Shown here: piece after piece, positions 1 to 60,736 of the stretch | How the letters are laid out: each line of letters opens with the position of its first letter | Position numbering within the stretch: position 1 is the stretch's first letter | From: Candidatus Levybacteria bacterium RBG_16_35_11 | GTDB lineage: Bacteria; Patescibacteriota; Microgenomatia; Levybacterales; UBA12049 | Reading direction: 5' to 3' | DNA length: 60,736 bases | Assembly: GCA_001781995.1 (NCBI GenBank) | Contig: MFNH01000071.1 | Coordinates: forward strand, 1 to 60,736 | Notes under the pieces: model-generated | The model's input: the letters and a program-made list of their open reading frames with translations, nothing else | What the model was told of the DNA's origin: nothing | Database searches by the model: none | Position numbers and translations under genes: made by a program

Positions 1-2
1 AT

Positions 3-31
3 TTGACTCTTTGATTATGTAATGGTAAAAT
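3..31 (+). promoter_or_regulatory. sigma70-type promoter TTGACT-17nt-TAAAAT; the -10 ends 6 nt before the ATG at 38
   Basis: TTGACT at 3-8 and TAAAAT at 26-31, with no Shine-Dalgarno between the -10 and the start codon. Confidence 0.45.
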
Positions 32-37
32 CTCGCA

Positions 38-397
38 ATGCTAGAATTTACAAGGGAAGATGGATCAAAGTTTCAAGCGGGAATTACTCCCACGGAAGTG
101 TTGCATACAAAGAATGAGACGGTTGTCAACTTGGGGATTGAGGTAGCTGGAGTAGAAAACTTGCATGAGGCGAGAGAAGTTACCGATCAGATAGCTCAGT
201 CAGCATGTCAAGCACTCGGAGGTTTGGAGATCAGAGACACAGGAGATGAACTTTGGGTTCCTAAAGGAAACGGAAAGAGTTCATTCGGATTCATAAAATC
301 AACATCTGCTTGGTTAAAAGCAGGTAAAATTCAGGGTGGTTGGAGACCGGTAGACAAATATCCTTCACCTTCCTCAGGAAATCCATTAGGAAATTAA
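38..397 (+). CDS. hypothetical cytoplasmic protein (119 aa)
   Basis: Intact ORF with its own promoter. No motif recognised and no TM segment. Confidence 0.55.
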   Translation: MLEFTREDGSKFQAGITPTEVLHTKNETVVNLGIEVAGVENLHEAREVTDQIAQSACQALGGLEIRDTGDELWVPKGNGKSSFGFIKSTSAWLKAGKIQGGWRPVDKYPSPSSGNPLGN

Positions 398-399
398 AT

Positions 400-1548
400 T
401 TATCTTACAGCTTTTTTTAATTCAGCAATTTTATCTGTTTTTTCCCAGGGGAACTCATTTCTTCCAAAATGTCCATAGGTTGAAGTTTTTCGATAAATCG
501 GTCTTTTTAAGTTTAAGGTTTTAATAATTCCCAAAGGACTCATGTCAAATACACGTCTTATTGCTTTTTCAATTTTTTCATCGCTTACTTTTCCTGTTCC
601 AAAAGTGGTAAGGTGAACAGAAACTGGTTGAGGGTAACCAATTGCATAAGCAATCTGAATTTCACATTTATCAGCAAGCCCTGCTGCAACGACATTTTTA
701 GCAATGTAGCGCGCCATATAAGCTCCTGATCTATCTTGCTTATTAGGGACCTTACCAGAAAATGCTCCACCTCCGTGTCTTGCCATTCCGCCGTAGGTAT
801 CGGCAATTATTTTTCTTCCCGTAACTCCTGTATCTCCTTGCGGTCCACCGGTAACAAATTTACCTGTTTCATTAATATAAATTTTTACATCTTTATGCAA
901 AAGTTTTCCACAAACTGGTTTAATTACATGTTTTATTATGTCCGCTCTTATTTTTTTGTAGGGGATTTTATCATGGTGCTGGGCTGCTATAACTACTGTT
1001 TCAATGGAAACTGGCTTATCATTTTCATACTCAACTGTTACTTGAGCTTTTCCGTCTGGCCGAAGATAGGGGATTATTTTCTTTTTTCTAACCTCAGACA
1101 GTCTTTTTGTTAATCCGTGAGCTAACATTATTGGCATAGGCATTAACTCGGGGGTTTCCTTGCAGGCAAAGCCTACCATCATTCCCTGGTCTCCTGCGCC
1201 ATGGGCTTTATGCAGTGCTTTTTTGGGGTTTTCTCCTTGGGCAATGTCCGGACTTTGTTCATGAATTACATTAATTACAGAACAGCTTTTATAGTCAATT
1301 CCATAGTCTGCATTTGTGTAACCAATATCTTTTAATACATCTCTAACAATTCTTTGGACATCAACATAGGTTTTAGTAGTTATTTCTCCTCCTACCACAA
1401 CCATTCCGGTAGTTGTAAATACCTCACAGCAACAAGCAGAATTGGGATCGTCTTTTAAAACTGCATCAAGTACTGCGTCTGCGATCTGATCACAGATTTT
1501 ATCCGGATGTCCCTCAGTTACTGATTCAGAAGTGAAATATTTCTTCAT
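400..1548 (-). CDS. metK: S-adenosylmethionine synthetase
   Basis: N-terminus [25 protein letters not shown], plus GAGDQGMM and GGGAFSGK motifs; 382 aa is the typical length. Confidence 0.97.
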
Positions 1549-1596
1549 TGATAAAATGAATAATACAAAAAATTGCTTAATCGAGCAAGGAGTAAA

Positions 1597-2070
1597 TTAT
1601 TTCGCAGGTTTTTCTAAACCATCCATGAATTCTCTCGCCTTTAATTCTGCCATCTCTGGGTCTTCGTTACTGGAATAACCACCGCAGTAAAAACTGCCAT
1701 CGTCTCCACGATAAGAATAATAAATTGACAAGCTTTCTCCGTTTGAGCCTGAGATTTCTTTAGGCAATCTCTGAATATGAATGGAATAAGCAGATGGTTT
1801 CCAAATTTTATAGTCAGCCCCATTTCTCTCAAAAGATAAATCGATAAAATCAAAATCAGGATGCCAAGAGTTATGAGAGTATTTCCACCACGTTTCAAAT
1901 AACTTTTCTGTAAATTCTGGAGTGGCAAAGAGTCTTTCGCCCAGTTCCTGAAAAAGCAGGCCGGCTGTTTTTACTATTTCCTGATCTGGTCCTTCCTTTA
2001 CTTCGGAATGAGTAGCAACTTCTTTTCCTCTGCCGCCAAATAATGTTTTAAAATGTCCTCCTACCTTCAT
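1597..2070 (-). CDS. hypothetical protein (157 aa)
   Basis: Intact ORF. The start lies 5 nt downstream of the stop of the cca-like remnant at 2076. No motif recognised. Confidence 0.55.
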   Translation of the reverse strand: MKVGGHFKTLFGGRGKEVATHSEVKEGPDQEIVKTAGLLFQELGERLFATPEFTEKLFETWWKYSHNSWHPDFDFIDLSFERNGADYKIWKPSAYSIHIQRLPKEISGSNGESLSIYYSYRGDDGSFYCGGYSSNEDPEMAELKAREFMDGLEKPAK

Positions 2071-2075
2071 AAATT

Positions 2076-2162
2076 TTAACCAACTTCCTTGATCTTTTTA
2101 AGCAAATAGTCTTTGTTGTTTTTGGAGAGATCTTCCTCTACTTCTTCAAAAAGCTTTTGCAT
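2076..2162 (-). pseudogene. displaced copy of the cca 3' end (28-codon remnant MQKLFEEVEEDLSKNNKDYLLKKIKEVG*)
   Basis: Ungapped match to the last 28 codons of cca (QKLFEEVDEDLSKNTREYLLKRIKNLK*), with the same distance to the stop. The core 2115-2159 matches 4679-4723 at about 40/45 nt by hand alignment. Confidence 0.6.
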
Positions 2163-2316
2163 CTTCCTCTTCTAATTCTTCTTTAATCTCGTCAAGTGTC
2201 TTTCCTGCTTGAAGCATACTTAATATCTTTTTTAAGTTTTGCCTTGCGTCTGATTCTGGATTATCAAGTTCTTTTAATAGTTCAACTTGTCTATTAACTC
2301 CTTTTACATAACTTGC

Positions 2317-2718
2317 TCATTGCACTCTGCATGCTCTTTCGGATGCTAAAATCATCTCTTCTGTAATTCCTGTAGATTCTGTATTCAGGTTTTTTGGATC
2401 AACTGTCTCATGGATTTCAATAAGATTTCCATTTTCAATTTTAGTTCCTATTATTTCCATTAATCCGTTTTTCTCAGGAGATGAAGGATAAACAAATGTT
2501 ATCGATTTTATCTCCTTATCTTTTGACAAAACTGCCCATGGCTCAAGAAGAGTGTAGCCGAAATCCTCCGCTAATAATTGCGTCATTAATTCCATTCGCC
2601 CACCACTAATTCCAGCATATTCGTTTATAACCTCGTCTGATAATCTATTAGCAGGTCTAATCAAGGGATCATGTGGTTTTCTTGGAAAATGTGATAAATC
2701 TAATTCAGGAGCTCTCAT
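2317..2718 (-). CDS. hypothetical protein (133 aa); the frame stays open for 56 more codons past its TGA
   Basis: ORF with a TTGAAT-17-TATATT promoter at 2728-2756. The in-frame continuation runs 2149-2316. Confidence 0.5.
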   Translation of the reverse strand: MRAPELDLSHFPRKPHDPLIRPANRLSDEVINEYAGISGGRMELMTQLLAEDFGYTLLEPWAVLSKDKEIKSITFVYPSSPEKNGLMEIIGTKIENGNLIEIHETVDPKNLNTESTGITEEMILASERACRVQ

Positions 2719-2769
2719 ATTAAAGTGAATATATCAGGAAAAGATCTCTAATTCAAGGGGACTTTTCGC

Positions 2770-2797
2770 TTGACACCCGTGAAAATAATGCTATAAT
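2770..2797 (+). promoter_or_regulatory. promoter TTGACA-16nt-TATAAT for the 181-aa gene
   Basis: TTGACA at 2770-2775 and TATAAT at 2792-2797; the ATG is 18 nt downstream. Confidence 0.5.
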
Positions 2798-2815
2798 CCT
2801 TTCACTTAAACTTTT

Positions 2816-3361
2816 ATGGCAGCAGAAGTAGAAAATCGCTCTGCCCCACCTGAGCTTCCCCAAGAAGAACTCGCAGAAAAATCATATAAAACGATTAATA
2901 ATTTAAAAGATCGTCTTTCCAATATTCCTGAAGTTGCAGCCGCAACTCTAAGAACTTATTTTTCGAGAGGAACATACTCGCATCGAGACGATGAAAAGAG
3001 ACTGCCAATAAACTACGGAGTAGGTTTTAATATCGGACAAGATTATTCAATGTCATCTAGTGAATATGAATTTTCTCTCAGAAAAGGTATTGGATGGGAC
3101 CCCAATAAAGATGGGGTAACCTCAAAACTATCATTAATAAGATATATTTCAAAAAATGTTTGGTGGAGTTTAAACTTGTCTTGTTCGTTTGAAGAAACGA
3201 AAGGAGATAAGACAGTACGGCCGTATTACGGTTCAATACTTTTGGAAAAATGGAGCTCCGGAAATGTCGTAAAAAAGATGGAAGATTCAACAGAAGCTTA
3301 TGATGCAATTCCTAAAACATTTCCCGAGCTTTATCCATCACCTCCAAAACCTTTCTTTTAG
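2816..3361 (+). CDS. hypothetical protein (181 aa)
   Basis: Intact ORF with a near-consensus promoter. No motif recognised. Confidence 0.55.
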   Translation: MAAEVENRSAPPELPQEELAEKSYKTINNLKDRLSNIPEVAAATLRTYFSRGTYSHRDDEKRLPINYGVGFNIGQDYSMSSSEYEFSLRKGIGWDPNKDGVTSKLSLIRYISKNVWWSLNLSCSFEETKGDKTVRPYYGSILLEKWSSGNVVKKMEDSTEAYDAIPKTFPELYPSPPKPFF

Positions 3362-3367
3362 TTCTTT

Positions 3368-3409
3368 TATTCTTTTAAGGAAACATTCGCGGGTGTATTT
3401 AGAAAGAAA
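3368..3409 (-). repeat. second, shorter displaced copy of the cca 3' end
   Basis: About 33/42 nt identical to 4655-4696, including the exact 12-mer attcgcgggtgt. It translates to LSKYTRECFLKRIKEL, compared with LSKNTREYLLKRIKNL in cca. Confidence 0.6.
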
Positions 3410-3438
3410 ATAGCGGGAAAGAATGAAGAATTGAATTT

Positions 3439-4539
3439 TTAGCTTCTACCCCAGTAACCAGTCTTGATTCTTTCTAATATTTTGTCGGTGGCTGCGTTAA
3501 TTTTCATGAGTTCTTCTGGGTCTACGTCTCCTTTATCCGGGTGATAAATACTTGCATAATTTCTTCGTATGCCAAGAACTATTTTTTCAGCATCCTTAGG
3601 AGATCTGCTCGATAATAAATCAGGATCAATTCCCAGAGTTTTGCAGTAACCATATGGATCCTCTGCGCTCGCATTTAATATTCTGATAAAAGGGGATTGA
3701 AAAGGTCTTTCCTTAGTCTCTTTTTTTAATTTCATGTTCTCAAAAAGTGCATTCTGAAGCTCTTCATTAGTTTTTATTAGTCTGCTTTTAATTCTGGCTA
3801 ATATAGTTTCTAAAACTTGCTCACGTGTTTTATCTCCGGTTTCATCTCCTGCGACTACATCTGTTTGGGTAGCTTTCTTCTCATAAATAACTTCAGCATT
3901 GGCGTCGTCGTATCCTGTAATTACAATAATGTTTCCTTCGTATCTAATTTGCAAGAATGGAGTGTAATAAGTAGCATGTTCTTTAATGTCTTTAATGTCC
4001 CAGCTGCTATCAAACACAACAGCTCTAGCTTCATTATTAATAAAACCTAATCTGAGATCCGAAGGCTCACGATCATGCCCCAAAGTTACATGTTCTCCCG
4101 GCTCCATACTAACGATTCCTTCGCTGATATCGTGTCCAGTGACATGTATTGCTGTAGGACCGTATCCATAGAGAGGACAGTTTATACGCACCTTGTTTAA
4201 CCTAATTGGATTATAGGTTTCATCAGTTATATTAACATCAGTAAATTCTCCGTTCCATTTATCCTCAAAAAGCCGGCTAACCTGAACTGTTCGAGGCGGT
4301 ATCCCAAAATCATACAAAAAAACATAAACAGCATATTCACCCGAGGAACTAGAATCAAGCGTATCTAGATCAACTATAGCTTCTGGTCGCTCGGGAGATA
4401 TCGTCTCTCTATGCATTACTATTTGTGGTATCTTGGACTCTTCGGTTTCAGCATTGCCTGACGAATCAACAATAATTGCGGCCTTTCTCAATTCGCCAGA
4501 AAGTGGAACTTTGCTTACTTGGAATTGTTCATTCGCCAT
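3439..4539 (-). CDS. J-domain (DnaJ-like) protein with an unknown N-terminal domain
   Basis: C-terminal J domain containing HPD (RRNYASIYHPDKGD). The start is moved to ATG 4539 because TTGAAG-17-TATATT (4547-4575) lies inside the ORF-track extension. Confidence 0.75.
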   Translation of the reverse strand: MANEQFQVSKVPLSGELRKAAIIVDSSGNAETEESKIPQIVMHRETISPERPEAIVDLDTLDSSSSGEYAVYVFLYDFGIPPRTVQVSRLFEDKWNGEFTDVNITDETYNPIRLNKVRINCPLYGYGPTAIHVTGHDISEGIVSMEPGEHVTLGHDREPSDLRLGFINNEARAVVFDSSWDIKDIKEHATYYTPFLQIRYEGNIIVITGYDDANAEVIYEKKATQTDVVAGDETGDKTREQVLETILARIKSRLIKTNEELQNALFENMKLKKETKERPFQSPFIRILNASAEDPYGYCKTLGIDPDLLSSRSPKDAEKIVLGIRRNYASIYHPDKGDVDPEELMKINAATDKILERIKTGYWGRS

Positions 4540-4546
4540 GTCCGGA

Positions 4547-4575
4547 AATATAGCAAATTTAGTCAATAACTTCAA
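4547..4575 (-). promoter_or_regulatory. promoter TTGAAG-17nt-TATATT, 7 nt upstream of ATG 4539
   Basis: Plus-strand cttcaa at 4570-4575 and aatata at 4547-4552. Confidence 0.45.
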
Positions 4576-4639
4576 CTTTGATAACGAAGAAGATGGGAGT
4601 TAACTTCACACCGCGTAGGTTGAAGGCTAGAGTTGGAAG

Positions 4640-5998
4640 TTACTTAAGATTCTTAATTCTCTTAAGAAGATATTCGCGGGTGTTTTTGGAAAGATCTTCA
4701 TCAACTTCTTCAAAAAGTTTTTGGAGGATTTCTCCTACCTTTTTACTTGGTTTAATGCTTAGCACCTTCATAACATCATTTCCGTCAACTGCCATATCTT
4801 CAACCGAAAAGGGCTTTGGCTTAAGTTGTTCAACAACTCTTTTTTTAAATAATTTTAATCTCCAACTTTCAGCTGTTTGGGTTCCTCCTCCAAGACGGTC
4901 TCCGATTCTTAAATCTATAATGTCTTTTACATTTTCTACCCCAACACGTCTGATAAATCTTCTTATTGCAGAATCTGTGTCTTTTTCATTTACCGAAAAC
5001 ATATGCCATCTTATTAAATTAACAACTCGATCCCTTCCTTTTTTGGAAAATCTTAAGTTTTCGCAAATGTCTTTGGCAATTTTAGCTCCAACAAGTTCAT
5101 GGTTATGAAAAATTACTAATCCTTTTTCGTCTTTTTTCTCTACTTTTGGTTTTCCAACATCATGAATTAAAGAGGCAAACCTAACAATAGGATCGATTGA
5201 CGGGGTAAATTTTAGAGAGAGAAGACCATGGGTAAAAACATCTCCTTTGTGGTGTCTTCCCGGTCGTTCCATCGAAACACCTTTGCCAATCTGAAGTTCA
5301 GGCAGGATGTGAGTTAAAAGCCCACTTTGATCAAGTAGCAAAATTCCTTCATAAGCTTTATTACTGGCTAGAATTTTTAATAATTCGTCTCTAACACGCT
5401 CTTTTGAAATATGAATAATTAAAGGAGAATCTTTTCTTATTTCTTCCCAAGTTTTACCCTCAATTTCAAAATCCAAACAGACTGCAAAACGAATAGCCCT
5501 TATTAGTCTTAAAGCGTCCTCTTTAAATCTCTCGCTTGGGTTACCAACAGCTCTTATTATTTTCTTTTCAAGGTCATCTCTGCCATTGTACGGATCAACA
5601 AAGTGAGGTTCACCTTTGATTAAATCCATTGAGATTGCGTTAACTGTAAAATCTCTGCGCTGTAAATCTTCATCTATTGTTTTTCCCCAAGCTACTTTTT
5701 CAGGGTGTCTTCTATCTTTGTATTCAGACTCGCTTCTATAAGTGGTAACCTCGACAATTTGCTTTTGTTTCTTTATTTCAGCAAGTATTCCAACAGTCCC
5801 AAACTTATTATCATAGAAAGCATCAGGGAATAATTTTAATATTGCCTCTGGAGTAGCATTTGTGGCAAAATCCCAATCCTTTACCGCTGTTTTTAAAATG
5901 ATGTCTCTAACACATCCGCCGACAAAATAAACCTCAAATCCTCCCTTTTTTACTTTTTCAAAAATCTCCAAGATCTCTTTTGGAATTAAGTTGTTCAT
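4640..5998 (-). CDS. cca: CCA-adding tRNA nucleotidyltransferase with HD domain
   Basis: Motifs VGGCVRD, RRDFTVNA and HD (HDVGK); 452 aa. Confidence 0.9.
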   Translation of the reverse strand: MNNLIPKEILEIFEKVKKGGFEVYFVGGCVRDIILKTAVKDWDFATNATPEAILKLFPDAFYDNKFGTVGILAEIKKQKQIVEVTTYRSESEYKDRRHPEKVAWGKTIDEDLQRRDFTVNAISMDLIKGEPHFVDPYNGRDDLEKKIIRAVGNPSERFKEDALRLIRAIRFAVCLDFEIEGKTWEEIRKDSPLIIHISKERVRDELLKILASNKAYEGILLLDQSGLLTHILPELQIGKGVSMERPGRHHKGDVFTHGLLSLKFTPSIDPIVRFASLIHDVGKPKVEKKDEKGLVIFHNHELVGAKIAKDICENLRFSKKGRDRVVNLIRWHMFSVNEKDTDSAIRRFIRRVGVENVKDIIDLRIGDRLGGGTQTAESWRLKLFKKRVVEQLKPKPFSVEDMAVDGNDVMKVLSIKPSKKVGEILQKLFEEVDEDLSKNTREYLLKRIKNLK

Positions 5999-6060
5999 CT
6001 TGTCTGCCTAAATGATAATCTGTTATAGTATAGCAAAACTAATAGGTTTCATTAAACTCT

Positions 6061-7710
6061 ATGAAATATAAAATTCTTTCAAAAACTAAAATAACCGAAA
6101 AATTCACAACGGAAAAGCTAATTGACCTTCTTTTAAAGAATCGGGGAATACAAACAAAAAAAGAAAAAGAATTATTTTTAAACCCAAAACTTTCCGATGT
6201 AACTATTCAATCGGTAGGCATAGATATTAAGGAGGTTGAGAAAGCAAAAAAAAGGATAAATGCGGCAATAAAAAATAAAGAGGCAATTGTAGTTTTTGGA
6301 GATTATGATGTAGATGGGATTTGTGGGACAGCAATTTTATGGGAAACCTTAAATATGGCAGGAGCTAATGTCCTGCCATATATTCCTCATCGGGTAGACG
6401 AAGGATACGGATTATCAATTAAGGGAATCTCAAATGTTAAATCTCAAATGCCAAAGGTCAAATTAATTATTACGGTTGATAATGGAGTTGTAGCAAATAA
6501 AGCAGTTGAATTTGCAAAGGCGCAGGGAATAGAGGTAATTATCACAGACCATCATACTTTTGGGAAAGTTCATCCAAAAAGCTTTGCAATCATTCACACC
6601 AAACGCCTTTGCGGAGCATCTGTTGCTTGGCTTTTTTCAAAAGCAATGGGTTCAAAAGATCAAAGCCATATTGAACTCTGCGCTATTGCAACCATTGCCG
6701 ATTTAGTTCCACTGGTCGGTTTAAATCGGACAGTTGCAAAACTTGGAATAGAAAAATTAAAGACTACAAAAAGAATAGGGATTTTAGAGCTAGTTGAAGA
6801 AGCAGCCTTAGATTTATCTAAAATCACAAGCTTTGAGATAGGTCACATCATTGCCCCAAGGATAAATGCAATGGGAAGAATAGAATATGCAATGGACTCT
6901 CTAAGGCTTTTATGTACAAAAAATAAAGCACGGGCAAAAGAACTTTCAAAAGCAATTTCCGAAACAAATAGAAAAAGACAGACCTTAACTTTAGAAACAA
7001 CTACGGAAATAATTGGCAAGGTTAAAAAAGCAATTGGAAATAAAAAATTGGTTTTTGTAAGCGATGAAAAATATAATCAGGGAATTATTGGTCTTGTTGC
7101 CGGAAAATTAGTTGAGGAATTTTATCTTCCTTCTATTGTTGTCTCGAAAGGGGAAACTGTTTGTAAAGCTTCCGCAAGATCAATAAAGGGATTTAATATT
7201 GTTGACTTTATAAGATGTAGTTCAGATCTTCTGGTTGATGTGGGGGGACATCCAATGGCAGCAGGCTTTACAGTTGAGACAAATAAATTGCTTCTTCTTC
7301 AAAGTAAACTGGAAAAATTAGCCCAAAAAATGGTTCTACCTAATTTGTTGAAAAAGGAAATTATTGTTGATTGTGAAATTCCACTTACACTAATTGATCT
7401 TAAGTTCGTTAAGGAGCTGGAGAAACTTGCTCCTTTTGGCCCTTCCAATACAACCCCTACTTTCTTAACAAAAGGATTAACAGTAGAGGATATTAAACTG
7501 GTTGGGGTAGACAAACGGCACTTAAGACTTGTTTTAATTGATCAAAAAACAGGAACTCGTTCTTATTCAATTGGATTTGGGCTTTCCGAGAAAGCAAAAA
7601 ATATAAGAATTGGGGATAAGGTCAATGTAATTTATACTTTATCAGTAGATGAATGGAACGGAAACCAGAGGATTCAGATGAAGATAAAAGACTTATTTAA
7701 GTCAACCTAA
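6061..7710 (+). CDS. recJ: single-stranded-DNA-specific exonuclease RecJ
   Basis: DHH family motifs GDYDVDG, TVDNG and ITDHH, plus the DHHA1 motif GGHPMAAG. Confidence 0.9.
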   Translation: MKYKILSKTKITEKFTTEKLIDLLLKNRGIQTKKEKELFLNPKLSDVTIQSVGIDIKEVEKAKKRINAAIKNKEAIVVFGDYDVDGICGTAILWETLNMAGANVLPYIPHRVDEGYGLSIKGISNVKSQMPKVKLIITVDNGVVANKAVEFAKAQGIEVIITDHHTFGKVHPKSFAIIHTKRLCGASVAWLFSKAMGSKDQSHIELCAIATIADLVPLVGLNRTVAKLGIEKLKTTKRIGILELVEEAALDLSKITSFEIGHIIAPRINAMGRIEYAMDSLRLLCTKNKARAKELSKAISETNRKRQTLTLETTTEIIGKVKKAIGNKKLVFVSDEKYNQGIIGLVAGKLVEEFYLPSIVVSKGETVCKASARSIKGFNIVDFIRCSSDLLVDVGGHPMAAGFTVETNKLLLLQSKLEKLAQKMVLPNLLKKEIIVDCEIPLTLIDLKFVKELEKLAPFGPSNTTPTFLTKGLTVEDIKLVGVDKRHLRLVLIDQKTGTRSYSIGFGLSEKAKNIRIGDKVNVIYTLSVDEWNGNQRIQMKIKDLFKST

Positions 7711-8041
7711 CTTGATTGGGCTGATTGTTTAGTCCAATTTCTCTGGAAAGTCTTATTATATTTAATACTCCCAGTGCTACAGTTTTCTTTGTATTCAGAT
7801 CTGACGTTTCCAATAATTGCTTGCAGACCTCAATTTTTTCGTCTCTTGATTTCTCATCAACACCAAGAGCTTTTAGCGCATCCCTATAGGAATTTAAATC
7901 TATAACTGGGGTAAAGTTTTTAAAACTAGTTACACCCTCTTCTGTTTGCGCTTCCGCAGAAGAAAGACTCTCTAAGTGTGGCATCCTACCCGCCACTGCT
8001 ATTCCATGGTTATTTTCAAAAATTTTATTTCTTTCACACAT
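7697..8041 (-). CDS. hypothetical protein (114 aa)
   Basis: ORF convergent with recJ, overlapping its end by 14 nt. No motif recognised. Confidence 0.4.
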   Translation of the reverse strand: MCERNKIFENNHGIAVAGRMPHLESLSSAEAQTEEGVTSFKNFTPVIDLNSYRDALKALGVDEKSRDEKIEVCKQLLETSDLNTKKTVALGVLNIIRLSREIGLNNQPNQVRLT

Positions 8042-8183
8042 ATTTTTGCAACAAAAAACTTCCTTTCTAGTAGTCGCAATACAAAAGCGACTTCTATTAG
8101 GAAGTCTTAATAAACTTAATAGCTTTAATATTTAACGTAGATTTCATACTAACAACATCAAATAGTATCACCACATTAATAGC

Positions 8184-8212
8184 TTGTCAAGTCAGTCTTT
8201 TTAAGTTATCAT
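8184..8212 (+). promoter_or_regulatory. promoter TTGTCA-17nt-TATCAT; the -10 ends 6 nt before the aspS ATG
   Basis: TTGTCA at 8184-8189 and TATCAT at 8207-8212; ATG at 8219. Confidence 0.5.
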
Positions 8213-8218
8213 GTAGCT

Positions 8219-9580
8219 ATGGCTTACGCTCGGGCAAGAACCTTAACAATTGAGGCAATTGAAGCTAGTGGTAAGAAAATTACCGTTTATGGCTGGGTAA
8301 GACTAAGAAGGGATCATGGGAAGCTGATTTTTCTAGATATAAGAGACAGGACAGGTATAATCCAGGCGGTAGTTAATCCAAAAGTATCTCAAGAGGCATA
8401 TAAGACCGCTCAAACGCTAAGAGCAGAGGATGTGGTAGAAATAGCGGGAAAAGTTAACAAAAGGCCTGAATCAGCCGTAAAGGCAGAACTTGAGACAGGC
8501 ACGATTGAGCTTGAGGCAAGCTCAATAGAAATCATCTCCAAAGCAGAAACTCTTCCTTTTGACATGGGGGCAAATGAGCTTAATTTAGAGCTTCCAACTC
8601 TTTTAGACTACCGTTCAATAGCTCTAAGACATCCAAAAATTGCCGCAATATTTAAAATTCAAGAAACCATTACAGGGTCTTTTAGAAATACTCTAAAAAA
8701 AGAGGGATTTACGGAGATTTTCGTGCCTACAATTGTTCCATCTGCAACAGAAGGTGGGGCAGAAGTTTTTCCTCTTGATTATTACGATAAAAAGGCATAT
8801 CTAGCTCAGTCCCCTCAATTATATAAACAAATTATGGTCTCAATTTATGAACGAGTTTTCACAATAGCCCATGCTTATAGAGCAGAACCCTCAATTACAA
8901 CAAGACATTTATCAGAATATCTAAGTTTAGATGTGGAGTTTGGTTTCATAGATAATTTTGAAGAATTAATGGATATGGCAGAAAAAATTGTAGTTAATTT
9001 ATTAAAAGACGTTGAAGAAAAAAATAAAAAAGAATTATCACTTTTTGGGGCAAATATTCCAAAAATCAAAAGCAAAATCCCAAAAATGAAAATGAGAGAA
9101 GCTCAGGACCTAGTCTTTAAGATGACAGGAGTCGATCATAGAAGTGAACCAGATCTTGATCCTTCCGATGAAAAAGAATTATGTAAATGGGCAAATGAGA
9201 AATATGGTGCTCCCTTTGTGTTTGTGACCCATTACCCAACTTCAAAAAGACCATTTTATACTATGCCCGATTCAAGCAATCCAGAATATACATTAAGCTT
9301 TGATATGTTAGGCTTCACGGAAGAGTGGATTACAGGAGGACAGAGGATTAATGATTACAATATGCTTGTTGAGAACATGAAAAAAAGAAAAATTAACCCG
9401 TCTTTATTTGAGATTTATTTACAAGCTTTTAAGTATGGAATGCCGCCTGAGGGAGGGTTTGCCATGGGACTTGAAAGGATAACAAAAGACCTATTGGGTC
9501 TTTTAAATATTAGGGAAGCAAGTTTATTCCCCAGGGATATGGAAAGGGTAGACGAAAGACTGTCTAAAAGTGAAAAATAA
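8219..9580 (+). CDS. aspS: aspartate--tRNA ligase, short archaeal/eukaryote-type (no GAD insertion)
   Basis: N-terminal OB fold (GWVRLRRDHGKLIFLDIRDRTG), class II core, and C-terminus GGFAMGLERI; 453 aa. Confidence 0.85.
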   Translation: MAYARARTLTIEAIEASGKKITVYGWVRLRRDHGKLIFLDIRDRTGIIQAVVNPKVSQEAYKTAQTLRAEDVVEIAGKVNKRPESAVKAELETGTIELEASSIEIISKAETLPFDMGANELNLELPTLLDYRSIALRHPKIAAIFKIQETITGSFRNTLKKEGFTEIFVPTIVPSATEGGAEVFPLDYYDKKAYLAQSPQLYKQIMVSIYERVFTIAHAYRAEPSITTRHLSEYLSLDVEFGFIDNFEELMDMAEKIVVNLLKDVEEKNKKELSLFGANIPKIKSKIPKMKMREAQDLVFKMTGVDHRSEPDLDPSDEKELCKWANEKYGAPFVFVTHYPTSKRPFYTMPDSSNPEYTLSFDMLGFTEEWITGGQRINDYNMLVENMKKRKINPSLFEIYLQAFKYGMPPEGGFAMGLERITKDLLGLLNIREASLFPRDMERVDERLSKSEK

Positions 9581-10502
9581 GCTAAAAATTTCTGTTTATC
9601 TTGTAATCCCTCTATTACTTTTAGTAGTTTTTTTAGTTATATTCAGTCTAAATGCTTATATTAAACAGCAACTTTTAGAAAATAAAATACTTAAAAGTCC
9701 GTTTTCCTCATTAACTTTAGCAAAATACCCAGAGCTTAAAAATAAATTTACTCCAATAATCTCCGCAAAAGGCGTGGTCGTAATGGACAAAGATTCAAAG
9801 GTAGTTCTTTTTGACAAAAACCCCAATCTTAGATTTTCATCTGCCTCAACTACAAAAATTATGACTGCCTTAACTGCTCTTTCCGCCTTTAAACTAAATG
9901 ACATCTTAACTGTTAACCAATCAAATTTTGAAGGATCGGTGATTGGGCTAAAAAAGGGCGAAGAGATGACTTTTGAAAACTTATTGTTTGCAATGCTTCT
10001 TCCATCGGGAAATGACGCTGCTTTAACAATTGCCCAAAATTATCCAGGAGGAGAAATAGAGTTTATTAAAGAAATGAATAAAAACGCAGAAAAACTAAGC
10101 CTTAGCAATACTTATTATAGCGATCCGTCAGGACTGGATGAGGAAAATTATACAACCCCATTTGATCTTGCAAGGCTTGCATCTTTTTCCTTGGCAAATG
10201 AAGAGTTTAAAAGAGTTGTTGCAACTAAGGAAAAATTTATTTTTGACACTTCAGGTAATACTTTTAAGGTTGAAAATTTAAATAAACTTTTAGGTTACGA
10301 TGGAGTTAATGGTGTTAAAACAGGTTATACAGAAGAAGCAGGGGAAGTCTTAGTAACATCCAAATCCTATTTTGACAATTCAGAAAACAGAGAGAGAGAA
10401 ATAATTATAGTTGTAATGGGAAGTCAGGATAGGTTTTTTGATACGGAGAATTTACTAAATTTAGTTTCGGGAAACATTAGTTACTTAACCATTCATCCGT
10501 AA
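9570..10502 (+). CDS. D-alanyl-D-alanine carboxypeptidase (PBP5/6-type, peptidase S11)
   Basis: SxxK (SASTTK), SxN (SGND) and KTG (KTGYT) motifs, an N-terminal TM/signal, and a GTG start overlapping the aspS end. Confidence 0.85.
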   Translation: MKNKLKISVYLVIPLLLLVVFLVIFSLNAYIKQQLLENKILKSPFSSLTLAKYPELKNKFTPIISAKGVVVMDKDSKVVLFDKNPNLRFSSASTTKIMTALTALSAFKLNDILTVNQSNFEGSVIGLKKGEEMTFENLLFAMLLPSGNDAALTIAQNYPGGEIEFIKEMNKNAEKLSLSNTYYSDPSGLDEENYTTPFDLARLASFSLANEEFKRVVATKEKFIFDTSGNTFKVENLNKLLGYDGVNGVKTGYTEEAGEVLVTSKSYFDNSENREREIIIVVMGSQDRFFDTENLLNLVSGNISYLTIHP

Positions 10503-11523
10503 CAGCCGTAATGTAGGCTAAGAAATTATCGTTTCCAAAAAATACATATATTGGAGTTAAATACAGCTGTCTTTCATCTTCAATGTAATAACCCAATGAA
10601 ATTTTCTTAATGGAAATGTTTTTATCCTCTCCTTCGTAAGAAGCTATAAAAGCTTTACCTTGTTGTAATTCTTCGAATGCTTTATCTGCGGTTTTAATTG
10701 GATAGGTTTCTTTTTCATCCGAAATTTCCTGATGAGCAAATTTGCCCTGAATTATTTGAGCTTGAAAACTGCCTCCTGCGATCATAAACAACATCGGTGG
10801 TTCATTTGGATTTGAGTAGTAAATTGGTAGTTTGTTAACATCTTTTTGAAAAAATGAAACTTGGATCAATTGAGAATTGGAAAAACTTGAAGCAGGAGTG
10901 ATATTAGAATTTACAATCGAAAAAAGGTTTGTTTTTGTCTTTTCCTCATCTATGTCTTTTGGGTATGCGTCTAAGCTTTTTAAAAAATTTGCTGCTTTTG
11001 TGATTGCTTCCGTTGTGTCGGGAAGATTTTTGCCCGAAATTATATCTTGGTCCAAAAGATAAGATGAAGAGAGAGAAAAATCCAAACTAAAAATATCAAG
11101 AGAAATTGTTCGCGAAATAGAACTTTTATCGCTCCATTTATAAACATTTCCTCCGATTGGAATTGGTTGGGAATTAAATCCTAAAGCCTCTAACTTTTTT
11201 CTGGCATTAGTTAAAGCTAATAAATTTGCCTCATTTTCTTTAATCTTAAAGACACTAGCTCTGTCGGGGAAACTGGGCAGAGACCCTGTTAAAGTATCTA
11301 TGGCATAGGTTAGATTTTTTACTTCTGTTTGAGGAGGAAACTTAATTTGCAAAAGTTTCCCAAAACCGACTGTTGGTGGAGGTGGAGGTGGTGGAAAGAA
11401 AACTTTTTTTATTGTACCGCCAAGACCAAATACAATCCAGATTAAAATAATTGCACCAATTGCTATTCCTCCCCACTTTAAAATTGCCTTAGTTTCCCAA
11501 GCCACTTTATTTAAAGTGATCAT
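10477..11523 (-). CDS. membrane-anchored extracytoplasmic protein with a poly-Pro linker
   Basis: One N-terminal TM segment followed by PPPPPPPT. The start is moved to ATG 11523 because TTGCAT-18-TATACT (11530-11559) lies inside the track extension. Confidence 0.6.
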   Translation of the reverse strand: MITLNKVAWETKAILKWGGIAIGAIILIWIVFGLGGTIKKVFFPPPPPPPTVGFGKLLQIKFPPQTEVKNLTYAIDTLTGSLPSFPDRASVFKIKENEANLLALTNARKKLEALGFNSQPIPIGGNVYKWSDKSSISRTISLDIFSLDFSLSSSYLLDQDIISGKNLPDTTEAITKAANFLKSLDAYPKDIDEEKTKTNLFSIVNSNITPASSFSNSQLIQVSFFQKDVNKLPIYYSNPNEPPMLFMIAGGSFQAQIIQGKFAHQEISDEKETYPIKTADKAFEELQQGKAFIASYEGEDKNISIKKISLGYYIEDERQLYLTPIYVFFGNDNFLAYITAVTDEWLSN

Positions 11524-11591
11524 GTATTGAGTATAGGAAAAGATTAGGATACAATGCAAGAGACGCCTCAAATTTATCGCGTTTTAGCTAT

Positions 11592-12833
11592 ATGGTAAAA
11601 GTAAGATTTGCTCCCAGCCCAACAGGAATAATTCACATTGGAGGGATAAGAACTGCATTATACAATTTTTTATTTGCAAGGCACAGTAGCGGTGAATTTG
11701 TTTTAAGAATTGAAGATACAGATAGAAAAAGGATAGTTTCCGAAGCAGAAGATTCAATATTTGAAAGTCTTTCCTGGCTGGGTTTAAATTACGATGGAAA
11801 AGTAGAGCGCCAGTCACAAAGGCTTGAAATATATAAAAAGCATCTTCAAATTCTTAAGGAAAAAGACTTAGTCTATGAGAAAGATAAGGCATTTTATTTT
11901 AAAATGCCAAAAGAGGGAGAGACAAGCTGGGTGGATGGGATAAATAATAAGAAAATTGTTTTTAAAAATGAAAACCAGGAGGATTTTGTTTTAATTAAGT
12001 CAGATTCATATCCTACATATAATTTTGCAAACGTTGTCGATGACCATTTAATGAAAATTACTCATGTAATAAGAGGAATGGAATTTATTTCCTCAACCCC
12101 AAAGCACATCCAACTTTACAATGCCTTTAACTGGGATTTGCCGGTATTTGTTCATTTGCCGGTAATACTTGGGGCTGAAAAAGGAAAACTTTCAAAAAGG
12201 GAAGGGGCAAAGTCAATCCTTAATTACAGGGAAGATGGATATTTAAAAGAAGGTCTTCTTAATTTTGTTGCTCTTTTGGGTTGGACTCCCAAAAAAGATA
12301 AAGAAATTCTATCCATTTCAGAAATGCTTAAGCTTTTTAACTTAGAAGACATTAATAACGCAAACCCAAAGCTTGATGAAAAAAAATTAAATTGGCTAAA
12401 TGGGGTTTGGATTAGAAAATTAGCAGAAGAGAAAAAACTGGAAGAATTGCTTTTTTATAAATATCAAAAAGATGAAAAAGTAAGTTGGGTTTTTAAAAAC
12501 CCTCATAAAGATTTAATTATCCAGTCAGCAGCCTCAAGAATGAGGACTTTAAATGATTTTGAAAATTTAGTATCAAATTTGGGAAAAGCAAAGTTTCAGG
12601 GAGACGATAAGAAAATTACCTCAGATCTTATCTCCTTTTTAGAATCGGAAAAATGGGAGGAAGAGAATTTTATTGAAGTTTTAAGAAAATTCAATAAAGA
12701 AAGAGGGGTTGATTTTAAAAAAATTTATTTTCTTTTATCAGGAAAAAAAGAAGGTTTGCCCCTTCCCAATCTTTTAAAAATCCTCGGGGGGAAAGCTGCC
12801 TTTTTAAAAAATCTTAAAGATAATATTAAATGA
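11592..12833 (+). CDS. gltX: glutamate--tRNA ligase (compact, 413 aa)
   Basis: RFAPSPTG..HIGG (HIGH motif), RIEDTD and KLSKR (KMSKS motif). Confidence 0.9.
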   Translation: MVKVRFAPSPTGIIHIGGIRTALYNFLFARHSSGEFVLRIEDTDRKRIVSEAEDSIFESLSWLGLNYDGKVERQSQRLEIYKKHLQILKEKDLVYEKDKAFYFKMPKEGETSWVDGINNKKIVFKNENQEDFVLIKSDSYPTYNFANVVDDHLMKITHVIRGMEFISSTPKHIQLYNAFNWDLPVFVHLPVILGAEKGKLSKREGAKSILNYREDGYLKEGLLNFVALLGWTPKKDKEILSISEMLKLFNLEDINNANPKLDEKKLNWLNGVWIRKLAEEKKLEELLFYKYQKDEKVSWVFKNPHKDLIIQSAASRMRTLNDFENLVSNLGKAKFQGDDKKITSDLISFLESEKWEEENFIEVLRKFNKERGVDFKKIYFLLSGKKEGLPLPNLLKILGGKAAFLKNLKDNIK

Positions 12834-13423
12834 AAAGAGAATTTCTTGCCCAATTTGTTTCTCTTGCCTTAGGTCCTTTAACCTTTCTTGTTCTAATGCC
12901 GCTAATTATAGTTTATCGGCAGACCGGAAATTTAGGTTATGCACTGACCTGGGAATTATTTTCTTTATTTTTTATAACAGTTGGAGTAGCTCTTCTTTTT
13001 ATTGGCAGAGGACAGGGTGTTTTTTCTGACTTTGATCTAAGTATTAAAGCGGAGCGGCAAAAGTTTTACCACAGAGTTTTAATTCTTGCCCTTATCTACT
13101 TTATTGCGACAGCCTTAATTAAAGGATTGTTTTTTCACCTAACCGTAGTAATATTTTCAACTCTTTTAATTATAGTTGCTTTTACAGTTGCTAATAATTT
13201 TATAAAAGCAAGTATTCATTTAGGTATTGTTTGTGCATTTGTTTTTTCAATGGGACTCTTCTTTGGTCCATACGTTTTTATTTGGTTATTTTTCTTAATT
13301 CCACTTATGGCTTGGTCAAGATTTAAATTAAAAAAACATACATTAAAAGAAATGCTTACCGGAGGTCTTTTAGGAACAGCAATTACACTTTTTTCTTTTT
13401 TTAGTTGGAAATTTTTAATATAA
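12830..13423 (+). CDS. polytopic membrane protein, possibly a PAP2-like lipid phosphatase
   Basis: About 6 TM segments. SRFKLKKHTLKE resembles the PAP2 SRx5Hx3D/E motif and KASIH resembles the SxH motif. ATGA overlap with gltX. Confidence 0.4.
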   Translation: MKREFLAQFVSLALGPLTFLVLMPLIIVYRQTGNLGYALTWELFSLFFITVGVALLFIGRGQGVFSDFDLSIKAERQKFYHRVLILALIYFIATALIKGLFFHLTVVIFSTLLIIVAFTVANNFIKASIHLGIVCAFVFSMGLFFGPYVFIWLFFLIPLMAWSRFKLKKHTLKEMLTGGLLGTAITLFSFFSWKFLI

Positions 13424-13431
13424 TATAAGAT

Positions 13432-13800
13432 ATGTATAAATCTAATAACCTAGGAGATTCTTTTAAATACGCCTTTAGGGGAATAGGGTTTGCCTTAAGA
13501 TATAACAGGAATTTGAGAGTCCATTTCTTAATTGCTTTTTTCGTTATTATTGCCAGCATTTTTTTTAGAGTTAATGCCTTTGAAATGGGAATCTTGGGAG
13601 TTATGATTCTTGTGGTTATATCTTCCGAAATGATTAATACAACAATTGAAGAAATGACGGATCTAATTACAAAAGAGCACAAAGAGGAAGCAAAAATTGC
13701 AAAAGATGTAGCTGCTGGAATGGTTTTAGTTTCGGCAATTGGTTCAATAATTGTTGGAATCCTTATCTTCGTCCCTCATATTTTAAAACTTTTAAGGTAG
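13432..13800 (+). CDS. dgkA: diacylglycerol/undecaprenol kinase
   Basis: 122 aa, 3 TM segments, and the EMINTTIEEM and AKDVAAGMVL motifs of the DgkA family. Confidence 0.85.
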   Translation: MYKSNNLGDSFKYAFRGIGFALRYNRNLRVHFLIAFFVIIASIFFRVNAFEMGILGVMILVVISSEMINTTIEEMTDLITKEHKEEAKIAKDVAAGMVLVSAIGSIIVGILIFVPHILKLLR

Positions 13801-13961
13801 GAATTTCTTGATTTTGCAAAAATTGAGAGTGAAACTCTTACCCTACTCTTACATTCTTTAGCTTGTTTTTTAACCCATGGTTCCTATATTAAACTTGAGT
13901 TTAAAGATGTGGGGATATATTAAACTACCTTTGAACGTCTTAACTCATGTGGCTAGGGGTT

Positions 13962-14009
13962 CTAACGCTTTTCAATAGCATAAAAGACTATAGGAAAGCG
14001 TTAGTTTTT
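13962..14009 (+). terminator. hairpin plus T-run downstream of dgkA (possible intrinsic terminator)
   Basis: Perfect 10-bp stem ctaacgcttt / aaagcgttag, followed by ttttt. The 23-nt loop is atypically large. Confidence 0.35.
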
Positions 14010-14043
14010 CTATATGGGCTATAGCCCTGAGCTTGTCGAAGGG

Positions 14044-14073
14044 TTGACAAAATTTCAGCAAAAAGGGTAGTAT
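14044..14073 (+). promoter_or_regulatory. promoter TTGACA-18nt-TAGTAT
   Basis: TTGACA at 14044-14049 and TAGTAT at 14068-14073; the ATG at 14084 is 10 nt downstream. Confidence 0.45.
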
Positions 14074-14083
14074 AGAACATACC

Positions 14084-14452
14084 ATGCCCGAAGTTACTCA
14101 GACGCCAACACCAGCACCTACTCCAAACGTGGTTCCACCAGTTCCTCCACCCGTAGACTCAACGCCCACAAAGTCGAATAAAATGTTTATCTATATTGTA
14201 GTTGCGGTTGTTATTCTTCTTTTAATTGTAATGGGATATAGGTTTCTTGGTAAAACCTCAACCAAAAGCAATCAAGCAGCAAATATTTCCGCAACTGCTA
14301 CCCCAACGCCAAATGTCGACTTACCAACCAATAATAATGATGAACAGTTAAATAAAGATGTTCAGACAATAGATACGCAGACAACAAACTTAGACAGCGA
14401 CTTAAATGGTATTGATCAGGGCCTTAATGACCAGGCAATGAATCTAGATTAA
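14084..14452 (+). CDS. Pro/Thr-rich single-pass membrane protein
   Basis: PTP-rich N-terminus, one TM segment (FIYIVVAVVILLLIVMGY), and a polar tail. Confidence 0.55.
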   Translation: MPEVTQTPTPAPTPNVVPPVPPPVDSTPTKSNKMFIYIVVAVVILLLIVMGYRFLGKTSTKSNQAANISATATPTPNVDLPTNNNDEQLNKDVQTIDTQTTNLDSDLNGIDQGLNDQAMNLD

Positions 14453-14453
14453 T

Positions 14454-15263
14454 ATGAAAAAGATAATTGCGCTTTTTATACTTTTTATTTTCTTTTTTCA
14501 GGTAAAAAGTGTGGCGGCATTACAACCAAACAATGCGGCAAGGACACTAAAAAATGAAAATGCTGCTTCCAAAAGTGCGCCAACAGCCCAAAGGCTAAAA
14601 AATTTTACTACCATAACTCCTTCGGAAAATAAGGTTGAAAATCTAAAACAAAGAGCGGATAAAGAAATAGAAAGAAGAATAACATCACTAAACCGCCTAA
14701 TAGATAAAATTAATGGACTTAAAAAAATATCCGATTCACAAAAGGCAATTTTTATAAAACAAATTCAGGATGAGATAACAAGCCTTACTAACCTTAAAGC
14801 AAAAATAGATGCGGATACGGATTTAGCAACCTTAAAAACAGATGTTCAATCAATTGTTAAATCATACAGAGTCTATCTTTTGTTTATCCCCAAAATAAAT
14901 GTTTTAGTTGCTGCCGACACATTAGATACCATTGCCGATAAGTTAGATGCGCTTGCAGCAAAACTTGAATTAAGAATAAATACAGCAGGAGACGTTGATG
15001 TAACAAAACTAAAGACAACATTAGATGATATGAAAGCAAAAATAGCCGATATTAGGATTCAGGCTCAAAAAGCAAGGGATGCTGTAACGTCCCTAACGCC
15101 GGAAGGATATCCAGGGAATAAAGGAATTTTACAAGAGGGGAGACAATATATTGTTGCAGGTAAAAAAGATGTTAGAGATGCAAGACAAGATGCAATTATA
15201 ATAATTCAGGGATTAAAAGGAATTATAAATACCAAAACTAGCACTGAATCAGCTACTCCTTAA
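14454..15263 (+). CDS. secreted coiled-coil protein
   Basis: Signal peptide (MKKIIALFILFIFFFQVKSVAA) followed by a heptad-like helical sequence. Confidence 0.6.
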   Translation: MKKIIALFILFIFFFQVKSVAALQPNNAARTLKNENAASKSAPTAQRLKNFTTITPSENKVENLKQRADKEIERRITSLNRLIDKINGLKKISDSQKAIFIKQIQDEITSLTNLKAKIDADTDLATLKTDVQSIVKSYRVYLLFIPKINVLVAADTLDTIADKLDALAAKLELRINTAGDVDVTKLKTTLDDMKAKIADIRIQAQKARDAVTSLTPEGYPGNKGILQEGRQYIVAGKKDVRDARQDAIIIIQGLKGIINTKTSTESATP

Positions 15264-15314
15264 TCTATAACAAAGATCTACTCACTATTTTGCGCTTAAG
15301 ACCATGTGATCTCT

Positions 15315-15854
15315 TTACCTCACAACAATAGGTAAAGGATAAATTCTATATTCAACCATGTCTAATACTTTCCCAGAGGCATTTTTCTTTTTAAATTCAT
15401 TCTTTGTAACCCCTCCTAAAAACTCGGCAATTTTCCTGCTTGCAAGGTTTCTTTTATCAACTGGATACATAATGTATTTATACTTATAGTTTTTATCCAC
15501 CCATTCTTTTAATGCTTTAACAGCTTCTCTTCCATACTTTTTCCCATGAGCTTCCTTTTTAATCCAAATACCTGGCTCTGGAGTGTTTGTATCTAATTTA
15601 GTGACTCCACCGTGTCCTATAAATTCCCCTGTTGTTCTATGAAAAATGGCGACCTGTAATTGTTCTCCTTTTTCCATTTTTTCCCTTGAAAGCTTAATAA
15701 AGGATAATGTTTCATCAATCTTTTTAGGGAATTTAGGATACATAAAAGTAGTTATTTCTTCTGTAAACTCTCTAAAAATATCTTCAGCGAACTTTTCGCT
15801 TGTTGGAATAAGTTTTAATCTTTCAGTTTCTATTAAAACATTTAACAAATTCAT
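15315..15854 (-). CDS. GNAT family N-acetyltransferase (RimJ/RimL-like)
   Basis: Typical RimJ-like N-terminus (ETERLKLIP) and core (HGKKYGREAVKAL). An extended -10 TGATATAAT at 15864-15872 lies 9 nt upstream. Confidence 0.75.
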   Translation of the reverse strand: MNLLNVLIETERLKLIPTSEKFAEDIFREFTEEITTFMYPKFPKKIDETLSFIKLSREKMEKGEQLQVAIFHRTTGEFIGHGGVTKLDTNTPEPGIWIKKEAHGKKYGREAVKALKEWVDKNYKYKYIMYPVDKRNLASRKIAEFLGGVTKNEFKKKNASGKVLDMVEYRIYPLPIVVR

Positions 15855-15934
15855 ATTGGGGTGATTATATCACTTTGAGGCTAATCCGAAGCTGAGTATG
15901 CAGGTCTAGAACATTATGAGTCTATTACCAATTA

Positions 15935-16588
15935 TTAAAGTAGTATCCTATCAATTCGTTCTACGATAATTTCTGCTATTTCAATCAGTTGATAGTAAAT
16001 TACCGGATAGTCACCAGCAACACGCATTGAATGCAGTTCTTTTATGTAAGCGTCAAAGAACTTTTCTTCGGTGAGAACGCTTTCATTTTCTGGATGGCTT
16101 CCGCCAAGTAAATTAGCAGTGCGTTTTATCAGTATTTCTCTGGTAATCCCTATCCGTCTATTATCATCGTCTGTGGTATAAAGTACCTCTGAGTTAAGCC
16201 ACTGGCTAAATGTTAGATTAGTTGACTTCTCTTTTAACGGTCCCGCTAGATATAGTTCTTTTATTTCCTCCGCTGATAAGGCTCTATTTATTATGCACAA
16301 GTCCTTAATTTGAACTCCTTGTTGGGGATTTTCTCTTTTAGAAACTAGAGGAATTTCAAAATATTTCGAACCTTTTAGAATTTTTTTAATTTTATTATTT
16401 TTGTTTATATTTGGCCACTCAACTAAAAGCTGATTGTCTCTTATTAGATTATCTATCAGGCCTTTCTGTTCAGATATTACTCTTAAACCATGAGCAAGGT
16501 CAAGAAAGGCAACTGCATCACCATTTTTTGCTTGAGATAAATGCCTCTTCAATCTTTCTACTTGTATTTTTATGTTGTTTTTATCCAT
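15935..16588 (-). CDS. hypothetical protein (217 aa) with an isolated LamG_3-like terminal-strand motif
   Basis: Intact ORF. IKDLCIINRALSAEEIKELY resembles the C-terminal strand of Laminin_G_3 domains; the rest is predicted helical. Confidence 0.5.
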   Translation of the reverse strand: MDKNNIKIQVERLKRHLSQAKNGDAVAFLDLAHGLRVISEQKGLIDNLIRDNQLLVEWPNINKNNKIKKILKGSKYFEIPLVSKRENPQQGVQIKDLCIINRALSAEEIKELYLAGPLKEKSTNLTFSQWLNSEVLYTTDDDNRRIGITREILIKRTANLLGGSHPENESVLTEEKFFDAYIKELHSMRVAGDYPVIYYQLIEIAEIIVERIDRILL

Positions 16589-16683
16589 AGTTTGGAAAAG
16601 TCGAACAAAAAGTCTAAAGAATGCTCAGCTTAGTTGAATATATTGGTTAAAACCTGTTCAGTCGTTATAGTTATTTTTTAATT

Positions 16684-17139
16684 TTACTCCCATTTTCTAA
16701 CATATTTTAAAATTGAATCTTCAATAATCTTAGCTTCTCTCTGGAGATTTCCTGCAAATTTTATGTCCTCTACCGTCGGGTTTTTGTTTTCGTATGGACC
16801 AGGTGTTTGCCTCATAGCACATAAAACCCACAATCCTAAATATGCTCTTAAGCTATCTGCTATAGATTTATCAAGGCCTTCAATTTGCGCAGAAACTAAC
16901 TGCACATGCCTTTGACTTCCTGGCATTACATTATACGCAACAGATGAACCCTCAGTACAGATTTCAATAACTTGACTTGCAAGCTTTCGCTTCTTTTTCC
17001 TTTTTGTCTCCTTTTCTTTAAAATAATCGTCTATTAATCGATTGCAAAATTTTGTTATCAGAGCAAGTACTACTCCAACAATTCCACCAGCGAGAAAAAA
17101 ATAAATATTTATGGTTGTGAAAAAGTTATTAACAGTCAT
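16684..17139 (-). CDS. hypothetical single-pass membrane protein (151 aa)
   Basis: N-terminal TM segment (IYFFLAGGIVGVVLALI), a KRKKKRK stretch, and a helical cytoplasmic domain. The start is 36 nt downstream of tRNA-Gln. Confidence 0.5.
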   Translation of the reverse strand: MTVNNFFTTINIYFFLAGGIVGVVLALITKFCNRLIDDYFKEKETKRKKKRKLASQVIEICTEGSSVAYNVMPGSQRHVQLVSAQIEGLDKSIADSLRAYLGLWVLCAMRQTPGPYENKNPTVEDIKFAGNLQREAKIIEDSILKYVRKWE

Positions 17140-17175
17140 TTGTTATGCAACTCTTGTTACTAGCGCCCGTACTTG

Positions 17176-17246
17176 CTGCTGGGCATGGATTCGGACCATG
17201 ATACTCGGATTCAGAGTCCGAGGTCCTACCGTTAGACGACCCAGCA
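17176..17246 (-). tRNA. tRNA-Gln (anticodon CUG)
   Basis: Hand-folded cloverleaf: TGCTGGG-TC-GTCT-AACGGTA-GGAC-C-TCGGA-CTCTGAA-TCCGA-GTAT-CATGG-TCCGAAT-CCATG-CCCAGCA-G. CCA is not encoded. Confidence 0.9.
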
Positions 17247-17441
17247 AAGACATGCTAATTTTATCAGATTGAACTCATATCCACAATTTTTTCAAAAAAC
17301 TTTGGAATTTTCTGCTTATCTGTAAATTGGGAAAAATTTGAGGTATAATAATCTTGAAAGCTTAGAAGAGAGAATGCAAGTTTTGAATTCATCCGACAAA
17401 TTATTATTCGGCATCAGACTCTAAACCTCTCTGGTTAGATT

Positions 17442-19199
17442 ATGAAAAATATTCCGAAAAATCCATTTTCATTTGGTATTTTTGTCTCAAAGCCTCATAG
17501 GTGGTGGGTTATTGCGGCTTTCATTTTCGTTGCAATTGGAACAACTTTGGATAAATTCATAGTTATCGTTCTTAGAAATCTTACTGATTCCATTACTACT
17601 CAACCAATTTTATTTGATAGTGTATGGTTTTGGGCACTTTTGTTTCCGATTACTTTTATTGTTTCTGAAGGATTTTGGCGCTGTAGTGGTTTTACTGGAA
17701 TGCGTTGGTTTATGAACCTACGATCAACTGCATTTGAGTCACTCTATGAATATTTATCACTGCATAGCAAAGATTACTTTAACAGCCGATTTGCGGGTGC
17801 TTTAACTAATAAAATTTCAAATGCTGTAGATGGGGTAGAAAATCTTTTTGAAAAAATATTATGGAGATTTACCCAACTTCTTTTAGGACTTATTATCTAT
17901 ACGGTAATTGCAGGATTAAATAATCCATTACTTGGAATAATAATCATTGCATGGTCAATTATTTTTCTTGGTGTAAACATTTGGTTTGCAAAAATGCTTC
18001 ATCAGTATTCATACCTTTTCTCAAAATCTCTCTCAACCCTTAAAGGAAGGATAGTTGATTCAATTTCAAATATTTCGCTTGTTCACGAAAATGCATGGAC
18101 ATCAAGAGAGCGGGAATATATTAGTGGATTTGTAAGAAACCAACACAAAACAGGTCTTAAAGCATGGTGGCTTTCAGAATGGGTTTTAGTTGCAAACGGA
18201 TTTTTAATATTTATTTTCATGCTTTTAATGATGAGTTCCTCAATTTATTTATTTCAACAAAAGTTGATAAGTATAGGGGTAATTGTTATGGCAATTTCAA
18301 TAGTCGGGGATTTGACCGGTCAACTTTTCTTTATTGGACAAGAGATAAGGGATTCATCAAAGCTTTATGGACAGATAAAAGAAGGACTTGATGAAATTTT
18401 AAGAGAACACATAATCACAGAGTCTTTAGGAGCAAAAAATCTTAATGTTAAAAACGGAGCAATTTCAATTGAAAAGATAAACTTTGAATATGAAAATGCA
18501 AAAGTATTTAAAAATTTTTCAATAGAAATACCTGCCGGACAAAAAATTGGATTTGTGGGGAAAAGCGGAGCAGGTAAAACAACCTTAGTTTCTCTGTTGC
18601 TTCGACATTTTGATGTTTTGGATGGAGAGATAAAAATTGACGGACAAAACATTAGAGATGTAACCTTGGAAAGTTTAAGGCGTGCAATTGCATTTGTTCC
18701 CCAAGACACAAGTCTTTTTCATAGGACAATTAGAGAAAACATAAGTTACAGTAATCCCGAAGCAACCCAAAAACAAATAGAAAATGCGGCAAAATCAGCT
18801 CAAGCACACGAGTTTATCATGCAACTCCCAAGTGGCTACAACACACTAGTAGGAGAGCGTGGAGTTAAGCTTTCCGGTGGACAACGCCAACGCATAGCGG
18901 TTGCCAGAGCGTTTCTTAAGAATGCTCCAATTTTAGTTTTGGATGAGGCAACAAGTAGCTTAGATAGTGAGAGTGAGCAAGCTATACAGACGTCTCTTCA
19001 AAAACTTATGAAAAGAGGGACTGTCATTGCAATAGCTCATAGGCTATCAACTCTTAAAGAGATGGATAAGATAGTAATTATAGAAGATGGTAGGATTGTG
19101 GAGGAAGGACCACCTGCAGAATTACTTAAAAAACCCAGTGGAATTTTTAGAAGAATGTGGGAGCATCAAATCAGAGGATTTATTGTTGATGAAGAATAA
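17442..19199 (+). CDS. ABC exporter, fused permease/ATPase (MsbA/ABCB-like)
   Basis: 6 TM segments at the N-terminus, Walker A GKSGAGKTT, signature LSGGQRQR, and Walker B ILVLDEATS. Confidence 0.92.
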   Translation: MKNIPKNPFSFGIFVSKPHRWWVIAAFIFVAIGTTLDKFIVIVLRNLTDSITTQPILFDSVWFWALLFPITFIVSEGFWRCSGFTGMRWFMNLRSTAFESLYEYLSLHSKDYFNSRFAGALTNKISNAVDGVENLFEKILWRFTQLLLGLIIYTVIAGLNNPLLGIIIIAWSIIFLGVNIWFAKMLHQYSYLFSKSLSTLKGRIVDSISNISLVHENAWTSREREYISGFVRNQHKTGLKAWWLSEWVLVANGFLIFIFMLLMMSSSIYLFQQKLISIGVIVMAISIVGDLTGQLFFIGQEIRDSSKLYGQIKEGLDEILREHIITESLGAKNLNVKNGAISIEKINFEYENAKVFKNFSIEIPAGQKIGFVGKSGAGKTTLVSLLLRHFDVLDGEIKIDGQNIRDVTLESLRRAIAFVPQDTSLFHRTIRENISYSNPEATQKQIENAAKSAQAHEFIMQLPSGYNTLVGERGVKLSGGQRQRIAVARAFLKNAPILVLDEATSSLDSESEQAIQTSLQKLMKRGTVIAIAHRLSTLKEMDKIVIIEDGRIVEEGPPAELLKKPSGIFRRMWEHQIRGFIVDEE

Positions 19200-19231
19200 A
19201 ACCCTAGGGATATTATCCAATATATTGCCAC

Positions 19232-19260
19232 TTGAAATATGGAATTAAACGAAGTATATT
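19232..19260 (+). promoter_or_regulatory. promoter TTGAAA-17nt-TATATT
   Basis: TTGAAA at 19232-19237 and TATATT at 19255-19260; the ATG at 19272 is 11 nt downstream. Confidence 0.45.
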
Positions 19261-19271
19261 AAACAAAACAA

Positions 19272-20084
19272 ATGTTGCATGAGATTAAAAAATCTCTGCC
19301 CACCTCAGAACAAATAGCTCTAGTCAATATGGAGCGACTCCGAAATAATCCTTATCCTGGAAGAGGAATCGTAATGGGTTTTGATGCCGAAGGAAAAACA
19401 GCCATCCAAATTTATTGGGTTATGGGTAGAAGTAAAAATTCAAGGAACAGAAAATTAGTGCTTAAAGACGGCGTTGTAAAAACTGTTCCCTTTAGAAAAA
19501 GATTAGTAGAGGATCCAAGTTTAATTATTTACAATGCAATGCGTTCAATTAATGGTGCACATATCGTCACAAATGGACATCAGACAGATGCACTCTTTGA
19601 GGGTATAAAAAACGAGGAACATTTCCCTGATGTTTTATCACAATGGAGTGAAGAACCTGATAAGCCAAACTATACTCCAAGAATCTCAGGAATTGTATTT
19701 CCAAAGAAAACTAGCGCATGGTCAGGTGATACTTCCTCGATGGTCTTTTCTGAAATAAGAAGAAGCAGATCCGGTCAAACCATTCACGAATATTATCCGT
19801 ATAACTCTGGAATCCTGCCGGGTTTTGGTAAATGTATCCATACATATGAAGGAGATGGCAAACCACTTCCTTCTTTTAGAGGAAACCCCTACTCTGTTTT
19901 ATTGGAGGGATCTATTGATCAAATTGCAAAAACTTATTGGGACTTATTAGATAAAAATAATAGAGTAGCTTTGGCTGTAAAAACAATAGATTTAGAATCT
20001 GGCGATGTAGACTATCGTATTATTAACAAATTAAGCATACTCCATCCTAGAGCAGTTTTAGTATTTCAATTCTCCAGAAATTAA
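19272..20084 (+). CDS. IMP cyclohydrolase-like protein (PurO family)
   Basis: NPYPGRGIVMG ... YWVMGRSKNSRNR ... DPSLIIYNAM ... HIVTNGHQTD matches my recollection of PF07826-type bacterial sequences. Not verifiable here. Confidence 0.5.
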   Translation: MLHEIKKSLPTSEQIALVNMERLRNNPYPGRGIVMGFDAEGKTAIQIYWVMGRSKNSRNRKLVLKDGVVKTVPFRKRLVEDPSLIIYNAMRSINGAHIVTNGHQTDALFEGIKNEEHFPDVLSQWSEEPDKPNYTPRISGIVFPKKTSAWSGDTSSMVFSEIRRSRSGQTIHEYYPYNSGILPGFGKCIHTYEGDGKPLPSFRGNPYSVLLEGSIDQIAKTYWDLLDKNNRVALAVKTIDLESGDVDYRIINKLSILHPRAVLVFQFSRN

Positions 20085-20110
20085 CAGTCCATTTGTTTCC
20101 TTGGTATAAT
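20081..20110 (+). promoter_or_regulatory. promoter TTAACA-18nt-(TG)GTATAAT; the -10 ends 6 nt before ATG 20117
   Basis: TTAACA at 20081-20086 and TATAAT at 20105-20110. Confidence 0.45.
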
Positions 20111-20116
20111 TCATAT

Positions 20117-20665
20117 ATGTCAGAAGCTGAAGACACGAAAGAACAGGGGCCTGCGCCACGAATTGAAACAGTTAGATGTATTATTGAAGACAGTCAAGGA
20201 AAGATTCTTTTACTTCAAAAAGCGAAAGATTCAAAAGCAAAAGGACTTTTTGAATTTCCAGGCGGAAAAATAGATAGCATTGCAGGCGATTCTTCCACTT
20301 ACGCCGAACAATTAAAGGCTGTTGTAAAAGAGATTGAAGAAGAAACCGGAATAGATATTTCAAGATGCAGCCCACAAAAATCTGATGAGTTTACTTATCA
20401 ATTTACAGCGGGAAATCATTTGCACGAAAGAATGGTTCACTTATTTTTTGTTAGATTACCAATAGTAAACAATGAAGTATCAATTAATAGCACACTAAAT
20501 CCTGCTGGACTATCGGAAGACAAACACACGCATTTTAATTGGGTTACGAAAGCCGATCTATTAAGAATGAGAGCAGAAGGTAAACTTTCGGGGAATTCTC
20601 AACATTTTGAAACTATTCTCAAGGGTTCCTCACAACATAACAACCCTCTTAATCCGAGACCTTGA
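20117..20665 (+). CDS. NUDIX hydrolase
   Basis: Nudix box variant GGKID...KEIEEETGI. The start is moved to ATG 20117 because the -10 lies inside the ORF-track extension. Confidence 0.7.
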   Translation: MSEAEDTKEQGPAPRIETVRCIIEDSQGKILLLQKAKDSKAKGLFEFPGGKIDSIAGDSSTYAEQLKAVVKEIEEETGIDISRCSPQKSDEFTYQFTAGNHLHERMVHLFFVRLPIVNNEVSINSTLNPAGLSEDKHTHFNWVTKADLLRMRAEGKLSGNSQHFETILKGSSQHNNPLNPRP

Positions 20666-20677
20666 TATAATAATTGA

Positions 20678-21538
20678 ATGTGGTTGCCCTTTAGTTTCCT
20701 TAATGCTTTCTTTGATTCCTTTACAAATGTTTTTGCAAAAAGGGGATTGCAAAAAATTGACAACCTTTCAGTTGTCTGGTCACATAGGTTTTTTGGCATT
20801 TTGATACTTATCCCATTGGCAATTGCAACGTCTTCTTTTAAACCGGTGTCCTTTAATTTCTGGCCTGCATTGATTGGAAGTTCGATCATTAACACAGTTA
20901 CCGCAATTCTTTATGCAAAGGCAATAAAAGATTCAGATCTTTCTCTTGTCTTACCAATCATTACATTAACCCCTATATTTTTATTATTTACATCTCCCTT
21001 AATACTTGGTGAATTTCCAAAAACAATTGGAGTTGTCGGAATTGTATTTACAGTATTGGGGGCATATGTTCTAAATTTCAGTCAGAGAAAGTATGGCTTT
21101 TTCAAGCCCTTAATTAGCATTGTCAAGGAAAGCGGGCCAAGGTTAATGTTAATTATTGCTTTTTTATGGAGTATCTCCGCAAACCTAGATAAGATCGCAA
21201 TTAAGAACTCCAATCCATTACTTTATGCAGTCTCTATTGTTTTTGTTATGCTTGTTCTACTAACTGCAATTTTAATTTTCTATAAGACCTCTTTTAAAAA
21301 TATTTTTAGAAATAGCCGTATTCTTGCGCCAATAGGAGTGTCAGCTGGACTATCCACTTTTTTTCAGTTTTTTGCATTATCTTTAACAATTGTCCCTAAC
21401 GTAATTTCTGTAAAAAGGACAAGTGCAATTTTTAGTGTTTTTTGGGGAAAGTTGTTTTTTAAGGAAGAAAAGATTAAGGAAAGATTAATTGGAGCAATTG
21501 TTATGGTTTTGGGGGTAGTTTTAATTGCAATAAGCTGA
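20678..21538 (+). CDS. EamA/DMT-superfamily transporter
   Basis: 10 predicted TM segments arranged as two EamA-like halves; 286 aa. Confidence 0.7.
   Translation: MWLPFSFLNAFFDSFTNVFAKRGLQKIDNLSVVWSHRFFGILILIPLAIATSSFKPVSFNFWPALIGSSIINTVTAILYAKAIKDSDLSLVLPIITLTPIFLLFTSPLILGEFPKTIGVVGIVFTVLGAYVLNFSQRKYGFFKPLISIVKESGPRLMLIIAFLWSISANLDKIAIKNSNPLLYAVSIVFVMLVLLTAILIFYKTSFKNIFRNSRILAPIGVSAGLSTFFQFFALSLTIVPNVISVKRTSAIFSVFWGKLFFKEEKIKERLIGAIVMVLGVVLIAIS
21484..21538 (+). repeat. direct repeat R1 (the functional 3' end of the EamA gene)
   Basis: Matches 22180-22232 at about 49 of 55 aligned positions by hand. Confidence 0.7.
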
Positions 21539-21583
21539 TTCTCTTGAAAACTACTCTTGAAACAACTTTGATATACTTAAAAA

Positions 21584-22141
21584 ATGAACAGCTTGCAAAA
21601 ATTTAAATACAAGAACTGTTTTTTCTTCTTAATTTCTTTTCTAATTGCAATTTTTCTTTTTAAAATACCACAAGTTCAATCATTTTTATTTAACTTAGGT
21701 AATTTTGGTTATTTTGGTGCCTTTATTGGAGGAATGCTCTTTGTGTCAACTTTTACGATAGCAATTGGTGCGCTGGTACTTATGATACTTGCAAATACTC
21801 TTTCGCCACTAGAGATAGGAATTATTGCGGGAATCGGAGCTGTAGTTGGAGATTTTACCATTTTCCGATTTGTAAAAAATAATCTTTCAGGGGAACTAGA
21901 AGAAATTTATAACAAAATTGACACAAATCACCACATTATAAAGATTCTCCATACTAAATATTTCAGTTGGACATTACCAGTAATAGGGGCAATTATTATT
22001 GCATCTCCGCTTCCCGATGAAATAGGAGTAAGCCTTATGGGGATATCTAAGATGAAAGTCTATCAGTTTCTAATAACATCATTTATATTAAATACAATTG
22101 GAATATTTCTCGTAATTTCGGCAGGATTAATAATTAAGTAA
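21584..22141 (+). CDS. hypothetical polytopic membrane protein (185 aa), bracketed by R1/R2
   Basis: About 5 TM segments. Its own -10 TATACT at 21572-21577 ends 6 nt before the ATG. Confidence 0.6.
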   Translation: MNSLQKFKYKNCFFFLISFLIAIFLFKIPQVQSFLFNLGNFGYFGAFIGGMLFVSTFTIAIGALVLMILANTLSPLEIGIIAGIGAVVGDFTIFRFVKNNLSGELEEIYNKIDTNHHIIKILHTKYFSWTLPVIGAIIIASPLPDEIGVSLMGISKMKVYQFLITSFILNTIGIFLVISAGLIIK

Positions 22142-22179
22142 ATGACTTCTAGACGGTGTGAGTAAAAGTGGTAGCACCT

Positions 22180-22232
22180 ATTAATTGGACAATAGTTATG
22201 GTTTAGGGGTAGTCTTAATTGCAATAAGCTAA
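22180..22232 (+). repeat. direct repeat R2 (decayed copy of the EamA 3' end, with an in-frame stop)
   Basis: attaattggacaatagttatggtttaggggtagtcttaattgcaataagctaa, compared with R1. It ends 17 nt before the hydrolase ATG. Confidence 0.7.
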
Positions 22233-22249
22233 GAAGAGACTCGTGATTT

Positions 22250-22990
22250 ATGAAGAGTAGTTTTTGTAATTTAGAAAGCCAAAAATTACATTATTTGGAG
22301 AAAGGTAAAGGGAAAACCATCGTTCTTTTACCATCTCTTTGGATAACCAGTAGACCCTTTGAGGAGATTGGAGAGAAACTTTCCAAAAAATACCATATAA
22401 TCATCCCAGATCTTTATAAAGGTAAATCAATTTTTACAAAAAGAGCAACAAATGTTTCAGATTATTTAAATGCTTTAGAAGAATTTTTAATAAAACTTAG
22501 AATTTCAAAATATTTTTTAATTGGGATTTCGGGAAGTGGTTTTCTAGTTACTAGTTTTATTGAACAAACTTTAAATAAACCAATTAAAGTTCTTCTGTTT
22601 AGCACATCATTTAATTCAGCCGCATTTCCCGAGAAAAGATTTTTTTTCATATTTAAGGGATATTTAAAAATGTTTGCGGTTAACTTTGCCACCTTAGAAA
22701 AAATCAAGGTGATCCTACCTGTTTTGCGCGATGCGTTTTCCTTTCTTGGCACCCATCCTAAGCAATTCATTAGCGAAGCTTTTATACCAATAGGTGGCTT
22801 AACTAATAAACCCTGCGTTTCAACAACCTTATTTATTTCCAAGAAAGATGAATTTTTCCCTTATAAAAAATTACTTGATTTAAACAAGTCGATAAAGGAT
22901 TTGAAAACAGTGACTTTAAACGAAAGACATATATGGTTTTTTCTCAAGAAAGATAAATTTGTTAAAGAAATAGCAGGGGTAGTTGGTTAA
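22250..22990 (+). CDS. alpha/beta-fold hydrolase
   Basis: Nucleophile elbow GISGSG and an N-terminal HYLEKGKGKTIVLLP typical of the fold. Confidence 0.7.
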   Translation: MKSSFCNLESQKLHYLEKGKGKTIVLLPSLWITSRPFEEIGEKLSKKYHIIIPDLYKGKSIFTKRATNVSDYLNALEEFLIKLRISKYFLIGISGSGFLVTSFIEQTLNKPIKVLLFSTSFNSAAFPEKRFFFIFKGYLKMFAVNFATLEKIKVILPVLRDAFSFLGTHPKQFISEAFIPIGGLTNKPCVSTTLFISKKDEFFPYKKLLDLNKSIKDLKTVTLNERHIWFFLKKDKFVKEIAGVVG

Positions 22991-22993
22991 GTT

Positions 22994-23173
22994 TTAAATT
23001 ATTGTATAAATAAAAGGCGCTATTCCAGTTGATTGGGCAAAGATAAGAATCATTCCAAAGATTATTAGGATAATTATAAAGGGGATTAAAAACCAAAGTT
23101 TTACCTTCCACAAAAATTTAATTAAATCCGAAAACTCCGAAGTCCTGTTTTTAACTCCTCTGACTATACTCAC
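22994..23173 (-). CDS. small membrane protein, DUF5989-like (59 codons from GTG; not in the ORF track)
   Basis: Translation ...EFSDLIKFLWKVKLWFLIPFIIILIIFGMILIFAQSTGIAPFIYTII*. The C-terminal APFIYT motif and the position next to a carbamoyltransferase fit my recollection of the family. Confidence 0.5.
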   Translation of the reverse strand: MSIVRGVKNRTSEFSDLIKFLWKVKLWFLIPFIIILIIFGMILIFAQSTGIAPFIYTII

Positions 23174-23188
23174 TGTTTTGATGATAGC

Positions 23189-24976
23189 CTAATTTAAATC
23201 TTTCTTCAATACAACAAATTTTTCCAAAACTAAAATATCCAAGCCTGATTTTCTAAATGTATTCATTGCATCTTTTGGAGAATTAACAATTGGTTCTCCC
23301 TTTAAATTAAACGATGTATTTAGTAAAACATATACGCCTGTTTTGTCTCCAAAGCTTTTTATAATGTTGTAATATCTTGCGTTTTGTTTTTTGGAAATAA
23401 TCTGCGGTCTGGCAGATCCGTCAATATGGGTTACAGCTGGAATTACTTTTCTTTTATCTTTTTTAACCTGAAATACTCCTAACATAAAGTTAGTAAGCTT
23501 TGAATGGTCTTTTTCTCCCACCTCAAAATAATCTTTTGCCTTTTCCGAAAGAACTACCGGCGCAAAAGGACGGTATGGTTCCCGAAATTTTATGGTTACA
23601 TTTACAATATCTTTCATTTCCTCGGTTGTGGGATTGGCAAGAATTGATCTTGACCCCAAAGCCCTTGGTCCCCATTCCGCTCTTCCATGGAAAAATCCAA
23701 TTATTTTTTTATTGATAAGTTCATTAGATAAATAATCAATAAGCTTAGTCTCTGATTTAAAGTGTGAATATTTTATTCTCCCTCTTTTTAAAAATTTTTC
23801 TATTTCTTTTTCCGAAAATCCAATCCCAAAGTATGAATTGTCCTGGGTAAATATTCTCTTTTTGCCTAAAATTGCATGATAAATATATAAGGCAGCTCCC
23901 ATTGCTCCTCCGTCATCACCTGCTGCCGGCTGAACAAAGATTTGTTTAAATGGAGACTTTCTTAAAAGCACTCCGTTTGCAACACTATTTAAACCTATCC
24001 CGCCAACCAAGCAAAGGTTTTCAATTTTTGTTTTCTCATAAAGCTTTTTTGCAAACATCAGCAATATCTCCTCGGTTAGCGCCTGAATGGATACGGCAAT
24101 ATCTGCAAAGTGCTGATTTAATTCGCAAAGCTCCTTGTAATTTTTAGGTTTTTCTCCAAAATATGTTGGAAACCCTGAGTTTTTAGTGAAAAAATACAAG
24201 TCTTTAGGACGTGGTTTTCCAAATAAATCGGTAAATTTATTAGTATAAGATTTATCAGCAGATTTATGAAAACTGAAATAGTCCATGTTCAAAGCATATG
24301 ACCCGTCGGGAAATACTCTAATTAGCTTTTTCACTTTATTTAGATATTTTGGCTTTCCATAAGGAGCCATTCCCATTACCTTGTATTCGCCGTCATTTAC
24401 TTCAAAACCCAAAAAAGCAGTAAAAGTTGAATATAAAAGGCCAAGGCTGTGTGGAAATCTTATTTCTTTTTCAAGTGTTATCTTATTTCCTACACCATAT
24501 CCTATTGCGGTAGTTGTAAATTCTCCTACTGCGTCAAATGTCATAATTGCCGCTTTTTCAAAACCGGAAGGATAAAAACATGCGGCAGCATGAGAAAGAT
24601 GATGGGGGACAAACAAAACTTTTTTGCTATCAACATCAAGCTTTCCAGATATTATTGATCTAACCCAAAGTTTTTCGGTTAGCCAATTTAACATTGCTTT
24701 TACAAAAAGACGCGAAGAAATTGGATAAGTTTGTAAGATTGATACTAAAATACGTTGGAACTTCCAAAAAGGCTTTTCATAGAAAACAACATAATCTAAA
24801 TCTTTTGCATTAATTTTTGCCTCTTTTAAACAAAATTCAATCGCAAGCTTGGGAAACCCACTATCGTGTTTAATTCTACTAAATCTTTCCTCGGCAGAAG
24901 CGGCAACAATTTTGCCGTCATTAATTAGACAAGCGGCAGATTCATGGTAAAAACATGATATTCCTAAAATGTACAT
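23189..24976 (-). CDS. carbamoyltransferase (NodU/CmcH family)
   Basis: N-terminus ILGISCFYHESAACLINDGKIVAASAEERFSRIKHD and C-terminus TSFNLKGEPIV; 595 aa. Confidence 0.92.
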   Translation of the reverse strand: MYILGISCFYHESAACLINDGKIVAASAEERFSRIKHDSGFPKLAIEFCLKEAKINAKDLDYVVFYEKPFWKFQRILVSILQTYPISSRLFVKAMLNWLTEKLWVRSIISGKLDVDSKKVLFVPHHLSHAAACFYPSGFEKAAIMTFDAVGEFTTTAIGYGVGNKITLEKEIRFPHSLGLLYSTFTAFLGFEVNDGEYKVMGMAPYGKPKYLNKVKKLIRVFPDGSYALNMDYFSFHKSADKSYTNKFTDLFGKPRPKDLYFFTKNSGFPTYFGEKPKNYKELCELNQHFADIAVSIQALTEEILLMFAKKLYEKTKIENLCLVGGIGLNSVANGVLLRKSPFKQIFVQPAAGDDGGAMGAALYIYHAILGKKRIFTQDNSYFGIGFSEKEIEKFLKRGRIKYSHFKSETKLIDYLSNELINKKIIGFFHGRAEWGPRALGSRSILANPTTEEMKDIVNVTIKFREPYRPFAPVVLSEKAKDYFEVGEKDHSKLTNFMLGVFQVKKDKRKVIPAVTHIDGSARPQIISKKQNARYYNIIKSFGDKTGVYVLLNTSFNLKGEPIVNSPKDAMNTFRKSGLDILVLEKFVVLKKDLN

Positions 24977-25212
24977 TAGTAGGGATTTTTAGCTTTTTCT
25001 AGATTGTCGTTTAAATAATCCCAGTTTGAAAAGGTTGATCTCTTTGATTTATTTTTAATGTTAAGAGGATCGGAAGCAAAGTGAAAAATAATTCCTACAG
25101 TCCAAAGAATTAAAAAGTAAAAAAGGGTAAAAATTATTTGTGCTTGGAAATTGGCAACGATTCTTCCGAATTTCTTCCATTTATCCCAACCGCTTTTTAA
25201 TTTACTCCTCAT
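24976..25212 (-). CDS. small membrane protein (78 aa)
   Basis: ORF with two hydrophobic helices, coupled by overlap to both neighbouring genes. Confidence 0.5.
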   Translation of the reverse strand: MRSKLKSGWDKWKKFGRIVANFQAQIIFTLFYFLILWTVGIIFHFASDPLNIKNKSKRSTFSNWDYLNDNLEKAKNPY

Positions 25213-26326
25213 CTTTTATAAGGTATGTTTTGTCTCCTTTTCTCTCAAGTAAAGGAGCTATCGAATTATACAATAAATTCGTAGCAAGTCGATGAACATA
25301 TTCATTCGGGTGATAGTCAAATCTACTAACAGTTAGTTGGTTGGGATTTTTTCCTTTTAACTCGGGTAGCAAATCAACAACTTTTGAGACACCACTATCT
25401 AAAAATGTATTTGCCATTTTTTTGTGGATATTAATTGCATCCTTGGGGTAATCGGGGAGAAAATACAGGAAAGGAAAAATAATTGCTACAACTTTTTTCC
25501 CTTCACCTGTTAACTCCTTATTAAAAGAGCTAATTAAATCGTAATGGTGGTTAAATATTTCCGGATTATTGTATTGGGACAAATCTGCTTTTCCCATACC
25601 CTCAAAAACCCGGCCGTATTTTGCATTTATTCTCCAGTAAACATAATCAAAAAAGAAAGAATTGTTTAATACGAATTCAATAATCGGTGATGTTTGTTTT
25701 CTCTGCTCGTTCTGAAGAATTGCCTCCCCCGCGCTCCTTGAAGCTTCCTCTGCATCGTTTAAGAAATATGACCAGATTAAAATATCAAAATTAAACCTTT
25801 TTACCCTTTCATATTCTTGGACTTCTTGCTCGGTATCAAAACCAGGAACTCCAAAATTATAGACTTCAGCGTTGTAGCCGTCTTTTAAAAGCTTTTCCTC
25901 AAGTAAATTTGAAAATCTGTTATTAGTATCTTTAATTCCATATCCGAAAGCCATTGAGTCACCCATAACCCCTATTCGCACCGTTCCTTCCTCTTTTTGA
26001 ACTGCAAAGTCTTTATCTCGGTATTGGTAATTATTGTAAATAACGTGTCTTTGATCCCATTTGTGAGAAACCTTTAGAAATCCAAGACTATCTGAAACAT
26101 CAAAGCTATACCTAAAATAACCCTCAAACGCAGAATAAATAAGAATAATGAAAAAGAAAGTAAAGATAATTAAAACATAAAATCCCTTCTTATTTTCCGA
26201 AACAGTCGATTTACTAATTTTTAGAAGAAGAAAAACGCAGACAAGAAACGCTATCAAAATTGTCAATAAATAAAGGTAAAAATCCTTTAAAAAGTATCCA
26301 AGATGACCCCAAAGGCTTATTAGCAT
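25202..26326 (-). CDS. membrane-anchored SGNH/GDSL hydrolase
   Basis: 2 N-terminal TM segments, block I GVMGDSMAFGYG, and a C-terminal DYHPN (DxxH). Confidence 0.75.
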   Translation of the reverse strand: MLISLWGHLGYFLKDFYLYLLTILIAFLVCVFLLLKISKSTVSENKKGFYVLIIFTFFFIILIYSAFEGYFRYSFDVSDSLGFLKVSHKWDQRHVIYNNYQYRDKDFAVQKEEGTVRIGVMGDSMAFGYGIKDTNNRFSNLLEEKLLKDGYNAEVYNFGVPGFDTEQEVQEYERVKRFNFDILIWSYFLNDAEEASRSAGEAILQNEQRKQTSPIIEFVLNNSFFFDYVYWRINAKYGRVFEGMGKADLSQYNNPEIFNHHYDLISSFNKELTGEGKKVVAIIFPFLYFLPDYPKDAINIHKKMANTFLDSGVSKVVDLLPELKGKNPNQLTVSRFDYHPNEYVHRLATNLLYNSIAPLLERKGDKTYLIKDEE

Positions 26327-26414
26327 GAATAATTACGTTTTAAAAAAATATTAAGACAATAAGATTGCTCATGTCAAGAACTACTAAATGTAAATGAAGC
26401 GTTTATTTTAAAAA

Positions 26415-27164
26415 TTAATTTTCTTTTACAAAATAAAATAAAACTGCACCGCAAAAAAATTTGTTAATTATTGGAGTTTTTTCAATAAAGGGTTCAATCA
26501 TCTTTAAAATTTTGGCGATTTTTTCATTGCAAAAATAGGGAACGAGACAATGAAATGATTCTTTTTTTAATATATAACCATTGTTTTTAAACCAACTTCT
26601 AAACGTTGGTGGCCAATATGATTTTTCTTCATGTTCCTTGTGATATTTAGAGGTTTTCTCAATAATCTTTAGAAAGGGGTTAAAACCATTCGGTTCCAAA
26701 ATTATAATCTCATCCAAAACTTTACTGATTTTTTTAATCGCTTTCTGAGGATAGTAAAGATGGTGAAAGACCCCCCAGGCAACCCCAATATCAAAAAAAT
26801 CTTTTTTAATTTTTGAATCCGCATCGTAAATACTGAAGTTCTGAAATTCTATTTTACCCGAATACTTCTTAGGCAATCTTTTCTTTGCGGATTCTACACC
26901 TTTTTTGGCTGGATCAAACCCTAGAATATATTTTGGGCTAATAGCTTTGATAAGAATAAGAGCAAAAGTTCCGTCTCCGCAGCCAATATCTAAAACTTTT
27001 AGTCTTCTTTTATAATTCTCTAAAATTGTATCTATAATCTCCTTAACTTGCCTTTCCCTCGAAACTCTTAGAGAATAAGCTTCCTCAGTGGTGTATAGGT
27101 ATCTTCCTTTTAAGGACACATCTCTATTAAATGCCGAAACACTCTTTTCTTTTTTAATTTTCAT
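26415..27164 (-). CDS. class I SAM-dependent methyltransferase
   Basis: Motif I VLDIGCGDG. Confidence 0.85.
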   Translation of the reverse strand: MKIKKEKSVSAFNRDVSLKGRYLYTTEEAYSLRVSRERQVKEIIDTILENYKRRLKVLDIGCGDGTFALILIKAISPKYILGFDPAKKGVESAKKRLPKKYSGKIEFQNFSIYDADSKIKKDFFDIGVAWGVFHHLYYPQKAIKKISKVLDEIIILEPNGFNPFLKIIEKTSKYHKEHEEKSYWPPTFRSWFKNNGYILKKESFHCLVPYFCNEKIAKILKMIEPFIEKTPIINKFFCGAVLFYFVKEN

Positions 27165-27264
27165 AACGATTTATTGTATCAGTTTAACGCCTATTTTTGT
27201 AACGAAAGGCAATAAGCATTGTGCAAGCTGAAATTAGTAGGTATAATTTTAAAACTAAAAAAGA

Positions 27265-28197
27265 ATGATAGAAATAAAATGCATCCTTTGTGGAGATAAA
27301 CAGAGAACTTCAATATTATTTAAAAAAAGTTTTTCCAGAAGAGATATAAATAAAACAGTTTTTTCCGCAAGGAGAAATCCCGATTCAGTCCATTATCAAA
27401 TTAACAAATGCGAAAGATGCGGAATGGTTTTTTCTTCTCCCGTGATTTCCTCAGGAAACATACTTAAGCTTTATAAAAATAGTAAATTTAATTATCAAGA
27501 TAAGGCTCATCTACTTTCAAAAACTTATCTTACCTATCTTAGAAAAAAGACAAAATATTCACAAAAATCAAGGATTTTGGACATAGGATGCGGAAACGGC
27601 TTTTTTCTCAAGGAAATTTTTGCAAAAGGAAACAAAAATATTTATGGGGTAGAACTAAGCAAAGATGCAGTATCAAAGGCAAGCAAAAATATAAAAGACA
27701 GAATAAAACTTACTCCACTTAAGAAAAATATTTATAGAAACGATTCTTTCGATTTAATTACCTGCTTTCATACCTTGGACCATGTTATCGATCCTAATAA
27801 TTTTATGAAAACTGTTTTTAATTATTTAAAACCAAAAGGACAAGTTTTTTTTATCGTACATGACGTGAAGGGATTATCTGTTAAAGTGTTTGGGGAAAAA
27901 TCTCCAATTTTCGACATTGAACACATTTTTCTTTTCAATGAAAATACCCTAAAAAAGCTTTTTTTGAAAAACGAATTTAGAAATATAAAGACTTTTAAAA
28001 TAAGGAATAGTTACAGCTTTTATGATTGGCTTATATCATCCCCTTTTCCGCTAAAAATAAAGAAACCAATTTCAGCTTTTTTAAAGACAACAGGCATAGG
28101 GAAAATGATGCTACATTTGAAAGCTGGTAACATAGGAATAATTGCTTCTAAGCGATATCAGCCAAAAAGGTTAGGAAAGAAGGTCGCGAAAAGGTAA
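27265..28197 (+). CDS. class I SAM-dependent methyltransferase with an N-terminal Cys4 ribbon
   Basis: CILCG...CERCG followed by ILDIGCGNG. Confidence 0.85.
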   Translation: MIEIKCILCGDKQRTSILFKKSFSRRDINKTVFSARRNPDSVHYQINKCERCGMVFSSPVISSGNILKLYKNSKFNYQDKAHLLSKTYLTYLRKKTKYSQKSRILDIGCGNGFFLKEIFAKGNKNIYGVELSKDAVSKASKNIKDRIKLTPLKKNIYRNDSFDLITCFHTLDHVIDPNNFMKTVFNYLKPKGQVFFIVHDVKGLSVKVFGEKSPIFDIEHIFLFNENTLKKLFLKNEFRNIKTFKIRNSYSFYDWLISSPFPLKIKKPISAFLKTTGIGKMMLHLKAGNIGIIASKRYQPKRLGKKVAKR

Positions 28198-29411
28198 AGA
28201 ATAATAGCAATAGCAATTCCCACAAAAGTCAAAATAACAACAGCATTCATTATTTTTGAGTTAATATAACCACCAAGAATTTTTTTATCATTTGAAAGAA
28301 CGTATAAGAAAATAAAGACCGGTAAAAGAAGTACCGCATTTATTGACTGAGTAATAATAAGGACAGGAATAAGGGGGACAAAGGGGAAAATTACCATTAA
28401 TGCTCCTAAGATTATGGAAAACGTAAAAATCCCGTAAAAATAAGGGGCCTCCCGAAATTTATAATTAAGGCCTGATTCAAGACCAAACGCTTCGGTAATA
28501 ACATAAGATGTTGAAAAAGGAACAAGGGCTGCTCCAAAAATTGACGCATTTAGAAAGCCAATTGCAAATAGCACAGAAGCAAATTGTCCGGCAAGGGGTT
28601 GAAGAGCCAAAGCTGCGTGTTTTGCATCAGTAATTGTAATTCCTTTTGTAAACAGGACTGCTGCAGAAGTAACTATTATAAAAAAAGCAATAAAATTTGT
28701 TAAGAAAGATCCGAAAAATACATCTCCTCTTTCAATTTTTAAATCCTCTTTGGAAAGCTTCTTATCTACAACATAACCTTGGATAAAGAATTGTCCCCAA
28801 GGTGTAATGGTTGTTCCAATTACTGCCATCATCATTAAAAAATAACCATGGCTAAATTGAAAAGTTGGAGTAACTAAGCTTTTTACCGCAAGCCCCCAAT
28901 CGGGATGAACAACAACTGCAGAAATAAGATAGGCAAAATAGAAAAAAGATAAGCCAAGAAAGACCCGCTCTAGCATTTTAAATCCCCCCCTTGTTACCAA
29001 AAAATATATAAAAACAGTTGCAACCGGGATTGAAATAAACCGAGGAACATTAAGAATCTCTAAAGATGCTCCTATTCCTGCAAATTCCGCAGCAATTACC
29101 CCTGTGTTACCAATAAAAAGGACTGCCATAACAAAAGTTGTCCATCCAATTCCAAACTTCTCTCGTATTAGTGAAGCAAGTCCCTTACCGGTTACAAGTC
29201 CCATTCTTGCTCCGATTTCTTGAGTTATTGCAAGCGAAAAAGTTGTTAAAAAAAGCACCCAAAGTAAAGAGTATCCAAAGTTTGCTCCGGCTACCGAATA
29301 TGTTGTAATTCCACCTGCGTCATTATCGGCAGTTCCCGCAATTATACCGGGACCGATTACGATTAGAAAAGGGAGTAATCGTTTAAATAATTTTCTTCTA
29401 AATTCCTTCAT
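28158..29411 (-). CDS. Nramp-related permease B (non-canonical metal site)
   Basis: GPGIIAGTADNDAGGITTYS in TM1 and GTTITPWGQFF in TM6; about 11 TM segments. Confidence 0.8.
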   Translation of the reverse strand: MKEFRRKLFKRLLPFLIVIGPGIIAGTADNDAGGITTYSVAGANFGYSLLWVLFLTTFSLAITQEIGARMGLVTGKGLASLIREKFGIGWTTFVMAVLFIGNTGVIAAEFAGIGASLEILNVPRFISIPVATVFIYFLVTRGGFKMLERVFLGLSFFYFAYLISAVVVHPDWGLAVKSLVTPTFQFSHGYFLMMMAVIGTTITPWGQFFIQGYVVDKKLSKEDLKIERGDVFFGSFLTNFIAFFIIVTSAAVLFTKGITITDAKHAALALQPLAGQFASVLFAIGFLNASIFGAALVPFSTSYVITEAFGLESGLNYKFREAPYFYGIFTFSIILGALMVIFPFVPLIPVLIITQSINAVLLLPVFIFLYVLSNDKKILGGYINSKIMNAVVILTFVGIAIAIILYLFATFFPNLFG

Positions 29412-30585
29412 ATTCAGCGCTTTCCTCTTCGATTCTTGCTAAGATTGAGTCAATTGTTATTATTCCGATAGGTTTTTTCTCTCTATCTACAACTGGAAGG
29501 ACTCTTAAATTGTAGTGGGTAAAAATTTCCAAGATCTTTTTAAAATCAACATATGGGTAAGTAAATTTTCTCTCAGAAACAATATCTTTAAGCTGAGCAA
29601 GAGGATCTTTATCTATTAGGTCTTTTATGTAAGTTACGCCAACAAATCTTTCAGCGCCGTTCGTAATTATAATTGCCTCAGGTTTTATTTCTTCCGTTGA
29701 AAGCTCACTCATTAGTTCTTTAACGGTTTTATTTCCATCTATTGAAAGAAAGTTTAAAATCATTAAACCTCCGGCAGTATCTTGGGGGAATTTAACTAAT
29801 CTTTCAACAGTTGCCGCTTTTTCTCCTCCTAATAATTTAAGAATTTCTGCTAATCTTAGAGGGTTAAGTTTATAGAAAATGTCTGCGATTTCAGAAACCC
29901 GCATTCTATTTACTACTTTTTCCAAAAAACTGGGAGGCAACTGTTCCAATATTGCTTCTTGAGTGTGCTCTTCTGCTTCTTCGATTGCCTCAGCTGCCTT
30001 TTCTGTGTCTAAACTTTCAACGATTCCAAGCCTTTCTTTTGTGCCTGCTTCTTCCAAAATATCTGCCAGTTCACTTGGATGGAAAGTATTTAATCGTGTT
30101 TGAGTTACTTTAATTTTTATATTCCCGGTTTCATAGTCAAAGGCTTCTATCATTTGCCAGGGAAGAATTTTTGACTCTGCTTTGATTAATTTTCCCAAAT
30201 GAAGCCTTCTTAAAAGTCCTGCAAGTCCAATGTCTATGCCAATTACTTTAATTTCGCCATTTCGCTCTAAAAGCACATCATTTACTCGAACTAATCTTTT
30301 TCCGTCGATATCGATAACTTGTTTATCCAATAAATCCTCATTTAAATAAAAGTCTTTAGTGTCATAGGGCAGGATAGGAAAATCGGTTGTTTTAAGAATA
30401 GCTCCTCTGGTGTGGAATTCGATTGAATTTGGAGGAACGGTTATTTTTCTCGATCCAATTTTTATTACAACCTTAGAAAGGGAAGGTTGGGGATGATTTT
30501 CAAATACGGAAGCATCAATAATTTTGCCGTATTTTTTTTTCTGAAAATAAACGTTTTTATTGACAATTTGACTTAAATAAATCAT
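29398..30585 (-). CDS. soluble PRC-barrel-like / MgtE N-terminal domain / CBS-pair protein
   Basis: The MgtE_N-like segment is LADILEEAGTKERLGIVESLDTEKAAEAIE. C-terminal CBS-like repeats follow, and there are no TM segments. Confidence 0.75.
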   Translation of the reverse strand: MIYLSQIVNKNVYFQKKKYGKIIDASVFENHPQPSLSKVVIKIGSRKITVPPNSIEFHTRGAILKTTDFPILPYDTKDFYLNEDLLDKQVIDIDGKRLVRVNDVLLERNGEIKVIGIDIGLAGLLRRLHLGKLIKAESKILPWQMIEAFDYETGNIKIKVTQTRLNTFHPSELADILEEAGTKERLGIVESLDTEKAAEAIEEAEEHTQEAILEQLPPSFLEKVVNRMRVSEIADIFYKLNPLRLAEILKLLGGEKAATVERLVKFPQDTAGGLMILNFLSIDGNKTVKELMSELSTEEIKPEAIIITNGAERFVGVTYIKDLIDKDPLAQLKDIVSERKFTYPYVDFKKILEIFTHYNLRVLPVVDREKKPIGIITIDSILARIEEESAEYEGI

Positions 30586-30648
30586 ATTTTAATTTTAGTT
30601 TTGCCTCAGTTGATCTGTCAAGGATTAATACGCTTTTTTTAGAACTAA

Positions 30649-31959
30649 TCAAAGGAGTAAAAACATTGAAACCGCGGCTGCTGCCATCGCAAAAAACGTA
30701 AGCCAGACAAGTGTTTTTGAAATTTTCCCGCTTTTGTATTCACCCATAATTTTTTCGTTAGAGGCAATTTTGGCAATTAAGAAAATTAACGGAACTGCCA
30801 CAACTCCGTTAATTACTGCTGTTACAACTAAAGCTTTCATTGGATCAATACCAACAAAATTAATAGCTAGTCCTATTAAAGTTGCAATTATAATTACACC
30901 ATAAAAGCCATGAGCCCGTTTTAATTTTAAGTTTAAACCCTCATTCCAGTTAACCGCCTCAGCTACGGCATAAGACGCAGATCCCGCAAGAACAGGAACA
31001 GCCAAAAGTCCTAAGCCAATTATTCCAAAGGAAAAAATGCATTTTGCTAAAAATCCCGAATTAGGAAAGGTTTGAACAAGCGGTTCAAGCGCTTTAGCAG
31101 CATCAGCCGCGGTATTAATATTTGTAATGCCACTTACATAAAGAGTGCCTGCGGTTGTAACGATAATTGCCCACATTGTAATTTCTGAAGCAGTCATTCC
31201 TATAAGGGTGTCTATCCGGATTAAACGGATGAAATTCCAGCTAATTCTTGGAGGACTACTAATAGTTGATAAGTGTTTGGCTTTTTCTTCTTCGACCTCT
31301 TCACTTGCTTGCCAGAAAAACATGTATGGAGAAATTGTTGTTCCTAAAACTCCTGTAATCATAAAAAAGAAGCCAAAAGAAAATTCAAAATGGGGAATTA
31401 AGGTAGATTTTAATATCTCTATCCACGGTTCATTAATAATAAAAACCGTAATTAGATATGAGACAAGTGCAAGAGAAAGCCACTTTAAAATCCTTGCATA
31501 AACTCTGTAGGAACTAAAGATTTCCAAAAGAAGAACAATAATCGTAAATAGTATGGTTAGAATAACAAATGGGATGGGAACAATTAGCTGTGCTGCTGCA
31601 GCAACAGCGCCAATATCAGCTCCGATATTAACTGTATTTGCTATAACAACAAGAATAACCGCAGATAATACTATTTTTTTGCTATAAAATTGTTTGCATA
31701 CTGCAACAATCCCTTTTCCCGTAACAACACCAATTCTTGCGCATGCTTCTTGGACTGCAGTTTGGAAGGGAAGCATAAAAAGTGACGTCCAAAGCAGGCC
31801 ATAGCCAAACTGTGCTCCCGTTTGTGAGTAGGTTGCGATCCCCGATGGGTCGTCATCTGCAGCCCCTGTTACAAGACCTGGTCCCAATATTCTTAAGAAA
31901 CGGCTAAACTTATGCCTTATTTTATTGGCTTCTTTTTCCACATTTTCAGTGTTCCACAA
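30649..31959 (-). CDS. Nramp-related permease A (non-canonical metal site)
   Basis: [20 protein letters not shown] in TM1 and [12 protein letters not shown] in TM6. The start is uncertain: TTG at 31959 or GTG at 31941. Confidence 0.8.
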
Positions 31960-31985
31960 CTAGAAAGTTTAGTCAACAACAAGCA

Positions 31986-32014
31986 TTGACAAGTAGCAGA
32001 TGTTATGGTAGACT
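31986..32014 (+). promoter_or_regulatory. promoter TTGACA-17nt-TAGACT upstream of lon
   Basis: TTGACA at 31986-31991 is the codon the ORF track used as a start. TAGACT is at 32009-32014. Confidence 0.4.
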
Positions 32015-32036
32015 GCTAATACTTGAAGCTAAAAAT

Positions 32037-34412
32037 ATGATAAAAACTGTTCCAATAATCCCTATAAGGGACGGAATAATTTTCCCAAATACAGATTCTG
32101 TTTTAACTTTTGGCAGGCCTAAAAGCTTAACCGCATTGGAATCTTCATTTTCAAATGAAAGAATTGTCGGATTTGTCCTTCAAAAAAACGCAAGACTAAA
32201 TGATCCAATCCCTTCAGAACTTTATACAATCGGAACTTTATCAAGAATTGAGCGAATGATTAAAAATGATGGAGAAATTAACGCTCAGGTTAAAGGGATT
32301 TCAAGAATAAAAATTCTCTCCTATGAACAAACCCACCCTTATTTGATAGCTAAAGTTGAAGAAATAGAATCGGAAACTGCAGAAACTCCCGAAATAAAAG
32401 CCTTAACAAACCATTTAATAAATGAATTCAGAAAAGCAATGAACCTTGGAAAATTTGTTGACTTTTTGGTATTTATGAATATTATGTCGGAAAATACACC
32501 GTCCCAACTGGCTGACCTTATTGCTTCTGTTTTAGATCTAAAACCTTCGGAAAGACAGGTGCTTTTGGAAATGCTCGATGTTAAAAAAAGACTTGAAAGA
32601 GTAAATGACTATCTCTCCAAAGAGATAAAAGTTTTAGATCTTGAGAAAAAAATTGCCTCAAAAACCCAGGAAAGGTTTGAAAAAGGTGCTCGTGAAGTAA
32701 TGCTTAGAGAAAGACTTAAGACAATAGAAAAAGAATTAGGAGAAACAGACGAGGACAGCGAAATAAAAGAGTTAATGGAAGCGATTAAAAAGGCAAAGAT
32801 GCCCCAAGACATAGAGGAAAAAATAAAAAAAGAAGTAAAGAAGCTTTCTCAAATGAACCAATTTAATCCTGAAGCAGGTTACATCAGAAATTACGTGGAC
32901 TGGATTTTAAGTCTTCCTTGGAGTATGGAGAGCAAAAATGACGTAAATATCAAAGCTGCGGAAAAAATTTTAGACGAGGATCATTACGGTTTAAAAAAAG
33001 TTAAAGAACGAATTGTTGAATATTTGGCAGTTAATAAGCTAGCCGGAAAAATGAAAGGACCGATTCTTTGTTTTGTAGGGCCCCCCGGAGTTGGTAAAAC
33101 ATCAATTGGAAGATCTATTGCCAGGGCACTGAATAGAAAATTTGTAAAAGTATCTTTAGGGGGAATTAGAGATGAGGCAGAAATTAGAGGTCACAGACGA
33201 ACCTATGTTGGGGCAATGCCGGGAAGAATTATTCAAGGAATAAAAGATGCCGGAACGAAAAACCCTGTCTTTATGCTTGATGAAATTGATAAGGTAGGGA
33301 CAGATTTTCGGGGAGATCCTTCATCGGCACTTTTAGAAGCATTGGACCCTGAACAAAACAACATGTTCTCAGACCACTATCTTGAAGTTCCCTTTGACCT
33401 TTCTGACGTTATGTTTATAACAACTGCAAATGTATTAGACACAATCCCACCTGCACTTAGAGATAGACTTGAGGTTATAAATTTTTCAGGATATACCCAA
33501 GATGAAAAGTTTCACATCGCAAAAAACCATCTACTTAAAAAACAATTGGAAAACCATGGTTTAACAGCAAAAATGGTAGAAGTTGCGGATGAGTCAATTA
33601 GTTTTATTGCTCAGCATTACACAAGAGAAGCAGGGGTAAGAGGTTTGGAAAGGCAGATTTCGGCGGTATTTAGAAAAATCGCAAAAATGGTTGCTGAAGG
33701 CTGGAATAAAAAGGTTCTTGTTAATGAAAAAGTGGCTCAAAAACTTCTAGGGCCAATTAAATTCAGCTCGACAATGCTTGAGAAAAAGGATGAGGTAGGA
33801 ATGTCAACTGGTCTTGCCTGGACAGAAGCAGGGGGAGATGTGCTGTTTATAGAAGTTGCTCTAATGCCAGGAAAAGGAAACTTAATCTTAACAGGGCAAT
33901 TAGGGGACGTAATGAAAGAATCATGTACCGCCGCAATGTCATATATTCGGGCCAGGGCAGTTCAACTTGGACTTGAAGAAAAGTTTTACCAGAAAATTGA
34001 TGTTCATGTTCATGTTCCAGAAGGTGCCGTTCCAAAGGACGGACCATCTGCGGGAATTCCCATAACAGCAGCAATTGTTTCTGCTTTAACTAGAATTCCG
34101 GTTGATCGAAAAATTGCCATGACTGGAGAAGTAACTCTTAGGGGGAGAGTCTTAGAAATTGGTGGAGTAAAAGAGAAAGTTATCGCAGGCCACAGAGCAG
34201 GTATACAAACGGTTGTTATGCCAAAAGAAAATAAGAAAGATTTGGAAGATGTGCCAAAAGAAGTTCAGAAAGACCTTAAATTTAAATATGTGTCTCATAT
34301 GGATGAAGTTTTGGCAATTGCTTTAAAAAGGCCGTTGAAAAAGACAGAAGAACAGGCAACCGCAAGAAAACCGGCTCTTCTTCATGCCACAATCTCCCAA
34401 AAAGCAAATTAA
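32037..34412 (+). CDS. lon: ATP-dependent Lon protease
   Basis: LON N-domain ([12 protein letters not shown]), Walker [10 protein letters not shown], and catalytic KDGPSAG. Confidence 0.95.
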
Positions 34413-34417
34413 GATAG

Positions 34418-34426
34418 TTGTATAAT
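34418..34426 (+). promoter_or_regulatory. extended -10 TTGTATAAT, 9 nt upstream of ATG 34436
   Basis: Exact TGTATAAT, a motif that recurs at 36773, 38750 and 44177. Confidence 0.5.
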
Positions 34427-34435
34427 ATCTTCAAA

Positions 34436-35887
34436 ATGCGGCTTTTGAAGAGAATCCTCGTAAAGGATAAAGTTTGTTTTAGATTGCTTCTTTTCTGGGT
34501 TTTTATTCTTTCAATTGCCTATTCATCTCTTTCTCTTTTAAGACACATCCATTTTCAATCAGGCGCTTTTGATCTTGGAATATTTGATCAGACCATCTGG
34601 CAATACGCTCATTTTCTATCTCCAATAAACACAATTAAAGAAAAGTTTATTCTTGGCGATCACTTAAATCTTACTCTTCCTTTTCTTGCGCCCTTGTATT
34701 GGGTTTGGCAGGATGTCAAACTCTTACTTATTTTCCAGGCTTTTTTTATAACCTTTTCAGCAATTCCTATTTATAAAGTTTCAAGAATAAGGAAATTTTC
34801 TCCTTTTGTTTCATTATGTCTCTCCTTTATTTATAGCCTTTTTTTTGGGATTCAATTTGCTGTCTTTTTTGATTTTCACCCAATTGTTATAGGAGTTGGT
34901 CTCCTTACCTGGTTTATATATTTTTTTGAGGCAAAAAACCTGCCTGCCGGCAGGCAGGGAAAAAAACTGTTTTGGATATTTTTAACTTTAATACTTTTAA
35001 CCCAGGAAAATATGGGAATTGCCCTTTCAGGAATTGGTTTAATTTACCTTTTTAAAAAAGAATATAGAAAACCTGCAATATTATTTATTGTTGGAGGGTT
35101 GATAGTCAGTCTAACATCTGTAAAGATTGTGGGTTTGTTGTCTCAAACAGGATACCAATACTGGCCTTCTCTTAGTTTAAACCCTATTCAATTGCTTTCT
35201 AACTTTTTTGATTCACCAGAAAAAAGGTTAGTCTGGCTCTATTCATTTAGCTGGTTTACTTTTTTGCCAATTCTTTCTCCAGGAACAATCCTTGCTGTTT
35301 TTTTGGATCTTTCCCAATATTTTATTCCCCAAAAACAATTCGGGCATATGGTTACTCCCTTTTTACATCACAGGGCAATACTTGCTCCACTTATAACATT
35401 GGGTTTATTTGATGTTCTTTTATTTTTAAAAAAGAAAATAAATATATCTATTCTCGTTGTAATTTTAGTTTTAAGCTCAATAAGTCAGCAATTCATTTTT
35501 CATTTTCCACTTAATAAAATTTCAAAATTAAGTTACTGGCAAAATGAGCAATGGATGGATGATAATAGAAAATTATTTACCCTACTTCCAAAAGGAACAT
35601 CTGTTGCTGCTTCCCAGAATTTAGTTTCCCATTTATCACAAAGGAAAGAGATCTATCTTGTTTACCCAAGAATTAAAGATAATATTTGCAAAGGTTGCTG
35701 GTGGCTTGAATTTGCCGGAAAACCAGAGTATCTAGTTGTTGATCTTCATCCCAATCAGTGGGTGACTCAACTGCTTGAATCAAATGAAAATTTCCAAAGC
35801 GCAGTTAAAAATATGGAGAAAAAAGGAAAGATTGCAAAATTTAAAAACATCAACAACGCCTATATATATAAAATAAATTATAAATAA
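34436..35887 (+). CDS. DUF2079-like polytopic membrane protein (putative GT-C glycosyltransferase)
   Basis: SGAFDLGIFDQTIWQY motif near the N-terminus, then many TM segments. Confidence 0.65.
   Translation: MRLLKRILVKDKVCFRLLLFWVFILSIAYSSLSLLRHIHFQSGAFDLGIFDQTIWQYAHFLSPINTIKEKFILGDHLNLTLPFLAPLYWVWQDVKLLLIFQAFFITFSAIPIYKVSRIRKFSPFVSLCLSFIYSLFFGIQFAVFFDFHPIVIGVGLLTWFIYFFEAKNLPAGRQGKKLFWIFLTLILLTQENMGIALSGIGLIYLFKKEYRKPAILFIVGGLIVSLTSVKIVGLLSQTGYQYWPSLSLNPIQLLSNFFDSPEKRLVWLYSFSWFTFLPILSPGTILAVFLDLSQYFIPQKQFGHMVTPFLHHRAILAPLITLGLFDVLLFLKKKINISILVVILVLSSISQQFIFHFPLNKISKLSYWQNEQWMDDNRKLFTLLPKGTSVAASQNLVSHLSQRKEIYLVYPRIKDNICKGCWWLEFAGKPEYLVVDLHPNQWVTQLLESNENFQSAVKNMEKKGKIAKFKNINNAYIYKINYK
34939..34958. 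repeat. perfect 20-bp GC-rich palindrome inside the DUF2079-like CDS
   Basis: cctgcctgccggcaggcagg, flanked by A-runs on both sides; it encodes LPAGRQG. Confidence 0.9.
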
Positions 35888-35919
35888 ACAGTGTTAAAAG
35901 CGATGGTCAATTCACTTTT

Positions 35920-36615
35920 TTAACTTTTGTGGAAGAGTTTATTATAAACCCTCTTTATGGGTGAAAAAGGCTTTATTTCTTCCTCAACTGATTCCTCTTC
36001 ATTTCTTAATCTTTCTTCAGCCTCTTTTTCTATAAGATCCTGAATTAGGGGACTTGATGTAATTCTTCCAGCTGAAATTTCTTTTTCTAATTCCCAAACA
36101 CCTACATCAAGGCCACTATTTATTAACGTTAATAACAAAGTATTTAACTCTTCTGCCGTTGGAGCCTGAGCAAGCACGCTTTTTCTTAAAGCTGTAAACT
36201 GCTCTTTTCCCATCACGGTTTCTAGACGTTCGACATATTTCCAATTGCTATTATCTGGCTTAAGATCTGCGTCTCCGGCATAATATGTTGCACAAAGTGT
36301 GTAGCCATCGATTTCTGGAAGTTGCTCTAGAATTTTCATCGCTCGCAAAGTCTGAACAGCTTTATGGGGTATAATTAATCCCCAGCTGTAGCATGCACCA
36401 CTCTTATCTGGTAATTGATATCCTACGCCTAACTCTCCTAACCAATTTCTGTCCCCATAGACTATTGGGATGACTCTTTGCTGTTCTCCATCGACAATTT
36501 TTATAGTTTCTTGTCCGCTGAGGGCAATAAACCTGGTTTGACCTCTTTCTTGTTCTTGATGAGAAGTTCTTTCTGTCATGGGGGAGAATATATCATATGG
36601 GTAATGTGTTGTCAA
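35920..36615 (-). CDS. hypothetical cytoplasmic protein (231 aa)
   Basis: Intact ORF starting 13 nt downstream of tRNA-Glu. No motif recognised. Confidence 0.5.
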   Translation of the reverse strand: MTTHYPYDIFSPMTERTSHQEQERGQTRFIALSGQETIKIVDGEQQRVIPIVYGDRNWLGELGVGYQLPDKSGACYSWGLIIPHKAVQTLRAMKILEQLPEIDGYTLCATYYAGDADLKPDNSNWKYVERLETVMGKEQFTALRKSVLAQAPTAEELNTLLLTLINSGLDVGVWELEKEISAGRITSSPLIQDLIEKEAEERLRNEEESVEEEIKPFSPIKRVYNKLFHKS

Positions 36616-36628
36616 CTATGGGACTAAG

Positions 36629-36702
36629 TACCGCATAGGGGATTCGAACCCCTGATCTTCACGTTGAGAACGTGACGTCCTGGGCCACTAGACGAATGCG
36701 GC
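36629..36702 (-). tRNA. tRNA-Glu (anticodon CUC)
   Basis: Hand-folded cloverleaf: GCCGCAT-TC-GTCT-AGTGGCCCA-GGAC-G-TCACG-TTCTCAA-CGTGA-AGATC-AGGGG-TTCGAAT-CCCCT-ATGCGGT-A. Confidence 0.9.
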
Positions 36703-36772
36703 TCAATGTTTATTTTACCTCAATTTAGCATCCTAAACAAGCTTATCTAGGTTTGTTTTGATTATTTTTTTC

Positions 36773-36781
36773 TTGTATAAT
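36773..36781 (+). promoter_or_regulatory. extended -10 TTGTATAAT, 6 nt upstream of GTG 36788
   Basis: Exact TGTATAAT lying inside the ORF-track N-terminal extension. Confidence 0.5.
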
Positions 36782-36787
36782 CTTTTT

Positions 36788-37540
36788 GTGAGCTCAATTA
36801 ACCTCTCTATAATAATTCCTTGTTACAACGAAATGATAAATCTTCAAAAAGGAGTTTTGGATAAAATTGAAAGTTTTTTAAAAAAGCAAGATTACACATG
36901 GGAAGTAGTTGTCTCAGACGACGGATCAAATGACGGAAGCGTGGAATTTGTAGAAAAATTCATTAAAGAAAATCCGCATTTTAGACTTTTAAAAAATGCC
37001 CATTTGGGAAAAGCAGGGGCAGTTACAACCGGAATGTTGGAAGGGAAAGGGGATTACCGCTTGTTTACAGACATGGATCAGGCAACCCCAATAGAAGAAA
37101 TTAACAATTTGCTTCCCTATATAAAAGATTACGATATTGTTATAGGTGGAAGAAATTCACAGCGAAAAGGAGCTCCTATAACAAGATTAATAATGGCAAA
37201 CGGAATGATTCTTTTAAGAAGAATTATTGTCGGAATTCCCCAGGTAAAAGATACTCAATGTGGTTTTAAGTTATTTAGAAAAGAGCCGGCTAAAAAAATC
37301 TTTAAAAAAATCAAAGAAATTAAAAAAGGATTTCATCAAATTTCAGGCTCTGCGGTAAAAGCAGGATTTGACGTAGAACTTTTGTTACTTGCAGAAAATT
37401 TGGGTTACAAAATTAAAGAAGTCCCCGTTGAATGGCTATATGTAGAAACAAGAAGAGTAAGTCCCGTAAAAGATTCAGTTGAAGGATTAATTGATTTATT
37501 TAGAATTAGGTTCAATAAAATTAAGGGAATATATAACTAG
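36788..37540 (+). CDS. GT2 polyprenyl-phosphate glycosyltransferase (Dpm1/GtrB/CsbB-like)
   Basis: SIIIPCYNE, VVVSDDGSNDGS and TDMDQ. The GTG start is inferred from the promoter position. Confidence 0.8.
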   Translation: MSSINLSIIIPCYNEMINLQKGVLDKIESFLKKQDYTWEVVVSDDGSNDGSVEFVEKFIKENPHFRLLKNAHLGKAGAVTTGMLEGKGDYRLFTDMDQATPIEEINNLLPYIKDYDIVIGGRNSQRKGAPITRLIMANGMILLRRIIVGIPQVKDTQCGFKLFRKEPAKKIFKKIKEIKKGFHQISGSAVKAGFDVELLLLAENLGYKIKEVPVEWLYVETRRVSPVKDSVEGLIDLFRIRFNKIKGIYN

Positions 37541-37550
37541 TAATTAGTTG

Positions 37551-38726
37551 ATGTTTAAATATTTAAAAATCGGATACTTTATTACCCTTTTCGGACTGTT
37601 AATTTATTCTTTTACTCAGGTAGATTTAAATTTAACTCTTTCACAAATTTCAATCTTTCAGACTGCCCAAAAATCTCTTCAACAGATAGGTTTTTTTAAC
37701 AGACCTTTATCTACAACCATTTATGTTTTATTAGCTGTTTTAATGTTCCTATTCTATTTTTCCTTTCTTTTTATGGCATGGAAGAAAAAGATCGTAGCTA
37801 AACATGCTTGGGTTTTAATTATCGGGGCAATTGTAATTTTGACTTTTTCCTACAATGCATTCTCTTATGACCTATTTAACTATATGTTTGACGCAAAGAT
37901 ACTATCCTTATATGGTCAAAACCCCTTTCTTCACAGGCCGCTTGATTTTACAGGTGATCCATGGTTAAACTTCATGCGCTGGACGCACAGAATTTATCCC
38001 TATGGACCAAGTTGGTTAATTCTAACCGTTCCCTTGTCTTTTATAGGTATGAATTATTTTCTACCAACTTTTTTTCTCTTTAAAGTTCTTATGGCTTTGT
38101 CATTTTTTGGCACCACTTACTTAATTTACAAGATTTCGGAAAAACTCTCTCCCCAAAATGTTGTCTTTAATTTAGTTTTTTGGGGACTTAATCCGCTTGT
38201 TTTAATCGAGGGACTGGTGTCAGCTCATAATGATATGCCAATGGCTTTTTTCGGCTTATTGTTCATTTACCTATTTATTAACAAAAAAATTACAGGTTCA
38301 TTATTATCTTATTTGTTTTCTATCGGCGTAAAGTATGCAACAGCAGTTTTATTTCCTGTAATTATTCTTCTTTTCTATCTTAAGCAAGCTAATAAAAAGA
38401 TTAATTGGGATAAAATATTTTTGTACTTTGTGGTTTTATCGGCAGGGGCAGTAGTTATTGCCACAGTCAGATCAACGTTTCAGCCTTGGTACCTTCTTTA
38501 TATTTTGCCTTTTGCTGCCTTAATCGCAAAGAAGCTATATGTTTTTATTCCAACTGTTGCAGCAACTATATTTGGCATTGCAATTTATGTTCCCTATGTA
38601 TTGCTGACAGATTACAGCAAGTCATATCCAGCCGTTGTTATGCAAATAGAATTAATCGGATTCCTTACAGTTGTTATTCTCTTAATTATTTTTTCCCTAA
38701 AAGCACATTTTAAAAAAGCTTCTTAA
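37551..38726 (+). CDS. polytopic membrane protein, DUF2029/GT87-like mannosyltransferase candidate
   Basis: The first loop, SYDLFNYMFDAKILSLYGQNPF...YPYGPSW, resembles the DUF2029 signature; about 11 TM segments. Confidence 0.5.
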   Translation: MFKYLKIGYFITLFGLLIYSFTQVDLNLTLSQISIFQTAQKSLQQIGFFNRPLSTTIYVLLAVLMFLFYFSFLFMAWKKKIVAKHAWVLIIGAIVILTFSYNAFSYDLFNYMFDAKILSLYGQNPFLHRPLDFTGDPWLNFMRWTHRIYPYGPSWLILTVPLSFIGMNYFLPTFFLFKVLMALSFFGTTYLIYKISEKLSPQNVVFNLVFWGLNPLVLIEGLVSAHNDMPMAFFGLLFIYLFINKKITGSLLSYLFSIGVKYATAVLFPVIILLFYLKQANKKINWDKIFLYFVVLSAGAVVIATVRSTFQPWYLLYILPFAALIAKKLYVFIPTVAATIFGIAIYVPYVLLTDYSKSYPAVVMQIELIGFLTVVILLIIFSLKAHFKKAS

Positions 38727-38749
38727 TTTGCTTCTTTTTAATTTTTTTA

Positions 38750-38757
38750 TGTATAAT
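38750..38757 (+). promoter_or_regulatory. extended -10 TGTATAAT, 6 nt upstream of ATG 38764
   Basis: Exact TGTATAAT inside the ORF-track extension. Confidence 0.5.
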
Positions 38758-38763
38758 CTTCCT

Positions 38764-40272
38764 ATGGGTTTCATTAGAAAAAACAAGCTACAAATACTTC
38801 TTTTTCTGCTTGTGGCCGCTCTCTATTTCTTAGTAAGACTACCTAATCTGTTAGTAATGCCGATATTTACTGATGAGGCAATTTACACCCGTTGGGCGCA
38901 GATAGCCTTAAATGATTCTAGCTGGAGGTTTATTTCCTTAACAGATGGGAAGCAACCTCTTTTTGTTTGGTTTGCAATGGTTTTTATGAAAGTAATTAAC
39001 GATCCTTTGGTTGCCGCAAGATTGGTTTCAGTAATATCCGGATTATTTACAATGTTTGGGCTTTGGTTCTTATCCTTCGAGCTATTCAAGGACAAAAGAA
39101 TTGCCCATTTGACATCAATTATTTATGTATTTTTTCCGTTTGCCCAAGTATATGACCGTATGGCATTAATGGATAGCATGGTTGGAACTTTTTCTATTTG
39201 GGCCTTCTATTTTTCCATTCTACTGGTTAGAAGAACAAGCTTAAGTATTGCTTATACATTAGGTTTTACGTTGGGTGCAGGAGCGCTAACAAAATCTTCA
39301 AACTTTTTTAGTATGTATTGTCTACCTTTTACTTTGCTTTTGTTTAATTTTAGTAAAAATCAATTACTGAGAAGATTCTTAAAGTGGGGGATACTTGCTA
39401 TTTTTGCGGTAGTGATTGCGCAGGTTATTTATTCAATTCTTAGACTTTCTCCTTTATTCTCAACAATAGCGGCAAAAAATGGAACATTTATTTACCCATT
39501 TTCAGAATGGATTAACCATCCTTTTACTTTTTTAATCGGAAATTTAAGTGCGCTCTGGGATTGGCTTTTCGGATATTTGGCAATTTCCTATTTAATATTA
39601 ATCCTAATTTCAGTTATTTTCATTTTTAAAGAATTTAAAGAAAAGTTATTGCTTATTGTGTATTTTGCGATTCCTTTTTTTGCCTTGGCTGTGTTTGGAA
39701 AATTAATTTATGCCCGTTTCATTTTCTTTATGAGTTTGTATCTTTTGCCCTTGGCAGGATGGGGACTTGTCTTTCTAATTGACCAACTTCGTTCGAAACT
39801 TAAAATTAACAAGCTTGGTTATATCCTAGTAGCTGTCTTTATTGCTTATCCTGCTTTTATATCTTTTACGCTTTTAACAAACCCTATTAACGCAATGATC
39901 CCAAACACAGATAAAAGCCAATATCTTAACAGTTGGGCTGCCGGATGGGGAGTAAAAGAAAGCATACAATTTATTGAAAAAGAGGCAAGAAAAGGGAAAG
40001 TATATGTTGCAACGGAGGGAACTTTTGGCCTAATGCCCGAATCACTAGAGCTTTATCTTGTTAAAAACAAAAACGTAACTATTAAAGGCTATTGGCCAAT
40101 AGACGAGTTTCCAAAAGAGGTGATTGATAGCTCAAAGAAGATGCAAACCTACTTTGTTTTTTATCAACCCGAACATAAAGTAATTCCTCATGAATGGCCA
40201 TTAAAATTAATTTTTCAAAAAAGAGAAGGAAATAGCAACTCTTATTTTAGATTTTATCAAGTAATTCCATAG
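38764..40272 (+). CDS. ArnT/PMT-like GT-C glycosyltransferase (GT39/83-like)
   Basis: First-loop motif PIFTDEAIYTRWA, then a polytopic region and a soluble C-terminal domain. Confidence 0.65.
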   Translation: MGFIRKNKLQILLFLLVAALYFLVRLPNLLVMPIFTDEAIYTRWAQIALNDSSWRFISLTDGKQPLFVWFAMVFMKVINDPLVAARLVSVISGLFTMFGLWFLSFELFKDKRIAHLTSIIYVFFPFAQVYDRMALMDSMVGTFSIWAFYFSILLVRRTSLSIAYTLGFTLGAGALTKSSNFFSMYCLPFTLLLFNFSKNQLLRRFLKWGILAIFAVVIAQVIYSILRLSPLFSTIAAKNGTFIYPFSEWINHPFTFLIGNLSALWDWLFGYLAISYLILILISVIFIFKEFKEKLLLIVYFAIPFFALAVFGKLIYARFIFFMSLYLLPLAGWGLVFLIDQLRSKLKINKLGYILVAVFIAYPAFISFTLLTNPINAMIPNTDKSQYLNSWAAGWGVKESIQFIEKEARKGKVYVATEGTFGLMPESLELYLVKNKNVTIKGYWPIDEFPKEVIDSSKKMQTYFVFYQPEHKVIPHEWPLKLIFQKREGNSNSYFRFYQVIP

Positions 40273-40278
40273 GGAATT

Positions 40279-42642
40279 ATGTCTTTATTTAAAAAAACCT
40301 GGACTTATCTCGTAATTTTAATTATTGTCCTTTCTTTTTTTGCCCCTGTATTTAAAGGCCAAATTCCGTTCCCCGGAGATTATCTTATAAACCAAAATCC
40401 TTATGGTAAAAGTTCATTTCTTGGGTATGCTCCGGCAGGGTATCCAACTAAAGGTCAAGGGATAGATGTTGTAAAAGAAATTTATCCCTGGCGTTATTTT
40501 TCCATTAATCAATTAAAAATTGGAGAGATACCATTTTGGAATCCCTATAATTTTTCCGGAAATCCTCAAGCGGCAAATTTTCAAACAGCTGCTTTTTATC
40601 CTTTAAACTTTTTTTATTTTCTGGTTCCCTTTGACCTTTCTTGGTCTATTTTAATTATGATCCAACCTTTACTTGCCGGGTTTTTTATGTTTCTTTTTTT
40701 AAACCGGGGCTTAAAACTTTCAAATGAATCAGCAGTGCTTGGGGCAATTTCCTTTGGCCTCTCGTCCTATATGACGGTTTGGCTTGAGTATGGGAATATT
40801 GGCAATACTTTCATGTGGCTTCCCCTTATTCTTTATTTAATAAAGAAAATATCCGCTAAAAATTCCGTTTTGAGCTTTATACTTTTAACTTTCTCATTTG
40901 TCTTTAGTTTATTGGCAGGTTATATTCAGGGATTTTTCTATGTTTTTGCGGTATCTTTCTTGTTTTTGCTTTTTACTGTTTTTACCTCTGATAAAAAAAA
41001 CAGATTTAAAACAATCTTTATATTTTTTTCATCTTTTATCGTTTCTTTAATGCTTACTTCTTTTCAATTACTTTCAACTTACCAAATCTTTCAACAATCT
41101 ACCCGCGGATCATACAGTCTTTCTCAGTTTTCAAACTTACTTCTCCCGCCGTATTATTTAATAACTTTTTTCTTCTCCGATTTCTTTGGAAACCAGGCAA
41201 CAAGAAATTACTGGTTAGATGGAACATATATAGAAAGAGTAATGTATGTTGGAGTCGCTTTTTCTTTTTTTGTTTTTTATGCGGTTAAAAAGGTAGGATC
41301 AAAAGAAAAACTTTTTTTCTTAATCCTTGGTGCAGTATCTCTTATTGTTGCGACCAATTTCCCGCTTATAAAATACCTATACTTAATTCCAATTCCCGTC
41401 ATTTCTACCACTGTCCCAACAAGAGAGCTCTCTGTTTTTATTTTCTCAACAATAGTTTTGGGGGCAATGGGTGTTAATTTTTGGCAGAAAAATCCAAACA
41501 AAAGCAGACTACCGATCTTTTTTCTTGGCTTTTTTATCCTTATTATTCTTGGAGAGTTTATTGCTTATGCTTTGGGATATTTCCCAAATGCAAATTTTAG
41601 AATAACGCTTCGAAACTCAATTTTACCCTTTACTCTTGCAGCACTTACCATTTTTACCTTTTATTTTAAAAAATATAACAAGAAAGTTGCTTTAACCTTG
41701 CTTTTTTTAATTATCATCTTAGACCTCTCCTATTTTTTTAATAAAATTACTCCGTTTTCTCCAAAAGAGTTAATTTATCCGCAAACTCCTGTTGTAAATT
41801 TTTTAAACAAAAACGCAGGAATCAACCGTTTTTGGGGTTATGGGAGCGCATATATTTCTCCTAATTTTCAAACTGTTGATAAAACTTACTCTCCTGAGGG
41901 AAATGACCCGCTTCATATTGTCCGATACGGAGAGCTTTTAGCTTCCTCAAGGGATGGAAAATTGCCGGAAGTTCTCCCAAGACCGGATGCAAATGTCGCA
42001 AGCGGTTTTGGAAAGGAAGACTTAAAATCTAATTTTTTTAGAAAAAGAACCCTGGATTTATTAGGAGTTAAATATATCTTAAATGAAAGCGTTGAAATGA
42101 AGGCGGATTTAACTACCTTCCCAGAAGCTTCATATAGTCTTGTCTGGCAAAAATCCCCTTTTCAGATATATGAAAATAAAGCTGCGCTTCCAAGGTTTTT
42201 TTTGGCAAATAACTATGCAGTTAAAAGGGATAAAAATGATATTTTAAATTCCATTTACGATAAGAATTTAGACCTAAGAAAAACTCTTATTTTAGAAGAA
42301 GAACCCAAAATTTCAATTAACAAGGAAACAAAAGGGTCAGTTTCTTTAATTTCATATAAGCCTAATCAAGTTGAATTTAAAACTAAAAGTAATGGAAATT
42401 CACTTCTTTTTCTTTCCGATAATTATTTCCCTGGATGGGAAGTAAGAATGGATGGAAAAAAATGGCACTTGCAAAGAGCTAATTACACCTTCAGAGCAGT
42501 GCCTGTGCCTGAAGGTGAACATGCAGTTATAATGAACTATAGCCCGCAACTATTTAATTTTGGATTAAAAATCGGTGCCTTTGGCTTAATTTTACTCATT
42601 TTAATGTCTTTAGGAATAAAGTTTTATGAAAAGAAAAGTTAA
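40279..42642 (+). CDS. YfhO-family membrane glycosyltransferase, paralog 1
   Basis: PFWNPYNFSGNPQAANFQTAAFYPLN and C-terminal FPGWEVRMDGKK...RANYTFRAVPVPEGEH. Confidence 0.78.
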   Translation: MSLFKKTWTYLVILIIVLSFFAPVFKGQIPFPGDYLINQNPYGKSSFLGYAPAGYPTKGQGIDVVKEIYPWRYFSINQLKIGEIPFWNPYNFSGNPQAANFQTAAFYPLNFFYFLVPFDLSWSILIMIQPLLAGFFMFLFLNRGLKLSNESAVLGAISFGLSSYMTVWLEYGNIGNTFMWLPLILYLIKKISAKNSVLSFILLTFSFVFSLLAGYIQGFFYVFAVSFLFLLFTVFTSDKKNRFKTIFIFFSSFIVSLMLTSFQLLSTYQIFQQSTRGSYSLSQFSNLLLPPYYLITFFFSDFFGNQATRNYWLDGTYIERVMYVGVAFSFFVFYAVKKVGSKEKLFFLILGAVSLIVATNFPLIKYLYLIPIPVISTTVPTRELSVFIFSTIVLGAMGVNFWQKNPNKSRLPIFFLGFFILIILGEFIAYALGYFPNANFRITLRNSILPFTLAALTIFTFYFKKYNKKVALTLLFLIIILDLSYFFNKITPFSPKELIYPQTPVVNFLNKNAGINRFWGYGSAYISPNFQTVDKTYSPEGNDPLHIVRYGELLASSRDGKLPEVLPRPDANVASGFGKEDLKSNFFRKRTLDLLGVKYILNESVEMKADLTTFPEASYSLVWQKSPFQIYENKAALPRFFLANNYAVKRDKNDILNSIYDKNLDLRKTLILEEEPKISINKETKGSVSLISYKPNQVEFKTKSNGNSLLFLSDNYFPGWEVRMDGKKWHLQRANYTFRAVPVPEGEHAVIMNYSPQLFNFGLKIGAFGLILLILMSLGIKFYEKKS

Positions 42643-44167
42643 ATATTTAGTTCTAATATTAATAATGATATTAACAATTCCAACAATATGGGGATTGATT
42701 CATTCAGGTTTTTTTCCAAGCGATGACGGAAATTGGATGGTAATTAGATTCTCCGCCTTCTATGAAGCATTAAGAGAGGGTCAATTTCCTGTCCGGTTCC
42801 TTGTTAGATTAAATAACACATACGGTTATCCTGTTTCTGATTTTCTTTACCCTCTATTTATGTATTTGGCAGTTCCCATACATGTTCTGGGTTTTTCTTT
42901 TGTTAGCTCCATAAAAATTCTCTTTGGTATTTCAATGATTTTTTCAACAGTTTTTTCTTATCTTTGGCTTAGGAAAAAATTCACAATTTTAGCCTCTTTA
43001 GTTGGATCACTTACTTATACATATTTTCCATATCACTTATTTGACTTGTATAAAAGGGGATCAATTGGAGAAATCCTTGCTCTTGCGATTGTTCCCTTTG
43101 TTTTTTGGCAAATAGAAAGAAAAAACCTTCCTCTCACATCATTGGGAATAGGACTTCTGATTCTGTCACATAATACAGTTGCACTGCTTTTCCTCCCCAT
43201 TATTTTTATCTATATGCTTTTGATAAAAATTAAAATTCAGAAAATAATTCTTTCCTTTGCAATCTCTCTTGGGTTATCGATCTTCTTTTGGCTCCCGGCG
43301 CTTTATGATTCTCAGTTCACGATTTTTAGTAAAACTGCTGTTTCTGAATATTCAAAATATTTTGTTAGCTTTAATGATCTTAGTTTGTTTGGATTTATTA
43401 GCTTACTGACCTTATTGCTTGCTATTGCTATTTTGTTTCTCAAAAGAAGTAGAAATTTTACCTATTTCTTTTTAGTATTTATAGTTTTTAGCTTTCTTTC
43501 TCTTTCCTTATCGCAACTTGTTTGGGGATTAATTCCTTTTACGGGAGTTATTCAATTTCCGTTTAGGCTTTTGTCAGTTGTTGGTCTTTCCTGTGCCTAT
43601 TTAATTGGATATGAAGTTGATTTTTTCAAGAAAAACTTAAAGATAATTGTTAGCCTTATTTTCCTATTTCTCATTTTTACTTCCTCAAAAGATTTCATTT
43701 ACCCAAAATCTTTTCAATACTATCCCGACTCTTTTTACTCAACTAACCTTGACACGACCACCGTTAGAAACGAATACATGCCAAGATGGGTAAGAAGTGT
43801 TCCCCAATCTTTGCCAAGAGAGAAGGTGGAGATTTTAGAAGGAAAGGCAGAAATATCAAACCTTACTAATAAAGGGAACATAACATTTGACATAGAAGCT
43901 GAACAAAAAAGTTTGATTTCAATAAATACAATCTATTTTCCCGGCTGGATTGTTAAGGTTAACAGCTCAAAAGTCCCTATCGATTATGAAAAATCAGGCT
44001 TAATTCAATTCAATATAGAACCAGGCTCCCACAGGGTTTCAGTTTATTTCACCGAAACTCCTATAAGGCTTTTTGCCGATATTATCTCTCTAATCATTCT
44101 GGTTTTTGTTGTATATTCTCTTATTTTTGGTTCACGAGTAAAATTTCTTCGTTTTCTTTTAATTTAA
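42626..44167 (+). CDS. GT-C-like polytopic membrane protein (COG5617 / 6-pyruvoyl-tetrahydropterin-synthase-related membrane family), paralog 1
   Basis: FFPSDDGNWMVIRF...GQFPVRF and C-terminal YFPGWIVKVNSSK. The family call is from memory. Confidence 0.5.
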   Translation: MKRKVKYLVLILIMILTIPTIWGLIHSGFFPSDDGNWMVIRFSAFYEALREGQFPVRFLVRLNNTYGYPVSDFLYPLFMYLAVPIHVLGFSFVSSIKILFGISMIFSTVFSYLWLRKKFTILASLVGSLTYTYFPYHLFDLYKRGSIGEILALAIVPFVFWQIERKNLPLTSLGIGLLILSHNTVALLFLPIIFIYMLLIKIKIQKIILSFAISLGLSIFFWLPALYDSQFTIFSKTAVSEYSKYFVSFNDLSLFGFISLLTLLLAIAILFLKRSRNFTYFFLVFIVFSFLSLSLSQLVWGLIPFTGVIQFPFRLLSVVGLSCAYLIGYEVDFFKKNLKIIVSLIFLFLIFTSSKDFIYPKSFQYYPDSFYSTNLDTTTVRNEYMPRWVRSVPQSLPREKVEILEGKAEISNLTNKGNITFDIEAEQKSLISINTIYFPGWIVKVNSSKVPIDYEKSGLIQFNIEPGSHRVSVYFTETPIRLFADIISLIILVFVVYSLIFGSRVKFLRFLLI

Positions 44168-44176
44168 GGCTGTTGT

Positions 44177-44185
44177 TTGTATAAT
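44177..44185 (+). promoter_or_regulatory. extended -10 TTGTATAAT, 6 nt upstream of ATG 44192
   Basis: Exact TGTATAAT inside the ORF-track extension. Confidence 0.5.
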
Positions 44186-44191
44186 ACGGAT

Positions 44192-45922
44192 ATGGCCTTG
44201 TTAAAACGGGTTTGGCCCTTTTTACTGCTTATAATTCTTTCTCTTTTTGCAATTTGGCCACTTTTTCATCCTGGATTTTTTCCGATTCATGATGATGAGC
44301 AAATTGCAAGACTCCAGCAACTAACGCTTGTAATTAATAATTTTCAGATTCCTCCTCGCTGGGTGCCGGATTTAGGTTTTGGTTTTGGTTTTCCGCTATT
44401 TAATTTTTATCCGCCTCTTTTTTATTACCTTGGTTATTTAATTCACTTTTTTGGCTTCTCATTTATTAATTCCACAAAAATTGCCATTTTTTTGGGTTTT
44501 ATTCTTTCTTCTTTTTTCATGTTTGTCTGGGTTAGAAAACACTTTGGAATTCTTGCTGGTATTTTTTCCGCTTTTTTATACACTTACGTTCCATACCACG
44601 CAGTTGATCTATATGTAAGAGGGGCAATGTCCGAATTTTTCTCTTTTGTCTTTATTCCAGCAGTTTTTTGGTCCTTTGATAGAGTAGCGGAAAAAAAGAA
44701 TCTGCAAAGCAGCCTTCTTGCCGGTATCTTCTTGGGGTTTGTAATTTTAACCCATAATCTGGTTTTTATTCAGTTTGTCCCATTCTTAGTAATTTATCTT
44801 GTCTATTTGATTTACATTGAAAGAAAAAATATTGGAAAAGTTCTTTCTTTGTTTGCGGTATCAATAATATCAAGCATTGGATTAACTTTATATTTCACTC
44901 TTCCTGCTCTTTTGGAGAAACAATATACATTGGTGGACAAAATTCTAACCGGGGAACTTGCCAGTTATAAACTTTATTTTGTCTGTCCAACACAATTTAT
45001 AAATTCTCCCTGGGGCTATGGAGGATCCGCTCCCGGTTGCATTGACGGAATGTCTTTTCAGATAGGAAAAATCCCTCTTTTTATATCTTTACTGGCGTTT
45101 TATTTGCTAATCTTTTTTGCCCCGTTTAAAAAGATCTTTAAAGTCAAAAATGTTCTTCTTCCGGTTGTTGGGTTTATTCTTTTTATCTTCTCTGTTTTTA
45201 TGGCAACCTCATATTCTCAGCTTATTTGGAATGCAGTTGCGCCTTTATCATATATCCAGTTTCCATGGAGATTTCTTTTATTTACAGCTGTTTTTACATC
45301 TTTTTTGGGAGGCTTTGTTATTTCTTTTTTGCAAAAATATGTTAATAGATTAATTGTATATGCCATTTTAATTATTCTAATGATTGCAACGATATGCTCT
45401 GCTAGGAATGACTTTAAACCGCAATCTTATTTAAATGTTTCAGATTCTTTCTATACATCAAAGCAAGATATCCAATGGAGGGTTTCGGGACTTTCTTATG
45501 AATATGTTCCAAATGGAGTTGCAACAAAACTTTCAAGCCGGGGAACAACTATGCTAGACATATCTGAAACCGATCTTCCAAAACAATCTTTTCAGGTTTT
45601 ATCCGGAAACATGAAGGTAGATCAGAGAATAAATAAACCACAGTATAAAAGATATGAAATTTTAGTTGATTCTCCGGGTCAATTTAGGATAAATACTTTC
45701 TCATTTCCCGGCTGGAAGGTGCTTGTAGATTCAAAAAAAGTAGAATACAATGACACCAATAAATTAAAATTAATTGAGATAGGATTATCTAATGGTCGCC
45801 ATAACGTAGAAGTTTTATTTTCCGATACATTACCAAGAACAGTTGGAAATATTGTAAGCGGATTTACAATATTGTTTCTTTTAATTTTTGAATTAAAACC
45901 TTTATTAAAAAAGAAATTATGA
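44192..45922 (+). CDS. GT-C-like polytopic membrane protein, paralog 2 of the 42626 gene
   Basis: FFPIHDDEQIARL...FQIPPRW, YTYVPYH (YTYFPYH in paralog 1), and C-terminal FSFPGWKVLVDSKK. Confidence 0.5.
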   Translation: MALLKRVWPFLLLIILSLFAIWPLFHPGFFPIHDDEQIARLQQLTLVINNFQIPPRWVPDLGFGFGFPLFNFYPPLFYYLGYLIHFFGFSFINSTKIAIFLGFILSSFFMFVWVRKHFGILAGIFSAFLYTYVPYHAVDLYVRGAMSEFFSFVFIPAVFWSFDRVAEKKNLQSSLLAGIFLGFVILTHNLVFIQFVPFLVIYLVYLIYIERKNIGKVLSLFAVSIISSIGLTLYFTLPALLEKQYTLVDKILTGELASYKLYFVCPTQFINSPWGYGGSAPGCIDGMSFQIGKIPLFISLLAFYLLIFFAPFKKIFKVKNVLLPVVGFILFIFSVFMATSYSQLIWNAVAPLSYIQFPWRFLLFTAVFTSFLGGFVISFLQKYVNRLIVYAILIILMIATICSARNDFKPQSYLNVSDSFYTSKQDIQWRVSGLSYEYVPNGVATKLSSRGTTMLDISETDLPKQSFQVLSGNMKVDQRINKPQYKRYEILVDSPGQFRINTFSFPGWKVLVDSKKVEYNDTNKLKLIEIGLSNGRHNVEVLFSDTLPRTVGNIVSGFTILFLLIFELKPLLKKKL

Positions 45923-46629
45923 AAAAGATAGATGAGCTTTCCGTTTTTTTCCCATTTTGGAATGAGCAAGAAAACGTAGAAACAGTTGTAAAAAATGCAA
46001 TCCCAATTGCCCAAAAAATTGCAAAGGTGTGGGAAATAATAATTGTAGATGACGGTTCTTCGGACAATACTCTTAAAATTGCCGAAAGATTGGCAAAAGA
46101 AAACAAAAATGTTGCTGTTGCCTCACACCAGCCAAACAGAGGCTACGGAGCAGCCCTAAAAGAGGGTTTTGCTAAAGCAAAGTATAACACTATTGTTTTT
46201 ACAGACGGGGACAGGCAGTTTGATTTTTCCGAAGTTTCAAAATTCTTAGACAAGATTGATAAAGCAGATATGGTAATAGGTTACAGAGAAAAAAGAATGG
46301 ATCAGCCTGTCAGACATGTCTTAATGATGCTTTTAAAAATCTGGGATTTTGTCTTTTTTGGTATTTACCAAAGAGATATTGACTGCGGATTTAAGATGTT
46401 TAAAAGAAAAGCTTTGAATAAAATTCTTCCCCTTTATTCCGAGGGAGCAATGATTACCACCGAGATTTTGGCAAAAGCAAAAAAAGCAAAGCTAAAAATA
46501 GTTCAGGTTAAAGTAACGCATTTACCAAGAAAATACGGTGATCAAAGCGGAGGAAACTTAAGGGTCGTTATCAGAGCAATAAGAGAAAGCTTTAATCTTT
46601 GGAAAGAGTTAAAAAATGGAAGAAATTGA
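45919..46629 (+). CDS. GT2 polyprenyl-phosphate glycosyltransferase (Dpm1/GtrB-like)
   Basis: SVFFPFWNE, IIVDDGSSDNT and TDGDRQFD; 236 aa. Confidence 0.85.
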   Translation: MKKIDELSVFFPFWNEQENVETVVKNAIPIAQKIAKVWEIIIVDDGSSDNTLKIAERLAKENKNVAVASHQPNRGYGAALKEGFAKAKYNTIVFTDGDRQFDFSEVSKFLDKIDKADMVIGYREKRMDQPVRHVLMMLLKIWDFVFFGIYQRDIDCGFKMFKRKALNKILPLYSEGAMITTEILAKAKKAKLKIVQVKVTHLPRKYGDQSGGNLRVVIRAIRESFNLWKELKNGRN

Positions 46630-48067
46630 CATAGCCACAATAACAAAAAGGTCAGTCCATGGCGTTTTCGCTCTTGTATCAAGAACCTTTTTTATTCAGT
46701 TAATTGCTTTTGTTACTAATTTTATCCTCACGATTTTTCTAACCCCTGCAACATTTGGTGTCTATTTTGTAGTTTCGGCGGCAATTAATTTCTTAGGCTA
46801 TTTTTCCGATATTGGACTGGCAGCGGCACTAATTCAAAAGAAGGAAGAAATAACCAGGGAAGAATTAAAAACCACATTTACAATCCAACAACTAATGGTA
46901 GTAACAATTGTAATTATAGCTTTACTTATTTCAAATTGGGTTGGTGCGTTTTATAAATTAAACTCCGATGGCGTTATCTTATTTCAGGCGCTGGCTATTG
47001 CTTTTTTCCTTTCGTCCTTAAAAACAATTCCATCAATTATTTTAGAAAGAAAGCTCTTTTTTCAAAAATTGGTCATTCCTCAAATTGTAGAAACAATTGT
47101 TTTTAGCGTTATTGTAGTTACCTTAGCGATAAAAGGTTATGGAATTGCAAGTTTTACTTATGCAGTTTTAGCAAGGGGTATATCTGGTTTAATAACAATG
47201 TATGTTGTTGCGCCATGGAAAATAGGTCTTGGTCTTTCTAAAAGTGCCGCAAGAAAACTTTTGTCCTTTGGCGTTCCTTTCCAACTAAACAGTGTCCTTG
47301 CTTTACTTAAGGATGATTTATTTATTGTTTATTTGGGAAAAGTTCTTCCAATTGCTCAAGTTGGTTACATTGGATTTGCTCAAAAATGGGCATTTACCCC
47401 CTTAAGACTTATAATGGACAACGTAATAAGAATTACCTTTCCATCTTTCTCAAGACTTCAGCATGAAAAAGAAGTTTTAGCAAGAGCAGTTGAAAAAGCA
47501 CTCTTTGCCTCATCTTTATTTATTTTTCCTTCAATAGTAGGACTGGTTACGCTTTTTCCTTATTTTATAAGAATTATTCCAAAATACGAAAAATGGGAGC
47601 CGGCAATATTATCCCTGATTTTTTTTGGAATTAGTGTTGTGTTTTCTTCAATTTCAACACCCCTAACAAATGCCTTAAATGCAATTGGACAAATTAAAAA
47701 AACTTTATATTTAATGATTTTTTGGACAGTTGCGACTTGGGTATTAACCCCAATATTAATACTTACTTTAGGATTTAATGGGGTAGCAATTGCTTCGGCT
47801 ATAATTTCCTTATCGGTGGTAGCTGTAGTTTTAATAATGAGAAGATATGTTAAATTTGATCCGTTTATTATCCGCTATCCTCTTTTATCTTCGCTGGTCA
47901 TGGGAATTTTTATTTATTTAGTAAGTTCTTTTCTGATAGTAGATCTGATTGGGCTTTTAATAATAATAATTGCTGCTATTGTGATATACTTTTTAACGAT
48001 GCTTATATTTGCTAAGCAGGAAATAACTTCGAATTTTCATCTTATAACTAAGAATCTTAGAGCATGA
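46616..48067 (+). CDS. Wzx-type oligo/polysaccharide flippase (MOP superfamily)
   Basis: 483 aa, about 12-14 TM segments, and an N-terminus typical of polysaccharide biosynthesis proteins. Confidence 0.75.
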   Translation: MEEIDIATITKRSVHGVFALVSRTFFIQLIAFVTNFILTIFLTPATFGVYFVVSAAINFLGYFSDIGLAAALIQKKEEITREELKTTFTIQQLMVVTIVIIALLISNWVGAFYKLNSDGVILFQALAIAFFLSSLKTIPSIILERKLFFQKLVIPQIVETIVFSVIVVTLAIKGYGIASFTYAVLARGISGLITMYVVAPWKIGLGLSKSAARKLLSFGVPFQLNSVLALLKDDLFIVYLGKVLPIAQVGYIGFAQKWAFTPLRLIMDNVIRITFPSFSRLQHEKEVLARAVEKALFASSLFIFPSIVGLVTLFPYFIRIIPKYEKWEPAILSLIFFGISVVFSSISTPLTNALNAIGQIKKTLYLMIFWTVATWVLTPILILTLGFNGVAIASAIISLSVVAVVLIMRRYVKFDPFIIRYPLLSSLVMGIFIYLVSSFLIVDLIGLLIIIIAAIVIYFLTMLIFAKQEITSNFHLITKNLRA

Positions 48068-48972
48068 AAAAACTTTCAGTTATTATATCGGCATTTAATG
48101 AAGAGAGGAAAATAGAAGATTGTCTAAAATCTGCAAAATTCGCCGATGAAATAGTCTTTGTTAACAATTCTTCCACTGACCAGACGAGGAAAATAGCCGA
48201 AAAATATACAGAAACAATTATAGATCAAAAAAATGATCCAAACAGAATTGATCGTCAAAAAAATGCGGGCATTGAAAAAGCCACAAACGAATGGGTTTTT
48301 ATACTAGATGCTGACGAGCGAATAACAGAAGAATTGGCAAGAGAAATAAAACAAACAATAAATAGCGAAACAAAATTTAGCGGATTTCGTATTCCAAGAA
48401 AAAACATTGCCTTTGGAAAATGGATACAGCATACAGGATGGTATCCCGATTACCAATTGCGCCTATTTAAAAAAGGTAAAGGAAGATTTTCTCAAGACTA
48501 TGTTCATCAAGTTTTGGAAGTGGATGGGGAAATTGGGCTTTTGGAAAATGATTTATTTCACCAAAACTATGAAAGCATAAATCAGTTCTTAAATAGAGCT
48601 GTAAATCTATATACTCCAAACGAAGCTGAGAAAAAAATAGCCCAAGGTTATGAGTTTTCTTTCTCGGATGCCATTAAACTTCCCTTCAACGAGTTTTTGA
48701 AACGTTTTTTTAAAGAAAAGGGGTTTAAAGATGGTTTTCACGGTTTAATATTAGCTATTCTAATGGCGTTTTACCATTTCATGGTTTTTGCTTATATCTG
48801 GGAGAAACAAAAATTCAAAGAAACCGACGAGAGCATGTTAAATTTAGCAAAGGATGAGTTTAAAAACATGGTTAGGGAAACCAATTATTGGATAGATACG
48901 GAAAAAATCGAGCAACATAAAAACCCCATAAGTAAAAGCCTCTTAAAAGTAAAAAGAAAACTTTCAAAATGA
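48064..48972 (+). CDS. GT2 glycosyltransferase
   Basis: SVIISAFNE and LDADE. Confidence 0.85.
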   Translation: MKKLSVIISAFNEERKIEDCLKSAKFADEIVFVNNSSTDQTRKIAEKYTETIIDQKNDPNRIDRQKNAGIEKATNEWVFILDADERITEELAREIKQTINSETKFSGFRIPRKNIAFGKWIQHTGWYPDYQLRLFKKGKGRFSQDYVHQVLEVDGEIGLLENDLFHQNYESINQFLNRAVNLYTPNEAEKKIAQGYEFSFSDAIKLPFNEFLKRFFKEKGFKDGFHGLILAILMAFYHFMVFAYIWEKQKFKETDESMLNLAKDEFKNMVRETNYWIDTEKIEQHKNPISKSLLKVKRKLSK

Positions 48973-49886
48973 ATCAGAAAATTTTTATAAATACACTGAA
49001 TTTTAATAATTCTGACATAACTCTTAAATTCCTAAATTCCCTTAGGGAATTGAATAAAAATGGTTTAAAACTATATGTAATTATAGTCGATAACTCAACA
49101 AAGGCAAAAATAAATATTAAAGAGGATGATTTTAAGGACCTTAATCTTAAGATTATTGATCCAATGGAAAATACTGGATTTGCTGCCGGAAACAACATTG
49201 CGATTAAACGAAGTTTGAAAGAATCCGCAGATTATATTCTGATAATAAATAATGACGTAATTTTGGATAAAGATTTACTTTTAGAACTATTGAAAAACGC
49301 CGAATCAGACGAGAAAACTGGAGTAGTTGTCCCTAAAATATATTTTGCAAAAGGTTATGAGTTTCATAAAGATAGATATAAAGAAGGAGAACTTGGACAT
49401 GTCTTTTGGTATGCGGGAGGAGAGATAGACTGGAAAAATATGATTGTCTCGCATAGGGGAGTTGATGAGGTTGATAAAGGACAATTTGAAAAGCAAATAG
49501 AAACAAATTTTGCAACCGGATGTTGCATGCTAGTTAAAGCCGAAGTATTTAAAAAAATAGGAATGTTTGATGAAAAATATTTTCTTTACTTTGAAGATGC
49601 CGATTTAAGCCAAAGAGTTAAAAAAGCAGGCTATAAGATCGTTTATACACCTAAGGCAATACTCTGGCATGAAAATGCCGGCTCTACCGGAGGTTCTGGT
49701 TCGAATCTTCAGGATTATTTTATAAGCAGAAATAGAATGCTTTTTGGCTTTAAATATGCCCCCCTTAGGACAAAGCTAGCTCTTATTAAAGAAAGCTTGT
49801 TGATTTTGTCAAAGGGAAGGCCAAGTCAGAAAAAAGGAGTAAGGGATTTTTATTTAGGAAGACTTGGGAAAGGAAGTTATAAATGA
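48969..49886 (+). CDS. GT2 glycosyltransferase (rhamnosyltransferase-like)
   Basis: VDNS, GFAAGNN and INNDV. Confidence 0.85.
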   Translation: MNQKIFINTLNFNNSDITLKFLNSLRELNKNGLKLYVIIVDNSTKAKINIKEDDFKDLNLKIIDPMENTGFAAGNNIAIKRSLKESADYILIINNDVILDKDLLLELLKNAESDEKTGVVVPKIYFAKGYEFHKDRYKEGELGHVFWYAGGEIDWKNMIVSHRGVDEVDKGQFEKQIETNFATGCCMLVKAEVFKKIGMFDEKYFLYFEDADLSQRVKKAGYKIVYTPKAILWHENAGSTGGSGSNLQDYFISRNRMLFGFKYAPLRTKLALIKESLLILSKGRPSQKKGVRDFYLGRLGKGSYK

Positions 49887-50638
49887 GAAAAATTAGCGCA
49901 ATCATAATTGCAAAAGATTCTGCTGAGTCTATAGCAAAAACACTTGACTCTGTTTCATTCTGTGACCAGGTAATCGTTGTTAACAATGATTCAAAAGACA
50001 ATACGGCAAAAATTGCAATGGATAAAAAAGCAGAAGTTTTTGACTATTCAGGCGATAACTTTTCAGAGATTAGAAATTTCGGACTCAAAAAAGCAGAAGG
50101 GGATTTTGTGCTGTATGTTGACTCTGATGAAATTATCAGTGAAGCGCTAAGGATGGAAATATTAAAAATTCTAAAAGGGGATTTTCTAAAATCAAGTTAC
50201 TTTGTAATGAGAAAAAACTTCTATTTTGGCAATTACCAATGGCCAAAAGAGGAAAAAATCGAGAGACTGTTTCTAAAAAGTGCTCTAAAGGGTTGGCAAG
50301 GTAGGATTCACGAAAGCCCAATGGTCTTAGGAGAAAAAGGCATGTTAAAAGGATATCTTTTACACTATACCCATAAAGATTTAACCTCTATGTTAAATAA
50401 AACAATTGAGTGGTCAAAAATAGAAGCAGATCTTCGTTTTAGATCGAACCATCCTAAAATGACGTGGTGGAGGTTTCCAAGAGTTATGATAACTGCTTTT
50501 TTTGACTCTTATTTTAAAAAGAGGGGATACAAGGCAGGAACAATTGGAGTTATTGAAAGCATTTTTCAAGCCTACAGTGCTTTTACCACCTATGCAAGAC
50601 TCTGGGAAATGCAGCAGAAAAATGAAAAAAATCCTTAA
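49883..50638 (+). CDS. GT2 glycosyltransferase
   Basis: SAIIIAKD and VDSDE; similar in layout to the 48064 gene. Confidence 0.8.
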   Translation: MRKISAIIIAKDSAESIAKTLDSVSFCDQVIVVNNDSKDNTAKIAMDKKAEVFDYSGDNFSEIRNFGLKKAEGDFVLYVDSDEIISEALRMEILKILKGDFLKSSYFVMRKNFYFGNYQWPKEEKIERLFLKSALKGWQGRIHESPMVLGEKGMLKGYLLHYTHKDLTSMLNKTIEWSKIEADLRFRSNHPKMTWWRFPRVMITAFFDSYFKKRGYKAGTIGVIESIFQAYSAFTTYARLWEMQQKNEKNP

Positions 50639-52937
50639 ATTTTTTCCGCAGATTTTCTTATTCTTAATTTGGCTAATATTTTCATATCCATATTTTCTTA
50701 AGGGATTAACCCCTTTTCCTTCAAAATACTTGGTTAGTTTTTTTTCTCCCTGGAATAATTACTTTGAATTTCCAGGTCCTATTAAAAACAACGCAATGCC
50801 GGATATTATTACTCAAATTTATCCCTGGAAGCACTTGGCTATCTCAGCCTGGTCGCAATTTCAAATACCTCTTTGGAATCCCTTCAGTTTTTCCGGAACC
50901 CCACTTTTAGCAAACTATCAATCAGGTGTCTTTTCCCCCTTTAATATATTATTTTTTATTTTCCCATTTATAGATGCATGGTCAATCTTAGTATTACTTC
51001 AGCCTTTACTAGCAGGAGTTTTTATGTATCTTTTATTAAGAAGTCTTTTAGTATCAAAAACAGGGAGCCTTATCTCTGCCATATCTTTTATGTTTTGTGG
51101 ATTTATTGTTTCATGGATGGGCTATGCAACGCTAGGTTTCGCAATTTTATTTTTGCCTCTTTCTCTTTTTGCAATAGAAAAGTTTTTTACTACTTCTAAA
51201 AAAATCTACCCTTTAATACTTTCACTTTCTATCCCGCTGTCTTTTTTCTCGGGACACTTTCAAATCAGTATCTATTTTTCCTTTTTTATGATTTCTTTCC
51301 TTATCTACAGAACAATTTCAGGTAGAAAAATAAAGTTGGGGATCCAAGCTTTTCTTTTTGTAATTTTTGGTTTTCTCTTAACTATGCCTCAGTTATTGCC
51401 ATCTATTGAGACGTATCTTCAATCGGGAAGAAGCGGGATTTTTCAAAGGATCGAGATAATTCCCTGGCAATACATAACTACTCTCTTTGCGCCTGATTTT
51501 TTTGGCAATCCGGTTACAAGAAATGACTGGTTTGGTCATTATGCTGAATGGAACGGTTACATTGGACTTATCCCACTAATACTTGCTATTTATTCAATAT
51601 TGAACATAAAAAAGAACAAAACACTTTTTCTACTCATTGTTGGTCTTTTTGCTTTTTTTATTGCCTATAATACTCCGCTTACTAATCTTATCTTATACTT
51701 AAAAGTTCCGGTTCTTAGCACTAGCGCGGCAAGTAGAATTATTGTTCTTTTTAGCTTTTCATTTGCCGTTTTAGCCGGAATTGGCTATGATCAACTACTA
51801 ACAGACTTTAGTAAGAAAAAAATTAAAAAGATAACTCTTTGGCTTTCTTTTATATTTTTAATTTTTCTAACGCTTTGGGTAATTGTCCTTTTAAAGTTTT
51901 TTTTGCCAACTGAAGGTGCAATTATTGCAAGGCAAAACTTAATTCTTCCCTCTGGCATGCTTTTTTTAGCTATCTTTCTAATCCTAATTTCTGCTCTTTT
52001 TAGGAAAAAAGCGATTCTTCTTATACTTGTTTTTCTTACTGCATTTGATCTTCTTCGTTTTGCAATAAAATGGCAGTCTTTTGATTCCAAAAATTTGGTT
52101 TTTGGAAAAACTCCGGTTATTGAAAAGCTTGAAAAAATACAAAAAAATGGAAGAATCTTAGGAAACTTTGGAGCAGAGGTAACTAACTATTATGAATTGC
52201 CTTCAATTGAGGGCTATGATGCTGTTTATGCTAAAAGATATGGTCAATTAATAGCATCATTGAAAAGCGGTAAGCTGTCTGACTCTCCAAGGTCGGTTGT
52301 TTCCTTCCCAAATGATTCTTTGTTTGCATCAAAAGCAGCCAATCTTTTAAGCATTGACTATATTGTTCATAAGATTTCAGATGGAAATAATTCTTGGGTG
52401 TTTCCTTTCTGGAAATATCCTGATCAATTTAAACTGGTTTTTAAAGACCAAAAATATGAAATTTACCAAAATGCAAGAGCGTATCCCTTTGCATTTCTCG
52501 TTAATGGCTACGTTGTTGAGAAAGATCCGCAAAATATTTTAAATATCATGCTATCTAACGACTTTGACTTAAGAAACGAAATCGTTTTAGAGGAAGGCGT
52601 TAATAACTTTGCTTTAAAAAATGATAGTCAAATGGGTGAAGTGGAAATTTTAACCCGTTCTTTTAATAAAATTAATATTCAAACAGAATCAAAGGTGAAT
52701 AAACTTTTATTTATTTCTAACTCTTTCTCAAATGGATGGAATGCAAAGATAGATGGCAAAAAGGCAAAAGTATATAGAGCCGATTTTACTTTTCAGGCAA
52801 TACCAATAGAAAAGGGATTTCATAAAGTTGAATTAGAGTATTATCCGATGGGTTTAAAGATAGGATATTTGCTGGCCATTATAGGGGGACTGGGGATTAT
52901 CTTTTTTACTTCCAAAACTTCAATTCGGAAATTTTGA
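50622..52937 (+). CDS. YfhO-family membrane glycosyltransferase, paralog 2
   Basis: PLWNPFSFSGTPLLANYQSGVFSPFN. The start is moved to MKKILKF (ATG 50622), overlapping the preceding gene by 17 nt. Confidence 0.78.
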   Translation: MKKILKFFPQIFLFLIWLIFSYPYFLKGLTPFPSKYLVSFFSPWNNYFEFPGPIKNNAMPDIITQIYPWKHLAISAWSQFQIPLWNPFSFSGTPLLANYQSGVFSPFNILFFIFPFIDAWSILVLLQPLLAGVFMYLLLRSLLVSKTGSLISAISFMFCGFIVSWMGYATLGFAILFLPLSLFAIEKFFTTSKKIYPLILSLSIPLSFFSGHFQISIYFSFFMISFLIYRTISGRKIKLGIQAFLFVIFGFLLTMPQLLPSIETYLQSGRSGIFQRIEIIPWQYITTLFAPDFFGNPVTRNDWFGHYAEWNGYIGLIPLILAIYSILNIKKNKTLFLLIVGLFAFFIAYNTPLTNLILYLKVPVLSTSAASRIIVLFSFSFAVLAGIGYDQLLTDFSKKKIKKITLWLSFIFLIFLTLWVIVLLKFFLPTEGAIIARQNLILPSGMLFLAIFLILISALFRKKAILLILVFLTAFDLLRFAIKWQSFDSKNLVFGKTPVIEKLEKIQKNGRILGNFGAEVTNYYELPSIEGYDAVYAKRYGQLIASLKSGKLSDSPRSVVSFPNDSLFASKAANLLSIDYIVHKISDGNNSWVFPFWKYPDQFKLVFKDQKYEIYQNARAYPFAFLVNGYVVEKDPQNILNIMLSNDFDLRNEIVLEEGVNNFALKNDSQMGEVEILTRSFNKINIQTESKVNKLLFISNSFSNGWNAKIDGKKAKVYRADFTFQAIPIEKGFHKVELEYYPMGLKIGYLLAIIGGLGIIFFTSKTSIRKF

Positions 52938-53136
52938 ACCTCTTTTTAGCAAATCCAAAAAGGTAAACAAGCTCCAAAATGCCGACGGTGTTAAAAATTA
53001 ACATTACAATAAACCAGATTCGTTGGTTAAGGGTTGCCGCTCTCCATAAAGCAAGTCCCTTCCACAAAAGAGACCAAATAAAAATTATAAATAGGGAAAT
53101 AGGTGAAAATTGTCCAAGGTCAGGGACTCCAGCCAT
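52906..53136 (-). CDS. small two-TM membrane protein (DUF5652-like?)
   Basis: WKGLALWRAA...NTVGILELVYLF. It is the only minus-strand gene inside the supercluster. Confidence 0.45.
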   Translation of the reverse strand: MAGVPDLGQFSPISLFIIFIWSLLWKGLALWRAATLNQRIWFIVMLIFNTVGILELVYLFGFAKKRFKISELKFWK

Positions 53137-53166
53137 AAAATAATTATTACACCAAATACATTAAGT

Positions 53167-53194
53167 TTGCAAGAGGTATAAAAACTGATAAAAT
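53167..53194 (+). promoter_or_regulatory. promoter TTGCAA-16nt-TAAAAT, 7 nt upstream of GTG 53202
   Basis: TTGCAA at 53167-53172 and TAAAAT at 53189-53194. Confidence 0.45.
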
Positions 53195-53201
53195 AAAGTG
53201 T

Positions 53202-54269
53202 GTGAAAGTAGGCATTTTTGACCCTTATTTGGATGATTTAGGCGGCGGGGAAAAATACATGATGAAAATTAGTCAGTGCCTTGTCGACAATAACGATGTT
53301 TACGTATTTTGGGACGAAAAAAAAGACCTTATAAGACTAAAAGAAAGATTTCTTCTTGATCTTTCAAGAATAAAAATTACTAAGAATATCTTTTCGAAAA
53401 ACATAACCCGTCTTAAAAGATTTTCGGAAAGCAGAAAATACGATGTTATTATTGTTTTAAGTGATGGGAGCATACCCTTGCTTTCCGCTAAAAAACTATT
53501 TATCCATTTTCAGCAACCGCTTAATATTAAAGCTAATTTTAATACCAAACTTAAGATAAAAAGAGTTAAAGGTTTTTTTTGCAATTCTTATTTCACCAAA
53601 TCTTATGTTGATAAATCATTTGGAATAAATTCACAAGTGCTGTATCCACCAGTTGAACTTAAACCAAAAAATCTTAAAAAAGAAAATATTATTCTCCATG
53701 TCGGTCGATTCAGAGTAAGACATGTTGGAAATGCGACAATAGATTATAAAAAACAAGATTTTATGATCGGAGTCTTTAAAAAAATGGTAAATAACGGACT
53801 TAAAAACTGGAAATTTATTTTAGCAGTTAGCGTTAAAGAGAATGAGCAAGAGCTATTTGAAGAACTTATTAAGAAAGCAAAAGGTTTTCCAATAGAATTT
53901 TTAATAAGTAAAAACAATGATCAGTTATGGGATGCCTATTCAAGAGCGAAAATTTACTGGCATGCTTCTGGATTTGGAGAAAATTTAGAGGATCATCCCG
54001 AATATGCGGAACATTTCGGTATTTCAACAGTTGAAGCAATGGGAGCAGGGGCGGTACCGGTTGTAATTAATGCAGGGGGACAAAAAGAAATTGTTAAAGA
54101 TAATGAAAATGGCCTTTTGTGGATAACGGAAGACGAATTAATCGAAAAAACAATGCTTTTAACAGCAGATGAAAAAAAGAGAGTTAAACTTTCTCAAAAT
54201 GCTATTAATAGAGCTAAGTTTTTTTCAGGCGAACGCTTTTGCAGAGAACTTGTAGAAATAATTGGATGA
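53202..54269 (+). CDS. GT4 (GT-B fold) glycosyltransferase
   Basis: EHFGISTVEAMGAGAVPVV (EX7E region). Confidence 0.85.
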   Translation: MKVGIFDPYLDDLGGGEKYMMKISQCLVDNNDVYVFWDEKKDLIRLKERFLLDLSRIKITKNIFSKNITRLKRFSESRKYDVIIVLSDGSIPLLSAKKLFIHFQQPLNIKANFNTKLKIKRVKGFFCNSYFTKSYVDKSFGINSQVLYPPVELKPKNLKKENIILHVGRFRVRHVGNATIDYKKQDFMIGVFKKMVNNGLKNWKFILAVSVKENEQELFEELIKKAKGFPIEFLISKNNDQLWDAYSRAKIYWHASGFGENLEDHPEYAEHFGISTVEAMGAGAVPVVINAGGQKEIVKDNENGLLWITEDELIEKTMLLTADEKKRVKLSQNAINRAKFFSGERFCRELVEIIG

Positions 54270-56518
54270 AGAAATTTGTTTTTATTCCGTTATTTTTAAT
54301 AATAACGATAATTTTCTTTTACCCGACTTTTTTAAAAGGATTATTGCCAATTCCTTCAGATACAGTAGTTGGTTTATATCATCCATTTAGGGATTTTTTT
54401 GCTAATCAATTTCCTAATGGAATACCTTTTAAGAATTTCCTCTTAACAGATCCTGTTAGGCAGCAATATCCTTGGAAAGAATTGTCAATCTCCCTGCTTA
54501 AGATAAACGAGCTTCCCCTTTGGAATCCATTCAACCTTTCAGGGACACCACTTTTGGCAAATTTTCAATCTTCTCCCTTTTATATTTTAAACATAATGCT
54601 TTTTTTTATGCCGTTTAAATACGGCTGGTCACTTTTGGTAATCTCTCAGATTTTTCTCTCCTGCCTATTTCTATATCTTTATTTAAAAAATCTTAAATTA
54701 AGTATCGGTGCTTCCATCTTTGGCGCTCTTGCCTTTTCCTTTTCTGGGTTTTCAATAGCCTGGCTTGAATGGGGAACAATTCTCCAAACAGCGCTGTGGC
54801 TTCCCTTAATTCTTTATTCAATCGACAAAGTCTTTTTCTCTAAGAAAAAAACTTTTTATTTAATATTATTAATTCTTTCACTTTGCTTTTCTCTTTTTGC
54901 AGGTCATCCTCAGCTTTCTTTTTACGTTTTAATTTTTTTTGTAGCCTATTTTTTCTCCCGTTTTCTACAACAACGAAAGAAAGAGTTTATCTTAATATTT
55001 TTCTATACTGTTATTCCTTTTTTGGTAATAACTTCTATTCAGTGGTTGCCATCTTTGCAATTTAATTTTCTTTCGGCAAGATCCATTGACCAAAATTGGC
55101 AAATTGAAGGATGGTTTATTCCTTGGCAAAACTTAATTCAGTTTATAGCCCCGGATTTTTTTGGAAACCCCGCAACATTAAACTATTGGGGAATCTGGAA
55201 TTACGGAGAGCTTGTTAATTATTTGGGAATTCTCCCTTTTATCTTTGGAGTTTTTTGTCTTTTTTATAGGAAAGACAGAAAAACACTATTTTTTGGAACT
55301 GCTTTTTTCCTTTCACTTATTTTTTCCCTTCCTACAATATTTGCAAAGCTTCCGTATTTATTTAAGGTTCCTTTAATTTCCGGTTTTCAACCAACCCGCC
55401 TAAACTTTATTACCGATTTTTCTATGGCTGTATTGGCAGCAATGGGAATTGATTATTTTGCGAAGCAAAAGACGGATAGTCACTTTTATAAGAAAAAAAA
55501 GAATGTTTTTTATCCGGTTATTTTTACGGGTTTAATTTTAGTAGTGCTTTGGGTTTTTGTTCTAAAGGGAGATTTACTTTTAAAACAAATATCCTCTTCA
55601 GATTTGCTGGTATCAAAAAATAATCTTTATCTTCCCACACTAATATTCTTAGTAAGTATTCTTATCCTTTTTCTTTCGGTTTTTAAGAAAAAAAAGGAAA
55701 TTTTTTATAGCTTAATTATTCTGGTTTTAATTTTCGATCTCTTCCGTTTTGGCTGGAAATTTACTCCTTTTTCTTCGGCTAATTATCTTTTCCCAAATAC
55801 AAAGATAACAACCTTTCTGGAAAAAGCAGAAAAACCTTTTAGAATTATGTCTTCCGATTCAAGGATTTTACCGCCTAATTTTTCAAGCGTTTATAAAATA
55901 GAAAGCATAGAAGGCTATGATCCTCTTTATTTACTTAGATACGGAGAACTTATTGCCGCCATGGAGAGGGGGAAACCGGATATTTCCCCACCCTTTGGAT
56001 TTAACAGAATCATTACGCCTCATAATTATAAATCTCCATTAATTAATTTATTAGGAGTAAAGTATCTTCTTACCTTTGACGAAGTTTTCGACCAAGGCTT
56101 TAATAAAGTTTTGTCAGAAGGAAAAACGAATGTCTATGAAAATAAAAATGCTTTACCAAGAGCTTTTTTTATAGAGCAAACAATTAATGCTAAAAACAAA
56201 CAAGAGGCAATTAATCTTTTATTTAAAAATAGTGCAAGTTTAAATAAGTTAGCGATTGTAGAGGGAGCAAGTAATATAAATTTAAAGAATTGGACAGTAG
56301 GAGAGGCTAAGATATTGGAATATAAGGAAAATAAAATAATAATTGAAACCGAAAATAGAAAAGAAGGATTTTTGGTTTTAACGGATAGCTTTTATCCGAC
56401 ATGGCATGTTAAGATTAACGGGAATGAAGGTTCGATTTACAGGACGGATTATAATTTTAGGGGAGTAATTATTCCTGCAGGATCTCATAAAGTAGAATTT
56501 TATAATACCCTTTTCTAA
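54266..56518 (+). CDS. YfhO-family membrane glycosyltransferase, paralog 3
   Basis: PLWNPFNLSGTPLLANFQSSPFY and C-terminal FYPTWHVKINGNE. The ATGA overlap with the GT4 gene sets the start. Confidence 0.78.
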   Translation: MKKFVFIPLFLIITIIFFYPTFLKGLLPIPSDTVVGLYHPFRDFFANQFPNGIPFKNFLLTDPVRQQYPWKELSISLLKINELPLWNPFNLSGTPLLANFQSSPFYILNIMLFFMPFKYGWSLLVISQIFLSCLFLYLYLKNLKLSIGASIFGALAFSFSGFSIAWLEWGTILQTALWLPLILYSIDKVFFSKKKTFYLILLILSLCFSLFAGHPQLSFYVLIFFVAYFFSRFLQQRKKEFILIFFYTVIPFLVITSIQWLPSLQFNFLSARSIDQNWQIEGWFIPWQNLIQFIAPDFFGNPATLNYWGIWNYGELVNYLGILPFIFGVFCLFYRKDRKTLFFGTAFFLSLIFSLPTIFAKLPYLFKVPLISGFQPTRLNFITDFSMAVLAAMGIDYFAKQKTDSHFYKKKKNVFYPVIFTGLILVVLWVFVLKGDLLLKQISSSDLLVSKNNLYLPTLIFLVSILILFLSVFKKKKEIFYSLIILVLIFDLFRFGWKFTPFSSANYLFPNTKITTFLEKAEKPFRIMSSDSRILPPNFSSVYKIESIEGYDPLYLLRYGELIAAMERGKPDISPPFGFNRIITPHNYKSPLINLLGVKYLLTFDEVFDQGFNKVLSEGKTNVYENKNALPRAFFIEQTINAKNKQEAINLLFKNSASLNKLAIVEGASNINLKNWTVGEAKILEYKENKIIIETENRKEGFLVLTDSFYPTWHVKINGNEGSIYRTDYNFRGVIIPAGSHKVEFYNTLF

Positions 56519-56538
56519 ATGGAGATACATTTTTCTAT

Positions 56539-57480
56539 ATGAAAGTAAGTGTAGTTATACCAAATTATAACGGGGAGAGTTTACTGAGAAAGAATTTGCC
56601 GAAAGTAATTGAAGCAATTGAAAAACACGATGATGAAAAAGAAATAATTATTACTGATGACTCATCTATCGATTCATCAAAAGAGATTGTTGAGGAGGTT
56701 AAAAAACAAAACAAGAATATAAAAATAACTTTTCTTAAGTCAAATGAAAATAAGGGATTTTCTTCAAACATAAACAGGGGAGTAAAAAAAGCAACCGGAG
56801 AAGTTTTAATTTTATTAAATACCGATGTTTCTCCTGACCCCCTCTTTTTAAAACCACTTTTAAAACATTTTAGAAATAAAGATGTTTTTGCAGTCGGCTG
56901 TTTGGAAAGAAGCATTGAAGCTGACGGAAACGTAGTCTTAAGAGGAAGAGGAGTAGGGATTTGGAAGAGAGGCTTTTTAGTGCATAAAAGAGGTGAGGTA
57001 AATAGGGAAGATACCTTATGGGTGAGCGGAGGAAGCGGGGCATTTAAAAAGGAGATCTGGGATAAAATAGGGGGCTTTAATTCTCTTTATGACCCTTTTT
57101 ACTGGGAAGATATAGATCTTTCCTACAGAGCAGTTAAGTCGGGGTATAAAATTTTGTTTGAACCCGACAGTTTGGTAAAACATGAACATGAGCAAGGGGC
57201 AATAAAAAGTAAATACTCAAAAGAACAGGTAAAAAAAATTGCATATAGAAACCAAGTTATATTTACCTGGCTTAATCTTACGGATAAAAAACTATTGTTT
57301 TCTCACTTTATATTTATTCCATACCACTTAATAAAAGCCATTTTAAGAGCTGATCCCCTTTTCTTATCAGGATTTTTTAAGGCTTTAATTTTACTTCCGA
57401 AAATCTTAAAATGTAGAAAACAAAATAAGCAAATTTTCCTAAAAAGCGATATTGCGGTAATTGCAGACCTAACTGAATGA
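56539..57480 (+). CDS. GT2 glycosyltransferase
   Basis: [19 protein letters not shown] and LNTDV. Confidence 0.85.
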
Positions 57481-58196
57481 AATTATCCATAATAATTCCA
57501 GTATTTAATGAAGAAAAAACAATAGCAACAGTTCTAAAAAGGATAAATAATTTAAAGTTAGAGAACGTTGTTAAAGAAATTATTGTTGTCGATGACGGGT
57601 CTGCCGATAGCACTTCTTACGAGATAAAAAATTTTTTAGCAACCAATAGAAACAAAATCCTTTTCTTAAAACATATAAAAAATCAGGGAAAGGGTGCAGC
57701 GGTAATAACTGGAATTAAAAAGGCAACTGGGGACTACATTATAATTCAGGATGCGGATTTGGAATATGACCCAAGGTATATAGAAAGACTGTTGAAGCAA
57801 ATCAACAGGGAGGGAAATAACGTAATTTACGGAACACGGCTTAAGAGATTACCTCATTTAAAACAGGAAGAAAGAACTCTTCAGTTCCTAACTCATTATC
57901 TTGGGAACAGATTCTTAAGCTTCACAACAAGCGTTCTATACGGCCAGTGGATTACCGATATGGAGACTGGATACAAATTATTTCCAAAGAAAGCTGTTAG
58001 AAAAATGAAATTGAATGCTAGGGGGTTTGAATTTGAGCCAGAAATAACATCTAAACTATTAAAGGCTGGTTATAAAATTAAAGAAATTCCAATTACGGCG
58101 AATCCACGAGGATATAATGAAGGTAAAAAATTAAATACTGCAAAAGATGGAGCTAAAGCTTTCTGGTCCCTTTTGAAATATAGGTTTACCGATTAA
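57477..58196 (+). CDS. GT2 polyprenyl-phosphate glycosyltransferase (Dpm1/GtrB-like)
   Basis: [20 protein letters not shown] and QDADLEYDP; 239 aa. Confidence 0.85.
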
Positions 58197-58197
58197 A

Positions 58198-59925
58198 ATG
58201 CTGAAAAAAAAGAATTTATTGCGTAAGCAACAAACTTGTTTATTCCTTCTTTTAATAATTATCTTGGGTGCATTCCTAAGATTTTACAAGTTGGGAATAG
58301 TTCCAAATGGTTTTCATGTAGATGAGGCATATTTGGGCTATAATGCTTTTTCAATTTTAAAAACCGGAAAAGAGATTACAGGAGATTTCCTACCTCTTAA
58401 TTTAAAATCCTTTCTATATAGTCCCGCAGGATATTCTTATTTTTCCATCCCTTTTATCTCTTTATTCGGGTTAAGTGAATTTTCTACAAGGTTTGCTTCA
58501 GCACTTTTTGGAACTGCAACAATACCTATGGCATTTTTACTTGTTAAAAAGATGTTCTCTCGTTTTAGCTCCAAAGACTCACTGGCTTTGATATCGTCTT
58601 TTATTTTTGCCATTACCCCCTGGCACATTAATCTTTCCAGGGTTTCAACGGAAAACATTTTAGTTGTTTTTTTTGTAACGGTTGGTGCTTTTCTTTTTTT
58701 AAAATGGCTAAATGAGAAAAGAATTTATCTGGTTTTGCTTTCAATGTTTTCTTTTTTCATTACTATTTTTATTTATCAGGCATCAAGAAGTTTTTTACCG
58801 ATTTTTATACCTTGGCTTTTTATTTATGGCCTTTTTTTAAAAAAACTAAGAGCAAAAAAATTTTTGTTACCATTAACAATATATTTTCTGTTAATAATTC
58901 TACCTGTTTTTTTAATTCTTAGATCGCCGGAATTGTCATTTAGAATGAAGACTTTATCAATTTTTCAAAACCCCTCTACTCAACTGGTCCTTGATGAACG
59001 AATAAGAGAGGACGGGGTTTTGGGAATAGGTCCTTCCCAATCCCGTTTTTACCACAATAAATTAATTAACTACTCACAAACTTTTTTTAAAAATTATTCT
59101 GAGCATTTTTCCTTTGAATTTTTATTTACGGATTCCGGTCTTCCCGATAGATACAGGGTAGCCGGGGCAGGTCTTCTCTATATTTTTGAACTTCCTCTTT
59201 TACTTTTGGGATTGTGGTTTTTATTTAGGACTGATAAAAAAATTGGTTTTTTCATAACTGGCTGGGTTCTGGTTGCTCCCATAGGTAGCGCATTGACTTT
59301 CGATGATATCCCTAATTTGCAAAGAACACTACTTGTCTTTCCGGCTATTTCAATATTATCTTCGCTCGGTCTCATTTTTGCCTTTAACTATCTAAAAAGA
59401 AGCATTAAGCGTAACTATTTTTTAAAAGCAATTTATTTTATAACGTTTCTAATTATTGGTTATAATTTTTCTTTTTATCTCCATAATTATTATTTTAATA
59501 ATCTAGTTCATAGGCCTTGGTATAGAAATGAGGGATATAAAGAATTAGTTTCAAAAATTAATTCAAATTTATCAAATTATGATAAAGCAATAATAGCCGA
59601 ATCCGGATCAAGTCCAACCATTTTTTTATTATTCTACAATCGTTACGATCCACTCAAGATTCAACGAATAATAAAAGTATTTAGTACTACAAAATATGGA
59701 AGCATTTCTTTTGATAAATACCAAATAACAGAGGAAAAATGTCCTGTAAGAGTCGAAAAGGCAGTGAGTAAAGCGACCGGCAAAAAAGAAGATCTGTTTG
59801 TCGGAGAAAAGAGCATATTGTATGTAAATGAGGGTACCTGCAAGATCCCCAAACAGGCAAGGTTAATATCAGAAGTAAATAGACCGGATGGAACTGTAGC
59901 TTTTAAGTTAGTATCTCTAAAATGA
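58198..59925 (+). CDS. ArnT/PMT-like GT-C glycosyltransferase
   Basis: First-loop motif FHVDEAYLGYNAF, then a polytopic region and a soluble C-terminal domain. Confidence 0.65.
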   Translation: MLKKKNLLRKQQTCLFLLLIIILGAFLRFYKLGIVPNGFHVDEAYLGYNAFSILKTGKEITGDFLPLNLKSFLYSPAGYSYFSIPFISLFGLSEFSTRFASALFGTATIPMAFLLVKKMFSRFSSKDSLALISSFIFAITPWHINLSRVSTENILVVFFVTVGAFLFLKWLNEKRIYLVLLSMFSFFITIFIYQASRSFLPIFIPWLFIYGLFLKKLRAKKFLLPLTIYFLLIILPVFLILRSPELSFRMKTLSIFQNPSTQLVLDERIREDGVLGIGPSQSRFYHNKLINYSQTFFKNYSEHFSFEFLFTDSGLPDRYRVAGAGLLYIFELPLLLLGLWFLFRTDKKIGFFITGWVLVAPIGSALTFDDIPNLQRTLLVFPAISILSSLGLIFAFNYLKRSIKRNYFLKAIYFITFLIIGYNFSFYLHNYYFNNLVHRPWYRNEGYKELVSKINSNLSNYDKAIIAESGSSPTIFLLFYNRYDPLKIQRIIKVFSTTKYGSISFDKYQITEEKCPVRVEKAVSKATGKKEDLFVGEKSILYVNEGTCKIPKQARLISEVNRPDGTVAFKLVSLK

Positions 59926-60515
59926 AAAGACAAAAAAGGGCAACACGAGGATACGGTTTGCTTGAAAATTTTCTGGCAAAAAAGAGAGCAGATAAAGCAG
60001 ACCTCTTAATACCCGAAGATTTAAGATCAGGGAGAATACTTGATATCGGATGCGGATCATATCCATATTTTCTTCTTAATACAAAATTTAAAGAAAAATT
60101 TGGAATAGATCCCTCAATACATAATCTCTCAGTCCAAAACGGGGTTAATTTAGAAAGAGCAAAAGCTGAAAAAAAGCTTCAATTTGGAAACGATTTTTTT
60201 GATGTGGTTACAATGCTTGCGGTTTTTGAACACATAGACAGCAAGAAAATCAATTATCTATTAAATGAAGTTAAAAGAGTTTTAAAAAAAGACGGTTTAT
60301 TTATCATCACTACACCTTCACCCTGGGCGGACTATCTCCTTCACGCAATGGGAAAAGTGGGACTCATAAGCTCACAGGAAATTAATGAACATAAACACAA
60401 CCATAAAAGAAAAAAAATAGAAAGCATGATTGAAGAAGCAGGTTTTGACCGAAAAAAAATCAAAAGCGGTTTTTTTGAATTTTATGCAAATATGTGGTTT
60501 GTCGTTAGTAAATGA
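59922..60515 (+). CDS. class I SAM-dependent methyltransferase
   Basis: ILDIGCGSY motif I and FDVVTMLAVFEHI. Confidence 0.8.
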   Translation: MKRQKRATRGYGLLENFLAKKRADKADLLIPEDLRSGRILDIGCGSYPYFLLNTKFKEKFGIDPSIHNLSVQNGVNLERAKAEKKLQFGNDFFDVVTMLAVFEHIDSKKINYLLNEVKRVLKKDGLFIITTPSPWADYLLHAMGKVGLISSQEINEHKHNHKRKKIESMIEEAGFDRKKIKSGFFEFYANMWFVVSK

Positions 60516-60736
60516 AAAAATTTAACTTATCCAATAAATTAATTCTTTATTTGATCTTAGGATTATCGTTTCTATTAAGGTTTTATAATTACCCAAACAG
60601 ATGGGGATTGGCATATGATCAGGCAAGAGACGTACTTGTCTCAACTTATGCGCTACATAACAGCCTAATCCCAGCTATCGGACCATTTTCTTCGGCTGGG
60701 CAGTTTGTTTACGGACCTCAATGGTTTTGGATAATC
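60512..60736 (+). CDS. ArnT-like GT-C membrane protein, 5' partial (runs off the window)
   Basis: ATGA overlap start. MKKFNLSNKLILYLILGLSFLLRFYN...AYDQARD resembles the N-termini of the other ArnT-like genes. Confidence 0.55.
   Translation, partial: MKKFNLSNKLILYLILGLSFLLRFYNYPNRWGLAYDQARDVLVSTYALHNSLIPAIGPFSSAGQFVYGPQWFWII

Follow-up and report, generated by a model that had tools for sequence, protein, structure and literature searches.

The gene for the CCA-adding tRNA nucleotidyltransferase, cca, has its 3' end repeated twice downstream of itself in this Levybacteria (CPR) genome, and the repeats alternate with genes that are for the most part orphans. The locus raises the question of how a gene comes by spare ends, and of whether these mark the arrival of the genes that lie between them. 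In what follows, the window is the whole stretch of 60,736 nt that was analysed, and the three tails are called c1 (the functional end of cca), c2 (the outer copy) and c3 (the inner copy).

Three tails downstream of cca

The order aspS-recJ-cca is kept across Levybacteria. Within the cca product, the tRNA_NucTran2_2 match (Pfam) covers residues 307-446, and hence the repeated tail belongs to the enzyme. The first-pass annotation had reported this 3' end three times in the same orientation, and its positions and counts hold. A repeat search of the window returned a three-copy family (2080-2130, 3357-3407 and 4644-4694) together with a 72-nt pair (2088-2159 and 4652-4723, 79% identical). When the last 151 nt of cca were compared with the whole window by blastn, c2 was matched over its first 62 nt, 2098-2159 (82%, E=1e-12), and c3 at 3366-3407 (83%, E=3e-7), the next-best match having E>=0.29; no further cca-tail match occurs in the 60.7-kb window, and within it the repeat is not a dispersed element. 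By hand alignment, 40/45 positions of a core agree between c1 and c2, and the 12-mer ATTCGCGGGTGT is common to the copies, between which the longest exact match is 12-17 nt and the overall identity 75-83%. As had also been seen by hand, c2 and the cca tail are equally long up to the stop, which in c2 lies 5 nt before the start of the 157-aa gene. All the copies are in direct orientation and reach the gene end, cca itself being left intact. Similarity in the 180 nt on each side of each copy is not above that of shuffles, and the repeats are therefore sharply bounded.

Features of the cca-metK interval and of a second repeated gene end in the window
Feature	Coordinates	Strand	Remarks
cca, CCA-adding tRNA nucleotidyltransferase	4640..5998	-	452 aa, intact; Pfam PolyA_pol, PolyA_pol_RNAbd, HD, tRNA_NucTran2_2
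c1, functional tail	4640..4723	-	QKLFEEVDEDLSKNTREYLLKRIKNLK and stop; present 3' end of cca
Cargo 1, 366-aa protein	3439..4539	-	J-like C-terminus, N-terminal domain unknown; promoter-like site 4575-4547
c3, inner copy	3357..3407	-	LSKYTRECFLKRIKELK; shortened tail, 17 codons
Cargo 2a, 181-aa orphan gene	2816..3361	+	End abuts c3; promoter 2770-2797
Cargo 2b, 133-aa orphan gene	2317..2718	-	Promoter-like site 2756-2728
Open frame of ~55 codons	2147..2316	-	In frame past TGA of 133-aa gene; ends 5 codons inside c2
c2, outer copy	2076..2162	-	MQKLFEEVEEDLSKNNKDYLLKKIKEVG and stop; intact 28-codon ORF
Cargo 3, 157-aa orphan gene	1597..2070	-	Beyond outermost copy; self match only among 5.8 billion proteins
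metK, far flank of site	400..1548	-	Conserved, directly after cca in related genomes
EamA tail repeat around 185-aa gene	21484..22233	+	Second instance in window

Dinucleotide shuffles, a control proposed in the first-pass annotation, place both matches far above chance: the scores of 69 and 50 compare with a shuffle mean of 23 and maximum of 36, and neither was attained in 300 shuffles of the target or 300 of the query. The GC content of the genome, 34%, and a tail with many A, G and lysine/glutamate codons might favour a chance likeness in AT-rich DNA, but this, or a chimeric strain assembly, is scarcely credible and effectively already refuted by the E values and 0/600 shuffles, by copies that keep the frame and finish at the stop position, by a divergence (exact matches of at most 12-17 nt) too great to fool a k-mer assembler, and by the agreement of three independent assemblies. 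The order of c2, the 157-aa gene and metK is reproduced in these three ENA assemblies, 2/3 of which also cover the 3' part of the 133-aa gene.

The cca-metK interval and its cargo

Alignment with relatives, also suggested in the first-pass annotation, brought out both empty sites and differing cargo. In six related genomes (L147, L102, L023, L056, L018 and L026) metK comes directly after cca, L151 and L079 carry an ABC transporter gene at this position, and in the closest relative, L072, the next gene is a homolog of the 133-aa gene. The metK protein is 85-91% identical to that encoded 15-70 nt after cca in L102, L147, L056 and L023, and a sliding-window comparison gave no mosaic signal or breakpoint in metK. 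As cca and metK are adjacent in related Levybacteria, positions 1549-4639, the 157-aa gene included, are an insertion relative to these genomes; some 3.1 kb of lineage-specific genes lie between the two. By this comparison of gene orders, the junction of these two conserved genes is a putative hot spot of recombination in the Levybacteria clade concerned.

The first cargo gene had been described as a J-domain gene. The HPD motif is conserved, with H333 and D335 invariant, and distant homologs of the C-terminus exceed the DnaJ threshold, although the protein itself has no direct Pfam match, to DnaJ or otherwise; the description therefore stands for the motif and the distant homologs and fails at the level of direct family membership. 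Only 31 cluster representatives match it among 1.84 billion, and it is absent from all 151 related loci and from viral contigs. The 181-aa gene, whose promoter is a perfect TTGACA-16-TATAAT, has no Pfam, PHROG or PADLOC family and no homolog in the 151 loci, and its product weakly resembles that of the 157-aa gene (27% over 55 aa, E=5e-4). The 133-aa protein has a self match only among 5.8 billion proteins. Its L072 homolog begins 46 nt past the cca stop, after which the L072 contig ends, and the two proteins agree at 58% over 33 aa (E=8e-7) and 52% over 47 aa. The 41 nt upstream of the 133-aa gene align with the spacer between cca and metK in L102 at 31/42 positions, with a score of 32 where shuffles average 19 and reach at most 29. 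For the 157-aa protein no Pfam, PHROG or PADLOC family was matched, and a single-sequence structure model (pLDDT 57) yielded no significant PDB fold match; its gene is likewise missing from 151/151 related loci. Promoter-like sites precede the J-like gene and both members of the 181-aa/133-aa pair, as the claim that these genes have their own promoters had it. The GC content of the cargo, 0.35-0.41, is like that of the host, and no PHROG or PADLOC family was significant, with only two marginal PADLOC matches (E~0.008).

Outer and inner tails, and the same footprint elsewhere

The operon-like spacing to the 157-aa gene had suggested that the outermost copy was the original end of cca. Neither an original end nor an operon with that gene is supported. 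The present tail c1 agrees with that of the nearest relative, L072, in 26/28 residues and 68/84 nucleotides, in keeping with a consistent identity along the whole of cca (69-93% per segment), and a segment-wise comparison with L072 detected no recombination breakpoint in the gene. The supposed operon partner is absent from all the related loci, and since it lies beyond c2, c2 is not the outer edge of the insertion.

What c2 looks like, rather, is the tail of a working cca from another lineage and not a decayed local duplicate. Of its 21 differences from c1 in 84 nt, 12 are at third codon positions (pN/pS 0.38), and its tail-profile score of 82, against 53 for c1, falls within the span of 74 to about 100 given by 36 natural Levybacteria tails. 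Not one of 5000 simulated neutral decays of c1 reached this score, even with only 10 substitutions. It is slightly nearer to the more distant Levybacteria tails, the differences being small over 84 nt. From the ortholog-like substitutions and the profile score it follows that two cca tails of different lineages coexist in the genome. The outer copy thus seems to have been imported, or displaced from another allele, and not to be ancestral; its origin is probably foreign. The open frame that runs into it, of a length expected in a few per cent of cases in DNA of 34% GC (hand estimate), suggests the remnant of a longer gene cut at the c2 junction.

The inner copy has a different aspect. It is 78-83% identical to c1, with 13 differences in 54 nt (8/13 at third codon positions); a mutation has put GAA in place of the stop, and two conserved residues have changed (N to Y and Y to C). 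A profile score of 32, compared with 53 for c1, indicates a partly decayed sequence. The lineage-specific codons ACC CGC GAA are common to c3 and c1. Its last 8 codons match the L072 tail at 20/24 positions and the present tail c1 at 16/24, and it is this L072 tail that directly precedes the homolog of the 133-aa gene. On these resemblances c3 is probably a former native tail that once adjoined the 133-aa gene. The earlier picture, of incoming DNA at the cca 3' end that pushes the old end outward, is retained as regards the insertion itself, and c3 would fit it on the arrival of the J-like gene; for c2, and given the lack of a breakpoint, it is not supported.

The footprint is not confined to cca. 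A downstream repeat of the 3' end was found for only 2 of the 54 genes in the window, cca (score 69) and an EamA transporter gene (20678-21538, by Pfam; score 77), the null maximum being 33. The last 53 nt and stop of the latter recur at 22180-22233, between the gene for a 185-aa VTT/DedA-like membrane protein (21584-22141; weak VTT_dom match) and the next gene, which lies 16 nt further on (22250). L079 encodes a homolog of the membrane protein (58%) at another location. Over 53 nt the EamA copy has 90.6% identity to its source; it carries two 1-nt deletions, and its stop has gone from TGA to TAA. Its indels and random differences give it the look of a duplicate made in situ and not of a foreign tail, so that the cases need not all have one origin. 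In four other Microgenomates genomes (L128, L127, L034 and L080) RecJ tails flank small insertions, whereas recJ and aspS are just 9-15 nt apart in relatives without the insertion. These recJ fragments, 30-43 nt in length, begin at nearly the same homologous position in the four genomes. The copies in L127 and L128 agree fully with the recJ tail of their own genome over 21-24 nt, although the two genomes differ from each other at several positions there, and in L127 and L034 an extra spacer with its own promoter-like sequence separates the copy from aspS.

Proposed joining of the pieces

The first-pass annotation had left the mechanism unknown. We give about an even chance to an account in which homology-anchored recombination assembled the cca-metK cargo from separate pieces and the extra cca tails are scars of the joins; as the joining route, such recombination is most likely, rather than an integrase. 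At least three pieces (the J-like gene, the 181/133-aa pair and the 157-aa gene) would have been acquired separately, from related genomes in which the cca 3' region has a different downstream neighbour. One side of the incoming DNA would be integrated through its homology to cca or metK, and the other would be joined either illegitimately (homology-facilitated illegitimate recombination) or, for a circularised fragment, by a single crossover. In both cases a shortened cca tail would remain between old and new cargo, in direct orientation and with the illegitimate junction as its 5' edge, and no integrase would be needed. The similarity of the copies would end at the stop codon because donor and recipient, we propose, have no common homology beyond the gene, and the repeats' ending there is accounted for in this way. 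We infer, and do not observe, the recombination route and the order and direction of events. Several findings count against homology-anchored insertion: no donor genome came to light with a homolog of the 157-aa or J-like gene after cca, neither cca nor metK showed a recombination breakpoint, the distances between the three tails are nearly equal (1277 and 1287 nt), and the fragments are all short (84, 51 and 53 nt in the window, 30-43 nt for recJ). From random illegitimate junctions a broader spread of lengths would be expected. Short fragments with, for recJ, a nearly constant start hint that the process has a defined length or a preferred site, that short remnants are selected for, or that gene conversion followed a single old event.

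Short repeats of similar length (51-84 nt here, by this count) and, for recJ, a nearly constant starting point, as for an att site, are also features of site-specific accretion, in which decayed elements, comparable to cis-mobilizable elements (CIMEs), would have entered the cca 3' end in succession, their tyrosine or serine integrase now lost or encoded elsewhere, with the three tails as attL, attI and attR sites that restore the gene. Direct repeats that reach the gene end and leave cca intact agree with this, and the pattern is formally identical to tandem accretion in streptococci, where CIMEs and microCIMEs are found in tandem at the 3' ends of rpsI, fda and rpmG, with sizes of 1.2-13 kb and cargo that lacks an integrase (PMC7563491). 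We nevertheless hold accretion to be unlikely. No integrase, transposase or recombinase was found among the 50/54 window genes scanned, and at the insertion site there are no terminal inverted repeats, as had been read from the letters, and no tRNA or Rfam match. Among 148 ORFs downstream of cca in ~50 relatives, the 25 commonest of 30 Pfam families include no integrase, transposase, phage or defence family, and the remaining five have at most one member each. The integrase mechanism of tRNA-type islands, to which the locus had been likened, accordingly has no support. Moreover, the cargo consists of single ordinary or orphan genes and not of mobile-element remnants, the copies lack a long identical core, the 157-aa gene, although it too is missing from relatives, lies outside the outermost 'att' copy, and the ortholog-like differences of c2 are not expected of att sites formed in one crossover.

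Rather unlikely, too, is in-situ duplication, by which break repair or template switching near a stop codon would have copied 30-90 nt of the target, in the manner of a very long target-site duplication, and the spare copy then decayed. The EamA copy and c3, the latter with its lost stop and two radical changes, do resemble decaying local duplicates, and the L127 and L128 recJ copies are each identical to their own tails; c2, by contrast, is no neutrally decayed duplicate of c1, as the simulations indicate. Duplication also gives no reason for a block that ends at the stop codon every time, and leaves the source of the cargo unexplained. Transposon target duplications are of about 2-15 bp, and we know of no bacterial insertion mechanism that yields duplications of 30-90 nt.

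It is very unlikely that the copies are retained for a function, with selection upholding their likeness to the cca tail, be it as a translated peptide of 28 aa, as expression signals or a translational coupling for the next gene, or as a portable block of homology by which cassettes are excised and re-inserted. The outer copy does retain an ATG and an open frame, its amino-acid sequence is conservative and its stop lies close before the next start codon, and where recJ and aspS almost adjoin, in the 'empty' relatives, the tail must carry downstream signals, which could favour insertions that duplicate it. Yet c3 and the EamA copy are clearly degenerating, the L127 and L034 recJ copies are set apart from aspS by their spacers, no Rfam family is matched, and the 28-aa peptide is a putative one.

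If homology-anchored insertion did shape the locus, the cca-tail scar would be analogous to the C-terminal displacement of rhs genes. For rhs tips, a single crossover of a circular intermediate has been proposed (PMC2935791), and for T6SS effector-immunity arrays, homology-facilitated illegitimate recombination (PMC5361080); both yield the same topology.

The cca-metK interval and its repeated gene end

The array belongs to Candidatus Levybacteria bacterium RBG_16_35_11, a member of the CPR/Microgenomates with a GC content of 34%. Its cca gene is intact and is followed by inserted DNA that is flanked by three copies of the cca 3' end, all in the same orientation. These are referred to as c1, the tail of the present functional gene, c3, the inner copy, and c2, the outer copy. 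The associated cargo genes encode proteins of 366, 181, 133 and 157 amino acids, the first of which carries a divergent DnaJ-like (J-like) domain.

Coordinates of the array, of the second tail duplicate in the window and of recJ-tail duplicates in related loci
Feature	Sequence	Position	Strand
recJ, divergent from cca	window		plus
cca	window	5998-4640	minus
c1, present cca tail	window	4640-4723	minus
366-aa gene, J-like C-terminus	window	4539-3439	minus
c3, 51-nt cca-tail fragment	window	3407-3357	minus
181-aa gene	window	2816-3361	plus (opposite)
133-aa gene	window	2718-2317	minus
c2, 28-codon ORF copying the cca tail	window	2162-2076	minus
157-aa gene	window	2070-1597	minus
metK	window	1548-400	minus
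EamA transporter gene	window	20678-21538
EamA gene, last 53 nt and stop	window	21484-21538
Copy of the EamA tail	window	22180-22233
recJ 3'-end duplicate	L128	5143-5185
recJ 3'-end duplicate	L127	5646-5674
recJ 3'-end duplicate	L034	~4700-4735
recJ 3'-end duplicate	L080	~5640-5675

A repeat search of the window recovered a three-copy repeat family and a 72-nt pair at 79%, and a blastn search of the whole window with the cca end as query returned c2 (E=1e-12) and c3 (E=3e-7), with all other matches at E>=0.29. Neither score was reached in 600 shuffles. The three occurrences of the cca end reported by the first-pass annotation are thus genuine, and its hand counts were right, including the 40/45 core match, the shared 12-mer and the gap of 5 nt between the end of c2 (...NNKDYLLKKIKEVG) and the 157-aa gene. 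The promoters that it had placed before the cargo genes also appear to be present, in that promoter-like sites are found upstream of the J-like, 133-aa and 181-aa genes, the last being a perfect consensus. No similarity above that of shuffled sequence is found in the 180 nt flanking each copy on either side, and hence the repeats are sharply bounded, each stopping at the position of the cca stop codon. The longest exact matches between copies are just 12-17 nt, at an overall identity of 75-83%, and three independent ENA assemblies contain c2 together with the 157-aa gene and metK, two of the three also holding the 3' part of the 133-aa gene; misassembly is therefore implausible. Two independent ENA assemblies of the same population, L152 and L154, both end at window position 2422, inside the 133-aa gene, which may reflect an assembly-graph branch caused by strain variation at the locus.

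The repeats start at 2076, 3357 and 4644, giving a near-even spacing of 1277 and 1287 nt. Such a spacing might suggest that a 1.28-kb unit was duplicated in tandem, but this was rejected, as the intervals have no similarity at the DNA level and the cargo proteins are not paralogs, bar a weak likeness between the 157-aa and 181-aa proteins. Homology extending past the repeats was likewise rejected, since translations of the sequence upstream of c2 fail to align to cca and the flanks score at the level of shuffles. An alternative genetic code in which TGA is a sense codon was rejected, metK, cca and recJ all being complete under table 11.

The site was compared across 151 loci encoding cca relatives, taken from species-representative genomes and metagenomes. 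The order aspS-recJ-cca is conserved in Levybacteria, and the gene that follows cca varies.

The cca-metK site in the informative relatives, each handle denoting one locus
Locus	cca match	metK match	Arrangement
L147	83% (C-terminal 170 aa)	89%	cca then metK, gap 15-70 nt
L102	75%	91%	cca then metK, gap 15-70 nt
L056	72%	86%	cca then metK, gap 15-70 nt
L023	63%	85%	cca then metK, gap 15-70 nt
L151	71%	89%	1.75-kb ABC-transporter pair between cca and metK
L079	65%	not found in locus	ABC transporter of the L151 type after cca
L072 (closest)	78%	contig stops short of metK	cca, 46-nt spacer, 133-aa gene homolog, contig end

The site is seen in four states: empty, with an ABC transporter, with a homolog of the 133-aa gene, or with the 3.1-kb array. 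As cca has different followers in these relatives, the whole of 1549-4639 represents DNA inserted between two conserved genes, at a site that varies. The homolog of the 133-aa protein in L072 is 58% alike over 33 aa (E=8e-7), and the J-like, 181-aa and 157-aa proteins have no homolog in the 151 loci. The 157-aa gene, absent from the relatives too, is thus part of the insert yet is situated outside the outermost copy.

Among the loci compared, none yielded an intermediate state, the contig of L072 stopping early, and none of 131 loci contains a repeat of its own cca end. Recombination breakpoints were not detected in cca or metK in comparisons with sampled relatives that are at most 78-91% identical, and the insert displays no compositional anomaly. 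The 41 nt upstream of the 133-aa gene (2719-2759) align to positions 9359-9400 of L102, which form the cca-metK spacer and promoter of an empty-site relative (31/42, with a score of 32; shuffles average 19 and reach 29 at most). The sequence just upstream of the window's own metK differs from this L102 spacer.

Origin of the tail copies and of the cargo

The cca tail (QKLFEEVDEDLSKNNKEYLLKRIKEL...) is among the best-conserved protein stretches across Levybacteria. The outer copy, c2, differs from c1 at 21 of 84 nt, 12 of them at third codon positions, with no indels and a pN/pS of 0.38. Against a profile built on 36 natural tails, which themselves score from 74 to ~100, c2 scores 82 and falls within the natural range. 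This score was reached in 0 of 5000 simulations in which c1 decayed neutrally, even when substitutions were limited to 10. Taken together, the pattern of substitutions and the profile score mark c2 as the tail of a cca that stayed functional for almost the entire time since it diverged from c1. The locus has received contributions from two cca lineages, unless selection still acts on c2. The present tail, c1, and the gene it ends agree with L072 throughout (segment identities of 69-93%, and 26/28 in the tail). The outer copy, c2, is slightly nearer to distant Levybacteria (24/28 aa and 66/84 nt with L079) than to L072, L102 or L147, which would argue weakly against its being the ancestral native end.

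The inner copy, c3, is partly decayed, having lost its stop codon and changed two conserved residues, and scores 32 on the profile against 53 for c1. It has the lineage-specific ACC-CGC-GAA codons in common with c1. By hand count, its last eight codons match the L072 tail at 20/24 positions and c1 at 16/24, and the L072 tail directly precedes the homolog of the 133-aa gene. Given this better match and the place of that tail before the 133-aa homolog, c3 is plausibly a former native tail, which would have been displaced outward on arrival of the J-like gene.

The J-like family is very small, with 31 cluster representatives among 1.84 billion, and gave no match in viral contigs; its HPD motif is conserved, and distant homologs of its C-terminus reach the DnaJ threshold. 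Both the 157-aa and the 133-aa proteins are orphans that return self matches only, also when an alignment with the L072 fragment serves as query, and the low-confidence structure model of the 157-aa protein has no significant fold match. Look-ups of the exact protein sequence returned no match for cca, the J-like protein or the 181-aa protein. A single comparison gave weak N-terminal similarity between the 157-aa (1597-2070) and 181-aa (2816-3361) proteins (27% over 55 aa, E=5e-4), which may be distant paralogs. Past its TGA stop, the 133-aa gene has a further ~55 codons of open frame (2147-2316, minus strand), ending five codons inside c2, and may represent a longer gene with a nonsense codon or one cut at the junction. 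A phage or defence origin of the cargo was considered and rejected, in that no PHROG or PADLOC family is significant; no toxin, immunity or defence family was detected in the cargo, where two marginal PADLOC matches (E~0.008) are the only ones.

Gene-tail duplicates elsewhere and possible routes of insertion

A self-comparison of the window yields four repeats only, among them a pair formed by the tail of the EamA gene. The last 53 nt of this gene and its stop recur at 90.6% identity, with two 1-nt deletions; the copy follows the gene for a VTT/DedA-like membrane protein of 185 aa and stands 16 nt ahead of the next gene. In a scan of the last 90 nt of each gene against the 5 kb that follow on that strand, the null maximum of 33 was exceeded by only two of the 54 window genes, cca (score 69) and the EamA gene (77). 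The same scan of 1477 genes of other loci found duplicates of the recJ tail in L128 and L127, and a targeted check extended the set to L034 and L080. In all four of these Microgenomates genomes the duplicate (30-43 nt) is found on the far side of a small insertion between recJ and aspS, genes that are separated by 9-15 nt in several relatives. The inserted genes comprise a PIG-L-like gene with two orphans, a 66-aa HTH gene, a 110-aa orphan and a 103-aa ORF, making recJ-aspS a variable-cassette site like cca-metK. The recJ copies of the four genomes start at nearly one homologous position, and those of L127 and L128 each agree, over 21-24 nt, with the tail of the genome that carries them. In total there are seven tail copies at six loci (two of cca, one of EamA and one in each of the four recJ genomes), with a modest enrichment in the window (2/54 vs ~2-3/1477; Fisher p ~0.01).

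A junction motif common to the two instances in the window was rejected. The 60.7 kb contain just two occurrences of the 8-mer CGGTGTGA, one immediately past the cca stop (4606-4613) and one immediately ahead of the EamA tail copy (22154-22161), and the alignment around it is not significant (p ~0.02), with better-scoring matches elsewhere. Scan matches in L005, a public MAG, were judged an artefact of assembly at k=55, not a biological feature, and were discarded; they are two perfect 55-nt direct repeats, each spaced 155 nt apart, that interrupt aspS and recJ (4648-4857 and 7019-7228).

Elsewhere in the window, three large ORFs (40279-42642, 50502-52937 and 54239-56518) share 68-69% nucleotide similarity over ~180 nt; they are found within a 25-kb cluster of glycosyltransferase, PMT_2 and polysaccharide-synthesis genes, and the first, the one of the three covered by the Pfam scan, matches YfhO. 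An MgtE-like gene is flanked by two Nramp paralogs at 28158-31959.

With respect to the route of entry, the mechanism at cca-metK is inferred and the relatives are distant; a homology-anchored insertion of the displacement type is given an even chance of explaining the array. The incoming DNA would stem from a related genome with another gene next to cca, and would be integrated by homology on one side and by an illegitimate or single-crossover join on the other. With nothing homologous past the stop, the similarity between copies would end at the stop codon. Such a route would make an integrase unnecessary, and a foreign but functional-looking tail such as c2 would be its expected outcome. 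The model fits less well with the shortness of the fragments, the near-fixed recJ starts and the EamA copy, which resembles a local duplicate, and it leaves the 1277/1287-nt spacing without explanation. On account of these features, three rivals stay alive.

The first is integrase-mediated accretion of the CIME type, as described at rpsI, fda and rpmG in streptococci (PMC7563491). Age could have erased an att-type core from the diverged copies, and the machinery that such a process calls for is not seen: no integrase, transposase or recombinase domain was found in the cargo or in the 50 of 54 window genes scanned. In a survey of 148 ORFs, each of at least 150 aa and within 4 kb downstream of cca in ~50 Levybacteria loci, the ORFs were mostly SecDF, YqeY and ABC-2 transporters, and no integrase-type family was found among the 25 commonest of the 30 Pfam families. 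We regard accretion of this type as unlikely. There is no tRNA near the locus and no Rfam match. Insertion of a transposon or IS was rejected, the Pfam scans having found no transposase, the block edges having no terminal inverted repeats and the duplications measuring 51-84 nt. The first-pass annotation had proposed that DNA inserted into the cca 3' end, that tail copies bound the cargo blocks, that the outermost copy is the original end beside the 157-aa gene, and that the process resembles that of tRNA islands. The first two of these stand. The third is unsupported, as the 157-aa gene is itself inserted and c1 agrees with L072, and the fourth, which implies an integrase-type mechanism, gains nothing from the domain scan or the downstream survey.

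A long duplication made in situ at insertion would suit the EamA copy and the own-genome matches of L127 and L128, and would sit poorly with an outer copy from a second cca lineage; it is considered rather unlikely. Maintenance of the copies by selection, with which the pN/pS and profile score of c2 would agree and the decay of c3 would not, is thought improbable. Chance or artefact can scarcely be credited in view of the shuffles and the independent assemblies.

A broader reading is that CPR/Microgenomates make general use of integrase-free gene gain, in which the conserved last 30-90 nt of housekeeping genes would serve as portable, att-like homology blocks and single orphan genes would be captured, stacked and perhaps excised where two conserved genes meet. 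The seven copies at six loci, the enrichment in the window and the nearly shared recJ start speak for this reading, which we offer tentatively and hold to be unlikely. The nearly shared recJ start would even allow a hitherto undescribed site-preferring mechanism.

The question matters because CPR bacteria, for all their small genomes and scarcity of recognisable mobile elements, carry many lineage-specific orphan genes, whose entry route is poorly understood. A short duplicate of a conserved gene tail on the far side of a new gene is a searchable signature, one that points to acquisition without an integrase at fixed hot spots. If it proves to be general, gene gains in uncultivated lineages could be dated and ordered, and 'C-terminal displacement', known so far from polymorphic toxin loci, would extend to ordinary housekeeping genes. 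If the copies are merely a few recombination scars, the locus is a tidy yet ordinary example of hot-spot insertion.

Comparison with known arrays and islands

The closest architectural parallels are the rhs, CDI and T6SS arrays. The topology of rhs 'C-terminal displacement' has been attributed to a single crossover of a circular intermediate with a core fragment (PMC2935791, Jackson et al. 2009), and that of T6SS effector-immunity loci to sequential displacement via homology-facilitated illegitimate recombination (PMC5361080, Kirchberger et al. 2017). In these arrays, as at cca-metK, an intact gene precedes a series of short fragments of its 3' region that lie in its own orientation, and every fragment has different, unrelated cargo after it; the fragments derive from different alleles or lineages, and there is no integrase. 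Of the displaced fragments here, c2 appears to come from another lineage and c3 is native-like. In the toxin systems, however, variation lies in the C-terminal toxin tip of the gene itself and an immunity gene serves as cargo, whereas cca is a housekeeping gene with a conserved tail, it is the downstream neighbour that varies, the repeated block is just 51-84 nt, and no toxin, immunity or defence family was detected.

Neisseria minimal mobile elements also occupy a fixed site between conserved genes, with cassettes that differ by genome and no mobility genes, and their exchange is likewise thought to use flanking homology. In published accounts they replace one another without duplicating the ends of the flanking genes (PMC1797815, PMC3787668), whereas here cassettes have accumulated side by side with fragments of the flanking gene between them. 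In tRNA and tmRNA islands, and in the E. coli H47 island, the 3' end of the target is duplicated as direct repeats at the borders, as it is here. The H47 island, which lacks a recombinase, is excised when the host recombines its short repeats independently of RecA (PMC5426353). The present locus differs in its protein-coding target, its lack of a nearby tRNA and its diverged repeats.

Streptococcal CIMEs and microCIMEs, which accrete at the 3' ends of rpsI, fda and rpmG (PMC7563491), resemble the array in forming integrase-less tandem blocks of cargo at the 3' end of a conserved protein-coding gene, with direct repeats of that end between the blocks and the target left intact. They are derived from ICEs or IMEs and need the integrase of a related element, and integrase-bearing relatives occupy the same sites. 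At the cca site, by contrast, no integrase-bearing element was seen in ~50 relatives, the blocks are single genes of 0.7-1.3 kb, and the repeats are without an identical core. Analogous architectures have already been described; what is found here is a displacement or accretion array at housekeeping genes of a CPR bacterium, without mobility genes.

Follow-up and report, generated by a model that had tools for sequence, protein, structure and literature searches.

Introduction

Cargo bounded by copies of a gene's 3' end is a feature of the CIMEs and ICEs at the 3' end of Streptococcus fda and of the tycheposon/tRNA-fragment island arrays. These arrays grow by accretion, and some of their blocks carry no integrase and are mobilised in trans, the systems as such depending on identifiable tyrosine recombinases and on defined att cores. 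The icd and icdC ends of E. coli, which lie on either side of e14 (or of phage 21), differ mostly by synonymous changes (PMC13626634). In the C-terminal displacement arrays of Rhs, CDI and T6SS genes, serial insertions following a conserved gene push older 3' ends downstream, where they become orphans, a process for which homology-facilitated illegitimate recombination (HFIR) has been proposed (PMC5361080). More generally, when DNA integrates by a single crossover, the homologous segment comes to flank the insert on either side, and in E. coli such flanking duplications arose mainly from single crossovers of circularised DNA (PMC3240628). Patescibacteria possess genes for homologous recombination and competence, most gene transfers detected in them being within the group (PMC12455944), and Saccharibacteria are naturally competent (PMC10633639).

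Here we analyse a locus in a 60.7-kb window (the whole stretch of DNA under study, 60,736 nt), a contig of Candidatus Levybacteria bacterium RBG_16_35_11 to whose record the EamA protein is 100% identical, where the 3' end of an EamA/DMT transporter gene recurs beyond a single membrane-protein gene. The structure is real and recurrent, and it most likely represents a new CPR example of known recombination and not a new mechanism.

Results

On the + strand, the gene order is IMP-cyclohydrolase-like, NUDIX, EamA, 185-aa membrane protein and alpha/beta hydrolase, with DUF5989 and carbamoyltransferase genes on the - strand beyond the hydrolase. The locus, with the two copies of the EamA 3' end designated R1 and R2, comprises the following features.

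20678-21538, + strand: EamA/DMT transporter gene, 286 aa, intact (Pfam EamA, E = 1.1e-26)
21484-21538, + strand: R1, the native last 17 codons and TGA of EamA, upstream repeat copy
21539-21583, + strand: spacer of 45 nt, holding the putative extended -10 promoter of the 185-aa gene
21584-22141, + strand: gene for a 185-aa polytopic membrane protein, DedA/VTT (TVP38/YdjX)-like by a weak Pfam VTT_dom match
22142-22179, + strand: filler of 38 nt between the 185-aa stop codon and R2, without EamA homology
22180-22232, + strand: R2, orphan second copy of the 3' end of EamA, with frameshifts
22250-22990, + strand: alpha/beta hydrolase gene, its ATG 17 nt past R2

R1 and R2 agree in 49 of 55 alignment columns, with four substitutions and two 1-nt gaps; apart from the stop codons, TGA in R1 and TAA in R2, 48 of 53 positions are identical, and no identical stretch is longer than 16 nt (TTAATTGCAATAAGCT). 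In local alignment the pair scores 77 (shuffled sequences: mean 22.5, maximum 34), and blastn returns the pair at E = 2e-8 in a 630-kb database. EamA homology is confined to these 53-55 nt, starting abruptly at 22180 and ending at the stop codon, and both the 185-aa ORF and the 38 nt preceding R2 are unrelated to EamA. R1 is the native EamA C-terminus, i.e. the last helix, which is conserved across homologs. The R2 reading frame, in turn, runs into a TAG past the first 1-nt deletion. Once the frameshifts are corrected, the 17-aa translation of R2 matches that of R1 for one of the two gap placements, which align equally well. At two of the mismatches R2 carries an A. R2 finds no family match in Rfam, displays neither a promoter nor a terminator pattern, and is accompanied by no stable fold at 22130-22250 or in the filler (fold z-score -0.3); by itself, it is a small pseudogene fragment without evident function. 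Terminal inverted repeats are absent at 21539 and 22179.

The R1-R2 interval contains a single plausible gene, which is intact (21584-22141). A TATACT element with TGn in front of it (TGaTATACT, 21569-21577) occupies 21572-21577, 6 nt ahead of the start codon, an ATG at 21584; the same arrangement, TGnTATACT 6-7 nt before the start codon, is seen in many of the roughly 70 listed loci of 185-aa homologs. Judged from these sequence patterns, the gene is probably a self-contained unit with its own promoter, and its mRNA is probably leaderless since the -10 element is only 6 nt from the ATG. No terminator-like site is predicted between EamA, the 185-aa gene and the hydrolase gene, all of which lie on one strand. 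Up to this point our analysis upholds the initial annotation, which had placed the last 55 nt of EamA again at 22180-22232 with about 49 of 55 matching positions counted by hand, and which had described R2 as a decayed copy with two gaps and a TAG, the interval as holding exactly one gene with its own -10 element, and R2 as ending 17 nt before the hydrolase start. The tandem duplication of the entire EamA gene, which it had named as an explanation that would undo its reading, fails on the shortness of the homology.

The same annotation went on to regard the 185-aa gene as cargo inserted at a gene end that was duplicated in the process. The geometry is real and recurs (see below), whereas the gene is not obviously cargo. 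The 185-aa protein has 1703 homologs, and the top 120 listed are 62-82% identical and nearly all about 186 aa long; the named ones among these are mostly from Levybacteria, and some are called YdjX/TVP38 by JGI. The Pfam VTT_dom match itself (E = 3e-5) is below the curated cut-off, and the AF2 model reaches a pLDDT of 66 only. EamA has 430 homologs with a best non-self match of 67% identity, i.e. the 185-aa gene is the better conserved of the two, and the hydrolase is rare, with seven homologs of at most 50% identity, all in unrelated contexts. The status of the 185-aa gene as cargo is weakened because it has some 1700 homologs, is better conserved than EamA and has the rarer gene, the hydrolase, as its neighbour. 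The terminal Pro codon present in nearly all 185-aa homologs is missing from the window copy, which places a junction close to 22138.

Homologs of EamA (62-67% identity), of the 185-aa protein and of the hydrolase are all found in unrelated contexts. In 80 other metagenome loci, neither EamA, NUDIX nor the hydrolase adjoins the 185-aa homolog (0/80), and the neighbours of the 185-aa gene vary from locus to locus. Some of these loci have flanking repeats, which are shared promoter/leader motifs, a recurrent intergenic motif, tRNAs or hairpins. None of the 80 shows flanking gene ends, and the idea that the 185-aa gene moves as a cassette between gene ends elsewhere, for which a search of its homologs had been suggested, is rejected. 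Similarly, the suggested comparison of EamA-hydrolase neighbourhoods in relatives yielded neither an empty site nor a donor arrangement (EamA with the 185-aa gene behind it) among the homolog contexts examined; a search of genome contigs with EamA for empty sites gave just fragmentary or 43%-identity matches, and exact look-ups of EamA and cca gave none. The 185-aa gene was not found in viral contigs, and the source of the 38-nt filler was found neither in the window nor in 97 loci. GC and GC3 are unremarkable in EamA, the 185-aa gene and the hydrolase, with no compositional anomaly found, as expected of a donor from within the lineage.

One metagenome contig, the only close relative found, contains the locus itself: in L001, which is 2,147 nt long and was assembled from a different sample (ENA ERZ4902961), R1, R2 and the junctions are identical to those in the window. 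A two-strain assembly chimera could be envisaged, as the window stems from a metagenome-assembled genome with co-existing strains; misassembly is, however, unlikely because the second sample shows the same junctions, assembled independently. The repeat could otherwise serve a function, as the template/variable repeat pair of a diversity-generating retroelement, a structured RNA or a regulatory element. The A residues of R2 at two mismatches would suit the retroelement, while reverse transcriptase is absent from the Pfam matches and the indels and a T/C mismatch do not suit it; a structured RNA is at odds with the Rfam result and the fold z-score, and a regulatory element with the lack of promoter and terminator patterns in R2. 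Together, we judge an artefact or a functional repeat to be extremely unlikely. The sole differences between the second contig and the window are 10 SNPs clustered within 142 nt of the hydrolase gene (22423-22564), 190 nt downstream of R2, and eight of them affect third codon positions. At about 7%, this stretch is roughly as divergent as R1 is from R2. It is a recombination tract, and a diverged sister lineage recombining at the EamA locus exists.

When about 55 window genes are scanned for 3' tails that recur within 4 kb downstream, only EamA (score 77) and cca (69) are retrieved, with a control maximum of 36, in agreement with the earlier claim that the geometry matches that at cca. The CCA-adding enzyme gene (4640-5998) is followed by two orphan copies of its end.

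4640-4723, - strand: copy A, the functional 3' end of cca
3357-3407, - strand: copy B, orphan 3' end, 78% identical to copy A
2077-2159, - strand: copy C, orphan 3' end, 79% identical to copy A over 72 nt

Copy B sits past a single gene for a 378-aa ORFan (3439-4575), and copy C, which retains its frame and stop codon, past two ORFan genes (2816-3361, + strand; 2317-2718, - strand). The same scan of 554 genes in other loci adds one further case, a Levyibacteriota MAG (L004) in which the holB tail is repeated past one MFS-like gene, the two tails sharing a perfectly matching core of 41 nt. All four remnants (EamA, cca twice, holB) measure 51-83 nt, and the inserts span 0.64-1.3 kb with one or two genes each; the numbers of events are small, and the gene-end scan is sensitive to remnants of roughly 30-130 nt only. 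The converse scan, for copies of 5' ends lying upstream of their genes, gave an orphan fragment in 0 of 495 genes. The narrow length range and the restriction to 3' ends hint at a more specific process. A junction motif shared by the EamA and cca loci, CTANNCGGTGTGA, occurs at 22149 and 4606 only, is not recurrent in other loci and is probably due to chance; the gapped alignment score of the spacers bearing it, 17, is below the 23 reached by unrelated window matches.

Such a process could be site-specific integration. The R1-R2 segment would then be a cargo-only, CIME-like mini-element that depends on a tyrosine or serine recombinase from another part of the genome and has an att site overlapping the EamA 3' end. 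Like e14 at icd, the element would bring in R1 and displace the original end, now R2, and the cca array would have formed by tandem accretion of elements. R1 completes EamA, and the far end of the segment carries R2 as an orphan 3' fragment, as expected for the repeats of an integrative element, in a geometry identical to icd-e14-icdC (PMC13626634), and the order of the cca remnants suits accretion. The similar remnant lengths in the four events and the presence of 3'-end but no 5'-end remnants fit equally well. The neighbouring tyrosine or serine recombinase expected of such an element is missing: none is detected by Pfam in the 60.7 kb, as had been noted before, and integrase, transposase, reverse transcriptase and Cas1 are all without a Pfam match among the window ORFs of at least 90 aa. 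In addition, each insert has one or two genes only, no common core is visible by eye among the EamA, cca and holB targets, and the 185-aa gene is widespread and conserved, has no flanking gene ends in the 80 other loci and does not occur in viral contigs. PHROGs and PADLOC give no significant match for the cargo (two at E = 0.0085 only). A small integrase-dependent element mobilised in trans is the main rival to the explanation developed below, and we regard it as rather unlikely.

The substitutions between the copies provide a further means of discrimination. From R1 to R2, three changes are silent (ATT>ATA, GTT>GTC and TGA>TAA), and gap placement decides whether the fourth counts as silent (TTG>TTA) or as nonsense (TTG>TAG). 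Hence, three or four of the four changes are silent, against a random expectation of 0.247 per change, with p between 0.004 and 0.05 by gap placement; the codon-position test is not significant for EamA alone. The two cca copies differ from the live end by 3/1/7 and 2/3/10 changes at first, second and third codon positions. Pooled over all comparisons, the distribution is 5/5/20 (20 of 30 at third positions, P = 2e-4), and 11 of 20 changed codons are synonymous, the replacements being conservative. As read from these alignments, the silent-site signal is weak for EamA itself, with its four substitutions, and the strong signal is that of the cca copies. Mostly silent differences suggest that each copy evolved as the end of a functional gene, in a lineage of its own, until the copies were joined. 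Element-borne replacement gene ends likewise show mostly silent differences, in favor of site-specific integration as well.

Alleles from separate lineages argue against a target-site duplication in situ. According to that explanation, the 185-aa gene would have been copied from the same genome into the EamA end, with template switching or a staggered break duplicating 55 nt of the target and R2 decaying in place; in a variant, a larger local duplication would have included a second EamA, later deleted to its last 55 nt. It accounts for a widely conserved Levybacteria gene in the place of cargo, and the two frameshifts in R2 are what neutral decay would give. The holB repeat, with its 41-nt perfect core and no silent bias, and the non-significant codon-position test for EamA alone also favor duplication in situ. 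It is opposed by the three or four silent substitutions out of four and by the clear coding constraint on the cca copies, as well as by EamA homology no longer than 53-55 nt; three tandem cca paralogs, each trimmed to 50-80 nt, would be unparsimonious. With just four substitutions to judge by, duplication in situ is possible for EamA alone, and the two variants jointly appear distinctly unlikely.

Discussion

Based on the repeat structure, its recurrence and the pattern of substitutions, we propose that R2 is the scar of an additive recombination with sister-lineage DNA, i.e. the orphan 3' end of a second EamA allele, an explanation to which we assign a little better than an even chance. A closely related sister lineage would have different genes downstream of EamA, and its incoming DNA would have been added to the chromosome without replacing the resident segment. 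This may have occurred by one of two routes. In the first, a circularised fragment with the 185-aa gene and some 55 bp from the end of EamA would enter the chromosome by a single Campbell-type crossover. In the second, one-sided HFIR, the homologous end would pair in a shared gene, on either the EamA side or that of the hydrolase and carbamoyltransferase, and the opposite end would be joined non-homologously at 22179/22180. By either route, R1 would stay the functional end of EamA, and R2, no longer under selection, would gain its two frameshifts. The imported piece may be the 185-aa gene, or it may be R2 with the hydrolase; given how widespread the 185-aa gene is in Levybacteria and how rare the hydrolase, R2 with the hydrolase may be the newcomer. 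We infer the mechanism, and with it the donor, which way the DNA was transferred and the enzymology (RecA, natural transformation).

Several observations are in agreement with the recombination scar. The edges of the homology, at 22180 and at the stop codon, are where homology would be expected to stop between sister genomes that differ in the genes following EamA, and of the two junctions one lies inside shared homology and the other is abrupt, marked by the 38-nt filler without a match in the window or the 97 loci. The inserts of 0.64-1.3 kb fit the roughly 1 kb reported for HFIR (PMC3240628). The silent-site bias, the recombining sister lineage seen in L001 and the lack of a recombinase match by Pfam in the window also favor the scar. 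Competence and RecA genes, known from Patescibacteria in general (PMC12455944, PMC10633639), are not encoded in the window. Conversely, the longest identical R1/R2 block, at 16 nt, is short for a RecA-mediated crossover, canonical HFIR usually deletes recipient DNA without duplication (PMC3240628), and neither an empty site nor a donor arrangement appears in the contexts of the EamA, 185-aa and hydrolase homologs.

The initial annotation had, by contrast, suggested a recurrent and possibly new cassette-acquisition route in this lineage. The silent differences do not support this, pointing instead to lineage alleles joined by known recombination. In its most explicit form, a dedicated Levybacteria and perhaps general CPR route would insert single self-promoted genes at gene 3' ends and duplicate about 50-80 nt of the target, using an enzyme that may be unrecognised or encoded elsewhere. 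Such a route fits the four events at EamA, cca (twice) and holB, and we consider it very unlikely.

If the scar is indeed one of additive recombination, orphan gene ends would be natural footprints of such recombination between sister CPR lineages, and would provide direct sequence-level evidence that small, probably competent genomes reshuffle their gene order without mobile-element machinery. The same scars would show how single genes are gained and would help to explain the very poor synteny around conserved genes. Counts of scars across metagenome-assembled genomes could then measure additive recombination.

Comparison with known systems

Several known systems do not match the locus. Target-site duplications of transposons and IS elements are expected to be 2-15 bp long, against a 55-nt repeat here, and there are neither terminal inverted repeats nor, by Pfam, a transposase. 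A diversity-generating retroelement is rejected on the Pfam result for reverse transcriptase, the two indels and the T/C mismatch, and an integron gene cassette is not supported, given the absence of a significant fold at 22130-22250, where an attC hairpin would lie, and of an integrase by Pfam. A phage or defence origin of the cargo is likewise rejected, with no significant PHROGs or PADLOC match. The tyrosine recombinases and att cores of CIMEs, ICEs and tycheposons were not found in the window, and an integrative element is not identified by a neighbouring tyrosine or serine recombinase.

The closest likeness in layout is icd-e14-icdC of E. coli, where the insert also supplies the 3' end of the gene and an orphan C-terminal fragment is left at the far end. 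e14, however, is a prophage of 15 kb that encodes an integrase of its own, whereas the R1-R2 insert measures 0.64 kb and holds one housekeeping-type gene. The cca array shares the serial layout of C-terminal displacement arrays. Rhs, CDI and T6SS arrays encode polymorphic toxins, whose 3' ends vary, together with immunity genes, while the ends displaced here stem from ordinary genes (EamA, cca, holB), of which they are homologous alleles, and the cargo has no relation to toxins; with EamA and cca as hosts and homologous alleles as remnants, membership in this class is rejected. In comparison to HFIR and single crossovers, the experimental duplications are longer, 109-950 bp as opposed to 51-83 nt (PMC3240628), and canonical HFIR yields deletions, unlike the R1/R2 duplication. 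The locus nevertheless resembles these known recombination products in combining one homologous with one non-homologous junction around inserts of about 1 kb (PMC3240628).

Recurrence of repeated gene 3' ends

In the window, the 3' end of cca is present in three copies (2077-4723, minus strand), separated by ORFan genes and differing chiefly at third codon positions.

Copies of the cca 3' end in the window
4723-4640, minus strand, live 3' end of cca
3407-3357, minus strand, orphan copy, one ORFan gene between the live end and this copy
2159-2077, minus strand, orphan copy, two ORFan genes between this copy and that at 3407-3357

One of the ORFan products, a 378-aa protein, has no Pfam match, and by eye its C-terminus looks like a J domain, including an HPD motif.

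The same geometry recurs in another genome, on a Levyibacteriota contig (L004, JBBSGT010000038.1), where the repeated element is the tail of holB, encoding the DNA polymerase III delta' subunit.

Copies of the holB tail in L004
260-315 and 1642-1696, holB tail repeat

Between these copies, which share a 41-nt perfect core, lies one MFS-like transporter gene. The repeat stops 18 nt short of the holB stop codon, and the orphan copy is predicted to read through into a different C-terminus, overlapping a convergent EamA gene.

The 185-aa gene and its flanks

An extended -10 box, TGnTATACT, precedes the DedA/VTT-like 185-aa gene (window 21569-21577) and is conserved 6-7 nt upstream of the start codon in many of the homologous loci examined (start regions in L007-L092), a spacing which implies that transcripts of this gene family are leaderless. 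At the other end, the window protein terminates in ...IIK* (22136-22141) and nearly all homologs in ...KP*; the window gene thus seems to lack its final codon, lost where it meets the 38-nt filler that separates it from R2, the orphan copy of the EamA 3' end.

This filler carries, 5' of R2, one of only two copies of CTANNCGGTGTGA in the window, against 0.2 expected by chance (22149-22161, plus strand). The other is found shortly past the cca stop codon (4606-4618, minus strand), and each is on the strand of its own host gene. As the two spacers show no significant similarity when aligned with gaps, the recurrence is probably due to chance.

Compared to L001 (ERZ4902961), an independent contig with the same locus from a different sample, the window differs solely by 10 SNPs within 142 nt of the downstream hydrolase gene (22423-22564). 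All are A/T in the window and G/C in L001, with eight at third codon positions, and the cluster has the appearance of a short recombination tract whose source was a lineage diverged by ~7%.

Other repeats and clusters

Elsewhere in the window, an MgtE-N/CBS/PRC protein is flanked by two Nramp paralogs (28158-31959), and a 24-kb cluster (36758-60515) encodes many GT2 glycosyltransferases, together with a minimum of four YfhO-like or PMT_2 membrane proteins, and contains internal repeats, e.g. 55485-55539 and 55680-55734.

In Levybacteria contigs, near-identical intergenic modules lie 5' of successive genes, one kind being a promoter/leader module, TTCTGCTATAATTGCCCCGATTTGATT, the other carrying the motif CAGCTTCGGATTAGCCTCAAAAT.

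Copies of intergenic modules
L052, 1057-1089 and 1682-1712
L057, 3352-3381 and 3944-3973
L089, 3942-3967 and 4567-4592
L007, 5931-5978 and 6622-6669
L009, 2656-2694, 3632-3670 and 4717-4743

Repeats of this kind could in themselves be a route to gene shuffling.

Follow-up and report, generated by a model that had tools for sequence, protein, structure and literature searches.

A conserved pair of an NRMT-type permease and an MgtE-like soluble partner, beside a separately inherited Nramp-related gene, in a Levybacteria genome

Two NrmTs were shown by Shin et al. 2014 (PMC4072509) to complement for Mg2+, in assays run without a partner protein, and to be under riboswitch control. In the same work, a gene resembling the cytoplasmic domain of MgtE was found to be a common neighbour of NrmT genes, and feedback regulation by this partner was put forward as a speculation. 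In A. capsulatum, an NrmT encoded next to an MgtE-like gene, and without a riboswitch, seemed to transport mostly Mn2+ (PMC4072509). EleNRMT is described as a monomer that is active alone in liposomes and transports Mn2+ too; the binding-site signature of NRMTs is DxxG on TM1 and TxxA/T on TM6, and the TM6 threonine is important for Mg2+ in EleNRMT (PMC8806188). The TM10 glutamine of EleNRMT (Q379) is required for its transport. A term search of the text of the EleNRMT paper (PMC8806188) found no mention of an operon, a neighbouring gene or an accessory protein. For the MgtE channel, we used the cytosolic ligand sites Mg4 (D91/D247), Mg5 (D226/D250), Mg6 (D95) and Mg7 (E59) as defined in PMC5882242, where D95 is described as essential for Mg2+-dependent closing.

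Here, we have analysed a stretch of 60,736 nucleotides (the window) from Candidatus Levybacteria bacterium RBG_16_35_11 (GCA_001781995.1 MFNH01000071.1:1-60736), in which a gene for a soluble protein (sol) lies between two genes for Nramp-related permeases (Table 1). The conserved unit consists of two genes, sol and permease B, tightly kept across phyla. Permease A is inherited separately and belongs to another tight, widely conserved Nramp-related clade; it adjoins the unit only in the shallow lineage of the window. We hold with fair confidence that permease B is an NRMT-type Mg2+ importer made together with an MgtE-like sensor, sol, and that permease A is separate. Since permease A is an unrelated, widely conserved neighbour, the locus does not hold a new three-protein assembly, and sol and permease B represent a typical case of a magnesium-importer pair known since 2014. 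The novelty claimed in the preliminary description was thus lost, as both the pairing and the feedback idea are already in Shin et al. 2014 (PMC4072509).

Table 1. Features of the locus, with positions counted from the first letter of the window
Feature	Position	Strand	Description
permease A	30649..31959	-	436 aa, TTG start; Nramp-related, DPSG / TTISPY; stand-alone clade, neighbour outside the module
sol (soluble partner)	29398..30585	-	395 aa; tandem PRC barrels, then MgtE N domain, then CBS pair; without pore domain
permease B	28158..29411	-	417 aa; NRMT/NrmT-type Nramp-related transporter, probable Mg2+ importer
sol tandem PRC-barrel module	30100..30585	-	residues 1-162
sol MgtE_N helical domain	29779..30081	-	residues 169-269 (Pfam)
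sol CBS pair	29404..29778	-	residues 270-394 (Pfam, MgtE cytosolic match, AF2 model, Foldseek)
sol/permease B translational coupling region	29398..29427	-	GAGGA at 29427-29423 and 14-nt overlap; read from sequence
promoter of sol-permease B unit	30592..30621	-	TTGACA, 18 nt, TAAAAT; predicted

The sol-permease B unit and its conservation

The ORF coordinates agree with the earlier account of three co-directional genes, all on the minus strand, of which the last two share 14 nt (29398-29411). Evidence for an operon is confined to the last two genes, which are one two-gene transcription unit; the 63 nt that separate permease A from sol contain a promoter-like site. The GAGGA motif falls within the final sol codons, 11 nt ahead of the permease B ATG (29411), and many Levybacteria loci show an identical overlap geometry. 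The promoter-like site, which is the best of the region (11/12), ends 6 nt ahead of the sol ATG, and TTGACA-N17/18-TACAAT is found at the equivalent position in 24 of 25 Levybacteria loci, irrespective of the upstream gene. The promoter is predicted to be strong and conserved in the Levybacteria lineage and, because it abuts the ATG, the sol-permease B mRNA is probably leaderless. Read-through from permease A into the pair may occur. Two other loci (L146 and L139) have an M-box riboswitch directly upstream of the sol gene. A search for an M-box at the window's locus found none, which would leave the protein as the only level at which Mg2+ could feed back on this unit.

In all Levybacteria loci long enough to tell, the sol gene adjoins permease B. 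In Armatimonadota, Chloroflexota, Actinomycetota, Bacillota, Nitrospirota and other Patescibacteria, NRMT genes are likewise immediately preceded by a gene for a full-length sol homologue, and the pair is present in Adlercreutzia, which belongs to the same family as the organism that EleNRMT comes from. Among 51 ORFs of about 400 aa upstream of NRMT genes outside Levybacteria, Pfam found MgtE_N and CBS in 48 and PRC in 38; the synteny of an MgtE_N-CBS protein with an Nramp-like gene, suggested earlier as a check, is therefore conserved across phyla. The taxonomic family of the window was sampled with a single genome for each of 61 genera; here, sol and a B-type permease were present together in 20 of 21 genera. 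The sole 'fusion' proteins found were frameshift artefacts. Sol and CorA were never observed together in the 61 genera, where about 6 co-occurrences were expected (Fisher p = 2e-4, a value that ignores phylogeny), and this exclusion may partly reflect shared ancestry. Neither CorA nor an MgtE pore was found in the window's genome (82% complete; the search covered these two channel types), which makes the sol-permease B unit the probable main Mg2+ importer of this assembly.

The two permeases and the soluble partner

Both permeases match Pfam Nramp (PF01566) over the full length of the profile, with E 3e-77 for permease A and E 7.7e-88 for permease B (profile positions 1-356 of 357), and their NCBIfam MntH scores (109 and 120 bits) are far under the cut-off of 430. 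The canonical Nramp site used for comparison reads D-P-G-N on TM1 and A-x-x-M-P-H on TM6. When aligned to solved structures, permeases A and B have neither DPGN nor A/CxxMPH. The Nramp-like assignment and the non-canonical motifs of the preliminary description are both correct. In this alignment, permease B reads D-A-G-G on TM1 and T-T-I-T-P-W on TM6, retains the TM3 Glu and the TM10 Gln, and has Trp for His in TM6b; the DxxG and TxxT signature residues are kept in 73-77 of its 77 orthologues. Permease B aligns to EleNRMT (PDB 7qia) over the full length (E 1.1e-96, about 42% identity). In a quick LG+G4 tree with long branches, it clusters with EleNRMT (SH-aLRT 96), and the canonical sequences (Dra, Bfra and NRAT) are placed on the opposite side (SH-aLRT 100). 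Judged by sequence, permease B is a bona fide NRMT, and it is to this permease that the predicted type of an Nramp-related Mg2+ transporter applies.

Permease A forms its own clade in the tree (stem 1.42), apart from the EleNRMT group. Its match to EleNRMT is weaker than that of permease B (E 5.7e-53). Its site, with D-P-S-G on TM1 and T-T-I-S-P-Y on TM6, is invariant in the clade, and TM3 has an Asp. Set against the NRMT signature, D-P-S-G agrees with DxxG, but the TM6 Ser is outside the published A/T set, and the TM10 Gln expected of an NRMT is replaced by Ala in 80 of 80 orthologues.

That the middle gene encodes a soluble PRC/MgtE_N/CBS protein was borne out by Pfam matches to PRC (79-162, E 4.4e-9), MgtE_N (169-269) and CBS (346-386). 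A hydrophobic segment is absent from sol, where the maximum Kyte-Doolittle 19-residue mean is 1.17 compared with 2.9 in the permeases, and the pore domain PF01769 was not detected by Pfam. Sol scores 88.6 bits against TIGR00400 mgtE, for which the cut-off is 232.75. Residues 164-391 align to the cytosolic domain of T. thermophilus MgtE (PDB 2yvy, E 2.7e-22), and MgtE cytosolic domains are the top Foldseek matches (E about 1e-16) of the AF2 model (pLDDT 88). Residues 1-165 were modelled by AF2 as two PRC barrels (pLDDT 87.8, pTM 0.82). The best fold match of this module is to the tandem PRC proteins CdpB1/CdpB2 (8qzo, E 3e-7, TM about 0.6), with further matches to RimM, MTH1859 and the reaction-centre H subunit. 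Sol is the cytosolic part of MgtE, N domain and CBS pair, minus the pore and with two PRC barrels in front.

The Mg6 ligand D95 of MgtE corresponds to D235 of sol, present in 48 of the 49 proteins of the family, and the equivalents of both D95 and E59 are retained in the window's sol. Both Mg4 ligands are lost in this protein, with Ser replacing D91 (S231) and D247 (S380), and at Mg5 D226 is replaced by Asn and D250 by Ala. The D91/D247 equivalents are kept in most members of the wider sol family, in which the D246 equivalent is nearly invariant. Since the Mg4 ligands are gone and Mg5 has an Asn, Mg2+ sensing by the window's sol may be weakened or different in mode.

Alternative readings of the locus

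In the preliminary description, the three genes were read as one operon whose soluble product controls one or both permeases, perhaps within an A/B heteromer. The genes are indeed co-directional, with 63 nt between permease A and sol, an identical gene order is seen in L185, L186 and L187, the closest relatives, and in the window's family A-type genes of high identity accompany the pair in 13 of 16 cases, above expectation (p = 1e-5, uncorrected). However, a partner gene within 5 kb was found at none of 80 loci of permease A orthologues, and most Levybacteria have the sol-permease B pair with no permease A nearby. Where permease A is close, its placement varies: it lies downstream of the pair on the opposite strand in L001, L005 and L108, and 403 nt separate it from sol in L185. 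Some permease A-like genes accompany CorA, and others stand alone. Moreover, the conserved promoter directly ahead of sol in all lineages splits permease A from the pair, and EleNRMT is described as a monomer (PMC8806188). These observations make a three-gene unit or a heteromer very unlikely.

Sol itself could be something other than a gate, namely a metal chaperone or buffer, or a factor for NRMT assembly or localisation, with the PRC barrels as a tether to another partner and the MgtE-like part merely binding metal. 'Metal chaperone activity' was an alternative raised in Shin 2014 (PMC4072509), NRMT permeases function without the partner (PMC4072509; PMC8806188), the closest folds of the PRC module belong to scaffold or tethering proteins (CdpB, RimM, reaction-centre H subunit), and the loss of Mg4 and Mg5 ligands in the window's sol would fit such a role. 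We nevertheless regard it as doubtful, as the complete MgtE sensor module is kept and aligns in register with the channel's regulatory domain, the nearly invariant Mg6 residue is essential for Mg2+-dependent closing of MgtE (PMC5882242), and PRC-MgtE channels fuse an equivalent module to a pore that it presumably gates. It is also rather improbable that in the window's organism Mn2+ or some other divalent cation, and not Mg2+, is the substrate of the pair. The A. capsulatum NrmT, with its adjacent MgtE-like gene and no riboswitch, acted as a Mn2+ transporter (PMC4072509), Mn2+ is also carried by EleNRMT (PMC8806188), and the missing M-box and Mg4 ligands at the window's locus are consistent with this. 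Against it stand the full NRMT signature of permease B, including the TM6 Thr and TM10 Gln, the mutual exclusion of the pair and CorA across 61 genera, the failure to find another recognised Mg2+ channel in the genome (CorA and MgtE searched; 82% complete), and the M-box control of sol loci in other phyla.

Proposed mechanism and comparison with known systems

Our preferred reading is that of an NRMT-type importer with a co-made sensor. Permease B is an Nramp-related carrier of the LeuT fold whose enlarged metal site (TM1 DxxG, TM6 TxxT, TM10 Gln) suits hydrated Mg2+. Judged by its homologues, EleNRMT and the NrmTs of C. acetobutylicum, its most likely activity is the import of Mg2+ (and Mn2+) uncoupled from protons. 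The 14-nt overlap and internal Shine-Dalgarno would allow sol to be made in step with permease B. Sol would most likely act as a detachable cytosolic subunit that senses Mg2+, possibly also nucleotide, and binds permease B, and it could lower uptake when the cell is Mg2+ replete. The PRC barrels may serve as the docking or oligomerising part.

Permease B has in common with EleNRMT of Eggerthella lenta (PDB 7qia; Ramanadane et al. 2022, PMC8806188) the equivalents of D55, G58, T224, W229, Q379 and E133, and uncoupled Mg2+/Mn2+ uptake would be expected for it too. At the TM6 position of Ala227 in EleNRMT, permease B has Thr, the second of the two residues allowed by the DxxG-TxxA/T signature. 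The work on EleNRMT was done without a partner, whereas permease B sits beside the sol gene. The C. acetobutylicum NrmTs Ca_c0685 and Ca_c3329 (PMC4072509) likewise lack the Asn, Met and His metal and proton residues, and a co-transcribed gene for a soluble homologue of the MgtE cytoplasmic domain immediately precedes the permease. They differ in having an M-box riboswitch, where the window's locus has a conserved promoter abutting the ATG, and in that the Ca_c0685 partner is split, while the window's sol is a single gene. The window's host, moreover, has a reduced CPR genome in which no CorA or MgtE was found. Permease A fits by description the Nramp-related 'outgroup' of PF01566 (Cellier 2022, PMC9606685; Gaudet laboratory preprint 2026, PMC12873925), being a member of PF01566 without DPGN/MPH and the proton pathway and apart from the NRMT group sampled; its signature of DPSG, TTISPY and TM10 Ala is not described in either of these (PMC9606685; PMC12873925).

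Modest novelty lies in the permease A clade, in the tandem PRC barrels of sol and in the existence of a sister architecture, the full-length PRC-MgtE channels. Shin 2014 (PMC4072509; term searches) and other searchable literature make no mention of such barrels on the partner. Sol shares the N domain and CBS pair with T. thermophilus MgtE (PDB 2yvy, 2zy9), but the channel has a transmembrane pore, whereas sol has none and carries two N-terminal PRC barrels. Both Mg4 ligands of MgtE are replaced in Levybacteria sol, that of the window included. The cytosolic domain of MgtE is fused to a channel, whereas sol is encoded beside a LeuT-fold carrier. About 20 of the best 150 profile matches are in the length class of full-length PRC-MgtE channels (e.g. 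L149 and L164, Chloroflexota, 598 aa). These channels have PRC, MgtE_N and CBS in the same order as sol; they match the full profile and carry the MgtE pore domain, whereas sol ends after the CBS pair.

The two permeases and their gene neighbourhood

The locus encodes, in order of transcription, permease A, a soluble protein with PRC, MgtE_N and CBS domains (hereafter sol) and permease B. As the preliminary description stated, the three genes are co-directional on the minus strand, and the ORF listing confirms that the last two overlap by 14 nt. A GAGGA within the 3' end of sol lies 11 nt upstream of the permease B ATG, which gives sol and permease B the geometry of translational coupling. At its other end, permease B overlaps tail to tail with a convergent methyltransferase-like ORF.

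Coordinates of the genes, sites and comparison loci (L numbers) discussed in the text
Feature	Sequence	Position	Strand	Remarks
Permease A	window	31959..30649	-	436 aa, TTG start
sol	window	30585..29398	-	395 aa
Permease B	window	29411..28158	-	417 aa
Conserved promoter before sol	window	30586-30640	-	
Mg4 position, sol residue 231	window	~29893-29895		
Mg4 position, sol residue 380	window	~29446-29448		
Methyltransferase-like ORF	window	27265-28197	+	
Overlap of permease B with this ORF	window	28158-28197		40 nt
M-box aptamer	L146	2467-2640		146 bits
M-box aptamer	L139	2293-2458		135 bits
PRC-MgtE channel	L149	2188-3984		598 aa
PRC-MgtE channel	L164	2188-3984		598 aa
Open frame with MgtE pore	L173	1183-3963		926 aa
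FemAB-family protein	L130	2911-3996		
FemAB-family protein	L144	3027-4013		

Both permeases match the Nramp Pfam model over its full length, and scores against the NCBIfam MntH models are far under the cut-offs. That their metal-site motifs are non-canonical was borne out by HMMER alignments to solved structures and by a 161-sequence alignment: the D-P-G-N of canonical Nramp TM1 reads D-P-S-G in permease A and D-A-G-G in permease B, and the A-x-x-M-P-H of TM6 reads T-T-I-S-P-Y and T-T-I-T-P-W, respectively. Permease B matches EleNRMT (PDB 7qia) with an E-value of 1.1e-96; this Eggerthella lenta Nramp-related Mg2+ transporter (NRMT) is a structurally and functionally characterised Mg2+/Mn2+ transporter (PMC8806188). 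The signature DxxG-TxxA/T, given for NRMTs in that paper, is present in permease B, the TM3 Glu and TM10 Gln are retained, and the tree places permease B and EleNRMT in one group (SH-aLRT 96). By homology to tested relatives, permease B would import Mg2+.

The soluble partner and its pairing with NRMT genes

The account of the middle gene as a protein lacking TM segments also held: no hydrophobic segment was found in sol, and Pfam matches PRC (residues 79-162), MgtE_N (169-269) and CBS. The cytosolic domain of Thermus thermophilus MgtE aligns with residues 164-391 (E 2.7e-22), and the AlphaFold2 model of sol (pLDDT 88), with two beta barrels, a helical N domain and a CBS pair, has MgtE cytosolic domains as its top structural matches (E ~1e-16). 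A separate model of residues 1-165 predicts with confidence a module of two tandem PRC barrels (pTM 0.82); among solved structures, its nearest relatives are CdpB1/CdpB2, themselves tandem PRC proteins, and after them RimM and the reaction-centre H subunit.

The Mg2+ sites of MgtE were taken as defined by Maruyama et al. 2018 (PMC5882242). Among 49 members of the sol family, the Mg6 ligand D95 (channel numbering) is kept in 48 and the Mg4 pair in most (D91 in 39, D247 in 42), and the position of the Mg5 residue D226 is Asn in 37. The equivalents of D91 and D247 are Asp/Asp in about 40 orthologues outside Levybacteria and Ser with Ser, Ala or Thr in five of the six aligned Levybacteria proteins, that of the window included; both Mg4 ligands are thus replaced together in these five, and the sixth keeps the D247 equivalent. 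From this pattern of conservation at D95, the Mg4 pair and D226, it is plausible that the family acts as an MgtE-like sensor, and that the analogy is weaker, or the mode of action different, in the sol of the window. In these Levybacteria proteins, the Mg4 ligands on the two sides of the N-CBS interface have changed as a pair.

A B-type permease follows sol directly in every Levybacteria locus with downstream DNA. When one genome per species was searched with aligned permease B and EleNRMT sequences, NRMT loci turned up in Armatimonadota, Chloroflexota, Actinomycetota, Bacillota, Nitrospirota and in several further lineages of Patescibacteria. Almost all have, immediately upstream, an ORF of about 400-430 aa whose match to sol spans residues 1 to about 385, and among 51 such ORFs Pfam found MgtE_N and CBS in 48 and PRC in 38. 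The pair is also present, with a 9-nt gap, in a genome of Adlercreutzia, which belongs to the same family as the source organism of EleNRMT. Exceptions to the pairing are rare: in L130 and L144 a FemAB-family protein lies upstream of the NRMT gene instead of a sol homologue.

The partner forms a large and uniform family, with thousands of 50%-identity clusters (4409 at E <= 1e-30 in a sol-family profile search). Among the best 150 of these, about 128 are 390-470 aa long and about 20 are 585-656 aa long, the latter being the length of full-length PRC-MgtE channels identified by Pfam. Two such channels, with PRC, MgtE_N, CBS and MgtE pore, lie upstream of NRMT genes in Chloroflexota (L149 and L164); PRC-bearing MgtE channels therefore exist and adjoin NRMT genes, and the soluble partner may have arisen when such a channel lost its pore. 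In another Chloroflexota locus, L173, one open frame joins a sol-like N-terminal part to a second MgtE_N, CBS and MgtE pore; it is either a genuine fusion or two genes that share a frame.

Natural sol-NRMT fusions were also sought. A concatenated query retrieved P0247 and P0300, database entries that carry Nramp, CBS and MgtE_N annotations; we rejected both as frameshifted gene calls from a high-GC assembly because their junctions and tails are Arg/Pro-rich out-of-frame text. No fusion of Nramp length occurs among the best 150 matches of the sol profile.

Expression of sol and permease B, and the place of permease A

Of the promoter-like sites in the region, the best (TTGACA, 18 nt, TAAAAT) falls in the 63 nt that separate permease A from sol and ends 6 nt before the sol ATG. 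Since promoter-like sites are no more numerous than in shuffled sequence (15 versus 13.1), our promoter call rests on conservation across genomes and not on the scan. The arrangement GGGGTTGACA-N17/18-TACAAT, followed by about 9 nt to the sol ATG, occurs in 24 of 25 Levybacteria loci regardless of the identity of the upstream gene. Conservation extends to a G-run ahead of the -35 and to (c)GAAAC ahead of the -10, which might act as an operator. As only 6-9 nt separate GGGGTTGACA-N17/18-TACAATTAAA from the ATG (window; L001-L024, L185, L187), the mRNA of sol and permease B is probably leaderless or near-leaderless. A promoter that abuts the ATG leaves no room for an M-box, and the window contains no M-box or other riboswitch at the gathering threshold or at E-values up to 5. 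In L146 (Actinobacteria) and L139 (Bacillota), an M-box aptamer immediately precedes the sol homologue; eight other sampled loci, including those from CPR and Adlercreutzia, gave no match at the gathering threshold.

The preliminary description had proposed a three-gene unit, possibly with permeases A and B as a heteromer. Only the closest relatives (sol identity 81-85%) share the order lon, permease A, sol, permease B, with gaps of 52 to 403 nt between permease A and sol. In three other Levybacteria loci (L001, L005, L108) permease A is encoded downstream, on the other strand; most have it elsewhere. Among 80 loci of permease A orthologues, none has sol within 5 kb, and no functional neighbour is conserved beyond lineage-specific housekeeping genes (ftsE, ftsX, prfB, M23 peptidase). 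Since a conserved promoter precedes sol whatever lies upstream, sol and permease B form a unit of their own, and the genomic comparison does not support a three-gene unit or an A-B heteromer; permease A, as judged from gene order, is not part of the unit.

In the tree, permease A belongs to a tight clade of its own, set off by a long stem, in which D-P-S-G and T-T-I-S-P-Y are invariant. The clade (window and L025-L104) has Asp at the TM3 position where the others have Glu, and Ala at the TM10 position where all others have Gln, a residue whose mutation cripples EleNRMT according to PMC8806188. Matches occur in more than 586 species genomes, and orthologues 62-74% identical come from many phyla, namely Patescibacteria, Bacteroidota, Alphaproteobacteria, Acidobacteriota, Chloroflexota and one MAG labelled Methanoperedens; a subgroup of permease A-like genes at 43-55% identity has the same motifs. 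In the tree, Bacteroidota and Alphaproteobacteria sequences are nested among those of Patescibacteria. Together, the conservation and this nesting suggest horizontal spread, unusually strong constraint, or both.

Magnesium transport repertoire and a possible gating subunit

The assembly (1.23 Mb, 82% complete) contains only these two Nramp-type genes and one MgtE_N gene, and neither CorA nor an MgtE pore was found in it. In a census of 61 genomes, one per genus of the window's taxonomic family, CorA is present in 17 genera, the MgtE pore in five and sol in 21, 20 of which have a B-type permease. No genus has sol together with CorA (Fisher p = 2e-4, uncorrected for phylogeny), a pattern that would fit if sol and permease B made up a Mg2+ importer with a role equivalent to that of CorA. 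Permease A-like genes are present in 46 genera, with either Mg2+ system or alone, and in 16, about a quarter, they are the sole candidate Mg2+ importer among the families searched; permease A could serve either as a second Mg2+ route or for another cation. Six genera (G042, G043, G044, G046, G052, G059) have no CorA, MgtE pore, sol or Nramp-type gene, the families covered by this search. Five of these assemblies are 84-99% complete, and their Mg2+ uptake route is not obvious from the families searched.

Beyond the homology, architecture, synteny, coupling geometry, conserved promoter and phyletic pattern observed here, we propose that sol would bind permease B and adjust uptake to the cytosolic level of Mg2+ or nucleotide; its PRC barrels would serve for docking or oligomerisation. 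A fuller joint reading is that sol is a trans-acting, detachable gating subunit, which attaches through its tandem PRC barrels to the cytoplasmic side of an SLC11 carrier with LeuT fold and closes this carrier on cytosolic Mg2+ or ATP, and that the permease A clade (DPSG / TTISPY / TM10-Ala) is a third functional class of SLC11-like transporters. We offer this combination tentatively and consider it rather doubtful as a whole.

The pairing of sol with NRMT is not new and has been known since 2014 (PMC4072509). Shin et al. 2014 describe the MgtE-like partner gene of NrmT as often co-transcribed under an M-box and as left out of the Mg2+ complementation assays, so that, on that account, the partner is not strictly required for transport. 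A text search of the EleNRMT paper (PMC8806188) found no mention of an operon, neighbouring gene or accessory protein, and the structural work was carried out without the MgtE-like partner. Our literature search found no later functional study of the partner, and a text search of a 2026 review of bacterial Mg2+ transporters found no mention of NRMT or NrmT. In the searchable literature, no paper links PRC barrels with MgtE, and the two conserved barrels of the partner are not mentioned.

What our analysis adds is modest: the PRC barrels of the partner, a sister architecture in full-length PRC-MgtE channels, probably leaderless, riboswitch-free expression, the exclusion of CorA, and a separate permease A clade, which, being very conserved across phyla, is a second modest lead for metal-transport specialists. 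The size of the partner family, its PRC barrels and PRC-MgtE relatives, the CorA exclusion and the lack of a riboswitch sharpen the feedback-gate hypothesis and open it to direct tests on purified proteins. If the gating reading is true, an unrelated carrier would be regulated by the sensor of a channel, taken over without the pore.

Follow-up and report, generated by a model that had tools for sequence, protein, structure and literature searches.

Gene content of the array

The window analysed here was one whole contig of 60,736 nucleotides from a 1.23-Mb Levybacteria MAG (CPR, Microgenomatia). Gene families were assigned to the window ORFs with Pfam and NCBIfam. From 34.4 kb to the contig end we found nine complete GT-C-type polytopic proteins and a 75-aa piece of a tenth, namely one DUF2079 protein, one member of the MptA_B family, two PMT_2, three YfhO, two short YfhO/PTPS-related proteins and one truncated PMT_2-like protein. 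The other array genes in the window encode three short Dpm1/ArnC/DPMS-like GT2 enzymes, four other GT2 enzymes, one GT4, one Wzx and one methyltransferase. Every array gene annotated from 34418 to the contig end is on the plus strand, and the packing is operon-like, with neighbours overlapping or at most 20 bp apart except at one 264-bp gap (52938-53201). The array and the rest of the contig have the same GC content. In the window, the array is flanked by a tRNA-Glu gene.

A DUF2079-family GT-C-like membrane protein (34418-35887, 489 aa, approximately 8 TM helices; Pfam PF09852, E 7.7e-44) is encoded at the 5' edge, between Lon and the array. Only some relatives have this gene; the order Lon-DUF2079-GT2s_a was also seen in relatives G022 and L031, and DUF2079 is missing from L024 and L030. 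GT2s_a (36758-37540; Pfam Glycos_transf_2, 1.3e-25), a short Dpm1/DPMS-type GT2, probably has its true start near 36788. Its top PDB match was DPMS (5mlz, 3e-14), with ArnC and GtrB next, and it is a putative polyprenyl-phosphate-sugar synthase. The gene at 37548-38726 is a conserved anchor of the array and encodes a 392-aa protein with approximately 9-11 TM helices, which carries the precomputed family label PF26314 (MptA_B_family) and gave no match with the local Pfam copy. The best Foldseek matches of its AF2 model (pLDDT 89.4) were all GT-C enzymes (STT3, PIG-M, ALG3, PimE) and weak (E 0.018 or worse, TM 0.27-0.38), and the GT-C assignment of this protein comes from the label and these matches alone. 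Its first-loop D25 is invariant in 40/40 orthologs. PMT2_a (38728-40272, 514 aa; Pfam PMT_2, 1.4e-13) is a PMT_2/ArnT-type GT-C with a first-loop DE motif (FTDEAIY), the DE being kept in 52/52 orthologs.

Three long YfhO-family GT-C proteins are encoded. YfhO_1 (40279-42642, 787 aa; Pfam YfhO, 4.2e-39), in which the Asp of PFPGD is invariant in 29/29 orthologs, occupies the slot of the array that varies most. YfhO_2 (50502-52937; Pfam YfhO, 1e-27) probably starts at an ATG near 50622; the Asp found in the first loop of YfhO_1 and YfhO_3 is missing from its orthogroup, which retains an invariant Asp (D101) before a YPW motif. YfhO_3 (54239-56518, 759 aa; Pfam YfhO, 1e-23) shares 35% identity with YfhO_1 and 36% with YfhO_2 by BLAST, and its orthogroup has an SH-aLRT of 100. 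The short YfhO/PTPS-related GT-C sYfhO_1 (42626-44167, 513 aa) gave weak YfhO and PTPS_related matches. In its AF2 model (pLDDT 88.9) a membrane core of GT-C_A type is followed by a C-terminal beta-sandwich and a last TM helix, and Foldseek matched it to STT3 (1.8e-5), AftD, AglB, PglB and ArnT (E 1.8e-5 to 1e-3), all with probability 1.0. The DD motif of sYfhO_1 is invariant in 48/48 orthologs. Its paralog sYfhO_2 (44177-45922, 581 aa; Pfam PTPS_related, 2.7e-5; 31% identity to the gene at 42626 by BLAST) occupies a slot with two divergent allelic classes among relatives, seen in the tree as two clades (SH-aLRT 98-99).

The ArnC/DPMS-type GT2s_b (45919-46629, 236 aa) shares 4 bp with the end of sYfhO_2 and 14 bp with its other neighbour. 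Its top PDB match was ArnC (7.8e-19), and its NCBIfam scores for ArnC (7e-22) and AglJ (3e-19) were both under the curated cut-offs. The DPMS/AglJ-type GT2s_c (57477-58196, 239 aa), directly upstream of PMT2_b, had DPMS as its top PDB match (5mlz, 4.6e-20, residues 1-218) and scored for AglJ (9e-35) and PpgS (8e-17), again under the curated cut-offs. The best solved-structure relatives of the short GT2s were the P. furiosus Dol-P-Man synthase, ArnC and GtrB, and TM prediction found no helices in any of the three, C-terminal ones included. None reaches the curated cut-off of any named NCBIfam family, and their donor-synthase role is suggested by similarity only.

Wzx_1 (46616-48067, 483 aa, approximately 11-12 TM helices) is a MOP/Wzx-type flippase (Pfam Polysacc_synt_3, 1.9e-46; NCBIfam MOP flippase, 7e-30). 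Four cytoplasmic GT2 enzymes matched Pfam Glycos_transf_2: GT2_1 (48064-48972; 2e-20), GT2_2 (48969-49886; 2e-13), GT2_3 (49883-50638; 1e-11) and GT2_4 (56539-57480, 313 aa; 8e-27). The GT4 glycosyltransferase GT4_1 (53202-54269, GT-B fold; Pfam Glycos_transf_1, 3.5e-20) comes after the only sizeable intergenic gap of the array; a promoter-like site at 53166-53194 precedes it, such sites being no commoner here than chance. PMT2_b (58198-59925, 575 aa; Pfam PMT_2, 3.1e-6) is a second PMT_2/ArnT-type GT-C, with a first-loop DE motif conserved in 7/7 orthologs and paralogs on contigs C70, C66 and C15 of the same genome. The SAM-dependent methyltransferase MT_1 (59922-60515, 197 aa; Pfam Methyltransf_23, 4e-15) has orthologs at the same array position in G022 and G027. 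The last open frame, 75 aa at 60512-60736 and cut by the contig end, is a 5' fragment from an additional PMT_2-type GT-C gene. It shares 52% identity with the N-terminus of a 503-aa PMT_2-type gene located at a nearby point of the G014 array, directly after GT2s_c, and 33-35% with PMT_2-type ORFs of its own genome, its class being judged by homology alone.

In all nine complete GT-C candidates 7-12 TM helices were predicted with a crude hydropathy scan, against the 8-13 expected of the GT-C superfamily. YfhO_1, sYfhO_1, sYfhO_2, MptA_B, PMT2_a, PMT2_b and YfhO_3 carry an invariant D, DD or DE after TM1. Placement in the GT-C fold or the Pfam GT-C clan came from the Pfam matches to YfhO, PMT_2 and DUF2079 and from the fold match of sYfhO_1. 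From these features the polytopic array proteins are predicted to be GT-C-fold transferases that pass sugar to an extracellular acceptor. The original prediction had counted ten GT-C-like proteins; nine complete ones were confirmed, and the third ArnT/PMT-like protein turned out to be the fragment at 60512-60736. Domain classification placed the polytopic proteins in GT-C families by Pfam (MptA_B by its PF26314 label), and family and fold matches agreed with the proposed enzyme classes, lipid-phosphate-sugar synthase-type GT2 and extracytoplasmic GT-C. The short GT2s (36788, 45919, 57477) had been described as polyprenyl-phosphate-sugar synthase type, in agreement with DPMS, ArnC and GtrB as nearest structures, and Pfam bore out the four other GT2, the GT4, the Wzx flippase and the methyltransferase. 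The GT-C density noted earlier as unusual is real: at least 31 GT-C-like ORFs account for 4.5% of the 1.23-Mb genome.

Nucleotide-sugar synthesis and priming genes, which had been reported as missing, were not found among the window ORFs tested with Pfam. Bac_transf and Glycos_transf_4 were absent from the window and located on contigs C44 and C40 of the same genome. The Pfam scan of the window ORFs gave no Wzy-like match, and no Wzy-type polymerase, ligase or chain-length regulator was identified in the array. The window has no GtrA-type flippase; the sole PF04138 match of the genome is on contig C35, where the domain is part of a GT2 fusion. Support genes found genome-wide were UppS, three Bac_transf, four NTP_transferases and a single LCP.

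Continuation, conservation and age of the array

The array genes in the window make up the first 24-26 kb of an array of approximately 50 kb, co-directional and operon-like. A cluster of 24 kb had been proposed, but the array is not closed at that point; it continues past the contig end and reaches approximately 50 kb in relatives with long contigs. Three close contigs have the same gene order as the window, and seven genomes from two families share this order over 38-54 kb between two MptA_B paralogs. Contigs C70 and C32 of the source genome correspond to the second half of the relatives' arrays. C70 carries four tandem PMT_2 genes, and C32 a PMT_2, two sYfhO, MptA_B_2, three epimerase/dehydratases, a second Wzx, a GT4, a GT2 and a methyltransferase. 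The order was the same in 65/65 public loci encoding a sYfhO_1 relative, including Gottesmanbacteria, Woesebacteria and 'Microgenomates group' records. No paper describing the array was found in the literature.

Each paralog has a positional ortholog in other Levybacteria families, Gottesmanbacteria and Woesebacteria. In the tree there were seven orthogroups, each with an SH-aLRT of 100 and each extending across several lineages. Orthologs were 45-80% identical between genomes, paralogs within the source genome only 25-35%, and no recent duplications were seen in the tree. As each paralog falls in its own well-supported cross-lineage orthogroup, the duplications are ancient. Within the class Microgenomatia (Levybacteria, Gottesmanbacteria, Woesebacteria and others) the array is both ancient and conserved, and variation is limited to a few of its slots. 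The slot from PMT2_a to sYfhO_1 holds 0-3 GT-C genes in either orientation, the G025 array contains an insertion of approximately 10 kb, and in one relative genes for a relaxase and a serine recombinase immediately precede the array. About a quarter of related genera are without the array. The anchor genes are missing from 9-11 of 41 relatives, which makes the glycan non-essential.

A phylogeny of the paralogs and a comparison across related bins, both suggested with the original prediction, were thus carried out, the former giving the seven orthogroups and ancient duplications and the latter separating a conserved backbone order from a few variable slots. Paralogs had been proposed as a driver of surface variation, which is contradicted by the fixed order across lineages and the age of the duplications. 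Conserved synteny throughout the lineage had been named as evidence against the proposal, and this was largely what we found, apart from the few variable slots and the genera without the array.

Possible products of the array

We infer the product of the array, and the roles of its donor synthases and GT-C enzymes, from the genes. In our judgement the chances are about even that the array builds a single complex glycan for the cell surface, and does so largely outside the membrane. Priming of polyprenyl phosphate would fall to a phosphoglycosyl transferase from another part of the genome, which has three Bac_transf genes. The cytoplasmic GT2_1 to GT2_4 and GT4_1 would lengthen the lipid-linked oligosaccharide, MT_1 may methylate it, and Wzx_1 would flip it across the membrane. 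The soluble, Dpm1/DPMS-type GT2s_a, GT2s_b and GT2s_c would make polyprenyl-phosphate monosaccharides, and the ten GT-C enzymes would use these donors outside the cell, each adding a distinct residue or linkage. One or more GT-C enzymes, or the single LCP ligase of the genome, would hand the product to the final acceptor. The ratio of donor synthases to GT-C enzymes is 3:10 in the window and approximately 5 to 20 in the whole array. The conserved gene order could also be compatible with several products from one operon.

Parallel, independent modules of a lipid-phosphate-sugar synthase and a GT-C enzyme, each adding one sugar to a different pre-existing polymer, protein or lipid, would agree with known systems in their enzyme classes (PMC8035078). 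Gene pairing points the same way, as GT2s_a lies directly upstream of MptA_B (7 bp) and GT2s_c of PMT2_b (1 bp), and the third short GT2, GT2s_b, begins within the last 4 bp of sYfhO_2. Such modules are nevertheless unlikely, with three synthases for ten GT-C genes and an array without a GtrA flippase. Wzx, five Leloir-type GTs and the sugar epimerases of the second half amount to a full assembly pathway, beyond decoration, and throughout a class the components have all stayed together with their order unchanged. The original prediction of several parallel, recently duplicated modules is therefore not upheld, given donor synthases and GT-C enzymes that are not 1:1 and paralogs with cross-lineage positional orthologs. 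It also seems improbable that the array serves mainly protein O-glycosylation, with PMT_2, YfhO and MptA_B acting on pili, S-layer proteins or adhesins. Precedents are the actinobacterial Ppm1/Pmt and the streptococcal Pgf system (PgfS/PgfM1/PgfM2). The PMT_2 Pfam matches fit this reading, as do the matches of the YfhO C-termini to NCBIfam PgfM1 and PgfM2 (1e-8 to 7e-10) and of the short GT2s to PgfS and AglJ, but all of these are far under the family cut-offs. The array contains no acceptor-protein gene, and to our knowledge twenty GT-C enzymes far exceed the number used by any known protein-glycosylation system. The substrates of Firmicutes PMT_2 and YfhO enzymes, moreover, are mostly teichoic acids and wall polysaccharides (PMC8035078).

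We consider it very unlikely that the array is a strain-variable surface-antigen island, diversifying quickly for phage escape or host change. The PMT2_a-sYfhO_1 slot, the two divergent and patchily distributed sYfhO_2 classes, the G025 insertion, the upstream relaxase and serine recombinase and the flanking tRNA-Glu gene would be expected of such an island. However, the backbone order is conserved in all of the public loci and in both Levybacteria families sampled, and the identity of the orthologs, the unchanged GC content and the lack of recent duplications in the tree also argue against it. The island reading is largely refuted by the conserved synteny.

Known systems and the Microgenomatia envelope

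Multi-component transmembrane glycosylation systems include CsbB/GtcA/YfhO, GtlA/GtcA/GtlB, GtrA/GtrB/GtrV and ArnC/ArnT (PMC8035078). As in these, GtrB/ArnC/DPMS-related GT-A-fold GT2 enzymes occur in the array alongside YfhO and PMT_2 GT-C transferases, and extramembrane sugar transfer from polyprenyl-phosphate donors is predicted. The array differs in having Wzx instead of a GtrA-type flippase and in its GT2s, which do not have the C-terminal membrane helices of GtrB, CsbB and ArnC. The known systems are pairs, one to three per genome, whereas the array has many more GT-C enzymes than synthases, and both lie among Leloir GTs, epimerases and methyltransferases within a single conserved block of approximately 50 kb.

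In mycobacteria and corynebacteria LM, LAM and arabinogalactan are assembled by Ppm1, PimE, MptA/MptB/MptC, EmbA-C and AftA-D. In the mycobacterial pathways few lipid-sugar donors feed many non-redundant GT-C enzymes outside the membrane. The logic of the single-glycan reading appears to resemble this assembly more closely than independent decoration pairs. The same few-donor, many-GT-C arrangement would apply to the array, its putative donor synthases have no membrane anchor of their own (compare the Ppm1 catalytic domain and PpgS), it has an MptA_B-family member, and the sYfhO fold matches AftD and AftA. In contrast, the array belongs to an unrelated lineage (CPR) without a mycolate envelope, its dominant GT-C enzymes are YfhO and PMT_2 and not Emb/Aft, and its genes are contiguous, whereas the mycobacterial genes are scattered. 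With Wzx/Wzy, lactococcal pellicle and streptococcal rhamnose-polysaccharide loci the array shares Wzx, several cytoplasmic GT2/GT4 enzymes, GT-C enzymes predicted to act after export, and an LCP ligase in the genome. Unlike those loci, the array yielded no Wzy, chain-length regulator or priming transferase, and it has more GT-C enzymes than cytoplasmic GTs.

The envelopes of CPR bacteria, which carry tiny genomes and probably spend their lives attached to other cells, have hardly been characterised. We know of no characterised member of either the 500-aa 'short YfhO' family or the MptA_B-like family of the array, whose roughly 20 distinct GT-C enzymes form a compact, naturally occurring collection to study. 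Tentatively, and with some doubt, we propose that the approximately 50-kb array is an assembly line for a large, defining envelope heteroglycan of Microgenomatia, with approximately 20 non-redundant GT-C enzymes acting mostly outside the membrane, as in mycobacterial LAM and arabinogalactan synthesis. It would have evolved independently in these ultra-small CPR bacteria, its product may mediate host attachment, and differences in the variable slots, namely the YfhO_1 region and the alleles of sYfhO_2, would adjust the structure. The approximately 4.5% of the DNA given to GT-C enzymes, together with a gene order kept across several candidate phyla, suggests a major surface glycan that is important to the lifestyle of these bacteria.

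Gene content and extent of the array

The window is one entire contig of 60,736 bp (C71) and belongs to an assembly of 1.23 Mb in 72 contigs (82% complete, GC content approximately 33%). Its nearest public proteins were found in Candidatus Levybacteria, the top one being from RBG_16_35_6 (79% identical). The original prediction had listed a dense set of glycosylation genes here, and searches against Pfam and NCBIfam bore this list out gene by gene. A DUF2079 gene (34418) is followed on the plus strand by a short GT2 gene (GT2s_a, 36758), a gene for a 392-aa polytopic protein (MptA_B, 37548), a PMT_2 gene (PMT2_a, 38728), a YfhO gene (YfhO_1, 40279), genes for two mutually related polytopic proteins of 513 aa (42626) and 581 aa (44177-45922), a second short GT2 (GT2s_b, 45919), a Wzx gene (46616) and three further GT2 genes (48064, 48969 and 49883). 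Then come YfhO_2 (50502-52937), a GT4 gene with a GTG start (53202), YfhO_3 (54239), a GT2 gene (56539), the third short GT2 (GT2s_c, 57477), a second PMT_2 gene (PMT2_b, 58198) and a methyltransferase gene (59922). The contig ends within an open 75-aa fragment (60512-60736), which is the N-terminus of a further PMT_2-type protein; the predicted number of ten GT-C-like genes was reached once this fragment was included. As had also been predicted, the window contained neither a nucleotide-sugar gene nor a priming transferase.

The genes of the array overlap or lie at most 20 bp apart, with the single exception of a 264-bp gap before the GT4 gene. A scan for promoters and terminators gave sites no commoner than in shuffled sequence, and therefore no operon boundary is claimed beyond this gap. 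The gap (52938-53201), the only sizeable intergenic one, contains TTGCAA-16-TAAAAT with an extended TG about 8 nt before the GT4 start codon; its spacing would fit the geometry of a leaderless-type promoter, and such sites occur here at chance frequency. Outside the array the contig has a housekeeping character, with genes for MetK, the CCA-adding enzyme, RecJ, two aminoacyl-tRNA synthetases, one D-Ala-D-Ala carboxypeptidase, transporters resembling Nramp, and Lon. A NodU/CmcH-type carbamoyltransferase, a GDSL hydrolase and two SAM methyltransferases at 23189-28197 could be candidates for glycan tailoring; the Nramp operon and Lon stand between them and the array. Between DUF2079 and a tRNA-Glu gene, a 231-aa ORF on the minus strand (35920-36615) has no predicted TM helix, no Pfam or NCBIfam match, and no counterpart labelled in the relatives examined.

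We compared the corresponding regions of seven relatives, labelling their ORFs against the proteins of the window's genome. In relatives of the same family and order, MptA_B formed one border of a block with several YfhO genes, and a second MptA_B paralog lay 38-54 kb further on the same strand. The first half of this region runs from GT2s_a to the methyltransferase in the order described for the window, and three close contigs (66-71% identical) had the same gene order. The methyltransferase is followed by three to five PMT_2 genes and a last block consisting of PMT_2, sYfhO (a 'short YfhO', our own name for the family of the 42626 and 44177 proteins), GT2, a GalE-like epimerase, MptA_B_2, sYfhO, GT4, a second Wzx, another short GT2, GT4 and PMT_2. 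Judged by gene order in the relatives, the cluster in the window makes up one half of a conserved array that is approximately 50 kb long.

Two other contigs of the same genome, C70 (with four tandem PMT_2 genes) and C32, correspond to later parts of the array. C32 carries three NAD-dependent sugar epimerase/dehydratases, so that the nucleotide-sugar genes 'missing' from the window belong to the array's second half. No exact overlap was found between the 3' end of C71 and any other contig, C70 and C32 included, and their downstream placement is therefore based on synteny with relatives and not on assembly. Continuation of the 75-aa end fragment into C70 or C32 was considered and rejected, as the genes there are different paralogs. 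At the other end, window positions 1-62 repeat exactly the final 62 bases of contig C35, which places C35 directly upstream in the genome. C35 contains a long YfhO gene and the genome's one canonical pair, a GT2-GtrA fusion followed by PMT_2 (C35:24283-26978).

Enzyme classes within the array

The nearest solved structures to the three short GT2 enzymes were the dolichol-phosphate-mannose synthase of P. furiosus, ArnC and GtrB. All three scored under every curated NCBIfam cut-off, and no C-terminal membrane helices were predicted. In lacking these helices they are closer to anchor-less synthases, such as human DPM1, the catalytic domain of Ppm1 and PpgS, than to GtrB or CsbB.

Sequence and profile searches of the PDB with the GT-C proteins gave no match; matches came from the fold search only. 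The sYfhO family matched YfhO and PTPS_related weakly. Its AlphaFold model (pLDDT 88.9) matched STT3, AftD, AglB, PglB, ArnT and AftA with a probability of 1.0 and E-values down to 1.8e-5, and it ends in a beta-sandwich and a last TM helix, as does the C-terminus of YfhO. The 392-aa protein carries the precomputed label PF26314 (MptA_B_family), which is consistent with its earlier description as DUF2029-like. Fold matches of its model (pLDDT 89.4) were weak, and the best ones were all GT-C enzymes (STT3, PIG-M, ALG3, PimE).

An acidic motif lies directly after TM1 in each of the GT-C candidates. This motif was invariant among orthologs of YfhO_1 (D, 29/29), sYfhO_1 (DD, 48/48), MptA_B (D25, 40/40) and PMT2_a (DE, 52/52). 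The YfhO_2 orthogroup was the exception, with T, S or K at the position of the first-loop Asp (PFPS[T/S/K]Y, as compared to PFPGDY elsewhere). Only 4 of its 38 orthologs have D at this position, which is invariant in YfhO_1 and YfhO_3. A second Asp of loop 1, D101, precedes a YPW motif and is invariant in the window copy and in the YfhO_2 orthologs of related public loci L024-L088, and on this ground we rejected the possibility that YfhO_2 is a dead enzyme. As the first-loop Asp is absent and the second one kept, the catalytic or acceptor role of YfhO_2 may differ from that of the other YfhO proteins.

Distribution, age and variable positions

A relative of sYfhO_1 is encoded at 65 genome loci, some of them recorded as Gottesmanbacteria, Woesebacteria or 'Microgenomates group', and the order of the backbone was kept at every one. 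Among 301 evenly sampled Patescibacteria genomes, the MptA_B anchor was detected in 6 of the 16 genomes of the window's class (own genome excluded) and in none of approximately 284 from other classes. Within the order (41 genomes, own included), YfhO was present in 30 and the anchor gene in 32, and several genomes more than 92% complete had neither. This Microgenomates-specific array is also borne by many public MAG records under the title 'uncultured Gammaproteobacteria bacterium' and by one under 'Pacearchaeota archaeon' (e.g. L027, L029-L031, L036); their protein identity to the window is much like that of Levybacteria-named records, and these taxon labels look wrong. The flanking tRNA-Glu raised the possibility of a genomic island, which was rejected with respect to the backbone because the GC content is unchanged and conservation of the array extends across the class.

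A maximum-likelihood tree of 51 YfhO-superfamily proteins resolved YfhO_1, YfhO_2, YfhO_3, sYfhO_1, sYfhO_2 and two C32-type sYfhO groups (SH-aLRT 100 for six groups and 95 for the clade holding YfhO_1). Each group had members from different families, and those of YfhO_2, sYfhO_1 and sYfhO_2 also from other candidate phyla. Identity was 45-80% between orthologs and 25-35% between paralogs. As the orthogroups span families and orthologs are more alike than paralogs, the expansion is ancient and does not represent recent diversification.

Variation was seen at certain positions. Between PMT2_a and sYfhO_1, relatives have 0-3 GT-C genes, which may point either way, extra ORFs occur at a few array positions, and DUF2079 is found at the 5' edge in some genomes only. 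The sYfhO_2 slot is occupied by one or the other of two divergent clades, which are patchily distributed; one set of genomes shows 64-74% identity to the window copy and another 31-40% (L001, L003, L029, L052, G022 and G030 were compared). The related contigs L001 and L003 are roughly equally close and have opposite sYfhO_2 classes, which suggests replacement by recombination at this single position. In one relative (G025:C2, L018-L020), an otherwise conserved array is interrupted after GT2_2 and before the following sYfhO gene by an insertion of about 10 kb (approximately 14.4-24.4 kb in the oriented array); its ORFs are unrelated, and part of them lie on the opposite strand. In L001, an ENA contig, a Replic_Relax relaxase and a large serine recombinase (847-3992) lie directly upstream of the first gene of the array, the position taken in the window by DUF2079, the orphan 231-aa ORF and tRNA-Glu.

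A predicted assembly pathway

Iterated profile searches found at least 31 GT-C-like ORFs in the genome, amounting to 4.5% of the assembly. Elsewhere in the genome there are UppS, one MraY/WecA-family gene, three Bac_transf priming enzymes, four sugar-phosphate nucleotidyltransferases and one LCP ligase.

The enzyme classes of the array are those of multi-component transmembrane glycosylation systems (PMC8035078), in keeping with the original proposal of several parallel decoration modules, each pairing a lipid-sugar synthase with a GT-C transferase. In comparison to such systems, however, the array has three synthases for ten GT-C proteins and no GtrA flippase, it adds Wzx, five Leloir-type GTs, epimerases and methyltransferases, and each of its paralogs is strictly kept as a separate orthogroup. 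These features would agree better with one multi-step assembly pathway than with parallel decoration pairs. For such a putative pathway, mycobacterial LM/LAM/AG synthesis is the nearest parallel.

In the literature on glycosyltransferases, GT-C enzymes and the envelope of CPR/Patescibacteria, Microgenomates and Levybacteria, we found no description of the array. The details contributed here are its occurrence as far afield as Gottesmanbacteria and Woesebacteria, a tree of the orthogroups, the conservation of the motifs with YfhO_2 as the exception, and the variable sYfhO_2 slot.
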